Assembly: GCA_018304505.1 (NCBI GenBank)
Contig: JAGVWA010000019.1
Span: forward strand, 1 to 39,572
Direction of reading: 5' to 3'
Length of the DNA stretch: 39,572 nucleotides
Source of the DNA: Nanobdellati archaeon
GTDB lineage: Archaea; B1Sed10-29; JAGVWA01
Part shown: positions 1 through 39,572 of the stretch, piece by piece
Layout of the letters: each line of letters starts with the position of its first letter
Position numbering within the stretch: the stretch's first letter is position 1
Notes under the pieces: generated by a model
What the model was told of the DNA's origin: nothing
Seen by the model: the letters and a program-made list of their open reading frames with translations, nothing else
Databases searched by the model: none
Position numbers and translations under genes: made by a program

Positions 1-943
1 TCGAATTCACCAACCTAAAGTAAGCACTATCATTATCAAGAGTAAGATCAAATACTTCAAAGAGAGTAACCTCCAACAAACCAGAAACATTCGCCCCCGC
101 TACTGGTGTTAAATCCGTCAAATCCCACGTCGGAACAGAATTATCAACCGTAATCGACCTATTCAAATCTGTTGATGAGTTCTCATTGCCGTAAAGGTCA
201 GTTGCATTAAACACTATGTAGTATAGGCCGTCTGTCAGGCCACTCGTTGCTTGGCTACCAAGGTAAGAATAATTTGCTACTGAGCCACCCGTGGGATCAG
301 TAGTGTTTTCCATTTGGGTGTAAGCAGTTAAGTTGTTGCCTGTAGAATTCACTAAACGGAAATATACTGAGTTATTATTCTGATTCACATCTGTGAGTTC
401 AAAAGCAGTGATGTTGAATGTGCCAGAGATATTAGAGTTTACGGGTGTTAAGTCTGTCAGATCCCATGTCGGTAGTGTTGAATCAACTGTGAATGCAGGG
501 CTTATTGTTGTGTTGTATTCTGTGTTGTTGTCAGATGTGTTGATATTGAACTCATAAACGCCATCCGCATCTGCTGTTACGTTAACAGTTATCAAGAAAG
601 TGTTGTTTTGTGTAAGTACATCAGAGACATTAGTGCACACTACATATGCACCGCTTTGATTACAGGTGTAATTCCCATCATTTATGCTTACATTGTATAC
701 CTCAAAATTTGTTGAGTTTGTTGTGATGTTTATCTCCGTTATATTATGATTAGCCCCCGTGGTTATTGGCACTGTTATTTCAACTGTGAAGTTTGTTGAG
801 AGCACAGTGTGGTTCGTTTGATTCAACGTTACTGTACCAATGTCGTGTTGAGATAAACCCAGGATCGCCCAAATAATGACTACTAGTGCTAGGACAATTA
901 TCGCCTTTAGCGAATTTGATTGTAAAGTGCCCCCTCTCTCCAT
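1..943 (-). CDS. Secreted Ig-like repeat surface glycoprotein (partial, runs off the window start)
   Basis: Not in the ORF track; translated by hand from ATG 943: MERGGTLQSNSLKAIIVLALVVIIWAILGLSQHDIG... It has an N-terminal hydrophobic helix, very dense N-x-S/T sequons, and a repeat (TVD..PTWDLTDLTPV..N.SG...YFRLVNS) seen twice. The frame stays open to position 1. Confidence 0.85.
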   Translation of the reverse strand, partial: MERGGTLQSNSLKAIIVLALVVIIWAILGLSQHDIGTVTLNQTNHTVLSTNFTVEITVPITTGANHNITEINITTNSTNFEVYNVSINDGNYTCNQSGAYVVCTNVSDVLTQNNTFLITVNVTADADGVYEFNINTSDNNTEYNTTISPAFTVDSTLPTWDLTDLTPVNSNISGTFNITAFELTDVNQNNNSVYFRLVNSTGNNLTAYTQMENTTDPTGGSVANYSYLGSQATSGLTDGLYYIVFNATDLYGNENSSTDLNRSITVDNSVPTWDLTDLTPVAGANVSGLLEVTLFEVFDLTLDNDSAYFRLVNS

Positions 944-1027
944 TTAATAACCCAAATTCTTAATTGTTACTATCAACTTGAGAAAATCAGATTTTGTTTG
1001 CATGCATACATTTCTTAACTTTTCCAA

Positions 1028-1060
1028 TATATAAACTAGTCTAAACCACGAATTGGTAGT
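1028..1060 (-). promoter_or_regulatory. Putative TATA box (GTTTATATA) with upstream GTGGTTT element for the 1..943 gene
   Basis: Plus strand tatataaac-N6-aaaccac; the same spacing recurs at 10737 upstream of the 2003-aa gene. Confidence 0.55.
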
Positions 1061-1141
1061 TACAGATAAGGTATAAACGCGGGGTCCCGAAATTTTTTCA
1101 TAACAGCCAACCGACTTATAATAATACAGTATAATAACACA

Positions 1142-1150
1142 TTTAATATA
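1142..1150 (+). promoter_or_regulatory. Putative TATA box for a leaderless taw3 transcript
   Basis: TTTAATATA lies 23-31 nt upstream of ATG 1173. Confidence 0.5.
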
Positions 1151-1172
1151 CGACAACGCACACAGGAAAACC

Positions 1173-1742
1173 ATGGGCTTTGATGAGGAAAAGAAAAACG
1201 CGCTTGGAAAACTGAACACTGCGCTGGCTGCAGAGAAAGTCGATGGAGGCATGCTGCCTTTAATCGAAATCATCAACAGCAAGCCAAATTTGTTTACAAG
1301 CAGCTCATGCTATGGCCGCATAGTGATTTTTGATTCTCCAAATAAAACGAAGGAAGACACCGCGTTTGTCGCGAAGTGGCACCGCCAGGTGGGGTTTGAC
1401 GAAGTGAGAAAAACGCTAGACTCGGCAGCCGGTGGCGACTTGTGGTTCCGCATGGAGGGCTTCATTCTGCACATTTCCTGCCGCGACATCGAAACAGCGG
1501 GGCGCGTTTTGGAACTAAAAACAAAACTTGGGCTGAAGCGCGGCGGCATATTTCATGTTTCTGACGATCGCGTTCAGATTGAGTTGGTGAGCACTCTAAA
1601 GATGGACTTGCCTGTAAAACACAATGGCACAATGCTTGTCTCAGATGAGTACCTGAAAACCATTATCAACGAGGCCAATGTGAAAATGCAGCGCAACTCT
1701 GAGGATGTTGAGAAATTGAAAAGCGAACTGGGCAAACTCTAA
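1173..1742 (+). CDS. taw3: tRNA(Phe) wyosine-derivative methyltransferase Taw3 (TYW3 family)
   Basis: 189 aa with VD..MLPLIEIIN, TSSSCYGRI, KWH, FILHI.CRD and G.KRGGI motifs of TYW3/Taw3. Confidence 0.9.
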   Translation: MGFDEEKKNALGKLNTALAAEKVDGGMLPLIEIINSKPNLFTSSSCYGRIVIFDSPNKTKEDTAFVAKWHRQVGFDEVRKTLDSAAGGDLWFRMEGFILHISCRDIETAGRVLELKTKLGLKRGGIFHVSDDRVQIELVSTLKMDLPVKHNGTMLVSDEYLKTIINEANVKMQRNSEDVEKLKSELGKL

Positions 1743-1783
1743 CCCGTGTTTCCTAAACTGCCCCCTAACCCTTCTGCTGTTTC

Positions 1784-2815
1784 CTAAACCTTGAATCGCA
1801 GGAAGCCGGCGATGTTTTGGAAGGCCTTGAGTTTCTGCGACGCCTCGTTTTCGTGCGAGATGATCATGACATTTGTTTTCATTTTGCTTGCGAGGCTCAG
1901 TAGTTCCTCAATGGGCTCGCGCTGCTCGAAAAGCAGCGTGTCGAGAAACATGATCTTGCCTGCAGCGCCCATTTCGACTGCTTTTTTCACATCGGTGTAG
2001 CCCCTGACTGTCATTCCAGTGCCGCGCGCAACCTCTTCTATAAACTCCTCGATGACCTTGGTTTCCTCATTAAAACGATAGTCCCTGATGAGTTTTTCCA
2101 GCGCGTCTGTTTTTATTAATTCGAACACCGCCTGCTTTCCTGTGTTGCCCGTCGGCGTAATAATGACCTTGCTAGCGATTTTCGGGTGGTGCTCTTTCAA
2201 GAACTCGTGCAGGTTCTCGCGTTCGAATCCCGGGCCTGCGACAACGAACTGCTCAACCTCTGGTAATGACGAAAGAATTTCCTCGTAATACTTGTTCTTG
2301 AGCTTCTCGTCCTGCTTGTATTGCTTTCCCCCGTACTTATTGTGGATCTCGAGAATTTCATCGACGCCGTACTGGCGAATGAGGAAGAGCTCGGCCAGTT
2401 TTTCGTCTAGAACTAAGACATGGATCTTCGGCTGCTTTGCCGCATCCACGGCCTCTTTTAATCTGTCGCGTTCGTGTGCTTTCCAGCCTAGCGGTTTTTC
2501 AATGTTTATTATGTCGTTGTCCCCGACTTCGATTGTGTGGTGCAGGCCTATCTGTACAAGCTCTAGGGGCTTGCCGTCCTTGATTGTGCCGAGGATCCGG
2601 AGCTTGCCAGAGTCCTTGTGGAACTCTGCTTTCTCAACATCCACGGTAATGAAAACCGGCTTCCTGTCCTTTTTCCCGTACTCTGTAACCAGCACGCGGA
2701 GGGACTGTGCGCTAACCACGTCATTCTTTGTTATGATTTTTTCGAGGTGCCAGAGGTCTTCGAGTATCTGGGTCTTGATTTTGTATGTGTTCTCGAACCT
2801 TGATAAGATCTGCAT
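1784..2815 (-). CDS. pelA: mRNA surveillance / ribosome rescue factor pelota (aDom34)
   Basis: Probable start is ATG 2815 (MQILSRFENTYKIKTQILEDLWHL), giving 343 aa. Motifs EDLWHL, LRILGTI, G.HHT and AGPGF, plus an eRF1-like domain 3. The ORF-track extension to 3055 overlaps the neighbouring gene. Confidence 0.95.
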   Translation of the reverse strand: MQILSRFENTYKIKTQILEDLWHLEKIITKNDVVSAQSLRVLVTEYGKKDRKPVFITVDVEKAEFHKDSGKLRILGTIKDGKPLELVQIGLHHTIEVGDNDIINIEKPLGWKAHERDRLKEAVDAAKQPKIHVLVLDEKLAELFLIRQYGVDEILEIHNKYGGKQYKQDEKLKNKYYEEILSSLPEVEQFVVAGPGFERENLHEFLKEHHPKIASKVIITPTGNTGKQAVFELIKTDALEKLIRDYRFNEETKVIEEFIEEVARGTGMTVRGYTDVKKAVEMGAAGKIMFLDTLLFEQREPIEELLSLASKMKTNVMIISHENEASQKLKAFQNIAGFLRFKV

Positions 2816-2837
2816 TGTAAAGTTAAGTGGCGCTGTG

Positions 2838-2846
2838 TTTAAAAAA
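2838..2846 (-). promoter_or_regulatory. Putative TATA box (TTTTTTAAA) for leaderless pelota
   Basis: Located 23-31 nt upstream of ATG 2815. Confidence 0.55.
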
Positions 2847-2930
2847 GTCACTTGCCACCTGTGAGTCATGCCCAAGATAGATACCAGTCGTGGTAGTCTT
2901 CCCGTTCTCACCAGATTGATTGAAGGGCAG

Positions 2931-2969
2931 AAAAAATAGATTGGGGGCTGGGCCTTTTTTTGGCCCAGT
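2931..2969 (-). terminator. Hairpin plus T-tract downstream of the PGF-pre-PGF gene
   Basis: Inverted repeat ctgggcc-N7-ggcccag (2948-2968), followed on the minus strand by a short T-run. Confidence 0.5.
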
Positions 2970-3005
2970 TCAAAACGGGTTTTTGGTTTTAGTTGTTTTA
3001 CAGCT

Positions 3006-4562
3006 TTACAGCCTTCTTGACACGTCGGTTCTTCTTCGCAGGAATACGACTGCAAGTATCACAATGGCAACAACTGCTGCAACGCCTAGTGTGAAGGTGT
3101 AGTCTGTTGCTGCGCTTGGCGCGATTGCAGTACTTGGCGTTGTTGCTGCACCTGTTGCGTCGCTGCCTGTTGTGTCCTCTGTTGGTATTACTGCTATGAC
3201 GTCCCCAGAGATGGCTGTTGATTGTGACTGGCCAGATGGGGTTGTTTCTTCAGTTGTTTCTGCTGTAGTTGCTGGCGTCACTGCTGGTGTTTTTTCTCCA
3301 ATCGCGAACGTCGAGAAACCTGGCGAGACTGCGCTGAGGTAAACGTTGGTGTCGTCTGAATTCAGGACTGTGGTTGTTAACTCGCTCCACTTGTCAGAGG
3401 CATACCTGTAAAGGGCTACCTTGTCCTGTGTCACTCCATTTTCGGTGAGCCACGCCTTTGTTACCTGGAACTTGAGGGTTGCTTCCTTTACGTCGGTTGT
3501 TGCGAACCCTGCTGGCGTGATTTCGATGTAGCTATATATCTTGCCCGTGCTTACTGGGTCCTGGGCTATTGCAGATGGCTTGGCCTTGAGTTTTGCTACT
3601 GTTAGGTTTGCGCCTGCAGGTATTGCGTTTTCTGCTGTTAATTGAATTTCACTGACACCTACTTTGTCTACTGCAATGGGGGCTATTGTTATTGTTTGCT
3701 TTGCACCCGCAGCTGTTGCTGTTAGTGCATTCTTTACGCTGGTTGCGACATTAGAGGCCCCATCGCCGCCTCCGCCACCGCCTCCACCACCGGTTGTGGT
3801 TGTGGTTGTGGTGGTTGTGCCACCGCTGATGGTGATTGACTGTGTTTGGCTTGTAGAGGTCTTTGATTCGCTATTGTAAGTGTATCCAAATGACACAGAA
3901 GCTGTGCATGTTCCTGACGAACTCGGCACGTCAATGTCCCATGAGACTGTCCTTGATGAGGCGCCTGAAATGTCGCCAGTGCTAACTGCAGCCGTGCTAC
4001 CTGAATTTAATGTGCACGTGCCAAGGCTTAGCGTTGCTGTCCCTGAACTTGCTGTTGCAGTTCCGGTATTTGAAATCGTTGCAGAGACCGTTGCTGTTGA
4101 GGACGCGCTAGCGCTTGACGGCGTTATTGAGTAGCTGAACGTTGGCGCGCTCTGCACTGTCACTGTTTGCGATTCTGTTGATTCAGATCCTACACTTGTG
4201 CCTGAAGCTGTAACGATGAACGTATGCGAGCCTGAACTTGTGGCTGTCAGGGAATAGGTTTTTGAAGTGCTGCCGCTGGCTGCCAGGTTTCCAAAGGACT
4301 GCGTGCTTGTGCCAGACAACCACGTTGTGGAATCACTGGACGCTATGGCTCCTGAGACAGAGTTGATGGTCTGGCTGCCGAGGTTAGTTATTGTTACTGT
4401 AACCGACAGTGTTCCTCCTTCGGAAACTGTTTCAGCGTTGCTTACCTCGATTTGGAATGTGCTTCCAGTGTATATATACGCCAGTGCGGGGTTTACCGCC
4501 AGTAAGGCGAGTGTTGCCAGTGCAATTATGGCTTTTGTCGATATTGATTTTGTTGAATTCAT
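3006..4562 (-). CDS. PGF-pre-PGF domain cell-surface protein, C-terminally membrane anchored
   Basis: Sec signal peptide, two Ser/Thr-rich CARDB/NEW3-like Ig domains and a T9-G10 linker. Then a PGF-pre-PGF domain (YSYIEI..FQVTKAWL..VALYRY..W..L.T..A.SPGFSTFAIG), a Thr-rich spacer, and a TM helix followed by RRR. Confidence 0.9.
   Translation of the reverse strand: MNSTKSISTKAIIALATLALLAVNPALAYIYTGSTFQIEVSNAETVSEGGTLSVTVTITNLGSQTINSVSGAIASSDSTTWLSGTSTQSFGNLAASGSTSKTYSLTATSSGSHTFIVTASGTSVGSESTESQTVTVQSAPTFSYSITPSSASASSTATVSATISNTGTATASSGTATLSLGTCTLNSGSTAAVSTGDISGASSRTVSWDIDVPSSSGTCTASVSFGYTYNSESKTSTSQTQSITISGGTTTTTTTTTGGGGGGGGGDGASNVATSVKNALTATAAGAKQTITIAPIAVDKVGVSEIQLTAENAIPAGANLTVAKLKAKPSAIAQDPVSTGKIYSYIEITPAGFATTDVKEATLKFQVTKAWLTENGVTQDKVALYRYASDKWSELTTTVLNSDDTNVYLSAVSPGFSTFAIGEKTPAVTPATTAETTEETTPSGQSQSTAISGDVIAVIPTEDTTGSDATGAATTPSTAIAPSAATDYTFTLGVAAVVAIVILAVVFLRRRTDVSRRL
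3760..3825 (-). repeat. Low-complexity poly-Thr/poly-Gly linker repeat
   Basis: (gtggtt)n and (ccn)n runs encode TTTTTTTTTGGGGGGGGGG. Confidence 0.8.
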
Positions 4563-4577
4563 TTTTCATCATCTCCG

Positions 4578-7500
4578 TTAAGCTGCCGTTGTCACGTTGA
4601 ACGGCCCAGTTTCTGCACAGTTGCTTCTCGCGTCGCATGCCGTGATGTTGTACCAATACAGCGTGCTTGGCAGTATTGACACATCTGTTACTGTGGTGTT
4701 AAATGACGCTTGGTAGTTGTTACCTACCCAGCCAGAGTTGATCAGGGACGCGTTTAGCGTGTTGCCCAAGCTTGTTGAGTTGCCCCACTTGATTGTTGTT
4801 GTTCCGAGGCTCGTGTCGTCTGTGAAGTTAAAGTACACCCAGAAGCTCGAGTTGCTGTCAGAGCCGTTCTCCAGCAGATTTATTGTTGGCTGTGCGGTGT
4901 CGTTGATGCTTATCGACATCCACGTGTAGAGGTTCGGGAAGTTGTTGGAGTTCACCTTGAACGACAAGGACTGGGTGCCTATTGCTGTTGACGCGTTTTG
5001 GCCCTGCGCGACCGTGAAGTTGAATATTGCCGAGGCTGAGCTGCCTGCAGTCACGTCACCAATGGTTATGGTTAGCGGCGTGTCGTTCACCATGTATCCA
5101 TAGTTCAGCATCCATGAGCTGTCAAACAATGCTGTGACGTTTTCAGCTGTTGGGCTGCCTGCCGGGTTTTCCACTGTCAGGTTCACGAAGAATGCCTGGC
5201 CTATGCCTACGGGGGTCTGGTTTACTTGTATGCTTGTTAAGCGGAGCGTGGCTTCTGCTGTGTTTGCCCATGCCCACCAGTACAGGATTGACTCGTTGGT
5301 GTAGTTCACAGTGCCCATGATGTTGATGCCTCCCGTGGGCCAGCCTGTTGTCGTGGTAATGTTCACAGTGGCTACGCCGTTGCTTGTTGTTCCTACTGTG
5401 GAACTCCAGTTTGATAGTAGCTGCATTCCTTGGCTTGGGCTGTAAGTCTCGAGCCTATACACAGACACATTTCCGACTGCTTGCGCGTCTGTCAGTGGCG
5501 TTGAGTAGTCGCTGCCGAACAGTGTCACGTTTAGCGATATTGTTTCTGTTGATTGGTAGCTTGACTGCATTGGCGATGTTACCCAGGCGCTGCCCCAGAT
5601 GCTGAACCTTGGCAGCTGCACTGAAGTGAAGCTTCCGTTCGACAATTGCAGCTGAACTGTGCCGTTGTATTCTGTCCAACCTGTTACTGGCCAGTACCCG
5701 TTAGGTGCTGCTACCTGCACAACTGCCTCGCCTGTTGCAACATTCGAGTTGGCGTCAATCGGCGTCATTGTTACTTGCGTGCACTGGTTCCAGTCCCACT
5801 GCCCTATTTGGCATTGCCTGTATTCCAACGTGATGTTTCTAACTGTAACGTTTATTCCAGCGCCTGCGGATGTTTTTGCCGACACGTTCAACGACACGTT
5901 CTGGTGCGGCGCAATGCTGCTGTAGTAGCTGCTGTTAGAGTACAGCGTCACTGATATCTGATCATCGTTTGTGATCCTTATCTGTATTGGCCATGATTGT
6001 GACGTCATGTTCTGTGTACCGACTAAAGCTTGGCCTGTTACCCTTACGTCATACGAAGCTGCTGCCAGTGTGGTGTTTATTGTCACTGTTTGTGCTGCTG
6101 CATCGAACACGTATGAAGAGCCGTTGGCGTTGTTGTAGTCGATTCTTGTTCCATCACGCTTTTCCAACCGTACTCGTGTAACCTCTGTGAGGTTGATCTG
6201 CTGCATTCCCATGCCTGGACCGCCTTCGATTTGCGCCATCAATTGTATTGTGATGTTCTCGCCCGGAGAGTACAGTGCTGAAGGGCGTTGCGGCATTGCG
6301 AATAATTCGAAGCTGCTTACCTCAAACCATGCCTCAGCCGTGGTTATTAGGCCGGTTAATGTTTGGTTGGCCCTGAGCTTCATTACGTATTGCCCTGTTG
6401 GTACATTGACTAAGGACACGTTCATCTGAGCCCAGCTCGTGATGTTCACTGGAGTGTATGTGTAGTGCGTTCCCTGTGTCAATGTAGTGCCTGTTTGTTG
6501 GTTTCTTATTGACTCTATTGTTATTGTTATGTTGCCTCCAACTACCTCTCCACCGCCCCTGTTGTAGACTTGCAAGTTCGGCGTTACCGTGTCAGTCGGG
6601 AGGTGCTTGTACTTCTGTGTCCATGAGTAGAAGTCAAATGGCCGGATGCCGAAGAATATCTCAACCCTTCTTGACTGCCCATTTGCTGGGTCTGCCAGTG
6701 TCACATACACGCGGTAGTCTCCCTGTGGCCACGTGAAACCGCTGCCAGGGGATAAAGTTATGTTTGTGTTTGAGCCGTCAAATATTTTTGTTGTTGAATA
6801 ACTTGAGGAGCTGACTGTGCCTGATGATCCGCCTTCTAGCGAATAGTACGTGACATTTACGCTAGACACCGTAAGGTTGATTGGCTGCGTGCCGAATGTT
6901 CCATTGGCCTTATAGGCATTCGCGACTATTGTTATGTTTGAGTTTGGCGAGAATTGGTATGCACTCCAACCGGTTGATGGATCTACAGCCCATGCATATA
7001 CCTCGAAGGCCTTGATGCTGAACCACATGTCTGTGGTGACTGAGTTGCCTGATTCGTCTGTAGCGTTCAGCGTGGCGACATATTCCCCTTCTTCCAGAGA
7101 ACCCGATAATTCTATGGTGAGGTTTCCTTGCCCAGTGGTGTTTCCAACAATCACTGCTGGCGTTGCCGTGTATAAGCTAGCGTTGTTGGCTCCTTTAGAG
7201 AACCCTGACGAGTAGCTGACGCGCCTTAGGCTCGACACTGAAACTGTGACGTTTTCGTTGTACGGTGTTGACATCCAGCCCCCGTCTGCGGAGTAGGCAT
7301 TCAATTGGACAGACATGTTTGATCCGGGCTGGAAGCTCCAGCCGTTGGCCCATGCCCAGAATTGGAAGGCCCTAACGTCGAAGTATCCCCATGCCTGTTC
7401 TACATTTCCAGCAGCGTCCTCGAACTTGGCCATGACGTTGTGGCTTCCTGTTTCCCAGCCGCCGCTCTTTGTTAAGTTCATTGTGCCGTTTCCAGTAGGC

Positions 7501-10500
7501 AGAGCTGTGTTGCTCCAGGTGACATTTGTTACTTGAGATGTTTGGAAAGTGGAGTAGTCCCACTTCATTACCTGCGTTTCAGTTGCTGTAACATTAACGT
7601 AGTCTGATGGCGACAGTGAGACGCCGCCCCACACAGCCCATGGCGCGATTTTTGTTGCTTGCACATTATACGAAATGTCCTCGCTTGGCTTGAATGTCCA
7701 TCTCCAATTCTGTGTTTGCATCTGCACGTAGAATGCCTTGACTTGGAAGAATATGAAGCCCGTGTCGGTGTTTCCTGATGCGTCAGTGACCTTGACTGTT
7801 GCCAAATAGTCACCCGTGTCCCAAGTGCTTGTCGGGACTATGGTTATTGAAGCGTTGCCCGTGCCGCTTGTTGTTGCTGTCTCAGCACTATAGCTGCTTG
7901 CTGCAACGTCTTCTGGCGGGAAGGCCATCTTCTTTATCGAGTCAATCGTTACAGTGGCCCCTGAAAGCGCTGTTCCGTTCGTATATTGTGCCATTACGTC
8001 TATCGGTATTGAGTCGCTCGGCGTGTATGTGAATTTCCAGTTCTGTGGCTGCACCTGCACCCAGAAATTCTTTACCTCAAAAAAGGCACTGCCTGTGTCG
8101 GTTGTTGTTCCTGAGGTTGCGCGGATTGCGAACCTGTGGAATCCGCTGCTCCAGCCGCCTGCTGGCGCTGGCACTACTACGGAGCACTCAGAACTCATGC
8201 CCATACCAGCGCTGGTTGTACAGTTCTGCGGTGTTATTGTGATTTCCTTTGGCGGCCACACGAATTCTCCGGGTTTACCCTCATACAACGCCTTTGTTAC
8301 GTTGACGTTAACGCCGTTGACGCCCATCCAGTTTTCAGGGTCGTACACTGAAACTGTTAGGTTAACGCCGTCGGTGCTGCCTATGAAGTAGCCCCCGTAG
8401 CCGTAGTTGTTGCTCTGTGAGCCGTTTCTCTGGGCCCATCCCCATACCATGTAGTTCCTCACTTCGAAAAATCCAGCTCCTAGATCTTCTCCCCCAGTCT
8501 GGTCTACTGCTTTTAGCTCAACCATATATGGACCGCCGTCCCATTGCGATGAGTGCTGTAACGTGATGCTCGCTGTGCCATCTTGGCCTGTTACTCCACT
8601 AACTGTTGCAGTCACCTTTGACGTTACGTCTTCTAGCGTGTCTGGGTTGAAGATCTTAACAACTGATAATGTGACGCCTTGTACGTTGGATCCTTCTTGG
8701 CCAAAGCCTCCGCCACTCATGAACATTCCGCCGCCTCCAGCGCCCCCTGCACTGGTCGCAGGCGTGCCGCCGCCGAAGCCGCCTGCTGGACCGAAGGCTG
8801 CCATTTCAAAGCCCTTTGTTGTAGCGGTTTTCACTTCTACCTTGAGCTTAACTTGCTGCGTTGGCTTAAATGAGTTGAACCAGAAGTTGCCTCCGTAGCC
8901 TCCACCGCCACCATACATGTTTCCGCCTGTTGTTCCGTCAAGCGATGGGAACGCGAACACGTCGTAGAGTTTCGAGAAGTAGAATGCTTCTGTAGGCACC
9001 ACTTCTGTTGTGTTGCCGTTTGTCACGTTTACTAATACCTCGAGCCTGTATGGGCCTCCCTTGGTGAGGCACGTGTAGGATATGGTCCTGTCGCTAGCGC
9101 TCGTTGTCAGATTTGTGATATTTGAAGTTAGGTCTGTGCTTTCCCTCAAGAGCTTGCTTAATGAGATTGAATTTATAGTTAAGCTTGAGTTTCCGCTAGC
9201 CTCTGCCCTGATCTGGAACCTGCAGGTTTCGCCTGCCTTTTGTATCCGCTTGGTCTTGTTCTGGTCGTCTATTGGAGTTAGGGTTGCGAATGCCGATTGG
9301 ACCCTGAAGTAGTCGGTTGCCTTAGCTATGTTACCTGAATCATTAGCTGTTACCTCAAGCTTGTACTGGCCCGCCGTTGTGGGGGCTGTAAATGTGAGGT
9401 CATACGTACCTGCAACGTGACTCTTGTTTGTGACGTTCAGCACTGCTGTTTTGCCTTTGTAAACCACTGCCGTGATCTGGTTTAATGTTGAAGCTGCCTG
9501 GCCACCGACAATGATCTTGCTCCTATTTGTGGCGTTTATTGCCTCTAGTGTGTAAGTAAACAGCCCTCCGCCAAACATGCCTCCTGTGAGGCCCTTGGTT
9601 TGCGTCTTCCTGTTTAACCTTAGTACTAATGCTTGAACCCTGAATGACACTGTGACTTCCTTTGTCTCATTTTCCCTTGTTGCGCTGATTGTTGCGCCGA
9701 AGTCTCCTGCGACTGTCGGCGTGTAGTTTACCGTGTACACTCCGGTAGTTGATGAATCAGCTGTGAACGTCACTGTGGTGGTGTTTCCTCCCGGAATGAC
9801 TATGGTTCCTGTTACCGTTGCTGACACGCCCGAGCCTGTGCTTAGCGAGCTTGTTTTGGCCCTTAGTGTAACTACAGAGCTTGACGGGAACACGAAGCCC
9901 TCATTGCCATTGGAGTCCCGTGCAGACGCAGTCACGCCAAATGTACCGATCTTGAACGTGGTGCCTGCCTCATATTCGTTAATGAAAACGTTCATTACGC
10001 CAGCGTAGCTGCTAGGCAGCGTGAATGGTGTTAGTGAGACAAGCCCTGCTGAGCCCGTGCTGTTGCTCTGTGAATTGTATGCTGTGCCGTTGGGGTATTT
10101 TGTCACGGCGGTGAATGAGTGGTTTACTGAGTTGCCCTTTGAATCAGATGCGGCAACGCTTATTATCACGTTTTCTCCGGCTGCGTAGTCGTATTTGTCC
10201 GTGTATACATAGAGGTTAGCATATGATACAACGGTTAGGTTGACTGCGTTTGATATCGAATCACTGCCATACGTCGCTGTCGCGTTCACCTGGTATTCTC
10301 CTTCCGTTCCGGGGTTGGTAAACGTCACAGAGAAGCCGCCAGTGCTGTTCGCGGTCGTGTTCGTGGTGGTGCCATTAAACACAACTGACACTGTCGCGTT
10401 ATCCGCCGCGTTTGTTGTATTATCGCTTGTGTTTAGGTAGCCGACAAAACCGACAACTGTAACGTCAGTTGAGGTGTCATATACTGATTGTTCCGACCCT

Positions 10501-10589
10501 GCATAGAAGACCAGTGCGAGGCCTGTTGACATTATTAATGCCAGCGCAACCATGGTTGCTACTAGCGTTTTCGCTAACCTTGTATTCAT
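4578..10589 (-). CDS. 2003-aa secreted multi-Ig (macroglobulin MG2-like) glycoprotein with C-terminal FN3-like domain
   Basis: Signal peptide; MG2-like LYVYTDKYDYAAGENV; about a dozen ~110-125-aa Ig repeats joined by F-x-V/I-K/R-x-F; many sequons; C-terminal FN3-like domain (IKWG..T..PSTLYWYNITACD). No C-terminal TM. Lies 15 bp from the PGF-pre-PGF gene, with SD-like GGAGATGA. Confidence 0.85.
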   Translation of the reverse strand: MNTRLAKTLVATMVALALIMSTGLALVFYAGSEQSVYDTSTDVTVVGFVGYLNTSDNTTNAADNATVSVVFNGTTTNTTANSTGGFSVTFTNPGTEGEYQVNATATYGSDSISNAVNLTVVSYANLYVYTDKYDYAAGENVIISVAASDSKGNSVNHSFTAVTKYPNGTAYNSQSNSTGSAGLVSLTPFTLPSSYAGVMNVFINEYEAGTTFKIGTFGVTASARDSNGNEGFVFPSSSVVTLRAKTSSLSTGSGVSATVTGTIVIPGGNTTTVTFTADSSTTGVYTVNYTPTVAGDFGATISATRENETKEVTVSFRVQALVLRLNRKTQTKGLTGGMFGGGLFTYTLEAINATNRSKIIVGGQAASTLNQITAVVYKGKTAVLNVTNKSHVAGTYDLTFTAPTTAGQYKLEVTANDSGNIAKATDYFRVQSAFATLTPIDDQNKTKRIQKAGETCRFQIRAEASGNSSLTINSISLSKLLRESTDLTSNITNLTTSASDRTISYTCLTKGGPYRLEVLVNVTNGNTTEVVPTEAFYFSKLYDVFAFPSLDGTTGGNMYGGGGGYGGNFWFNSFKPTQQVKLKVEVKTATTKGFEMAAFGPAGGFGGGTPATSAGGAGGGGMFMSGGGFGQEGSNVQGVTLSVVKIFNPDTLEDVTSKVTATVSGVTGQDGTASITLQHSSQWDGGPYMVELKAVDQTGGEDLGAGFFEVRNYMVWGWAQRNGSQSNNYGYGGYFIGSTDGVNLTVSVYDPENWMGVNGVNVNVTKALYEGKPGEFVWPPKEITITPQNCTTSAGMGMSSECSVVVPAPAGGWSSGFHRFAIRATSGTTTDTGSAFFEVKNFWVQVQPQNWKFTYTPSDSIPIDVMAQYTNGTALSGATVTIDSIKKMAFPPEDVAASSYSAETATTSGTGNASITIVPTSTWDTGDYLATVKVTDASGNTDTGFIFFQVKAFYVQMQTQNWRWTFKPSEDISYNVQATKIAPWAVWGGVSLSPSDYVNVTATETQVMKWDYSTFQTSQVTNVTWSNTALPTGNGTMNLTKSGGWETGSHNVMAKFEDAAGNVEQAWGYFDVRAFQFWAWANGWSFQPGSNMSVQLNAYSADGGWMSTPYNENVTVSVSSLRRVSYSSGFSKGANNASLYTATPAVIVGNTTGQGNLTIELSGSLEEGEYVATLNATDESGNSVTTDMWFSIKAFEVYAWAVDPSTGWSAYQFSPNSNITIVANAYKANGTFGTQPINLTVSSVNVTYYSLEGGSSGTVSSSSYSTTKIFDGSNTNITLSPGSGFTWPQGDYRVYVTLADPANGQSRRVEIFFGIRPFDFYSWTQKYKHLPTDTVTPNLQVYNRGGGEVVGGNITITIESIRNQQTGTTLTQGTHYTYTPVNITSWAQMNVSLVNVPTGQYVMKLRANQTLTGLITTAEAWFEVSSFELFAMPQRPSALYSPGENITIQLMAQIEGGPGMGMQQINLTEVTRVRLEKRDGTRIDYNNANGSSYVFDAAAQTVTINTTLAAASYDVRVTGQALVGTQNMTSQSWPIQIRITNDDQISVTLYSNSSYYSSIAPHQNVSLNVSAKTSAGAGINVTVRNITLEYRQCQIGQWDWNQCTQVTMTPIDANSNVATGEAVVQVAAPNGYWPVTGWTEYNGTVQLQLSNGSFTSVQLPRFSIWGSAWVTSPMQSSYQSTETISLNVTLFGSDYSTPLTDAQAVGNVSVYRLETYSPSQGMQLLSNWSSTVGTTSNGVATVNITTTTGWPTGGINIMGTVNYTNESILYWWAWANTAEATLRLTSIQVNQTPVGIGQAFFVNLTVENPAGSPTAENVTALFDSSWMLNYGYMVNDTPLTITIGDVTAGSSASAIFNFTVAQGQNASTAIGTQSLSFKVNSNNFPNLYTWMSISINDTAQPTINLLENGSDSNSSFWVYFNFTDDTSLGTTTIKWGNSTSLGNTLNASLINSGWVGNNYQASFNTTVTDVSILPSTLYWYNITACDARSNCAETGPFNVTTAA

Positions 10590-10736
10590 TTAACTACCCC
10601 CGGATTTTTTATATTTTTTAGTATTATGTTTTTTAGCGGATTGTATTCTGCTTGTTGAGAAATAGTTTCCACTGAGTCCGTTACACTTACAGTTAGAGCT
10701 AACAGATTCATGCATCCTATCTTGGCTGGAATTGTG

Positions 10737-10777
10737 TATATAAACCATTTGAAACCACTAACTAGTTGCAACTAGTT
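10737..10777 (-). promoter_or_regulatory. Putative promoter with an 18-bp perfect palindrome (operator candidate)
   Basis: GTTTATATA TATA box on the minus strand at 10737-10745; palindrome aactagttgcaactagtt at 10760-10777. Confidence 0.6.
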
Positions 10778-10818
10778 GTTTGGAAGCCACCAGTATATAT
10801 CCCTTGCGGTGCAGCCCC

Positions 10819-10850
10819 AGCCGCACTATAATATTATATAGAATGCGGCT
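10819..10850. repeat. Imperfect inverted repeat in the apgM / 2003-aa intergenic region
   Basis: agccgca-ctata-N6-tatag-aa-tgcggct. Confidence 0.55.
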
Positions 10851-10895
10851 TTCAGCAACCATGTGCTGAGTATCCAGAGAGGGTATTTAAAACAA

Positions 10896-10920
10896 CCCGG
10901 GTGGGTTTAAACCCCCCGGG
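10896..10920 (-). terminator. GC-rich hairpin overlapping the apgM stop codon
   Basis: cccggg(t)gggttt/aaaccccccggg; no long T-tract follows, so the function is uncertain. Confidence 0.4.
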
Positions 10921-12184
10921 GTTTTGTTGTCACGGTTTTTCCCACCAGGTGCTGCATCAGTTCCGGGCCTTTCAGGTACAGCGCTGAACGTTGGCATTCC
11001 TTTTCTGAAAAACAGTGCGCTGCGCCCTTGTATTTTGTGCCGTGATATATCATCAAGGGCACCGGGTCTGCGGCATGCGCTTTTAATTCGCAGGGTGTGG
11101 CGTGGTCCGCAGTCACTGCCACAATTGTTTCATGATGGCGTTTTTGCAGCTCTGCCATTAACGGGAACATGAAGTACTTGTCGATGCGTTCAATGCTCTC
11201 GATTTTGCCATTGGTGTCGCCGTCATGGCCGTACAAGTCGGGGGCCTTTAAGTGAATGTACACAACGTCAGAGTCCCCGAGGGCTTGCAGCGTCGCAGCG
11301 AGGCGTTTTTTATATTCCTGCGCGTGTTCGCCGTGCACGTTGATGCCAATGACTCGCATTCCGCTGAGTTTGCCGATGCCTTTTTCGAGCGGCATGTCCG
11401 CAATGATGGTAAATGTCTTGTTGAACTTCTCACTTATGTTGAACAGCCGCGGCTTTTCAGTGCCCGGGTCTCGTAATAGAATGGCGTTTGCCTTTAACAA
11501 GCCTCGCTGCTCGCGCTTTTTGTTCACGGGGTGCTTGTCCAGGGCCCTGTGGACCTTGGCGGTAAACTCATTTACAAGCTGAGCAGAGCGCTGCGCCTTA
11601 GCAATTTCCTGTATGGCGACCGATTGCTGAATCTTCATTTCGTATTTCGGAAGCGCGTGCGGCAGGCCATACTGGATCGCATATGCCGGATCTGTGTTGG
11701 TTATCATTGGCGACAGTTGCTCCTTTAAAACCAGGATGCCGCGATGGGCGGTGGTGGCCCTGAACTCGAACCCCACGTCTAATCGGATTTTGTTGATCGC
11801 GTTTTCAAGTTCCTTCGCCTCGCTGTCTGTCAGTGTCCTTGCCACGCGCCTGTCCACTATATCCTTGCCGTTGCTGGTTGTGGCGAAATTCGCCCTCATG
11901 ACAAGATTCCCGGGCTCGAAATCAATTCCGCTGCCTACTGCTTCCAGCGGCCCGCGGCCTGTGTAAAACTTGCTGGGCGTGTAACCCAGTAAACTCAGTA
12001 CGGCGGCGTCGCTTTCCGGCGCAGTGTTTTCTATAACCTGTACAAGGCCGAGCTCTGCGTGCCTGCTCATCTGATCTAGTGCATGGGTCTTGGCCGTGTC
12101 TAGCGGCGTTCGATTTTTCAATTCCTTTAGCGGCCTGTCGCCCAGGCCATCGATCACTATGAGTATGAGTTTCTTCTGTGTCAT
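10907..12184 (-). CDS. apgM: 2,3-bisphosphoglycerate-independent phosphoglycerate mutase, archaeal type
   Basis: DGLGD, TPL, PESD (catalytic Ser), GRGPLEA, HLKAPD.YGHDG and VTADHATP metal-binding motifs. Confidence 0.95.
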   Translation of the reverse strand: MTQKKLILIVIDGLGDRPLKELKNRTPLDTAKTHALDQMSRHAELGLVQVIENTAPESDAAVLSLLGYTPSKFYTGRGPLEAVGSGIDFEPGNLVMRANFATTSNGKDIVDRRVARTLTDSEAKELENAINKIRLDVGFEFRATTAHRGILVLKEQLSPMITNTDPAYAIQYGLPHALPKYEMKIQQSVAIQEIAKAQRSAQLVNEFTAKVHRALDKHPVNKKREQRGLLKANAILLRDPGTEKPRLFNISEKFNKTFTIIADMPLEKGIGKLSGMRVIGINVHGEHAQEYKKRLAATLQALGDSDVVYIHLKAPDLYGHDGDTNGKIESIERIDKYFMFPLMAELQKRHHETIVAVTADHATPCELKAHAADPVPLMIYHGTKYKGAAHCFSEKECQRSALYLKGPELMQHLVGKTVTTKPRGV

Positions 12185-12191
12185 TGTTTAG

Positions 12192-12234
12192 AAGAAAACG
12201 CCGGGGCTTTTTATTGCTATTGATTTTGGCGCGC
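12192..12234. repeat. 43-bp perfect direct repeat, copy 1 (contains putative apgM TATA element)
   Basis: aagaaaacgccggggctttttattgctattgattttggcgcgc, identical to 12811-12853. Confidence 0.97.
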
Positions 12235-12235
12235 T

Positions 12236-12463
12236 TTAGACAACTGCAGATTTTAACACATTTACCCTTGCTATGACAAAGTCCTCTTCAGTTGGTACCC
12301 TCTCTTCAACTTTCAAGGCAGATATGTGCGCTTCGACTGCTTCCTTTACATTTTTTATTGTTTCCTCGATCGTCTCGCCCTGCGAATAACAACCCGGTAA
12401 GGCTGGCACTTCGGCCCAATAACCCCCTTCTTCGGCTCTAAAAACTAATACCGTATACTCCAT
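12236..12463 (-). CDS. hicB: HicB-family antitoxin (short form without DNA-binding domain)
   Basis: Y.V....EEGGYWAEVPALPGCYSQGETIEE...NVKEAVE signature. Confidence 0.93.
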   Translation of the reverse strand: MEYTVLVFRAEEGGYWAEVPALPGCYSQGETIEETIKNVKEAVEAHISALKVEERVPTEEDFVIARVNVLKSAVV

Positions 12464-12467
12464 TTCA

Positions 12468-12695
12468 TCATCTCCGTTTTAACAATCGCTCGAAATCCTC
12501 TTCAGTCAATCCTGCTTTTTTTATTGCAGCTTTAAGCAAGCCAATTTTAAGTTCTTTTGGGCCGGGTATGGTGATAATTTGCCCATTCGGCATCTTAATG
12601 TTAACATGATCACCTTTGCCTCCTCTTTCAACGCCTCCAGCCTTTATAAAAGCTTTTATCGCTTCTTTTCCTTTAATGTTCCTAAGCCAAGGCAA
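12468..12695 (-). CDS. hicA: HicA-family mRNA interferase toxin
   Basis: KGDH (catalytic His), ITIP..KELKIGLL.AIIK-type motif and AGLT.EDF..LL; TTG start preceded by SD GGTGA; lies upstream of hicB. Confidence 0.9.
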   Translation of the reverse strand: MPWLRNIKGKEAIKAFIKAGGVERGGKGDHVNIKMPNGQIITIPGPKELKIGLLKAAIKKAGLTEEDFERLLKRR

Positions 12696-12810
12696 TGGAA
12701 ATTCACCTGCTTTATAGTATTTGAGATCTTTATCTAATTCTCTCTATGAATGTATAAATACATTCCCTTTAGTTTACCCCAACTATTTTGGAAAGAGAGC
12801 CTAAGTTGAA

Positions 12811-12853
12811 AAGAAAACGCCGGGGCTTTTTATTGCTATTGATTTTGGCGCGC
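12811..12853. repeat. 43-bp perfect direct repeat, copy 2
   Basis: Identical to 12192-12234. Confidence 0.97.
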
Positions 12854-12865
12854 GTTGTACCGAAC

Positions 12866-13294
12866 TTACTCTATTGATCCCGCGATGCCGCAGATGCTGG
12901 TGCGCTCAATGTTGTTCACTAGCGACCTGTACTTCACAGCGACTTGGCCTGACACGTATTGGTCTGTTTCGCCAAGCCCGGGTATGCTGAAGAATTGCGT
13001 CTGTGACCCTGACGCGAGAACGTCATTTACTGAAATTGTCTGCGGCTCATTGCCTGTGTTGGCTGTAACGTCAACAACTACTATGCCCGCCTGCGCCAGG
13101 TTTGACAGCTTCAAATTCAGTGTCCCAGCCTTGTCGTAGTTCCAATCAACGATTTTGACTGTCTCGTCGCACAGTGAGTTGCCTGCCGGGGGCAGGTAGT
13201 AAGTGAAAAACCAATTGACAGAGAGGATGGCGATGGCTACTGTTATTATTGTGATGCTGGTCCTCTCAGGTAATCCAAATTCTTTTTTACTCAT
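12866..13294 (-). CDS. Small pilin-like membrane protein
   Basis: N-terminal TM helix, then a beta-sandwich pattern (C..VKIVD..LNLKLSN..GIVVVDV..V.VKY....GIAGSI) resembling archaeal pilin globular domains. ATGA overlap with the upstream gene. No clear class III cleavage site. Confidence 0.6.
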   Translation of the reverse strand: MSKKEFGLPERTSITIITVAIAILSVNWFFTYYLPPAGNSLCDETVKIVDWNYDKAGTLNLKLSNLAQAGIVVVDVTANTGNEPQTISVNDVLASGSQTQFFSIPGLGETDQYVSGQVAVKYRSLVNNIERTSICGIAGSIE

Positions 13295-14196
13295 AGTACT
13301 TCACATCCACATTCTGTTGTGCCTTCCAGCATTGACACGCTGAGGAAGCTGTTTGAGGTCTGCGGCAGGCTTACCTGCACTTCTCCAATGAGGTTTTCGC
13401 ATGACCCTGCTATGTTTAAGGTCGTGATTTCCGATGGCCCAATTACCTGTACCGGGGCCGAGAACGGCGCCTGGGCAAGGTTGATGGTTGTTAATATCTT
13501 GTTCACGTTGATTGGGCTCGTGGTTCTTGAAGCAATGTTGATGTCAAGGCTCGTGGTTTGCTCTGTAACCTCGTCGGTGTTTATGTTGCAGCTTGTAACA
13601 ATCAATTTGGGTAGCGCGAATTCGAAGCTCCTAACTAAGTCGTTGCTGTCCTCGAGCAGCTCTTCTTGCCCGATTTCATCGAAAACCGCAACATAGGTGC
13701 CCACGTCGTCAGTTACCAGCGTCGATATGACGAAGGTGGAGTTTGTGAGCTGCTCTATGTATGAGTACTGGTTTGACAACTCGTTGAACAGCGTCTCATT
13801 AAGCGTGGTGAACTGCTGCAGCTTTTGAGTTGCCTCGTCTTGCGATGTCACGACGGCTCCTGATTCCTTGACTATCATAAACGTTCTGTTGCTGTTCGTG
13901 GAATCCATACCTGCGATGAATTGAACCCCATTAAGAACCCATGCCTTTGCCTGGAAGCCGGGCACGGTGTCAACCAGCGTTCCGGGGTTCAGTGTTGTGG
14001 GCCTGTAGTCCGCATTGACAATGAGGTTGATGTAGTCGTCAAGCGTTTCTGCCTGGTATATCACCTGGCCTGTTATCGGCGACCTAGTCGTCAATACTGT
14101 TATAATGACTACTACGGTTAGGCCTAGCGCTATGCCTGTTAGGAGGGTTCTCTTGATTACGTCATTGCTTGTGCCTTTCACAGTCATCCTTTTCAC
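13291..14196 (-). CDS. Membrane-anchored protein with C-terminal pilin-like Ig domain
   Basis: Basic N-terminus, TM helix, ITGQVI motif and Cys-containing C-terminal beta domain; GTG start with SD AGGTGA just after the giant gene stop. Confidence 0.7.
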   Translation of the reverse strand: MKRMTVKGTSNDVIKRTLLTGIALGLTVVVIITVLTTRSPITGQVIYQAETLDDYINLIVNADYRPTTLNPGTLVDTVPGFQAKAWVLNGVQFIAGMDSTNSNRTFMIVKESGAVVTSQDEATQKLQQFTTLNETLFNELSNQYSYIEQLTNSTFVISTLVTDDVGTYVAVFDEIGQEELLEDSNDLVRSFEFALPKLIVTSCNINTDEVTEQTTSLDINIASRTTSPINVNKILTTINLAQAPFSAPVQVIGPSEITTLNIAGSCENLIGEVQVSLPQTSNSFLSVSMLEGTTECGCEVL

Positions 14197-14212
14197 TTGT
14201 CATTCACCTGTC

Positions 14213-17200
14213 TTAGTCGTCGTCATCGTCGTCGTCATCGTCATCGCCGCCTGCTGGTGGCGCTTTCTTGTACTTGCAGAAGCCATTGCTCTTGCACACG
14301 TCGACGTTGTAGCTGAGTCCATCGTCACAGTCTGCGTCTACTGAGCAGAACGGCGCGTCGATCTTGGCCTGTTTCTTGAGCTGCCTGATGATTTCGTGGA
14401 AGTCCTTTAGGAACCTCACGTTGTTGCTTGGGTCTTCGAAGGCCGTGTCGTCATCGTCCTCAACGTGGCACGCCTTCTTGGAGTTGCTCACGTCTTGGTC
14501 TATCAATGTGCTCATTATTATCATGTCGATGCGTTTTACCTGTCGCATGATGTCCTGCAATTGCTGCAAGTAACCGGCGAGCTGTGTCTTGCCCTTCTTG
14601 ATGGCCCTTGCTTCCCTTTCCTCTGCCTTGTGTATAGCCAGTATTGCGCTCTGGCAGTCCTTTTCTGTCTGGTGGCCAGCTGCCCTTAGCGAATCGATGC
14701 TGCCCATTGGCAATTGTACTTGCGATTCCAGGAACTCCTTCTCCATCTTTAGGCCTGCCTTTTCTACCTGCTCTATCTTGTTCCCCATGACCTTGAAGTC
14801 AGAGTGCTCCAGCGGCTTGACGTTGTTTAGGTTTATGGAGTTTGCCAATGCCACGAGGGCCAGTTTCTCTGCCACTAGGCCATTGGTACCGACTATTGTG
14901 ACTGTTGTTGTGTTTTCTGCTGGCTCTACTGGCGGCTCTATCTCGGCTGCGTTGGCTATCAGGTTTATGATGACGTTTTCAAAGTCATCAACGCTTGCCG
15001 TTACGGGCACTGTGGCTGACAGCGTTCCTGTAACCGTAGCGCCTGGGGCTATTGTCGGCAATGGCACTGAGGTGTTGGCGAAGCTTAACAATACCGATAC
15101 CGTGTCAGTGCTTAGTGTAGCAGTGCTGGTGTTGAACGCGCCGGTGTTCCTTACTTGTACTATAATGTTGAACGACTCGCCCGCAGCGTATGTCGAATTG
15201 TCAGTGAGCGGTGGGTGCAATGGAGCGACTGTTGGCGCTACTGTGATTGAGACTATCTCGAGCTGCACCTCGAATGCCACGGTGTATTCTATTGCGAAGC
15301 CCTCAGACACTGAGTCAGCTGAGTTGCCTGATGAGTCGAACACCTCGACTGTTACCGTGTGCGGCCCTAGTGTTGCTGTGTCAAGTAGCGTCAAGAGGCC
15401 GCTGAACGAGAACTCTGGCGAAGCGGGGTAATTGACGATCTGCTGCGTTGTTCCGAGGCTTGTGGTTGTTGTTACTACTGCCGTGTCGATGTCGAAGTTG
15501 TCGGTGAAGGCCCCAGTCAAGTTGAGTTGTGATCCAAAGACCACTGTGAATGTGCCGTTGAGTAGTGTGCTGGTTTCTGCCTGCAGGGCCAAGTCAACGA
15601 TCTCTGGGGCAATTGTGTCTTGCGCTGTTACTGTCGCTCCCTCGATAATGGTGTTGCCTTCGCTGTCGTTTGCAGTCACTGTTATGGCGTAGATGCCGAG
15701 CTCTGTTGTGTTTAATGCACAGGCTGCGCTGAAGGTGTCTTGCGTCCTGAGGTTTACGTCGGGCATTGTGTTGTCTGTGAATGAGCACAGCTGCACTGGG
15801 GCGCCGCCTGATGGTGCAACGTATGAAGCTGTTATTGCGTCTATGTCGTAGTTGTCTGTCACGTCAAGCTGTATGCTGCTTGCAGTGAACACTTCAACTG
15901 TTCCAGGGACTGGCGTTACTGTCACTACTGGCGCGATGCTGTCCCTTACTAGCACTGTGACGTTGACCCTGGCTTCATTTCCTGCTGCGTCTAGTATTAT
16001 GAGTTCTGCGTTGTAAAGGTCAGGGAAGAGTGTCTCGGTAAAGTCACCCTCGAAGTCTGCTTCCTCGCCGCCAGGTACTGTTCTGGAAGCGAACTCTGCC
16101 AATGTTACGATTTCGACTATGGTGCCGTTGCTGTTTGTTATGAAGGCCAAGCCCGTGTTGTTTAGGGCTATGTTGTCAAAGGCCGTGGCGTTGATCCTCG
16201 ATGTGTTGTAAACCTCGACTGGCGACTCTGCCTGCGCTGCCAGGATTTCTGGCGCTGTGGTGTCCTCTCCAAACACTGTCACCTCTGTTTCCACTATTGC
16301 GTCAGTCGTGAAGGTTCCGTCTGTGGCTGTGATTGTTATCTGGTAAGTTCCAGTGTCTGCGGTGCTGCCGATTTCGTCAGTGATGTTGCACTCATACGCC
16401 AAATTGACTGATGAGAAGGCTACTGGGGCTACTGATTGCTGGCACAGGCCGGTGAAGAGCGTGCCGTTGGGGTGCAGTACAGTGGTTTCGACTTGCGTCA
16501 ATTGGTAATTGTCTGAAACGCCTGCAAGTAGCGTAATTGTGTCATTCACAGTGTAGTTTTCAGCTAGCAGTATGCCAACGATTGTCGGCGCTGTTTGGTC
16601 TGCCACTGTGAAGGTTTCTGAAACGCTCACGTATGTTGGAACCGAGCCTTGGAAGCTGGCTTCCTGCGTCAACTTTATGTACCGTGGCGATGCGGGGTTC
16701 TTTATGTTAATGAATTCATTTCCAAAGAGTGTGAAGATGTGTGCCTTGCTGAAGAAGAACTGCACGCCTGCCGGTGTCGAAGTGGTGTTGGCTGCCTTTA
16801 CTCCCGTGAAGCCGATGCCGTTGCAGTTGCTGTTCGTCACATTCGGGAACGTGGAGTTCTTGAAATTCGCAACCAACGAATACGCGCCGCCAGAGAACGG
16901 CCTGCACTCAAACGCAAAGTTATTCGTTGCTGGGTCCACTGTTACGCGGAAGTCGTCCTCGCCGTCGCCGTTCAAGTCAACAATCCTCTGCGTGTCGCTT
17001 GTTGAACTTGGCTCGAAGAACAACAGGTAATTGGGGTTGGTGACTGTTGCCCTGGCTGCGAAGTCCCTGGACGTGGCGTAGAACGCTGGATTCAAGACTG
17101 AGTAGTCGTAGCTTGAATTGAAGGGGCTGTCGCCGCCGTTATAGGCTGAGACTGTCTTGCCTGCCTCGAGCTTAAACGTCAATGGGATTTGCTTGAGGGT

Positions 17201-20200
17201 TATGAATTCAGTTGCTGCTAGTGATTTGATGCCTATGTAATCCTTGTCGAACAGCGAGAATATTTTATTCCTGTTGAAGAAGATCTGTACGCCTGAGCCC
17301 GAGGCTGCCTTTATGCCTGTGAAGCCGATGCCGTTGCAGTTGCTGTTCGTGGCGTTCGGATATGTAGAGTTCTTGAAGTTCGCAATCAGCGAATACGCGC
17401 CGCCACTGAACGGCCTGCACTCAAACGCAAAGTTATTCGTTGCTGGATCTACAGTCAACCTGAAGTCGTCACTGCCGTCGGTGTTTATGTCAACCAACCT
17501 TACTGCGTCGGTGACTGTATTTGGCTGGAAGTAGATTACGTAGTTCTTGCTAGGCAAGCCTATGGTTCCAGCCAAGTTTATTCCAGTGTAACTTGCAGGA
17601 TCAATAATCGTGTAGTCATCTTGCGCCAAGGTGAGTGCCCCCTGTGTACCAGTGAATGTCGTCACTGAGCCTATCCTTAGGTCGAAGCCTTCAACTGGGA
17701 CTTCATCGTCAGTTGCGAACACCCGGGCGGTGTAGGTGCCTAGTTCAGCTGTCTGGGTAAATGGGCACGTGAAGTTCAATTCAGCTGCCTGGAATGCTAC
17801 AGGTCCAACATTGTCCTCGCATTGTTGTGTAAATGCTGTTACTGATGGCGTTATGAATTCGCCATACACCGAAGTGAGCTGATAGTTGTCTGAAACAAAT
17901 GCGGCTTCGTCAAGTGGCTCGTATATGTTTACTGTCTTGTTCAGCGGATTGAGGTTGAGTATTGAAAGTATTGCTGTTGGGTCGTCTCCTGGGAAGTCGA
18001 CTCCCTGTATTACTGGCAGCAGCGTGTCTTGTGCCTGGAATGTGGCGGTGTCAGTTGCTGATTGCCCGGTTTGGTCAACAGTTGTTACTGAGACTAAGTA
18101 TGCCCCTAGTTGAGATGTGTTGCTGAACGTTCCGACAAAGGTTGCCTGCGTGCTGCCTGCTGTGAAAGTCGGCGTTAATGGAATCACGCCTGCTAATGCG
18201 CCATTTGGCGCGAATACTGTAGCGGTTGCAGTGCCGACGGCGAAGTTGTCTGTCACGTTGGCGGTTATTGTCGTGCTGGTGTATATCTGGGTGTCGTCTG
18301 CGTCTATCGATTGTATCACCGGCGGCTGCAGGTCGACTGTGATATTGAAGACTTCGTCTTGTGCTGTTGATGGTGAATTGTCATTGTCAGTGGCAACTGC
18401 CCTCAAGTTGAATACCCCGCCTGTTGGAGGCACTATGATGCTCTTGAGCTTGATGTATGTTGTCGCTGCCTGTGATTTTATGCCAATGAAGTCGTTGCCG
18501 AACAGCAACAGGACCTTGGCCCGGTTCACAAAGAGCTCCATGCCATTGCCAGTTGCGCCCTTGACTCCAGTGAGGCCAACGGTGTTGCAGCTTGAGTCTG
18601 TTCTGGTTGGCCACGTTCCATTCTGGAAACCGGCCACTAGCTCGTATGATCCACCAGAGAGGTTCTTACATTCTATTGCAAAGTCTTGTGTAACAAAGTC
18701 AATAGTTATCCTTAGGTCATCTTGATTGTCTCCGTTCAAATCAATGAGCCTTACCTGATCTGATATCGAGCCCGGCTCGAAGAAGTTAACGTAGTTGTAA
18801 TTCGGAGAAGCTTGCCTTGTGGCGAAGTTCGTTCCTTGGTAGTTTGTCGGGTCAAGCACCGTGTAGTCGTCGCTGCTTACATATCCTGTTGTCAAACCCC
18901 TGCCGTTTCCGCCGTATTCCCTCAACATGAATTCATTAGCGCCTAAGGTAAAGCTTGGGTTCCAGCTGACGCTGTAAACATTGCCAGGCCCGGGTACTGT
19001 GTCTATGCCAATGCTCACAGGAACACCGTTGAATTGGAAGAACTCAACCTTGTTAATGCCTGATCCTGTGTCAGTTGCAACTGCGGTTACTGTGAATGGT
19101 ATGTCATCAGGGCCGAGTACTTGGTTGTTTACTGGGCTTGTCAATGTGACTTCTGGCGCCGTTGTGTCATCGTCTGTAATCAGTGTTGAGACTACACTTG
19201 AGAAGGTTGAGGCCTTGTCACCAGTGTGGTCGTTGTCGTTGTCTGTGACCTTTACTATCCAGTAGATTGTGTCCCCTTCCTTCGCGTCTCCGATGAATGA
19301 ACTCAATAATGTGGCAGTGCCTGAAATTATGTCAAGCTCGCCGTCATTGACCGTGTCTGAAACGCCCGGGTTGTTGAACGCAAAGTACAGCTTGGCTTCT
19401 GAGATGTCAGAGTTGCCTGTGAACTCGTCTGTGAATGAAACCGACACAAGGATATTTAGGTTTGATGCTGACTCATTGACAACTGCCGGCACGCTTAATG
19501 TCGGGCCCTGCGTGTCATCATCGGCTACTGTTAAGTCGGCAAATGCCATGGCTTGCTGCCAGAACGCGTCGCCTGAGAAGTTGGCGAAGATCGCATTACT
19601 GACCGTACCCGGGACCCTGCCTGCCAATGGAGCAGCTGGTGTGCACGCGAAGTCGCCTGTTGATGCGCTTGATGTTGTTGAGCATGTTTCGAGCGCCTCG
19701 AAAATGCTGTTGTAGTTAGTGTCAACGCCCTGCGACACACTGACAGACCTGAATTCGGCGTCGTCTGACTGTATGTTTCCGCTCAGTGCACAGGTTTGTG
19801 TTTCAGTGCATGTCTTGGAGTCGGCTGTTATTATTGTCTGCTCTGGGTCGACATTCAATGTACCGGTAGCCTGTGCTGCGGTGTAGAACGTGTTGGATAG
19901 TAAGTTTACTGTGATGCTGTAAGTGCCCTGTGCCAGTTGTATTGAGGCTGCTGGCTGACACGTGAATAGTCCCGAGACAATGTTTGCGTCGCACGTTTCT
20001 CCCACGCCCTGTAATGTATCGCCGTCAGCATCCACGAATACCCTTGCCTGCGCGGCCTGCGTCGGTGTTGGCCCGTCGTTTTCTTCTGCGCTTCCTGAAA
20101 CTGCCGGCGTTGGGTCACTGAACCTTGCTAGTACTGTATCGAGGCTTAAGAATAGCGTTTCCTTTGCAATCGTCAGCGTAGCGGTGTCGCTTGATGACGT

Positions 20201-23200
20201 GTAATTCGCTGTGCCTGCAAATGACGCGGTAATGGTAGCAGAGCCTGGGGCTTGTGAAACATTGAAACTGCAGCTTGCGAATCCTGCTCCATCAGTTACG
20301 GCGTTGCATGATTGCGTGCCTGCCGTCAGCGTTATTGTTTCGCCAACAACCGCAGGCCCATCGTCTTCCTGCAGCGTTGCCGACAAGAGACATGAATCAC
20401 TAAAGACACAGTTGGCGTCGTTGGCCGTCATTGTAGTGCCTTCCTTGACAACGTTTATTGTCAGTGAATCAGTGTCAGAGGCTTCGAGGTCTGACACGTT
20501 AAGGACTACCGTCTTGCTGCCAGTGCTCGTGTAAGTGTGTGCAACGCCCGTTGATGTTGTTGGCCCGAAGCTTGTGGAGTCGCCGAAGTTCCACGTGTAG
20601 AACAGCGTGTCAAGGTCCGCGTCTGGGCTGTTTGCAGAACTGAAGCCGAGTGAGTCCCCAACTTGCACTGTTACTGCGTCTGATTCTGCCACTGCTACTG
20701 GCGCCGAGTTCAGTATTGTAGTGACTGCTGTTGCTGATGTTCCTTGTGATGGGAATGAGTCGAATGGTGTGGCTGTGCACTGCCAGATCTCGTTCTTCTT
20801 GGTCTCTGCGCTGTTAATCGTGGGTGTTGATTCTGATCTTATGATTTGCGTTCCGTTTGCTAGAGTTTGTTCCCATTCGTATGCGAAGCTTATGGTGTCG
20901 CCAACGTCAAGGTCAGTCGCCGTGGCAACACATGTCAGCGTGTCAGTTGTCCTCGGATCTGCCGGTGTTATTGTCACTGATGTAATAGTTGGCGGTGTAT
21001 TGACGTCAAGCACGTTCACGTTAACATTGCGCGAGGCTTGTTCGTTGCTCGTGTCAGTCACTGCTACTTGTATTGTTTCTGTGCCGATGAATAATGGGTC
21101 GCCCCATACTGTTAATATAGTGCCTGTGATGTTCACGTTGACGTTCGTTGAACCGACTGCGCTGAAGGTCAATGCGTCGTTGTCAACGTCATTCGCAAAT
21201 GGAGCCAAATCAACTGACCTGAAGTTAGTTGTGGTATTGCTTGATTCATTAACATCAATGTCTGGAATGGCCGCCAGGGTTGGTGCGTCGTTGACTGGCG
21301 TTACATTGACTAATACTGACGTTGAGTCTGTGAATTCAGAATCATTGACCGTAAACACTATGGTTCTTATGCCGTTGAAGTCCGCGTCAGGGGTTATTGT
21401 GACTCCATGCGTTGATGCGTTAATGAATACTGACAAGTTGGCAACTGGCGCTGCTGTCCACACCAAAGCCGACAATGGGGTATCTATGTCAGTGACAAAC
21501 CCATCAAGGTCTAAGCCTGTGAACACTGTGTCCTCTGCAAAGGTTATCGGCGGTATTACCTGAGCCTGCGGCGCGTCGTTCGACACCGTGACTGTGACGA
21601 TGATTGTGTCAGTGTCATTCAAGTTCTCAGGGTCCCTGACAACGAATGTTATTGTTTCCTGGCCGTTGAAGTCCTGTGCGGCTGTGAAATTCACCTTGTG
21701 CTGTTGCGCTGCGCTGCCAATGCTTACAAAGATGTTGGTGTTGCCAGAGAAGGTCCAGATTAACTCGGCCTTAGTATTGTCGGCATCTGTTACGAAGTTG
21801 TCAAGCACTAGCGTATCATCGAATGAGTCCTCTGGGAATGACACGTCAGGCAATGCCGGATCAATTACTGGCCCGTCATTTACTGGCGTCACCGTGACGT
21901 TGACGGTTCTAAATACCACAAATTCGCCATCATTGACTGTTACGTTGAATGTGTCTGCGAGGACTCCTTCTGGGTAGAGGAACGAAAGCACGCAGCTTGA
22001 GTAAGGTGATGCACACAGTATTGCTGAACTTATCTGATACACTGAATTGGAAGTGATTGTTAAATCGTCATTATCTGGGTCGCTGACAAACGGGCCTACA
22101 TTCAGGTTGAAGACGACGTCTTCTGTTGCGTTTTGTGACGGTATTGGATCTATCGTTGGCGGGCTGTTGGCGACTCCGATGATGATCGTCATGTTCTCGG
22201 TGTCGTTGCCCCCGTCAGTGTCTATCGCCGTCAGGGTAATTTCGTCTTCGCCTCCACTTACCCCAATTGGCACCGTGATTTTTAGTTGTGTTCCGCTGTT
22301 TGCTGGCAATGAGGTCTCGAAGTCGATTGTCGCGTCAAGCAGCTGTGGCGTCTCTGCTGAATCAGAAGTCACTAAGTTTGCCCTGTACTGGAAGTACCTG
22401 TTGTCGGGCACCACTGCTATCGATTGCGGTGATGTTGAGAATTCGCTGCCAAATGACTCCCCAGAACACACGGCATCATTACAGCTCCTGAACTGCATCG
22501 TCAGGTTTGTGTCAAAGCCGCCGCTCGTGCTTGCCGGGCCTCCAGTAAAGCGGTCTGCTACCTCGGTTCCAGTGAGCGCCCTGTTGTAAACAATAACCTC
22601 ATCCATTAAGCCGTTGTAGTAGTCATGCGTGCCCTTGCCCACTGTCAAAGGTACGGCGTTGTCGAGGTTGAAGCTTGATGCGGTAAATACGTCGCTCGTG
22701 TCAACCAGTGCTCCGTCAATGTACAGTTTCAGTGTGCTGGTGTCTTTCACGCCTACGATGTGGTGCCATGTTCCAGTTGACAATTCAACATCATTAGTCG
22801 CCTCGATTCCCGTTTTGGCTTCATACAAAGCGCCTGCACCATCATTAAGTGCAGCTTGTCGTGTTGATACATACAACTTGCCGTTGTGAACAGTTAGTTT
22901 CGCGGGCCTGATGGCAACAGTGGCGCCTATTGGTGATCCCCGATCGAGCCATGCGCTGTTGGCTTCGTCCCATTCAAGCAGCTTTTTGTTGCTGACAGCT
23001 GCAGCATATAACCTGCCATTGTACACAGCCAAGTCAGCTAGGAGCGTCTCTAAGGGGAATTGCGATGTCCTATTAACCCAAGCGTTGACGCCGTTCCATT
23101 CAAGCAACACGCCTCTGCCCGCGGCATAGAGCTTTCCATTATACACAGCAATTGAGTTTATGGTCTGACCAGCGCCGCCGACAGTGATCTGCGGTGCCCT

Positions 23201-26200
23201 TTCTGTCCATGAGCTGCCTGTCTCGTTCCATTCAAGCAGCTTTCCAGTAGTTACTGTGGCCCCGTAAAGCTTGCCGTTGTATACTGCCAAAGATTCGATT
23301 TGGTCAGTCGTAACGCCTGCTGGCGTTCCTGCCCGCTGTGTCCACACAGAGCCCCCAGTCCATTCGAACAGCCTGGCGTTAGGCCTTGTTGCGCCGAAGA
23401 GTCGCCCGTTAAACGACACCATAGATTCTATTCCCTGCTGAGCGTTGAGATTTGTCGTAACCCGCGGAATCCACGCGTCAACGCCGTTCCATTCAAGCAG
23501 GTGCCCCAAGTTATCAGATCCAGAAGTACCTGCATACAGCTTGTTATTATGCACTGCCATAGAATGCAATTCATTAGCGCCTGTGTAATCCCCTGCTGCC
23601 CTTACCCATGCGCTCCCACTCCATCTAAACAGGCTATTGGCAGCGCCGTTTGTTGCTGTCCCATATAGAGATCCGTTAAAGTCTATTAGTGCTAACATGA
23701 ATGTATCTGAAGCTGAAAACCGATCAGCAACCTTTGTTAGTGTCGTCGACGGCGCATTGTTATCAATGCCGAATTCTATGTTTCGCTTGTTGCTGTGCGA
23801 TGAGCCGTAGTTGTCAAGCACAGTCAAGTGGTATCCTTTCTTTGCAGCTGTGTCGAATTTACTGATGATGTCCCCGATGTTGTCGTCGCCAGCAGCGTCC
23901 GGGTTCACCCATGCTTCCAGTGTGAACGTGCCAGTGCCGAAGTCAAAGTCCGGATCATCGGAGAAGTCAATGTAATCGTCAATGCCGTCGAAGCTCATAG
24001 CGGTGCCGAAACCAAGCTGGGCAGGTGCGCTGTAGGTCGCGCCGTTGTTGACTCCATTATTTGAGTTTCCGGATGAGTCTGTGATAACGCCTGATGCATC
24101 GTCCATGTGCGCGAGCAGAACACCACCGGTAAGGCCTCCACCTGCTGAACTTGGTTCTAGCGCTGTCCACGTTGCTGTGTTCCATGCCGCGGCTGAGCCT
24201 GCGTCTATTACTCGGCTCGTGAATGTACCTGTGGTTTGTCCTGTACTGAGTTGCACTTCACCTGTGGCTGTTGATTCTGTGCTACTGAATGTGCCCTGGT
24301 TGAAATCGCCCTGCGTGGTGTCTGTCGCTGATCCTGGCGTTATTACCTGGCCAGCGTCGAGGAACTCTGCTTCTACTAGGTCCACGTTGGAAACTGTCCA
24401 CAGAACATCTTGAGGCAAGTCTTCTACATCCGTGACGTTCTGCGTCAAGTTGAGCGTTATGTTCTCGCCTTCGCCCAGGAGTATGCTGCCCGGCAAGCCG
24501 ATAATTATTGGGTTGTCGTTCACTGGGGTTACGTTGAAGGTCACGTCGACCTCATCAAATGACGTGCCGTCAGTGACGTTGAACGTCGCTATCCTTGTAC
24601 CGAAGAAATTGGCTTGCGGGGTTACAGTGACTTGGTGCGGCGGCACTGAATTAATTACAATGGTCAGGTTGCCTGGTTGCGTTGACGCCCAAATTAAGCC
24701 TGATGGGGCAGTGTCAACGTCTGTTACAAAATTATCAAGGCTGAGACCAGTGTATACTGTGTCTTCTACAAACGTCTGTAGGGGTATTGCTGAGATTACA
24801 GGGGCATCGTCCACTGATTCTACAATGACATTGAAGCACTGCTGCGCCGATGTTAGGAAACCGTCGTTTACATTGACACACAATTGCGATGAACCTGAGG
24901 CTTCTGCCTGTGCTATTCCAATCTTGAGGCCACCGGTTACTGATTCCTTGCAGTTAGCTGTGCATGATACGCCAAAGACCGCTGAAACAAGAGTCGGGTT
25001 GCTGTTACTTACTAAGGTGTAGAACAGGTCTGTTGAAGCTGTCTCGGCGTCAAACGCAAATTGGCTTAGGAGCAGCGTTACTGGCGTCACTTGATCCTCA
25101 ATGAGATTCTGTGTTGGTATTGTGCCATTGAAGAACGGCGCCGTGTTCGGTATTTCAATTGTAAGTGTTGTGGTTAGGATGTTGTTTGCCTCATCAAGTT
25201 CTTCTACAACATTACCCGAGTCTGCGAATCCGCGGAGGGTGTGGGAGCCATCTAGTTTGCCTGTGGTATCGTACTGCACGGTGTATGCTGTGGAGTCTAT
25301 TGCATTAGTGAATGTTACTGTTCTTTGGTCTATTATTACTGCTGGGGATTCTGTTTGATCTGTTATTGTTACTGTGAATGCTCCTGGGGCTTTGTTGCCG
25401 ATACTTGACACGGTTATTGAGATGTTTGCAAGGTTGCCCCTCTGCACAGGGTTTTGGAGCACCTGTATTGCTGATACTAAGACATCTGGGATTTCTTCGC
25501 ACGCGTCCCCTGCACCTGTGCCATCTTGGAAGCCGTTGCTGTCTGCCTGTGACGGGTTAAAGACATCTGGACAGTTGTCAATTGGGTCTGCTATGCCGTC
25601 GCCATCAGTGTCGTTGAGGGTCCATGAGAGTTCCCAGAAATCCAATGCCGGGGGCAGGTAATCGGTTTCGATGTTCACTGGTATTATCAATTGCGATGTT
25701 GTCGGCGCTGGTTCTGGCACAACCCCTTCGGGTAGGAAGACATTGATGCTGGTTGTAGAGTCAGGGTTTGTGACAGTAACGTAGTTGCTCGTCATAGAAT
25801 CCTTGGCAATAGCCAGTTCTGCTGACCTGCCTGTGTCAGAAACGGCGAATTCTACTTCCAAGCCGCCGCATTCTGCAGAGCCCAGGCCATGGTCTGGCGA
25901 AACGTCGCTGAAAATGAATTCCCCTGTTGCTGTACAGTAGATCCTCTGGCTGCCATACACTATGATTAGTTCTGGGAAGCCGTCAAAGTCAGCATCGATT
26001 TCCCTGTAGCCTTCTTCATCCTGCGCTGCGGGGATTACAAGGCTTACAACATCGACTGCTGTTGGGGCTGACACTGTAACAAAGCCGAAGTTGCCAGTTG
26101 AATCCATGGTGAACTCTATGGCTGAAGACTCACCTATGGGGGATAATGAAAAGTACTCAATTGGCACATTTGCACAGTTAAAGGCCCCTGAAATTTGGGA

Positions 26201-29200
26201 AATGCCGTTGTTGCTGTCAAGGAACTCCTGCCCGGGGTAGAGGCACTGGATTTCCGATTCATTAATTACTCCGGGGAACTCAGTAGATGCTACTGAGGTA
26301 AACAACCTCATGTCAGAGATGCCGTCATTGTCTAGGTCAATGAATCGCTCAGATGGACCCTCACCAGCTTCAAAGTAGACGGCCAGTTTTCCTGTGGATT
26401 CATCAAATGCAGATGCCTCAAACGTGTCGCCCCACTGGGGCCTTTCAAAGTCATTATCAAATATGGCCAAGTAGTCGGACTGCCACTCCCCCCCATATTC
26501 TTGACTGCTGAACCCACCATCAAGCTCCATGGGGGACTCTGATGGTTTTACACCGAACTTGAATGTCCTCTGTATAATAGGTTTAAGTAGCTGTATCCTC
26601 TGAGTAGTATCATTGGAGCCAACAAATATGGAATCCGAATCCCATGTATCGATTTTTATGACGAGCTCAAAGCTCTTAAAGCTCGTGCTGGTGCCTGTCA
26701 ACAGGCTAGAATACTCAATGCCTACCCCTCCACAACCCCTGAAAGCCTGTATGTTCCCTGTAGTTCCGAAGGTACCTGTATGTGACCAGTCATCGCCAGA
26801 CACTAAGCATGATATTGTAGCTGAAACCCTGCCATTACAAATGCCTCCATCACACAAGCCGTCAAGCTTGTAGTAAAGGTCAGGCTTGGCGTCTTCATTG
26901 AAATCGATAAGCCTCTCAACTACGGTGTTTCTTACACGACTGAAGATCCCAATCAGGTCATTGTTTAAGTCTGTTGATGCAACGTCTGTTGTGCCAGATG
27001 CCACGTCCCAGCTTGAAAGGCTTGCTGGCGGCACGGATGCCTTTATATAATCCCCACCAACATACTCATCAAAGTCTGCCACGCCATCAACATTAATTGG
27101 GCCATAGCTGCTTTCTGTGAAAAAATTAAATATTGCGCTAGGGGCCGGCTGGTTGGCGAAGTAAGCAAGGTCTATCTTGTTCGCAGAAGCAGGGTTTGAA
27201 ACCGTTATGGGTGTTGAAAGTTGCCCTGCGACCAAGCCGATTTCTACGCCCTGAGGCCCGTGACTATCGTATATCGTGAAGCCGTTACACTCGTATAGCA
27301 TAGTCATAGTTGAGAAAATTGAGGAAATTGGCATACCACCGTCCCAATAAACAATGTCGCCATATGTGCCACAGCGCAAGATAGCATCTATGTTACCGAA
27401 CCTGTATATCATAACAATTGTAAAGTCTGGCGTGCCGTCAAGGTTTAAGTCATATCTTCTTTCAAGCCTTGAGTTTAGTGTACTAAGGCCCGCCGACCCG
27501 ACAAAGATACCCACCATGTCCTGAGCGTCATCGCTAATCACGAAATCCTCTCCAGGCCAATTTGCTGGGTCAGATACGATGCTGCCAGCAACGTACTCAT
27601 CTGCCCCACCATATTCTGTTTTATTGCCGTCGATTTTTAACAAGTTGTCCTTGTTTGCAACGAAATGCGTGAATGTGCTCTGCAACATCAGGACATTGTA
27701 ATGCTCTAGCTCCTTGTCATCAGGACTCATGAAGTGCAAAGTCGGATAGGAAACGTCCCTTGTTTCTGACGCCAAAGCCAGGGAATTTGTTGCACCTGCT
27801 GGAATGAGTTTTACCTTGTTTGCAGAGCTGTTCGTACCGAGCACAATGAAACCCGTAGTCGGACCCGCTGTTAAGCTGAGCTCAATGTCAGTGCCAAACT
27901 CTGTTGCATATTCCACGCTGACTTGGCCGCAGATAAAGAAGCCGCTGACGTCGTTCGTCACTGATGTTACTAAGTTAAAAGACCCCCCATCTGTGAACTC
28001 AGATCCTGGGACAAGGCATGAGATCTGCGATCTGAGAATGTGATCTGCAGGCAGGGGTGTTGTGGCATAGCTGCTAAAGTACAAGTCAAAGGTGCCGTCG
28101 TTGTTGAAGTCTACTAATCTTTCTGGTGCTGCGTTGTCCTGTATTGAATATCCTAAGCCGATCTTTGAAAACGCTGGGTCATAAACCACGAAGTCAAGCA
28201 TTTCATTTGAGAACCAGTTGCCCTGATCGCTAAGCGGCAGATTGCCGTCAAGGTAGTCATGATCCGGATATGCGGGGTACTCTGTTGGCTCGTTCATCAC
28301 CCCATCAACTAACAGGCTTGTTGCTGTGTTCGAAACTGCAAATTCAAAGGTCTGTGGAGGCTCGGGTGTTGTCAATGCTAGCGGTTGGAATGACCCTTCG
28401 GGAATCAGCCCTATTCTCCTTGTTGATGTTGGCGTTGTCAGGACCACGTATCCAGTTGCCCCGCTTTTCTTCAAGCCCAGCTCTACGTCTTTCACGGCAG
28501 AGGTAGCGTATGTTACTGTAACGCCTTTGCATTCGAAGGAACCCGAAATGTCCACACCTGCAAGCGTTAAGGCAGTAAAGAGCTCCCCAGGCGCCAGGCA
28601 TTGAATTGTCGTCACTGGGTTTTGAGTGTCAATGTTATTAGTAATCCATCGTGCATCCGGCTCTTGATCATTGTCAAGGTCTATTCGCCTCTCATATACT
28701 ACTGTGCCTTCTGTTATTGACGCAAGCCTGATTTCATTGCTCAGCGCGTTGTAGGCCGCCATTGATGCTGAATCATTTCCCTGCCAGTCTGGCCACTCTC
28801 CAAAGGGCAGCGTTGACACAACGTAGTCCCTTTCCGGGAATGGCCCATATTCGGTTTCCGGGTCTATTTCCCCATCAATTGATGAATCCCCAGCACCAGC
28901 GAAAATGGTGTTGAGTATGTGAGCGAGGTAATTTTGTGTTGCGACAGGCGTTAACAGCCTGACAGCGTATGCAGATGCCTCGCTGGCCACGGTAACGTAA
29001 CCGCTTTTGATGAACGTACTATTTAGGCCAACTTCAATTATAGCCCCTGTTTTAGCGACATCCACTGTGGTGCCGGCACACGTGTTGATTCCGCTTGGCA
29101 GCTCGACTGCTCCTAGGGGCTGCGTTGCGCCTGGTGACATGAGCCTGATTTGTTGGCCATTCCAGTTGGTGGCGGTCTGCGTCATGGTTCCCCCTGGCAA

Positions 29201-32200
29201 CGCGGAAGTAGACAAGTTAAATTCTCCCCTGCCACCACTCAGCCGATAGTGCAACGGCACGCTGGCGCCGCCAGATGTCACACATACTGCATCCGCACCA
29301 ATCAATGGCATGTTACCTAGCGTGACAGAGAAACTGCCGGGGCACTCAAATACCACCTTAAGATCACTACCACGTGGCGTAAGGTGTAAGTCATAGGTGC
29401 CGTCATTGTCAAAATCAAAACGCCTGGTTTCAGTAGGCCCGTTACTAAACGCTGTAACATCTGCGTAAACCGCGATGTAGCCTGCAGGGTCGAATGCGGC
29501 AAAGTCCTGCAGCCTGGCGTCTGTTGCGAACGGCAGCAGGGTTTTCGTGTCATTGATGCCTGCCCCCGTGTATTCAGACGTGTCAACTGCGTCAACTGTT
29601 ATTGAAGCACTCGCCAAGTCGTATGTTATAAGTGATACTGATGCGTCGCCTGCTTTGCAGTACGCTGCCGATGCCCCGGAGGTATCGTTTGAGAACAATG
29701 CAAGGTCTTCAATGCCATCGCCATCAAGGTCAATGCGCCGTTGAATCTCGTCCCCTGTTCCTGCCTCTAGTAGTATGCCAATTTTTCCAGACACTGAATC
29801 ATAGCTCGCCCTATCGTCAACACTCTGAGAGGCCCCCCAGTTTTCAATGTCATCATCTGGGATTGTAAGCTCAACGTACGATGCAGCCCCAGGGTCGTAC
29901 TCTGCGCCAGCCGTTTCGTCACCGTCAATGACAAGCTCGCCCTCAACGTCAGTTAATTGGAAATCAAGAACGCCGTCGAGCTCATAAAACAGGATCAATT
30001 GTTCTGTTGTGTTGTCATATACAGCCGTGTCGTTGCCCGGCCAGTTTTCCTGATCTGACACGTTCTGGTCTATGGTTGTTGAGTTCTCTGTGCCGTTGCC
30101 GTCAAGCACCACTGACTCCTGCGTCGCTGTGACAACAACTTGCTCTCCTATGAGGCTAATGTTGATTGACTTTGGCGAGTCAGGGTTCGATACCCGAACT
30201 GCATCGCCTATTGAGAAGCCGAGTGCCTTGAATTCAATAGCCCCACCATCCGTTATATAATTTATGGTGTGACCAGCACACAGTTCCCCATTTGCAAAGC
30301 TCGGGTTGTCTGCGCATGTGATGCTTGCCGATGAGGGTACGGGCAATCCAGTTTGTAGATCTACTTTAAACAGAGAGTCTTGTGAAGTCATTAATAATTG
30401 GCCTACTGGTAGCAATACCTCTTTAAATGCGACTTCAATGCTTGAACTACCAATAGCATATCTTATCGGCACGCCTCGGCATGTGTCTGAAACTGCCCCT
30501 GCTGTGGGGGCAAACGCTACAAATTCTCCTACACAATCAATCTCACTGCTGCTGCCTGCAAACGAGCCTAGTTTCAAATCTGGGACATTGTCTGCGTCAA
30601 GGTCAAAGTTGCGGAAAGCTTGTCCTGTTAGCGCTTTCAGATAAACAGTTATTTCGCCCATGTTGCTTGAATAAGCTGCGTAGTCTGTTGCATCACCCCA
30701 AAATCCAGCTGTTATGTCTGCTGCAGGCAATGTGCTTGTCGACCCTGGCGCTAATTCTGCAACATACTCTGCGTCTGAAGCATCAATCGCTACAGAAGTT
30801 AAACTTGGCAAGGCAAAGCCGAACCTGGCCGCAGGGTATTCTGTCTCGCCTGGCACAACTAATGAAACTGATTCATCAGAAATGACGATATTGTTTACTA
30901 CAACAAATCCCCTCCCAGTAACAGCAATCAAATCAGTAGTGTTTATACTTACCTCTACACCATTGTCTGGTGCTACGACTGCTGTTACCTGAACATCTAA
31001 ACAAGGTTCTGTGCCGCTGTTGATAGCCTGGTCCGTGTCCACAATGGTTGTACCTTGACAGTCTACGATCACTTGACCTTGTGAAGCGTCACTGGTTATC
31101 GCTAATACCTCTACTGGTTCATTTTCAATCGGGTCGAAGAATGAAACGAACCTTGTTTCTTCTTCAATTCCTCGTAGGTAAATTACCATTCGATTATTAA
31201 CTGAATCATATGCTGCGTATTCTTTTGCAGTTCCCCATGGGAAAACCAAAATGTCCTCTGCTGTATAATTGTCTTGCGTTGTGTATTCATTTGCTAATCC
31301 GTCGATTGTTAGCGGTGTTCTGTCATTTAGTACTAAGAAGTTTGTGGGGGCAGCTGTTCCGCCGATGACTACCCGGCTCGTTACTGCCAGGTCGGACACA
31401 AGGTCATTGTTTAAGTCGTAGCCCCTTGTTTGCCTAGACCCCGGGTTTACCTCGAGGAAAAAGTTCAAATAGTTACTAAAGCCAGTGAAGAGCGCGAACT
31501 CTCCATCTTCTATGTTGCCCCAGCTCTCAAAGATGGCCTCGTTGTCCTGTGGAAAGGCCGATTGATACGCATTAAGCTCCGCGGTATATTCTGACGCGTT
31601 GGCATCAAGCAATACCTCATCATCCACTGCCGCGAGTAGGAAGGGGAAGGTTTGCTCTACATCTTCTAATACTTGGGCGGCAGGCAAGCCCATTCTGGCC
31701 ACGACAGAGTGCACCTTTGGCGACACAGAAGGGTTGTTACTATCAAAATTGATCTTGTACTGGAAGTACCTATTCTCTGTCAAGTTCATAAAACCGGGGC
31801 TGCCTGTTAGTTCCTGGGTATAACCTTCGCCGCTACACTGTGGGTCATCACAAGTCCTTACGCCAATGGTAACAACCTTGTTCCTGTCCAGCAGGCCGTC
31901 ATTGAAGCCCTGGAGGCCAGAGCTGTATCGCTCAAGAACTTCTGCTGATGAAAGGGCTCGCGGATGGAGCTTAATCTCGTCCAAAATTCCATCAAAGTAA
32001 TCAACAAATTGACCAGTTGATCCGAGTGCAGTGAGCTGGTTGAGATCGAGACTACCTTGTAAAAATGAATCTGACGTATCAACCAAGACGCCATCGACAT
32101 ACAATTTAAGCTGGGTTGCTTCCCTGACGCCAACAATATGCGCCATACCCGTATTAGTGTATGGGATGTCTTGCATTGCAACGGAACCGGAACCAACTGA

Positions 32201-34774
32201 ATGTAAGGTTCCCCCCGACCCTGTTGCAAGATATATCATTCCATCATAAGCAACTACTGCTGTTGGTGCTGAAGGGAGTTGCCCCCCGATAGGATTAATT
32301 TGAATTCCATCTGTATAAATAAATAGGGGGCTAGTCGTAAAAACTGCGGGTAATGCATACAAATCTCCATTAAAGACCATTAGATTATTAAGTGGTTGAA
32401 GTGAAGTGAATTCAGTTATCCAGGAACTAGAACCATCCCATCGCACAATGCTGGTTAGACCAAGACTATTATCTCTTGCTATTCCATATATCCTGCCTTT
32501 GAAAACAATTATTGATGTTAAGCCAGAAGAACCAACCTGCGACGCCTTTGCAAGCCACTGATTATTTACTTCATCAAATTCAAGCAGCTGGCCAGAACTA
32601 CCCGTAGAAGCATAAAGTTTTCCATTGTATAAAATCATTGAGGTGATTACTTCAGTTCCTGGGAAGCTTGGCAGCGTGTCTGCACGCTTCACCCACTGCG
32701 CGCCAGTTTCATCCCACTCTAATAGTTTGCCTCCGGGTAACGTTCCTCCATAGAGCTTTCCCTTAAACGAAACTAAAGACGTGATTTGCGACTGTGATTC
32801 AAGGCTGCCTGCCCGTTGTACCCACCCAACACCAGCAACGAATTCAAGCAAGTGGCCCACTGATGGGCTTGTGCCTGCGAACAGCCTGCCGTTATGAACA
32901 GCCATGGACCCGATAAGTTGGTCATTCAGGTATGCCGATGCTGCTTCTGTCCAAGCCGTGTCACCCTTGGTCCATTTAAGTAGTCGGCCCCCGTCAGAGG
33001 CTGCCCCTGCATAAATCGACCCATTGAATACAACCATTCTATTTATAGACACAGTATCAAATTTGCTAGCGACTTCTACATGATTTATGAAATAACCATC
33101 ATTGACGCCAAATTGTAATCTCTGTCCACCTTCAGATGCTGAGCCTATAAATCCCAAAGTCACGCCTTCATGCGCAGCAGTGGTCGAGTATGAAGTTAGT
33201 ATATCTCCAGCAGCATCATCATTTGGTAGATTTGGTTTTGCCCATACTTCCAAAGAGAAGGGCTCTGTGCCCATTGCCCAATCGCGCCCGTCACCGAAAT
33301 TCACGACATCATCAATACCATCAAGCAGTACGCCAAAGCCCCCGGCTTTACCAAAAACGCCGTTAGTGCTGCCAGTGGTGACACCATCATTAACGCGCTC
33401 TGAAGAATCGATAACCTGTTCCGTGCCGATGTCCTCGAAGTGCGCCGCCAGCAAGTGATCCCCAGAAACCTGCCAGTGCAGCGAGTTCCAGATTGCAGGT
33501 TCAATTGCGTCATGCACCCTCGATTCATACGTGCCTGTTGTTTGCCCAGAAACTAGCTGCAATTCACCTGTTGGCGTTAGTTCTGTATTTACAAATGTTC
33601 CGTTGAAATCACCAGCTTTCGTGTCAATGCTAAATGATGGGCCAACCAATGTTATGGCATTACTTGATTCCGGGTTATAAACATCTATTGTTCTTGACGT
33701 AAAATTCGAGAGCGGGAAAACAACTTCAAGTGTTGGGTTGGTTGATGGGGTTGCCCCGACAGCATCAATGATGTCTGCTTCACAATTGGCTACAATAAAA
33801 GGCCTCACAGCAGGATTTAGGACAAACCCCCCAGCTCCACCTATGACAATTACTACTGACCCACAAACGATTTCATAATTAGTAGTGCCAGCTGTCCTTA
33901 CAACGCTTAATTTAATTGAGGCATTGCCATCACCATTAAAATCAAGATATCTTACTGTGGCAGGCGCATTATTTATACCTGATAATGAGATGACAAAGTG
34001 CGGTGCAGTCCTTACTGTACCAAGTTCATGTATCCCCGCCCGATCCGTTCCCCTCCAGTTTGCTGGATCAGAAACGCCACTTTGAGTTACATAGTTTGCA
34101 AATGAGCTGAAATCAGCTGCATTTCCATCTTGTTCATCAACAACGAGTTCCCTCGTCAAGGTGTGATTGAAAAGGTTAGTGGTCTGGAACTCGATTTCTT
34201 TATATTCTGATGCTGACGCGAATTCAATGGTTGCGTAGTCGAAGTCCCTGTCTGGGGACGCGAAAACAACATCAGGGTTCGTAAGTGTGGCCCTCAACCT
34301 AACCTGGGTCACGCCGAGGTTGTTTAATTCTGCAACGCTCTGGCCGTTTCGCACGTCAGGAATGAGGACAGTTGTTCCAGTTGAGTCCATGATGTCTACT
34401 ACTACCGTGCCATTGTGAGGAACCCTAGTAATCTTGATTTTGTCCCAGAAGTTGTTTGCTGGAATGTCAATGAAGTCAGACATCACAACGCCCGCAGTAA
34501 CGCCTTGTTGCAGTGTTATGTGCGTCGGCAAATTCGGGTCTGTAACTATCGTGATGTTGCTCGATAAAGCAGAGTCGACCCTTGTTGGGTCTGCAAAGTT
34601 GTCACAGAAGCTGTTTGGATTGGGACAGTCCGGCAGTGGCCCGGTGATGAAACCAGTAAGCGCGAACAACGCCCCTGGGTTTGTCACTGTGAAGTAGCCC
34701 AATACAACAAGTAAGGCGATTACAAGCGTCATTGCTGTTAATTGCGTCTGGGTCTGTCCTTTTGTGCCGATCAT
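14213..34774 (-). CDS. 6853-aa giant surface adhesin with class III signal peptide and nested domains
   Basis: Uninterrupted 20.5-kb ORF starting TKG|QT plus a hydrophobic helix. Contains about 15 DxNxDG modules, 2 LamG domains each with a 7-blade propeller, TSP3 (DTDGDGIADPIDNCP), CARDB, multiple cadherin-like repeats (VTPVND.P), PKD (YTWNFGD) and Ig domains. Ends in a helical region, a Cys motif and poly-Asp. Confidence 0.92.
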   Translation of the reverse strand: MIGTKGQTQTQLTAMTLVIALLVVLGYFTVTNPGALFALTGFITGPLPDCPNPNSFCDNFADPTRVDSALSSNITIVTDPNLPTHITLQQGVTAGVVMSDFIDIPANNFWDKIKITRVPHNGTVVVDIMDSTGTTVLIPDVRNGQSVAELNNLGVTQVRLRATLTNPDVVFASPDRDFDYATIEFASASEYKEIEFQTTNLFNHTLTRELVVDEQDGNAADFSSFANYVTQSGVSDPANWRGTDRAGIHELGTVRTAPHFVISLSGINNAPATVRYLDFNGDGNASIKLSVVRTAGTTNYEIVCGSVVIVIGGAGGFVLNPAVRPFIVANCEADIIDAVGATPSTNPTLEVVFPLSNFTSRTIDVYNPESSNAITLVGPSFSIDTKAGDFNGTFVNTELTPTGELQLVSGQTTGTYESRVHDAIEPAIWNSLHWQVSGDHLLAAHFEDIGTEQVIDSSERVNDGVTTGSTNGVFGKAGGFGVLLDGIDDVVNFGDGRDWAMGTEPFSLEVWAKPNLPNDDAAGDILTSYSTTAAHEGVTLGFIGSASEGGQRLQFGVNDGYFINHVEVASKFDTVSINRMVVFNGSIYAGAASDGGRLLKWTKGDTAWTEAASAYLNDQLIGSMAVHNGRLFAGTSPSVGHLLEFVAGVGWVQRAGSLESQSQITSLVSFKGKLYGGTLPGGKLLEWDETGAQWVKRADTLPSFPGTEVITSMILYNGKLYASTGSSGQLLEFDEVNNQWLAKASQVGSSGLTSIIVFKGRIYGIARDNSLGLTSIVRWDGSSSWITEFTSLQPLNNLMVFNGDLYALPAVFTTSPLFIYTDGIQINPIGGQLPSAPTAVVAYDGMIYLATGSGGTLHSVGSGSVAMQDIPYTNTGMAHIVGVREATQLKLYVDGVLVDTSDSFLQGSLDLNQLTALGSTGQFVDYFDGILDEIKLHPRALSSAEVLERYSSGLQGFNDGLLDRNKVVTIGVRTCDDPQCSGEGYTQELTGSPGFMNLTENRYFQYKINFDSNNPSVSPKVHSVVARMGLPAAQVLEDVEQTFPFLLAAVDDEVLLDANASEYTAELNAYQSAFPQDNEAIFESWGNIEDGEFALFTGFSNYLNFFLEVNPGSRQTRGYDLNNDLVSDLAVTSRVVIGGTAAPTNFLVLNDRTPLTIDGLANEYTTQDNYTAEDILVFPWGTAKEYAAYDSVNNRMVIYLRGIEEETRFVSFFDPIENEPVEVLAITSDASQGQVIVDCQGTTIVDTDQAINSGTEPCLDVQVTAVVAPDNGVEVSINTTDLIAVTGRGFVVVNNIVISDESVSLVVPGETEYPAARFGFALPSLTSVAIDASDAEYVAELAPGSTSTLPAADITAGFWGDATDYAAYSSNMGEITVYLKALTGQAFRNFDLDADNVPDLKLGSFAGSSSEIDCVGEFVAFAPTAGAVSDTCRGVPIRYAIGSSSIEVAFKEVLLPVGQLLMTSQDSLFKVDLQTGLPVPSSASITCADNPSFANGELCAGHTINYITDGGAIEFKALGFSIGDAVRVSNPDSPKSINISLIGEQVVVTATQESVVLDGNGTENSTTIDQNVSDQENWPGNDTAVYDNTTEQLILFYELDGVLDFQLTDVEGELVIDGDETAGAEYDPGAASYVELTIPDDDIENWGASQSVDDRASYDSVSGKIGILLEAGTGDEIQRRIDLDGDGIEDLALFSNDTSGASAAYCKAGDASVSLITYDLASASITVDAVDTSEYTGAGINDTKTLLPFATDARLQDFAAFDPAGYIAVYADVTAFSNGPTETRRFDFDNDGTYDLHLTPRGSDLKVVFECPGSFSVTLGNMPLIGADAVCVTSGGASVPLHYRLSGGRGEFNLSTSALPGGTMTQTATNWNGQQIRLMSPGATQPLGAVELPSGINTCAGTTVDVAKTGAIIEVGLNSTFIKSGYVTVASEASAYAVRLLTPVATQNYLAHILNTIFAGAGDSSIDGEIDPETEYGPFPERDYVVSTLPFGEWPDWQGNDSASMAAYNALSNEIRLASITEGTVVYERRIDLDNDQEPDARWITNNIDTQNPVTTIQCLAPGELFTALTLAGVDISGSFECKGVTVTYATSAVKDVELGLKKSGATGYVVLTTPTSTRRIGLIPEGSFQPLALTTPEPPQTFEFAVSNTATSLLVDGVMNEPTEYPAYPDHDYLDGNLPLSDQGNWFSNEMLDFVVYDPAFSKIGLGYSIQDNAAPERLVDFNNDGTFDLYFSSYATTPLPADHILRSQISCLVPGSEFTDGGSFNLVTSVTNDVSGFFICGQVSVEYATEFGTDIELSLTAGPTTGFIVLGTNSSANKVKLIPAGATNSLALASETRDVSYPTLHFMSPDDKELEHYNVLMLQSTFTHFVANKDNLLKIDGNKTEYGGADEYVAGSIVSDPANWPGEDFVISDDAQDMVGIFVGSAGLSTLNSRLERRYDLNLDGTPDFTIVMIYRFGNIDAILRCGTYGDIVYWDGGMPISSIFSTMTMLYECNGFTIYDSHGPQGVEIGLVAGQLSTPITVSNPASANKIDLAYFANQPAPSAIFNFFTESSYGPINVDGVADFDEYVGGDYIKASVPPASLSSWDVASGTTDVASTDLNNDLIGIFSRVRNTVVERLIDFNEDAKPDLYYKLDGLCDGGICNGRVSATISCLVSGDDWSHTGTFGTTGNIQAFRGCGGVGIEYSSLLTGTSTSFKSFELVIKIDTWDSDSIFVGSNDTTQRIQLLKPIIQRTFKFGVKPSESPMELDGGFSSQEYGGEWQSDYLAIFDNDFERPQWGDTFEASAFDESTGKLAVYFEAGEGPSERFIDLDNDGISDMRLFTSVASTEFPGVINESEIQCLYPGQEFLDSNNGISQISGAFNCANVPIEYFSLSPIGESSAIEFTMDSTGNFGFVTVSAPTAVDVVSLVIPAAQDEEGYREIDADFDGFPELIIVYGSQRIYCTATGEFIFSDVSPDHGLGSAECGGLEVEFAVSDTGRSAELAIAKDSMTSNYVTVTNPDSTTSINVFLPEGVVPEPAPTTSQLIIPVNIETDYLPPALDFWELSWTLNDTDGDGIADPIDNCPDVFNPSQADSNGFQDGTGAGDACEEIPDVLVSAIQVLQNPVQRGNLANISITVSSIGNKAPGAFTVTITDQTESPAVIIDQRTVTFTNAIDSTAYTVQYDTTGKLDGSHTLRGFADSGNVVEELDEANNILTTTLTIEIPNTAPFFNGTIPTQNLIEDQVTPVTLLLSQFAFDAETASTDLFYTLVSNSNPTLVSAVFGVSCTANCKESVTGGLKIGIAQAEASGSSQLCVNVNDGFLTSAQQCFNVIVESVDDAPVISAIPLQTFVEDTVYTGLSLDNFVTDVDTAPSGLIWASTQPGNLTIVINSVPPHQVTVTPQANFFGTRIATFNVTDGTSFDEVDVTFNVTPVNDNPIIIGLPGSILLGEGENITLNLTQNVTDVEDLPQDVLWTVSNVDLVEAEFLDAGQVITPGSATDTTQGDFNQGTFSSTESTATGEVQLSTGQTTGTFTSRVIDAGSAAAWNTATWTALEPSSAGGGLTGGVLLAHMDDASGVITDSSGNSNNGVNNGATYSAPAQLGFGTAMSFDGIDDYIDFSDDPDFDFGTGTFTLEAWVNPDAAGDDNIGDIISKFDTAAKKGYHLTVLDNYGSSHSNKRNIEFGIDNNAPSTTLTKVADRFSASDTFMLALIDFNGSLYGTATNGAANSLFRWSGSAWVRAAGDYTGANELHSMAVHNNKLYAGTSGSDNLGHLLEWNGVDAWIPRVTTNLNAQQGIESMVSFNGRLFGATRPNARLFEWTGGSVWTQRAGTPAGVTTDQIESLAVYNGKLYGATVTTGKLLEWNETGSSWTERAPQITVGGAGQTINSIAVYNGKLYAAGRGVLLEWNGVNAWVNRTSQFPLETLLADLAVYNGRLYAAAVSNKKLLEWDEANSAWLDRGSPIGATVAIRPAKLTVHNGKLYVSTRQAALNDGAGALYEAKTGIEATNDVELSTGTWHHIVGVKDTSTLKLYIDGALVDTSDVFTASSFNLDNAVPLTVGKGTHDYYNGLMDEVIVYNRALTGTEVADRFTGGPASTSGGFDTNLTMQFRSCNDAVCSGESFGSEFSTSPQSIAVVPDNRYFQYRANLVTSDSAETPQLLDATIDFETSLPANSGTQLKITVPIGVSGGEDEITLTAIDTDGGNDTENMTIIIGVANSPPTIDPIPSQNATEDVVFNLNVGPFVSDPDNDDLTITSNSVYQISSAILCASPYSSCVLSFLYPEGVLADTFNVTVNDGEFVVFRTVNVTVTPVNDGPVIDPALPDVSFPEDSFDDTLVLDNFVTDADNTKAELIWTFSGNTNIFVSIGSAAQQHKVNFTAAQDFNGQETITFVVRDPENLNDTDTIIVTVTVSNDAPQAQVIPPITFAEDTVFTGLDLDGFVTDIDTPLSALVWTAAPVANLSVFINASTHGVTITPDADFNGIRTIVFTVNDSEFTDSTSVLVNVTPVNDAPTLAAIPDIDVNESSNTTTNFRSVDLAPFANDVDNDALTFSAVGSTNVNVNITGTILTVWGDPLFIGTETIQVAVTDTSNEQASRNVNVNVLDVNTPPTITSVTITPADPRTTDTLTCVATATDLDVGDTISFAYEWEQTLANGTQIIRSESTPTINSAETKKNEIWQCTATPFDSFPSQGTSATAVTTILNSAPVAVAESDAVTVQVGDSLGFSSANSPDADLDTLFYTWNFGDSTSFGPTTSTGVAHTYTSTGSKTVVLNVSDLEASDTDSLTINVVKEGTTMTANDANCVFSDSCLLSATLQEDDGPAVVGETITLTAGTQSCNAVTDGAGFASCSFNVSQAPGSATITASFAGTANYTSSSDTATLTIAKETLFLSLDTVLARFSDPTPAVSGSAEENDGPTPTQAAQARVFVDADGDTLQGVGETCDANIVSGLFTCQPAASIQLAQGTYSITVNLLSNTFYTAAQATGTLNVDPEQTIITADSKTCTETQTCALSGNIQSDDAEFRSVSVSQGVDTNYNSIFEALETCSTTSSASTGDFACTPAAPLAGRVPGTVSNAIFANFSGDAFWQQAMAFADLTVADDDTQGPTLSVPAVVNESASNLNILVSVSFTDEFTGNSDISEAKLYFAFNNPGVSDTVNDGELDIISGTATLLSSFIGDAKEGDTIYWIVKVTDNDNDHTGDKASTFSSVVSTLITDDDTTAPEVTLTSPVNNQVLGPDDIPFTVTAVATDTGSGINKVEFFQFNGVPVSIGIDTVPGPGNVYSVSWNPSFTLGANEFMLREYGGNGRGLTTGYVSSDDYTVLDPTNYQGTNFATRQASPNYNYVNFFEPGSISDQVRLIDLNGDNQDDLRITIDFVTQDFAIECKNLSGGSYELVAGFQNGTWPTRTDSSCNTVGLTGVKGATGNGMELFVNRAKVLLLFGNDFIGIKSQAATTYIKLKSIIVPPTGGVFNLRAVATDNDNSPSTAQDEVFNITVDLQPPVIQSIDADDTQIYTSTTITANVTDNFAVGTATATVFAPNGALAGVIPLTPTFTAGSTQATFVGTFSNTSQLGAYLVSVTTVDQTGQSATDTATFQAQDTLLPVIQGVDFPGDDPTAILSILNLNPLNKTVNIYEPLDEAAFVSDNYQLTSVYGEFITPSVTAFTQQCEDNVGPVAFQAAELNFTCPFTQTAELGTYTARVFATDDEVPVEGFDLRIGSVTTFTGTQGALTLAQDDYTIIDPASYTGINLAGTIGLPSKNYVIYFQPNTVTDAVRLVDINTDGSDDFRLTVDPATNNFAFECRPFSGGAYSLIANFKNSTYPNATNSNCNGIGFTGIKAASGSGVQIFFNRNKIFSLFDKDYIGIKSLAATEFITLKQIPLTFKLEAGKTVSAYNGGDSPFNSSYDYSVLNPAFYATSRDFAARATVTNPNYLLFFEPSSTSDTQRIVDLNGDGEDDFRVTVDPATNNFAFECRPFSGGAYSLVANFKNSTFPNVTNSNCNGIGFTGVKAANTTSTPAGVQFFFSKAHIFTLFGNEFINIKNPASPRYIKLTQEASFQGSVPTYVSVSETFTVADQTAPTIVGILLAENYTVNDTITLLAGVSDNYQLTQVETTVLHPNGTLFTGLCQQSVAPVAFSSVNLAYECNITDEIGSTADTGTYQITITATDGTFTTDAIVETEVTVFGEDTTAPEILAAQAESPVEVYNTSRINATAFDNIALNNTGLAFITNSNGTIVEIVTLAEFASRTVPGGEEADFEGDFTETLFPDLYNAELIILDAAGNEARVNVTVLVRDSIAPVVTVTPVPGTVEVFTASSIQLDVTDNYDIDAITASYVAPSGGAPVQLCSFTDNTMPDVNLRTQDTFSAACALNTTELGIYAITVTANDSEGNTIIEGATVTAQDTIAPEIVDLALQAETSTLLNGTFTVVFGSQLNLTGAFTDNFDIDTAVVTTTTSLGTTQQIVNYPASPEFSFSGLLTLLDTATLGPHTVTVEVFDSSGNSADSVSEGFAIEYTVAFEVQLEIVSITVAPTVAPLHPPLTDNSTYAAGESFNIIVQVRNTGAFNTSTATLSTDTVSVLLSFANTSVPLPTIAPGATVTGTLSATVPVTASVDDFENVIINLIANAAEIEPPVEPAENTTTVTIVGTNGLVAEKLALVALANSINLNNVKPLEHSDFKVMGNKIEQVEKAGLKMEKEFLESQVQLPMGSIDSLRAAGHQTEKDCQSAILAIHKAEEREARAIKKGKTQLAGYLQQLQDIMRQVKRIDMIIMSTLIDQDVSNSKKACHVEDDDDTAFEDPSNNVRFLKDFHEIIRQLKKQAKIDAPFCSVDADCDDGLSYNVDVCKSNGFCKYKKAPPAGGDDDDDDDDDD
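14216..14245 (-). repeat. (GAY)n trinucleotide run encoding the poly-Asp C-terminus
   Basis: About ten consecutive GAC/GAT codons before the stop. Confidence 0.9.
16791..17470. repeat. Recent intragenic tandem duplication, 513-bp offset
   Basis: Identical blocks 16806-16837 = 17319-17350 (32 bp) and 16895-16933 = 17408-17446 (39 bp). Confidence 0.9.
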
Positions 34775-34816
34775 GGTTTTGCCCCATTGTTATTATTCAT
34801 GGTAAATCAACATGCC

Positions 34817-34824
34817 TATTTAAA
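34817..34824 (-). promoter_or_regulatory. Putative TATA box (TTTAAATA) for the giant gene
   Basis: About 45 nt upstream of ATG 34774; the same TTTAAATAG occurs upstream of the 1334-aa gene. Confidence 0.5.
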
Positions 34825-34829
34825 GTTAT

Positions 34830-35207
34830 TTATGGTAAGTTTATCACGGTCTCGATTAAGTTGCTTACGCCGATTGTGGCGTTGTGTGTTAATGACTCGC
34901 GGGTGATGAATGCCTCGATGTCGTTGTTCACGTTCACCTTCAACACCACCCCTCTTTCAAGTGCCAGCCTGCCGCATGATTCCGCGATGCCGAACGCCAT
35001 TGTCCGGTTTGCTTGTGACAGGCAGATTGCCTGCGCTGACAGCACGCTGGTGGTCAGCTGCATGTCGCCGAAGCCGTCATTGTCAAGGTCAATGTACCTT
35101 GTCTGCTCGCTGGTTGTGCCCCTTCCAAGGAATATCACTGTCTCGCTCGTAGAGAATCGCTGTACAGCCCTGTTAATTCCAGGATATGGACCGAAGTCTG
35201 CGGGCAA
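34830..35207 (-). pseudogene. Out-of-frame ninth module of the 1334-aa gene (frameshifted C-terminal fragment)
   Basis: Encodes the same module (YPGINRA..RYIDLDNDGFGDM..C..C..IEAFI) without its N-terminal part; overlaps the upstream ORF end in the +1 frame; no signal peptide. Confidence 0.75.
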
Positions 35208-38200
35208 ACGCCGGCTTGCTGAGCAGGAATTGGGTTCCGCCTTGTTTTCTTGGCCCGCTTGGTGAGCTTGCTAGTAGCGATTTCGAGACCCGCACAGGCT
35301 CAATAGAGTCCTGTATCGATATTTCGAATGTGAAGAACGATGGCGATGCAGTAAAGGCGTTTACGGGTTTTCCTTTGCACGTGACGTTTGCCCCATTGGG
35401 CAGCGGCGTCCTTATTATCGTGAGGCCGTCGTCTGTGAGGCAGTTCATGCCGTTGTTTACTGAAAGCTCGATGTCTGCCAATGCGTCGTTGTCAATGTCA
35501 ATGAAGCGCGCTGTCTGTGATGACGACGAATAGTCCCAGAACAGGAAGACCTTGTCCACTAGGAGTGAGAATGCGGCCAGGTTTGTGCCGTCGAACGCCG
35601 ACTCTGTGTCGTTTACTGTATAAGTGTCAAACGCCGGGCTGTATTCAATGCCCTGCCCGTCAGCAACTAGGTTTGCGCGCACCTTTAAGTCGAATGGTAT
35701 ATCAACTCCCGCGAACTCCTGTGGAACGAGGTTTATGAAACCCGTAGCCAGCCCGCCCTTGACAGAGACGAAGTTGCTGCCTATTACTTGGAGGTCGCTG
35801 AAGAAGATTTCAATGGTAGCTTCTGGGTTGGCGGGTGTAACTACGGTTGAAACCCTGACGCCATTGCATGATGCTCCAGTGTAAGGCGCGCCGTTGCAGA
35901 GGAAGTTTATCGAGGAACCTGTTGAAACCATTTCGAAATCAATTGCGCCATTTTGGTCAAGGTCTATTGAACGCTTGTCATCCCCAAAGCCAATGGCGGC
36001 ACTCCAGAAAATGAAGATGTTGTTTGTTGTCGAGTCCTGCGCTGCGAAGTTGGTTCCAAAGTAGTTAGCTGGGTCCTTGTCCGTGTAAACGTCATCTGGT
36101 GCTATGAATTGCGCTTGGCCTCCAAACAAGCTCAATGAGGGGGCCTTTCTTAGAACGTGCGTAAACTCAGGAACAGGGCCTGCTGGTGCTGTTGATAGCT
36201 TAACCTTGTTTGCCGATGCCGGGTTACTCATTATGACAAAGTCCTGCGGCAACTGGCTTTTTGCAATGCCTACTTCCAAGGCACCCGGCGGCGTCGCGGT
36301 AGTTATTGCTACGCCGGCGCACGTTCCTGAGCCGAATATCTGCGTGCTTGTCGGTAAGCACGTTACCGTACTCATTACGGGATCAACACGCAACTCAAGC
36401 TCCGGCGTGCCGTCGTTGTTTAAATCGATGCGCCGTATCACGATTGAAGTGGGCGCCAGGGCGATTCCAATGGTGTCGCCTGTTGAGTAGAATGCTGCGA
36501 AGTCAGTGCCGAACCACTTTAGCGGATCTGGGATTATGGCCCCAACAGTGTAATCATCACTGGGCTCATATTCAATAAGTGAGCCATCAATTGTCACTAC
36601 CTTCGTTGCCAAGTTGAAGTCAAAGGTGGCTCCTGGCTCTGGAGCTGACAAGAGGTTGATTATGTTTGAAGATGAAGGTGTCGTGATAGCAACGTAATTT
36701 GAATTGAAAACGCCAGTAAGCTGGTCTATGGACAGGGCCAGTTCTACTCTGTTGCCGCTGACTGAGTAGCCAAAGCTCATGCCGCCACAACCCGCGAAGC
36801 TTGTTACTTGACTAGAGCCTGTGAATATGATCATTGATTCCGGTATGCAGAAAACCTCAGCATCACTGAAGGGGATAGATTTGATCCTTAGTTCAGGCGT
36901 GCCATCGTGATTGAAATCGATGTTCCGCTCTGAAGTACTTGGCCCTGACTCCAGATACACCTGTATCGCGTCTTCCAATGAGTTCAGCGCTGCAAGGTCT
37001 GTACCATCCCATGACGGCGCGTCCGGGGCTACTGATGCGTAATCATCAGAACTCAGGGCGTATCCATTTGTCGTGGCGTCTAGCGCAACTGGCCTTGTAA
37101 AGAGGCTGAAGTTGAACTCGTTTCCAGTTGGTGCCGGCCCGCCTGTGGGTTCGATCAGGTGCACTGCGTTCTGTGACACAGCTGCATCTGCGGATACCGT
37201 GATGCCGTTTGGCAGGAAGGCTGTGTCAAACGCAACTTCAACTGCGCCACCTGATTTTGCAAACATTATGCTAGTACCTGAACAGCTGTCAGGCGATGAG
37301 AACATGATTCTACCCGAGTCAGGTTCACACTTTAACGTGATATCAAATGGAATGGCTGCGCCGTCTCCTGTTAATTCAATAGAAACTACAACTGTATCTG
37401 GCGTACCACCGTAATTTATTTTCCTGAACCTGTCGTTCGGGTTGCCGCTGTAGTACAGCGCTATATCATCATTAGGGAAGTCAAATGCCGCATAGTCCTG
37501 CGACAGCCACGCGGCGGCGTCTGGTAATACCAATGTGTAATCATCTGATGCCGTATATTCTGTCGTGGCCGCATCGAGCGTTACAACCCTCGCGGCAAGC
37601 GTGTGGTTTAGCACTACTTGGCCAGGGGCTGCTCCGGGCCTGATAAGCTTTACCTTGTTGCTCGATGAGGGATTTGAAACCAAGATGAAGCTTCCTGGCA
37701 GCGTTACTGAAGTTAATTTCATTTCAATGATGTTGCTGTTCTGCTGGAAAAATACCTGGACGCCGGCGCATGAGTCTCCAGACATGCTGAAGCCAGGCGA
37801 TGCTGGGCAGCTAACTGAAGAGGAGCCTATAGAATCTGAAAAGAGTGATAAGTCATCTGCGTTATCGTTGTTGAAATCGACGCCCCTCATTTTAGCCCCA
37901 TCAACGGACTGGAAGAACATGAATACGTCTCCAGATGTGGCGTCTGACGCTGCGAACTCCTCGTGTCCAGGTGTAACTCCCGCCCAATCCATTGCGTCTG
38001 GCACAACTGTATAATACCGGTCGCCCGCATCATAGTCCCCTGGTGTGGCATCAAGGGATAGTGATTTTTCCACAAGCGTGAAATCGAATGTCGCCCCTGG
38101 GGCCCCAGCGCCACTTGCCTGCAATGTCAAAATCTCCGCAGATGATGGTGTCGAAAGTTTTACAAAGTCGAATGGCAACGTTGCCCTGTCAAGGAACACC

Positions 38201-39177
38201 TCAACTGATGCCCCTGCTAGCGAATATCTAACTATTGTACCCGCACATGGGTTCCCTGAAATAAAAAATGTATCCGATGGGCATGAGACCTGCCCCCCAA
38301 ATGTGAAATCCGAGATTATAGCAAAATCATAAGTTCCATCATTGTTGAAATCAACCCGCCTCTCGACAGTCGATGCGCCGCCATTGATGAACATCATTAT
38401 GTCCCCGGTCGCGGTGCCCTCTGCTGCAAAGTCAATGCCACCCGTCCATCCTACAAAATCAGATGCGGCCTGCGTGAAAGTGTCATCTGGAGAGAGGTAT
38501 TCTGATGACAATCCGTCTAGTGCCCCTGTTCTCATGTTCAGGTTGAACGTGCTAGTACCACCGCCGGCTGCTGCTGTTTTTAATTGTATCCTGTCATTGC
38601 TAGGGTCAGCCGGGTTTGTCACTGTTACGAAATCCGCGCCATACGCGCTCTGGATACTTGCCCGATCTATTAGTACTTCGACGCCGCTTGAGATCTGCAT
38701 TTCTACTGTCACACCGCCACAAGTATTGGTGCCTGGAGTCAATACGGTTATTAAAGCGCCGTCTTCGCACCGTGCCTCTGTAATAAATGATGCTGTGTCC
38801 TGCACAAGTCTTAGCTTGGTGCTTGAGCTTGCGCCGAATTCAACAATGCGCACATCCGAACCGGGTGATGAAAGGAAAATCGCGACCTTGTTGCTCGCCG
38901 GAACATTGGCCGCCCTGTCAGTAGCCGTCCACGCTGCGGGGTTTGACACACTGGCTGCATAATTGTCTTGAGGCTGGTATTCAAAAGGTGATCCATCAAG
39001 GCTTACTGGCCTGTCATTAAGCGTGAATACTATCGGGGTCTGGAAAAAAATGCTGGTGAAGAAACCGCTGAGCGGATTCGGGGATGTTCCGAAAAGCAGT
39101 GACGCGATGATGATTACTGATAAAACAGCTGTTGCCGCCACAATAATTGGTTGTGCTTGCCCTTTTTTTCCAGTCAT
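35173..39177 (-). CDS. 1334-aa class III signal peptide protein made of 8 tandem DxNxDG modules
   Basis: MTGKKG|QA plus a hydrophobic helix; eight ~150-165-aa modules separated by Pro/Gly/Ala linkers; SD-like GGAG upstream. Confidence 0.9.
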   Translation of the reverse strand: MTGKKGQAQPIIVAATAVLSVIIIASLLFGTSPNPLSGFFTSIFFQTPIVFTLNDRPVSLDGSPFEYQPQDNYAASVSNPAAWTATDRAANVPASNKVAIFLSSPGSDVRIVEFGASSSTKLRLVQDTASFITEARCEDGALITVLTPGTNTCGGVTVEMQISSGVEVLIDRASIQSAYGADFVTVTNPADPSNDRIQLKTAAAGGGTSTFNLNMRTGALDGLSSEYLSPDDTFTQAASDFVGWTGGIDFAAEGTATGDIMMFINGGASTVERRVDFNNDGTYDFAIISDFTFGGQVSCPSDTFFISGNPCAGTIVRYSLAGASVEVFLDRATLPFDFVKLSTPSSAEILTLQASGAGAPGATFDFTLVEKSLSLDATPGDYDAGDRYYTVVPDAMDWAGVTPGHEEFAASDATSGDVFMFFQSVDGAKMRGVDFNNDNADDLSLFSDSIGSSSVSCPASPGFSMSGDSCAGVQVFFQQNSNIIEMKLTSVTLPGSFILVSNPSSSNKVKLIRPGAAPGQVVLNHTLAARVVTLDAATTEYTASDDYTLVLPDAAAWLSQDYAAFDFPNDDIALYYSGNPNDRFRKINYGGTPDTVVVSIELTGDGAAIPFDITLKCEPDSGRIMFSSPDSCSGTSIMFAKSGGAVEVAFDTAFLPNGITVSADAAVSQNAVHLIEPTGGPAPTGNEFNFSLFTRPVALDATTNGYALSSDDYASVAPDAPSWDGTDLAALNSLEDAIQVYLESGPSTSERNIDFNHDGTPELRIKSIPFSDAEVFCIPESMIIFTGSSQVTSFAGCGGMSFGYSVSGNRVELALSIDQLTGVFNSNYVAITTPSSSNIINLLSAPEPGATFDFNLATKVVTIDGSLIEYEPSDDYTVGAIIPDPLKWFGTDFAAFYSTGDTIGIALAPTSIVIRRIDLNNDGTPELELRVDPVMSTVTCLPTSTQIFGSGTCAGVAITTATPPGALEVGIAKSQLPQDFVIMSNPASANKVKLSTAPAGPVPEFTHVLRKAPSLSLFGGQAQFIAPDDVYTDKDPANYFGTNFAAQDSTTNNIFIFWSAAIGFGDDKRSIDLDQNGAIDFEMVSTGSSINFLCNGAPYTGASCNGVRVSTVVTPANPEATIEIFFSDLQVIGSNFVSVKGGLATGFINLVPQEFAGVDIPFDLKVRANLVADGQGIEYSPAFDTYTVNDTESAFDGTNLAAFSLLVDKVFLFWDYSSSSQTARFIDIDNDALADIELSVNNGMNCLTDDGLTIIRTPLPNGANVTCKGKPVNAFTASPSFFTFEISIQDSIEPVRVSKSLLASSPSGPRKQGGTQFLLSKPAFARRLRSISWN

Positions 39178-39236
39178 TCCGCGCGTCTCCGTTTTGTCTC
39201 CATTAGTGAGTACTTACATTCTTTGCTCGAGCAATC

Positions 39237-39277
39237 TATTTAAAACTACTTAGGCAAAACAGAATGAGTATATAAAC
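39237..39277 (-). promoter_or_regulatory. Two candidate TATA boxes for the 1334-aa gene
   Basis: TTTTAAATA (39237-39245) and GTTTATATA (39269-39277) on the minus strand. Confidence 0.45.
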
Positions 39278-39478
39278 GTTTTGCCGGCTAGATTATTTCA
39301 AATTCTGCAGGCCCGCTAACTGGGGAGTAAGCAGAAATCGATTTTTCGTTGTATGGGTACGCGATAATGAAACGAATTTTGGCTGGCTTCACAGCATTGC
39401 CCGCGCAACTGACACGCCGTGTGCTCTTTTTTATCAACACGCAGTCTTGCTCAATCATTACTCACCCAACCAAGTTTA

Positions 39479-39494
39479 AACTGGTTGCAACCAG
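39479..39494. promoter_or_regulatory. 14-bp perfect palindrome related to the 10760 palindrome
   Basis: aa-ctggttgcaaccag versus aa-ctagttgcaactag. Confidence 0.5.
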
Positions 39495-39572
39495 CGAATG
39501 TTGCAAAATCTATTTATTCTAGTTTGAGCAAAATAAAAGCATGGATAACAAAATATTCGACGAAACGAACAG

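Follow-up and report, generated by a model that had tools for sequence, protein, structure and literature searches.

A locus for two giant adhesin-like proteins with a self-nested repeat domain in a DPANN-type groundwater archaeon

Four genes on one strand

The source organism is a DPANN-type groundwater archaeon with a genome of 0.92 Mb, and the window, by which we mean the whole stretch of 39,572 nucleotides analysed, carries a putative adhesin locus occupying 2.9% of this genome (protein G alone, 2.2%). ORF calling confirmed four co-directional genes, at 35173-39177 (1334 aa), 14213-34774 (6853 aa), 13291-14196 (301 aa) and 12866-13294 (142 aa); these, like all features below, lie on the minus strand. 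A preliminary description of the locus had called the two small genes tightly coupled; the two giants, A and G, are not tightly coupled to each other, as the end of A and the start of G are separated by 55 nt with an AT-rich stretch that, judged by eye, is TATA-like. Protein G has a mass of 727.5 kDa. The 1334-aa ORF for A proved to be truncated by an assembly deletion, the true protein having 1483 aa and 156.5 kDa.

Since the assembly lacks 104 nt at 35207, protein A (34830-39177) is broken up in the window into the 1334-aa ORF and a tail ORF of 125 aa (34830-35207). A contig of run X1, possibly from the source sample, has a net 104 extra nt at this point, and run X2, under another study code, also has 82 loose letters there. 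Another assembly encodes A as an intact 1483-aa protein with nine repeats (P0067), and on the evidence of this protein and the run contigs a programmed frameshift or pseudogene at 35207 was rejected. Among the sequencing runs, none of RNA was listed as carrying the sequence. The protein is built of a leader, a helix and nine tandem repeats of ~155 aa, with no room for a pilin head. Its leader, MTGKKG/Q (the slash marks the putative cleavage site), and hydrophobic helix (39091-39177) have Ile at +5, Pro at +4 and +27, and then LSGF; repeats 1-8 (35248-39036) are two-cysteine, Asp-rich and CBM9/DOMON-like, and repeat 6 (36178-36630) is the copy for which a structure was predicted.

Protein G (pI 4.05, 70 Cys, 89 N-glycosylation sequons) reads as a nested multidomain adhesin. 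Its continuity over 19600-34774 is backed by one gap-free contig, and its length is identical in another assembly. The leader MIGTKG/Q, with a polar QTQTQ start (Gln at +5), a hydrophobic helix, Pro at +27 and then LTGF (34640-34774), is followed by the first whole repeat at aa ~200-385 (33620-34177). Module 1 (aa ~386-1030; 31685-33619), a LamG/ConA-like domain broken by a propeller-like insert of ~300 aa, shares 36% identity over 683 aa with module 2 (aa ~3482-4150; 22325-24331), a LamG domain broken at profile position 111/118 by a propeller-like insert of ~320 aa. Between the modules lie a nested repeat cluster (aa 1042-3012; 25739-31651) and a series of TSP3 repeat, CARDB, two cadherin-like Ig domains and the first half of a third (24380-25615); module 2 is itself placed between the halves of a cadherin-like domain, the second half being a weak match (iE 0.004). 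There follow a stalk of cadherin-like/Big_9 (tandem-95), PKD and more Ig-like domains (18935-22255) and three more whole repeats (aa 5281-5446 and 5696-6039; 16658-18934), the last two of which come after an Ig-like domain ending at profile position 93/107. The C-terminal part (14213-16600) comprises four Ig-like domains, a charged, probably helical region, a small Cys-rich motif and a poly-Asp tail; this region has neither a membrane anchor nor a family match, and a search with the C-terminus returned two matches at E 0.0016. The giant adhesin-like ectodomains anticipated earlier were found, with LamG twice, cadherin/Ig-like, PKD, CARDB and TSP3.

The nesting, read from complementary halves of sequence profiles, involves three split repeats in addition to the split LamG. 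Repeat alpha (1042-1134 // 1494-1538) holds two whole repeats; repeat beta (1551-1598 // 2923-3012) holds the split repeat gamma and five further whole repeats; and gamma (1604-1711 // 1894-1944) holds one whole repeat in turn, the split halves being absent from the profile. Self-BLAST of the whole protein returned the self hit alone.

The two small genes encode N-anchored membrane proteins. The 301-aa protein (13291-14196; 298 aa from the ATG at 14187) has a helix followed by ITGQ, and its N-terminus, KG/TSNDVIKR, places charged residues ahead of the helix and is no valid class III leader. The 142-aa protein (12866-13294), whose gene overlaps that of the 301-aa protein by ATGA, lacks any [KR][GA] site; its model shows a helix and a seven-stranded Ig-like sandwich. 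Of the earlier view that both are pilin-like, the shape is weakly supported by structure for the 142-aa protein, but with no class III leader in either they are not prepilins. The best Foldseek row for the 142-aa model is an archaeal pilin (8fk7, E 7.7e-3), with two more pilins at ranks 4 and 8; BLASTP found no similarity to the pilin on contig C19. Both are probably N-anchored Ig proteins acting as accessory surface partners. Complex prediction for the pair, run without alignments, scored 0.00 twice and was counted neither for nor against, and the ESM Atlas gave sub-0.9 leads at best for the 301-aa protein. The gene of the latter was found in 0 of 30 other genomes of the phylum, and the locus is not conserved among the relatives searched.

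The repeat domain

The repeat is a unit of ~155 aa, Asp-rich, with two conserved cysteines, present in up to 15 copies in one chain. Mean pairwise identity is 23%, and aromatic and Arg positions are kept across the diverged copies, Tyr21, Tyr27 and Trp39 being conserved. The structural model is confident. In fold comparison its best score is below 8; the structures resembling it, 1i82, 2ivf_C, 4jpq, 4zel and 7b04_C, are CBM9/DOMON-like and share 8-12% identity with it, while Foldseek gave no match for the model at E<=0.001. The repeat may be a CBM9/DOMON-like beta-sandwich, though at these values the link may amount to a shared arrangement only. CBM9 itself has a sugar clamp formed by two aromatic residues. 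Compared with those structures it is shorter, carries the conserved cysteine pair and is self-nested, and it has no Pfam or PDB sequence match to them: none of 22 repeats matched Pfam CBM9/DOMON at E<=1, and no CBM9/DOMON chain among PDB sequences was reached at E<=1. Heme-binding DOMON domains have conserved Met and His/Lys heme ligands; such a role was rejected for the repeat, in which no column (29 rows) exceeds 5 His or 3 Met.

A repeat-profile search of 1.84 billion representatives returned 64 matches, among which P0001, P0002 and P0053 are the organism's own or near-identical proteins and P0047, partly identical to a protein of the relative G006, is a true relative. Five of eight inspected matches were rejected as FG-GAP-like, DxNxDG or unrelated repeats, and those outside the eight were assessed from the length of the match, short in most cases, and by scanning them again with a second profile. 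Apart from other assemblies, word-based searches reached nothing beyond P0047 and a single FG-GAP protein. Searches of three other phyla (401, 1 and 17 genomes) and of 5 genomes reached via loci did not find the repeat; these sets contain no positive control. In a single-protein search of 40 relatives there was one weak match (G009, E 3.6e-4), which the profile did not confirm. The ESM Atlas gave no usable match for the repeat, and searches of the literature open without subscription gave no description of repeat or locus.

Leaders and the filament machinery

As the preliminary description stated, both giants have a short basic leader, KG/Q and a hydrophobic helix; the N-termini read MTGKKG/QAQPI in A and MIGTKG/QTQTQ in G, each followed by one such helix. 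FlaFind-type class III patterns place a basic-Gly/Ala cleavage motif directly before the hydrophobic helix, and both proteins match a pattern of our own made after it. [KR]GQ stands within the first 20 aa in 17 of 169 genes with an N-terminal helix and in 2 of 465 without; the class III-like cleavage motif of A and G is beyond chance. Equally borne out is the statement that neither has a C-terminal anchor, the last 60 windows of each hydropathy profile being devoid of hydrophobic segments (maximum KD 0.89 in A and 0.22 in G).

The leaders nonetheless depart from the canonical pilin pattern. Glu+5, present in 18 of 52 motif-bearing genes, is replaced by Ile in A and Gln in G. PF04021 (Class_IIIsignal) has 13 matches genome-wide at E<=0.1, none in the window or on its contig (C4) and none at the N-terminus of either giant. 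Scored against the genome's own pilins, the leader of G reached -9.6 bits (rank 85/204) and that of A 8.6 bits (rank 4/204), the latter low in the leave-one-out range of true pilins (5.8-67.9 bits). Absence of Glu+5 does not exclude a pilus, because many archaeal pilins (PMC4371748), tip-capping pilus subunits (PMC9934059, PMC10191384) and several Q+1 proteins in the genome's own pilin clusters also lack it. With respect to the peptidase, M. maripaludis FlaK is described as refusing Gln at +1 and EppA as requiring it (PMC4371748); Gln+1 in A and G therefore fits the EppA type, and the PibD/FlaK proposed earlier is probably the wrong one.

The window holds no profile match to a peptidase or assembly ATPase, as had been noted, and its contig, as far as it reaches, holds no type IV filament ATPase, platform protein or peptidase; the locus is outside any pil operon. 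Judged from family matches, a complete type IV filament machinery is encoded elsewhere in the genome, where the suggested search for such genes found 2 peptidases and 8 pilus ATPases, together with 10 platform matches. The two PF01478 prepilin peptidases, both above cut-off, lie on contigs C5 and C9, the latter reaching 29 bits against the EppA model (cut-off 450). The genome has many KG/Q pilins and a pil operon with a weakly EppA-like peptidase. In a pil operon, directly behind a prepilin peptidase, a 2383-aa passenger is fused to a canonical Q+1/E+5 leader; this canonical pilin bears weak copies of the repeat found in A and G. The nearest records to the pil ATPase are from unclassified archaea, Ca. 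Forterrea and methanogens, and a search with pelota reached no relative.

Proposed adhesins beside the pili or at their tips

Tentatively, we favour the reading that A and G are giant processed membrane-anchored glycan-binding adhesins standing beside pili and are not pilus subunits, a processed membrane anchor being likelier than pilus display. Giant, acidic and disulfide-stabilised, they would be exported through Sec; the short basic leader would probably be cut off behind KG by one or other of the genome's A24 prepilin peptidases (Gln+1, EppA-like), and the N-terminal helix would stay in the membrane as the sole anchor. The degenerate helix, without Glu+5 and with a polar start in G, would keep both proteins unpolymerised. 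Binding would be provided by the many CBM9/DOMON-like beta-sandwich copies and by two LamG modules budding from split domains, so that G might be a tree carried on an Ig stalk, its branches giving multivalent glycan binding, with A as a compact array of nine units; both would most likely serve to catch glycosylated host or particle surfaces. The genes, the motif, the repeat family, the nesting by profile halves and the filament machinery of the genome are what the analysis showed, whereas we infer that the leader is cleaved, how the proteins are oriented, that they bind calcium and sugar and capture hosts, and what the small proteins do.

The low-range but pilin-like leader score of A, the modest fold match of the repeat and the low EppA score of the C9 peptidase count against this membrane-anchor reading, and part of the evidence points to a form of the original proposal, which we consider unlikely, that A and G are modular minor pilins initiating and capping a type IV filament, with the missing Glu+5 as the mark of a tip subunit and the two small proteins as adaptors. 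The KG/Q motif, the ATPase and platform matches, the canonical 2383-aa pilin with its weak repeat copies and the pilin at the head of the 142-aa Foldseek result all speak for it. So do S. sanguinis PilA, which like A has Pro4 and no Glu5 according to PMC9934059, and the scattering of pilin genes described as usual in Nanobdellati (PMC13705601). Repeat cargo, in turn, does not imply a pilus, because other export signals carry the same cargo in this genome and in relatives.

Somewhat less probable still is that KG/Q survives as a relic or belongs to a different class of N-terminus (a helix, then L[TS]G[FQ]), with A and G being uncleaved signal anchors or released by signal peptidase I and no prepilin peptidase involved. 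Three of the four locus proteins have [ILVM][TS]G.. right after the helix, a pattern that, among 222 genes with an N-terminal helix, has 5 matches, these three included, and the 301-aa protein has it without a valid class III site. Against this, [KR][GA]Q stands directly before the helix in both giants and in two adjoining genes of the relative G022, an arrangement difficult to account for unless peptidase recognition is under selection.

By what means DPANN archaea recognise and retain their hosts is an open question, and the candidates proposed to date are for the most part LamG and Ig proteins. The boldest reading, which we regard as quite improbable, turns G into a tree-shaped lectin of 728 kDa by which an archaeal type IV filament is initiated and capped; DPANN archaea would in that case use a distinct class of Gln+1, Glu-less leaders to mount giant self-nested arrays of a new CBM9-like domain at the tips of their pili, with a different host glycan for each repeat to read; if true, DPANN host choice would become directly testable from single repeats. 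Least probable is a coat with a protective or spacing role, directed at viruses, predators or wrong partners, with the repeats as calcium-stiffened spacers and not host-catching lectins: Asp-rich loops, the strongly acidic pI, the 89 sequons of G, the modest fold similarity and the report that certain CBM9 copies bound no natural carbohydrate among those tested (PMC8280721) suit it, yet the repeats keep aromatic and Arg positions despite their divergence, bud from split domains instead of lengthening the stalk and are accompanied by LamG modules.

What is new is the repeat, its nesting and the size of the proteins; large class III proteins are already known as an idea. The locus adds an undescribed, confidently modelled repeat in single ~155-aa units, amenable to expression and glycan-array work, with unusually deep self-nesting, and it poses a clean test of whether prepilin peptidases serve generally to anchor giant proteins that are not pilins. 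The M. maripaludis Epd pilins, EppA substrates of archaeal T4F system 1 (PF04021), share with A and G the short basic leader, KG/Q with Gln+1 and the hydrophobic helix, whereas A and G are without Glu+5 and PF04021, 10-45 times the typical pilin size and outside a pil operon. S. sanguinis PilB and PilC likewise combine a class III-type N-terminus with adhesive ConA-like cargo, but PilC is described as a 53-kDa protein that has both a pilin moiety and a canonical leader (PMC9934059), against 157 kDa for A and 728 kDa for G. The Sulfolobus bindosome also places non-pilin cargo on a class III leader; its sugar-binding proteins, in the accounts of PMC4371748 and PMC13705601, are of the ABC substrate-binding kind, whereas A and G are giant repeat arrays in which no ABC domain was found.

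Among giant proteins, the SPEARE-like SVXNc_0300 (9409 aa) is, like G, a DPANN surface protein with Ig-like and propeller domains and a proposed role in host binding; as portrayed in PMC10266531, SPEARE-like proteins have a Sec signal, a VirB4-like ATPase domain and an adjoining ATPase, whereas G and its flanking ORFs match no ATPase family. The RTX fibrillar adhesin AhLap of A. hydrophila resembles G in its Ig stalk, its ligand-binding modules budding from split domains and its insert within an insert (PMC12077191). G differs in being archaeal, in having an N-terminal helix and not type I secretion, and in that one domain type is self-nested to three levels over much of the chain.

Extent and nested architecture of the giant proteins

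All four minus-strand ORFs of the preliminary description are present, namely the 142-aa (12866-13294) and 301-aa (13291-14196) genes, the giant G (14213-34774; 6853 aa, 727.5 kDa, pI 4.05) and the smaller giant A (35173-39177 as it stands in the window), and the frame of A required correction. The tail of this frame overlaps a 125-aa ORF carrying one more copy of the repeat, the ~155-aa two-cysteine, Asp-rich CBM9/DOMON-like domain common to A and G. At position 35207 a contig of sequencing run X1 is longer by a net 104 nt and X2 shows 82 loose letters, and A is read through at this point in two other assemblies (P0067, 1483 aa with 9 repeats, and P0065), all of which may share source material with the window. 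The break in A is an assembly deletion; a pseudogene is ruled out by the extra nucleotides and the read-through. For G, one gap-free contig covers 19600 to the gene start, and another assembly holds the protein at equal length with 2 differences. Additionally, the first repeats of A (38510-38827) contain 13 substitutions in two clusters at which the X1, X3 and X4 contigs all differ from the window, representing either consensus errors or a strain variant.

We searched G with one profile of the repeat's first part and another of its last part, and each found 15 places. Twelve half pairs are contiguous, and these were part of the profile; three repeats, none of them in the profile, are split, with their halves at complementary profile positions. 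One (aa 1042-1134 and 1494-1538) encloses two whole repeats, another (aa 1551-1598, positions 8-58, and 2923-3012, positions 65-157) encloses ~1320 residues, and the third (aa 1604-1711, positions 3-101, and 1894-1944, positions 111-161) encloses one whole repeat. This whole repeat lies in the split repeat 1604-1944, itself within the split repeat 1551-3012; one domain is nested in itself at three levels. Furthermore, an insert of ~320 residues, weakly matching a propeller, interrupts the second LamG at positions 111/118. The module of this LamG shares 36% identity with the first module over 683 aa and sits between cadherin-like domain halves (iE 5e-7 for the first half, a weak 0.004 for the second). 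The Ig-like domain before the last two repeats ends at 93 of 107 profile positions, the missing last strand giving no detection by profile. In RTX adhesins, modules budding from split domains are ligand-binding, and inserts can themselves carry an insert (PMC12077191); therefore, the principle of nesting is already known, and its depth in G is unusual.

Giant DPANN proteins (8880-9409 aa) and surface proteins resembling lectins have been published (PMC10266531; 10.1101/2023.10.27.564410), archaeal proteins above 10,000 aa are reported as rare (10.1101/2023.11.21.568195), and class III leaders on proteins well above 1000 aa are an old prediction (PMC4371748). No description of the repeat was found in the literature searched, and the locus draws its weight from this family of repeats and its nested arrangement, less from the pilus claim.

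At its C-terminus (14213-14887), G carries a charged stretch that is probably helical, together with a small Cys-rich motif and a poly-Asp tail. This region matches no family and may serve in docking or oligomerisation.

N-terminal leaders and filament machinery

The N-termini of A (MTGKKG/QAQPI) and G (MIGTKG/QTQTQ; slash, predicted cut) agree with the basic leader, KG/Q and hydrophobic helix claimed for both, and this single strong helix is accompanied by no C-terminal hydrophobic helix, as the claimed absence of a C-terminal anchor anticipated. On our own ORF set of the genome, [KR]GQ falls within the first 20 residues of 17/169 genes with an N-terminal helix and 2/465 without; its rarity outside helix-bearing genes implies that two adjacent genes with the motif are not due to chance. 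[KR]G occurs in 52 of 222 helix-bearing genes, with Glu+5 in 18 of these 52. Both giants have Gln+1, but in contrast to Epd pilins they lack Glu+5 (Ile in A, Gln in G) and PF04021, which matches 13 places across the genome, all of them outside the window. With a matrix built on 17 of the organism's own Q+1/E+5 proteins (leave-one-out range 5.8-67.9 bits), A scored 8.6 bits and ranked 4th of 204, and G scored -9.6 bits, ranking 85th. Judging from these leader features and scores, the helix of A seems a degenerate pilin type and that of G a poor one. Pro+27 followed by L[TS]GF is found in both. In 5/222 helix-bearing genes, three being A, G and the 301-aa protein, the helix is followed by a motif of the [ILVM][TS]G[FQ] type, possibly a separate sorting or packing signal.

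The genome (917 kb, 21 contigs, 92.8% complete; the window is one entire contig) is the single species of its family among the genomes compared; its archaeal phylum counts 31 genomes, 0.3-1.3 Mb in size, and we infer a DPANN (Nanobdellati)-type source. Three groundwater and one soil metagenome runs hold at least half of the sampled window words, and the window's DNA may have come from the soil sample. A family profile search of all contigs found no A24 peptidase, T2SSE or T2SSF match on the window's contig, consistent with the earlier report of no peptidase or assembly ATPase there; the machinery proposed to lie elsewhere was indeed found, with 2 A24 peptidases, 9 T2SSE matches (8 above cut-off) and 10 T2SSF matches.

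Proposed surface display and its alternatives

Tentatively, we regard A and G as membrane-anchored surface proteins for multivalent glycan binding on a host or surface, for which we infer cleavage, binding and localisation. Sec would carry the chain out, the N-terminal helix remaining in the membrane as the only anchor, and an A24 peptidase would probably remove six leader residues. Calcium and disulfides would fold the ectodomain. In G, CBM9-like repeats and LamG/propeller modules would make up branched heads on an Ig stalk, and A would be a shorter array of nine units. Such a leader works like that of a modular pilin or bindosome-type protein, and such a body like a split-domain fibrillar adhesin.

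Assembly of A and G at a pilus tip is rather doubtful. In its favour, Glu5 is missing in tip-capping subunits too, and Pro4 is common to A and S. sanguinis PilA (PMC9934059, PMC10191384); T4F genes are scattered in DPANN genomes (PMC13705601); and the pil operon on contig C9 includes, directly behind the prepilin peptidase, a 2383-aa protein (G000:C9:74741-81892; L008:8742-15893) with the canonical Q+1/E+5 leader RG/QLSLE. This protein also contains LamG, a pair of PGF-pre-PGF domains and weak repeat copies, and it is a better true-giant-pilin candidate than A or G. In a relative's genome (G022:C40; L107:1-19758, L108:7716-8537), a protein at least 6586 aa long begins KA/QARVI, without Glu in the leader, and has 4 LamG and 3 DUF2341 stretches, DUF2341 proteins being proposed system 1 tip adhesins (PMC4858521); a gene with an RG/QIRVT leader precedes it, and a MoxR/vWA-like cluster was seen by eye nearby.

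In M. maripaludis, EppA requires Gln+1 and its substrates have Glu+5, and FlaK leaves Gln+1 precursors uncut (PMC4371748); therefore, the peptidase for A and G would be EppA-like, and probably not PibD/FlaK as first proposed. The C9 peptidase matches the EppA model weakly (29 bits against a cut-off of 450) and that on C5 has zero match to it. Uncleaved or differently processed anchors are unlikely, slightly more so than tip assembly, and a purely structural coat is quite improbable.

Other features of the contig and genome

Directly behind the 142-aa gene, a HicA (12468-12695)/HicB (12236-12463) toxin-antitoxin pair (12186-12856) is flanked by two 52-nt direct repeats, 94% identical, and resembles an inserted cassette. 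A second surface-protein pair (3006-10589) starts with a secreted protein of 2003 aa, which has 83 sequons and macroglobulin-like/Ig domains; a 518-aa CARDB + PGF-pre-PGF protein with a C-terminal helix follows it. Repeat-bearing proteins of the relatives G006/G010 (L031:1026-5243, L032:2549-6367, L033:8700-10688) have a common C-terminal SAPG[YM]-helix-basic tail, which by eye resembles an archaeosortase signal; one PF09721 exosortase-family gene lies on C9 of the present genome. The final 99 nt of the window recur unchanged at the end of C16; they contain the start of a divergent gene, which the contig end truncates. A ~35-bp element, GTTTAAAC..GTTGCAAAA, occurs in 14 copies (39474-39572 and 13 further sites in the genome), against 0-1 copies in five shuffles. 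Most copies stand 30-45 nt upstream of an ATG; the genes behind them include toxin-antitoxin-like ones, one for a small pilin on C21 and large surface genes on C6 and C7. The element probably acts as an operator or marks a mobile end.

Follow-up and report, generated by a model that had tools for sequence, protein, structure and literature searches.

In chaperone-usher pili, a sandwich lacking one strand gets it from another subunit by donor-strand complementation. Could a fold also be completed by a remote segment of its own chain, beyond domains lodged in one of its loops? Insertion of one domain into another is common, and the insert is usually small: the parts of PMC13114784 drawn on here give medians of 115 residues for inserted domains and 199 for their hosts. 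In the same paper, Si3 of the cyanobacterial RNA polymerase beta-prime subunit reaches up to six nesting levels, with 640-690 aa. Among DPANN archaea, the SPEARE-type giant proteins of nanohaloarchaea have 8,880-9,409 aa, as given in the sections of PMC10266531 used here.

We analysed a contig of 39,572 nucleotides (JAGVWA010000019.1, here called the window) from a Nanobdellati archaeon with a genome of 0.92 Mb, recovered from groundwater and soil metagenomes. The window encodes a giant protein of 6,853 residues. With nested insertions such as Si3, in so far as the consulted part of PMC13114784 describes them, the giant has in common the A1-B-A2 pattern, in which the host pieces complement each other, as well as nests within nests and domains set in tandem within a loop of the host. 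It would differ from them in proportion: about 2,870 residues would sit in a host of about 100, and the closing piece, whose pairing is putative, would be a single strand of 11 residues. Like the SPEARE-type proteins, as far as the consulted text of PMC10266531 goes, it is an enormous protein, secreted or anchored, from an organism whose genome measures about 1 Mb; Ig-like and LamG-type adhesion domains abound in it, and it is presumed to act in contact with a host or substrate. Unlike them, it comes from groundwater and soil metagenomes rather than brine; they possess a VirB4/TraG-like ATPase domain, whereas Pfam scans of giant residues 1-3500 and 3401-6853 returned no ATPase family. Nesting, which is seen in the giant, is not described for SPEARE-type proteins in those sections of PMC10266531.

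Nested modules in a giant surface protein

The giant opens with a hydrophobic signal or anchor, followed by beta-sandwiches and a module array (Table 1). Further on come LamG/propeller nests, Ig-like, CARDB and PKD domains, and the C-terminal end consists of a coiled-coil-like stretch, a Cys-rich stretch and a poly-Asp tail. Could its architecture be an artefact of assembly? A single independent contig (15,630 nt) runs through positions 25400-35000 and differs at one base, and both junctions are also found on contigs from other runs. This stretch is soundly assembled. A joint linking 29521 to 33465 (runs X3/X4) had 21 letters on its shorter side and was taken as spurious.

Table 1. Features of the giant protein and its neighbour (positions are those of the window).
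Feature	Residues	Positions	Strand	Content
Giant ORF	6,853 aa	14213-34774	minus	
Family sandwich copy 1	87-168	34271-34516	minus	model positions 12-91, through strand 6 VRLRATL
N-side linker	169-199	34178-34270	minus	unaligned by family HMM; negative matrix scores
Putative insertion	200-3020	25715-34177	minus	module 1, split sandwich copy 2, nest A, nest B
Nest A, opening piece	1041-1134	31373-31654	minus	module positions 1-85
Nest A, closing piece	~1484-1540	30155-30325	minus	HMM positions 117-165 at 1493-1540
Nest B, opening piece	1551-1598	29981-30124	minus	module positions 10-60
Nest C, opening piece	1603-1711	29642-29968	minus	module positions 3-101
Nest C, closing piece	1894-1947	28934-29095	minus	module positions 118-171
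Nest B, closing piece	2921-3013	25736-26014	minus	module positions 65-165
C-side linker	3021-3040	25655-25714	minus	Pro-rich, then QLIIPVNIETDYL
Distal strand PPALDFWELSW	3041-3051	25622-25654	minus	family model positions 95-107
Calcium-repeat motif, then CARDB		25172-25621	minus	DTDGDGIADPIDNCPDVFNPSQAD; CARDB residues 3096-3201, E 1.9e-06
Family sandwich copy 3		22310-24268	minus	split by LamG with propeller-like repeat region
Neighbouring gene	1,334 aa	35173-39177	minus	signal, then tandem copies of the 172-position module

The repeating unit of the array is a module for which we defined a model of 172 positions. It has a DxDxDG-like loop, and it is without a Pfam model or a solved relative: its profile found zero matches in 5.8 billion clusters, and profile searches of PDB sequences gave a weak EF-hand-loop match for the module alone (E 0.024). 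Three N-terminal and three C-terminal partial pieces occur in the array, and all three of the former pair with all three of the latter in nested order. Their module coordinates are complementary (1-85 with 117-165, 3-101 with 118-171, and 10-60 with 65-165), and their junctions are tight. Each split module, once rebuilt, has two cysteines, as complete modules do; in the closing piece of nest A, the HMM match begins shortly after SITC, which is the first Cys motif. Nest B encloses an insertion of 1,322 aa (1599-2920). Three split modules with complementary, properly nested halves indicate that domain-in-domain insertion is common in the giant.

Sandwiches are split as well. Copy 2 of the sandwich family, within the putative insertion, is interrupted by LamG and a propeller. 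Copy 3, farther downstream, has an N part (3503-3559, model positions 8-61) and a C part (4127-4155, model positions 80-108), and closes with the strand TPQLLDATIDF. The LamG domains nested in copies 2 and 3 (PF13385, Laminin_G_3) score 49.1 and 80.9 bits, above the Pfam gathering score of 27.6. Their best stretches span profile positions 55-150 and 67-151 of 151, respectively, a partial coverage in both copies that is consistent with LamG itself being split. In these two copies, and by eye in a 472-aa paralogue, LamG follows strand 3 and not strand 6.

A first sandwich short of its last strand

The sandwich family was assembled from 35 members outside the giant, from bacteria and archaea; it has no Pfam model and, by sequence, no solved relative. 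Its HMM, built without the giant in versions of 28 and 35 sequences, has 119 positions. In 28 of the 29 database proteins scanned the domain runs without a break over about 95 residues, and it is contiguous also in four relatives from the phylum. An earlier first-pass annotation had expected a terminal P-x-L-x-x-W strand after RLRAxL, and this strand is a real family feature: the consensus of the 35 outside members is [ST]P-x-L-x-x-W-x-[VI]-x-[YW], with W conserved in 34, L in 33 and P in 31 of them.

Copy 1 of the giant belongs to this family (E 1.9e-17 against the HMM built without the giant; 6.2e-16 with the 35-sequence profile). The match covers the core strands G-x-[iv]-S, W-x-x-[vl]-x-f, t-l-t-V-D-V-L and LRAxL, and the motifs on which the first-pass annotation had relied do lie in one ORF: GVVMSDFIDIP at residues 95-105, FWDKIKI at 109-115, TVVVDIMD at 123-130 and VRLRATLTNPD at 158-168 (34271-34303). 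The annotation was also right that this first domain stops near 34270 without its terminal strand. The match ends at residue 168, short of the last strand of the family; hmmalign leaves residues 169-200 unaligned and deletes model positions 92-119. A terminal-strand matrix of 11 columns gave negative scores at all local starts, both from 169 to 182 with 28 sequences (best -2.77 bits) and from 166 to 190 with 35 (best -2.12 bits).

Is there an orthologue that could show whether the arrangement is conserved? Searches for the N-terminal region recovered none from 61 related genomes, from 31 genomes of the phylum, from 1.84 billion representatives (four marginal matches), from the giant-length proteins of 5.8 billion clusters or from metagenome contigs. 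The sole other match in the 61 genomes, in G011, proved to be an SMC-like protein. A metagenome scan with residues 3000-3100 gave 159 relatives; the family domain was present on the matched strand in none of the best 80 of the 159 loci, and the alignments inspected were driven by the calcium repeat.

Distal and local candidates for the closing strand

When the matrix was scanned across all 6,853 residues, position 3041 was the best start in both versions: 13.53 bits, with 7.29 next, for 28 sequences, and 15.35 bits, with 8.09 next, for 35. The strand PPALDFWELSW, proposed earlier as the missing piece, is therefore the best match in the whole protein. Its pattern occurs once, with zero expected, and the family HMM aligns residues 3041-3053 to model positions 95-107. 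Seven archaeal terminal strands, each left out in turn, scored 10.9-20.3 bits, a range that includes the distal strand, which in addition resembles FPTLDYWAVSL, its counterpart in a paralogue that this genome also encodes. It adjoins the end of the last split module and precedes the DTDGDGIADPIDNCP calcium-repeat motif and CARDB, as the first-pass annotation had placed it. The two pieces of the family domain, model positions 12-91 and 95-107, are complementary, non-overlapping and in order, with residues 169-3040, 2,872 in all, between them. Within that interval no other orphan N-part of the family was found that the distal strand could serve.

Could so short a match be fortuitous? The distal motif has only 11 residues, and its score is reached somewhere in 4% of 300 shuffled proteins with the 28-sequence matrix and in 1% of 500 with the 35-sequence matrix. 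By eye, QLIIPVNIETDYLPPALDF looks like the opening hairpin of the module (tF.F.v......l.vDG), so that the match might represent the first strands of a truncated module, with copy 1 stable as a six-stranded fold. We consider such an explanation, by chance or by truncation, improbable. Even when thresholds were lenient, residues 3027-3051 went unmatched by the module HMMs, and the family HMM, by contrast, aligns the strand; the match falls exactly at the domain boundary past the array and is the sole family piece that copy 1 lacks; and in a control relative the terminal strand is long and confidently predicted.

Local closure deserves more weight. The N-side linker contains DFDYATIEF (177-185, 34220-34246) and YKEIEFQTT, and a divergent strand within 173-185 (SPDRDFDYATIEF) could close copy 1 on the spot. 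The distal PPALDFWELSW would then be a vestigial linker, left over from another family domain of which it was the final strand; that domain would have preceded the calcium repeat and CARDB until a gene fusion or deletion truncated it. In the local segment, [ST]P lies almost as far from strand 6 as is usual in the family, and hydrophobic residues alternate after it. Copies 2 and 3 have closing strands of their own although neither contains the conserved W, so the fold can be closed in this lineage without it, and ATIEF of the linker matches ATIDF in the confirmed closing strand of copy 3. More broadly, FDYATIEF is loosely like LLDATIDF, which closes copy 3, and LDYWAVSL, which closes the paralogue; the resemblance is weak (p ~0.09) but correctly placed. 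The third-position GC content breaks at residue 211 (support 207-215) and not at 168/169; thus the linker, whose third-position GC resembles its flanks, has the same composition as copy 1. On the distal side, QLIIPVNIET precedes the strand at about the right spacing for a truncated hairpin and is weakly strand-6-like (0.78 bits, in the top 3.3% of positions). In the relative G021 an intact family domain is directly followed, by eye, by CARDB-like sequence, much as the distal strand in the giant is followed by the calcium repeat and then CARDB; this order speaks for a vestige and for closure in cis alike. Fusion with a neighbouring gene is plausible because the adjacent gene encodes a signal and a module array; that gene is without the family sandwich.

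Several results speak against local closure. The local segment is rejected by both the family HMM and the matrix, and the strand-6-like and local strand-7-like resemblances are individually not significant; when the local or distal pieces were compared one by one with copies 2 and 3, p values were 0.09-0.78. A neutral vestige of 11 residues is not expected to score like working strands unless the event was recent, and two independent events would be needed where one insertion explains both features. A second family copy starting at 182-215 and owning the distal hairpin was also considered and rejected: it scored -2.6 bits and overlaps the conserved opening hairpin of module 1.

Structure prediction bears on the same point. 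An alignment of residues 46-400 with family and module rows misaligned modules onto the sandwich and was dropped for modelling. AlphaFold2 was applied to residues 60-200 with a shallow alignment of 15 rows (mean pLDDT 62). The core of copy 1 was modelled with pLDDT values of 68-93. Residues 175-184 remained below 50 and formed no strand, so DFDYATIEF, which the first-pass annotation had named as the strand that might complete the fold on its own, did not do so in the model. The segment was not built although the alignment placed the family strand there; strand 3 was also absent. In the control, the G021 relative with the same 14 rows, strand 3 (E50-60) and the terminal strand (E120-130) were both built, the latter with pLDDT about 85. 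Taken together, we regard local closure with a vestigial distal strand as the main rival and a serious one, though we lean against it.

Would the distal strand serve another molecule instead? Copy 1 resembles a fold that is short of one strand, and donor strands are known to build filaments in archaea; by donating PPALDFWELSW in trans, giant proteins could be chained or meshed head to middle on the cell surface. A search of the PDB with both models returned nothing at E <0.001. Sub-threshold matches were generic jelly-roll and sandwich folds (CBM6, GOLD, the C-terminal domain of PNGase), and for the incomplete copy 1 model they included chaperone-usher pilins, at a non-significant E >0.1. By analogy with chaperone-usher pili, the giant would combine a sandwich minus one strand with a putative distant donor segment; the donor, however, would most simply be part of the same chain, and neither a sequence relation nor a significant fold relation links the two systems. 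With fold matches of this quality, and since closure in cis suits the nested architecture of the giant better, donation in trans is in our opinion very improbable. A two-chain prediction of residues 60-200 (with alignment) and 3018-3060 scored 0.01, which counts neither way.

At the level of sequence profiles, then, the two pieces are complementary, an acceptable local strand is absent and nesting is pervasive in the giant. We tentatively favor closure in cis, giving slightly less than an even chance to the view that copy 1 is a discontinuous domain, split by the insertion and ending in the strand at 3041-3051. That a sandwich of about 100 residues is closed 2,872 residues downstream, with some 300 kDa forming a single loop insertion, is possible but somewhat short of even. 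We infer that the pieces may have been parted by insertion and, with most reserve, that they may pair in the present-day protein.

How might such an arrangement have arisen? Copy 1 would originally have comprised its strands through strand 6 (87-168) and PPALDFWELSW as its last strand. Insertion of domains into the strand 6-7 loop would have separated these pieces, and tandem and nested duplication would have enlarged the insert to about 2,870 residues. Its present content would be 13 domains or more, nested within one another two or three levels deep. Once the extracellular protein is mature, the chain would return, and the distal strand would complete the sheet, probably beside the conserved FWDKIKITRV, leaving the entire module array hanging from one loop of a domain of about 100 residues. 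Two further points weigh against closure in cis: some 30 unassigned residues of strand-like pattern lie on either side of the insert, unlike at the three module nests with their tight junctions, and the scale is far outside that of known insertions.

What a distant closing strand would mean

If closure in cis is true, no domain-in-domain architecture described so far would come near this one in size and few would be as deep, and the accepted size limits for discontinuous domains would be off by more than an order of magnitude. An extracellular archaeal fold would be completed only after nearly 3,000 further residues had been exported and folded, a natural test case for a host domain that awaits its distant closing strand during secretion.

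Even without this outermost closure, the protein is notable for one module that is interrupted at a tight loop junction by 1,322 residues, and for its nests of LamG in sandwich, propeller in LamG and module in Ig. The sandwich family and the 172-position module, two of its building blocks, are without a Pfam model or a solved relative. The protein illustrates how an archaeon with a tiny genome builds an adhesin of 6,853 residues through recursive insertion, rather than through simple tandem repetition.

A sandwich family and its missing last strand

The first-pass annotation had described the N-terminal beta-sandwich (copy 1, residues 87–168) of the giant, a 6,853-residue surface protein, as lacking its terminal strand, and had proposed that a distal strand, PPALDFWELSW, closes it. 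The motifs quoted there are all found in the ORF where it had placed them, and 2,872 residues separate strand 6 (VRLRATL) from the distal strand. A HMMER full scan with residues 60–195 against 1.84 billion representatives returned only four marginal matches, three of which end in ...LRAxL, a loop of ~4–8 residues and TP-x-L-x-x-W-x-V-x-[YWV]. A profile built from the marginal-match sequences retrieved 28 proteins, and the domain is contiguous, at ~95 residues, in 28 of 29 rescanned proteins; the same phylum supplied seven further segments (two paralogues in the window's genome and five from four other genomes). Across 35 members the last strand keeps its W in 34, its L in 33 and its P in 31, so the terminal motif expected in the annotation is real. 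No Pfam model covers the sandwich domain, sequence searches turned up no solved relative, and in fold searches with sandwich models the only matches were non-significant ones to jelly-rolls or sandwiches. Two paralogues on contig C7 of the genome (10333–12501 and 12838–14253) combine the sandwich family with LamG domains; the 723-aa protein carries a contiguous copy at its C-terminus, and in the 472-aa protein the sandwich is, by eye, apparently split by LamG.

Under a family HMM built without the giant, residues 87–168 align to model positions 12–91 of 119 (E 1.9e-17) and the match ends there; hmmalign leaves 169–200 unaligned and deletes positions 92–119. An 11-column last-strand matrix was scanned across all of the giant. 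Built from 28 sequences, it ranks 3041 first at 13.53 bits versus 7.29 for the next site (4% of 300 shuffles reach 13.53); built from 35, it ranks 3041 first at 15.35 versus 8.09 bits (1% of 500 shuffles reach 15.35). The runner-up, TPQLLDATIDF at 4142, is the true closing strand of copy 3, a further family sandwich, and the matrix therefore finds real strands. Local windows are all negative, the best being −2.77 for starts 169–182 and −2.12 for starts 166–190. A strand-6 matrix shows the opposite pattern, with its best match in the local QVRLRATLTN (15.65 bits) and 0.78 for the segment preceding the distal strand. Judged by the leave-one-out scores of seven archaeal strands (10.9–20.3 bits), 15.35 bits is typical of working strands in the phylum, and the distal strand is similar to FPTLDYWAVSL of the 723-aa paralogue. 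That the match is due to chance or belongs to a truncated module is unlikely. No other orphan N-part of the family that the distal strand could serve was found, and its complementing a sandwich in trans is very improbable. The observation of the first-pass annotation is confirmed and strengthened.

Does the local candidate DFDYATIEF complete the fold on its own, as the annotation had allowed? AlphaFold2, given residues 60–200 and 14 family rows, returned a mean pLDDT of 62 with a moderately confident core (block means 68–93 over model residues 31–110); residues 175–184 lie below 50 and form no strand, despite an alignment that puts the family strand there, and the model has no strand 3 (FWDKIKITRV) either. 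The control, an equally divergent archaeal member from the genome of a relative (G021), reached a mean of 74.9 with the same rows, with strand 3 at 50–60 and the terminal strand at 120–130 (~85). Since this control folds, the gaps in the giant's model stem from its local sequence and not from the method. In the prediction DFDYATIEF does not complete the sandwich, so the first of the annotation's two refuting outcomes did not arise.

Nesting within the giant

Residues 200–3020 are mostly modules of ~172 model positions, marked by a W, a loop of the form R-x-iDlnnDG-x-pDl and two Cys, with a hairpin at the opening and G-x-v-v-x-n-p-x-S-x-x-x-i-x-L at the close. An HMM built on 14 complete modules (seven from the giant, six from a neighbouring gene, one from contig C8) detected eight complete modules in 200–2920, three N-pieces and three C-pieces. 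These pieces fit together as nested pairs whose model coordinates are complementary.

Strands, split sandwiches and split modules in the giant
Feature	Residues	Window	Model positions or content
VRLRATLTNPD	158–168		
DFDYATIEF	177–185		
PPALDFWELSW	3041–3051		
Three-level nest, copy 2	397–1028	31691–33586	sandwich > LamG > propeller-like repeats
Three-level nest, copy 3	~3495–4155	22310–24268	sandwich > LamG > propeller-like repeats
Split module	1041–1134 + ~1484–1540		1–85 + 117–165 (HMM match at 1493–1540); encloses two full modules
Split module	1603–1711 + 1894–1947		3–101 + 118–171; encloses one full module
Split module	1551–1598 + 2921–3013	29981–30124 + 25736–26014	10–60 + 65–165

Rebuilt modules contain two Cys each, as complete ones do; in the closing piece that ends at 1540, SITC (the first Cys motif) directly precedes the HMM match. 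The pair 1551–1598/2921–3013 encloses the nest 1603–1947 and five full modules (1,322 residues) with tight, linker-free junctions (...LILFYE/LDGVLDFQ... and ...VIPAAQDE/EGYREIDADFDG). It is split at a loop different from that of the other two pairs, and this difference speaks against two independent subdomains. Sequence supports the nested module architecture well. The pair 1551–1598/2921–3013 is split at one loop (60/65), and its insert holds seven other modules, one itself split. By eye, three more modules at ~5293–6040 (window 16654–18898) have apparently been inserted into the hairpins of Ig-like domains (as in ...SWNPSFTLGANEF, module, GGVFNLRAVATDNDN...).

The neighbouring gene (window 35173–39177, minus strand, 1,334 aa) is a tandem array of modules, and a 380-aa ORF on C8 (47805–48944) has two copies; weak matches occur in only two other genomes among 31 of the phylum. 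Searches of 5.8 billion protein clusters, Pfam and PDB sequences gave no match beyond a weak EF-hand-loop resemblance in the PDB sequences, and the module family is nearly private to this genome.

The family sandwich occurs twice more in the giant, with LamG inserted after strand 3 and propeller-like repeats between the LamG halves (weak Pfam match, 592–674). The repeat motif inside LamG is VFNGxxYAG..G.LLEW. The giant is built by nesting, and a sandwich pair 12–91 + 95–107 enclosing all of this would add a further instance of the pattern.

Gene integrity and base composition

The ORF (window 14213–34774, minus strand) lies in a genome of 0.92 Mb, 92.8% complete, marked as archaeal by neighbour genes with eRF1/aRF1 domains and TYW3. 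Groundwater and soil metagenome runs hold DNA near-identical to the window. One contig of 15,630 nt, assembled independently, runs through 25400–35000 and differs at a single base; both junctions considered here are also covered by contigs from other runs. The architecture is therefore no product of misassembly, though the two best runs may themselves be the window's source. At 28491 the independent contigs (runs X1 and X2) differ from the window by a single T>G. The N-termini of the giant (34640–34774) and of the neighbour (39100–39177) read ...KGQ[TA]Q before a hydrophobic stretch, which may resemble the class III (type IV pilin-like) signal peptides of archaea. The giant's C-terminus (14213–14900) has a stretch rich in Lys and Glu that looks helical, then a Cys-rich segment and, ahead of the stop, a run of ten Asp.

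Third-position GC is 0.55 up to residue ~210 (genome 0.546) and then drops sharply, with a change point at 211 (support 207–215, 2dLL 32.8). Module 1 has 0.315, the stretch to 1545 0.41–0.42, nest B 0.51 and residues 3021–3053 0.576. The low block, 211–1545, corresponds to window ~30140–34142 and has flanks of 0.55–0.58. The drop suggests a separate origin, history or age for this block and places the N-side linker with copy 1.

A proposed closure over 2,872 residues

The single most economical explanation, putative and a little short of an even chance, would be an outermost closure of copy 1 by the distal strand. About 30 unassigned residues on each side (169–199, 3014–3040), unlike in the module nests, count against closure by insertion, and a linker sharing copy 1's third-position GC is no less compatible with an ancestral local continuation than with a clean insertion at 168/169. 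Could the distal strand be vestigial, and copy 1 closed locally? We regard this as a serious rival, if a somewhat less likely one. FDYATIEF resembles LLDATIDF of copy 3 and LDYWAVSL of the paralogue (p ~0.09, not significant), and the giant can do without the conserved W, as copies 2 and 3 show. Fusion with the neighbour would be coherent, the upstream gene being a signal plus a module array. By eye, an intact sandwich in G021 is followed by sequence like CARDB, the domain C-terminal of the distal strand, and a second sandwich could have been deleted down to its last strand. Against this rival, it needs two separate events and the persistence of a canonical sequence in a neutral remnant.

No homologue of the giant was detected among 1.84 billion representatives or among giant-length proteins in 5.8 billion clusters. 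DPANN archaea are known to carry giant surface proteins, and compared with those of PMC10266531 the present one is without an ATPase domain by Pfam. Documentation of nested insertions is ample, and a recent survey (PMC13114784) gives inserted domains a median of 115 residues versus 199 for hosts, with up to six nesting levels in the Si3 region of cyanobacterial RNA polymerase (640–690 residues). Closure over 2,872 residues, if true, would push a familiar kind of architecture to a new extreme without adding a kind of its own.
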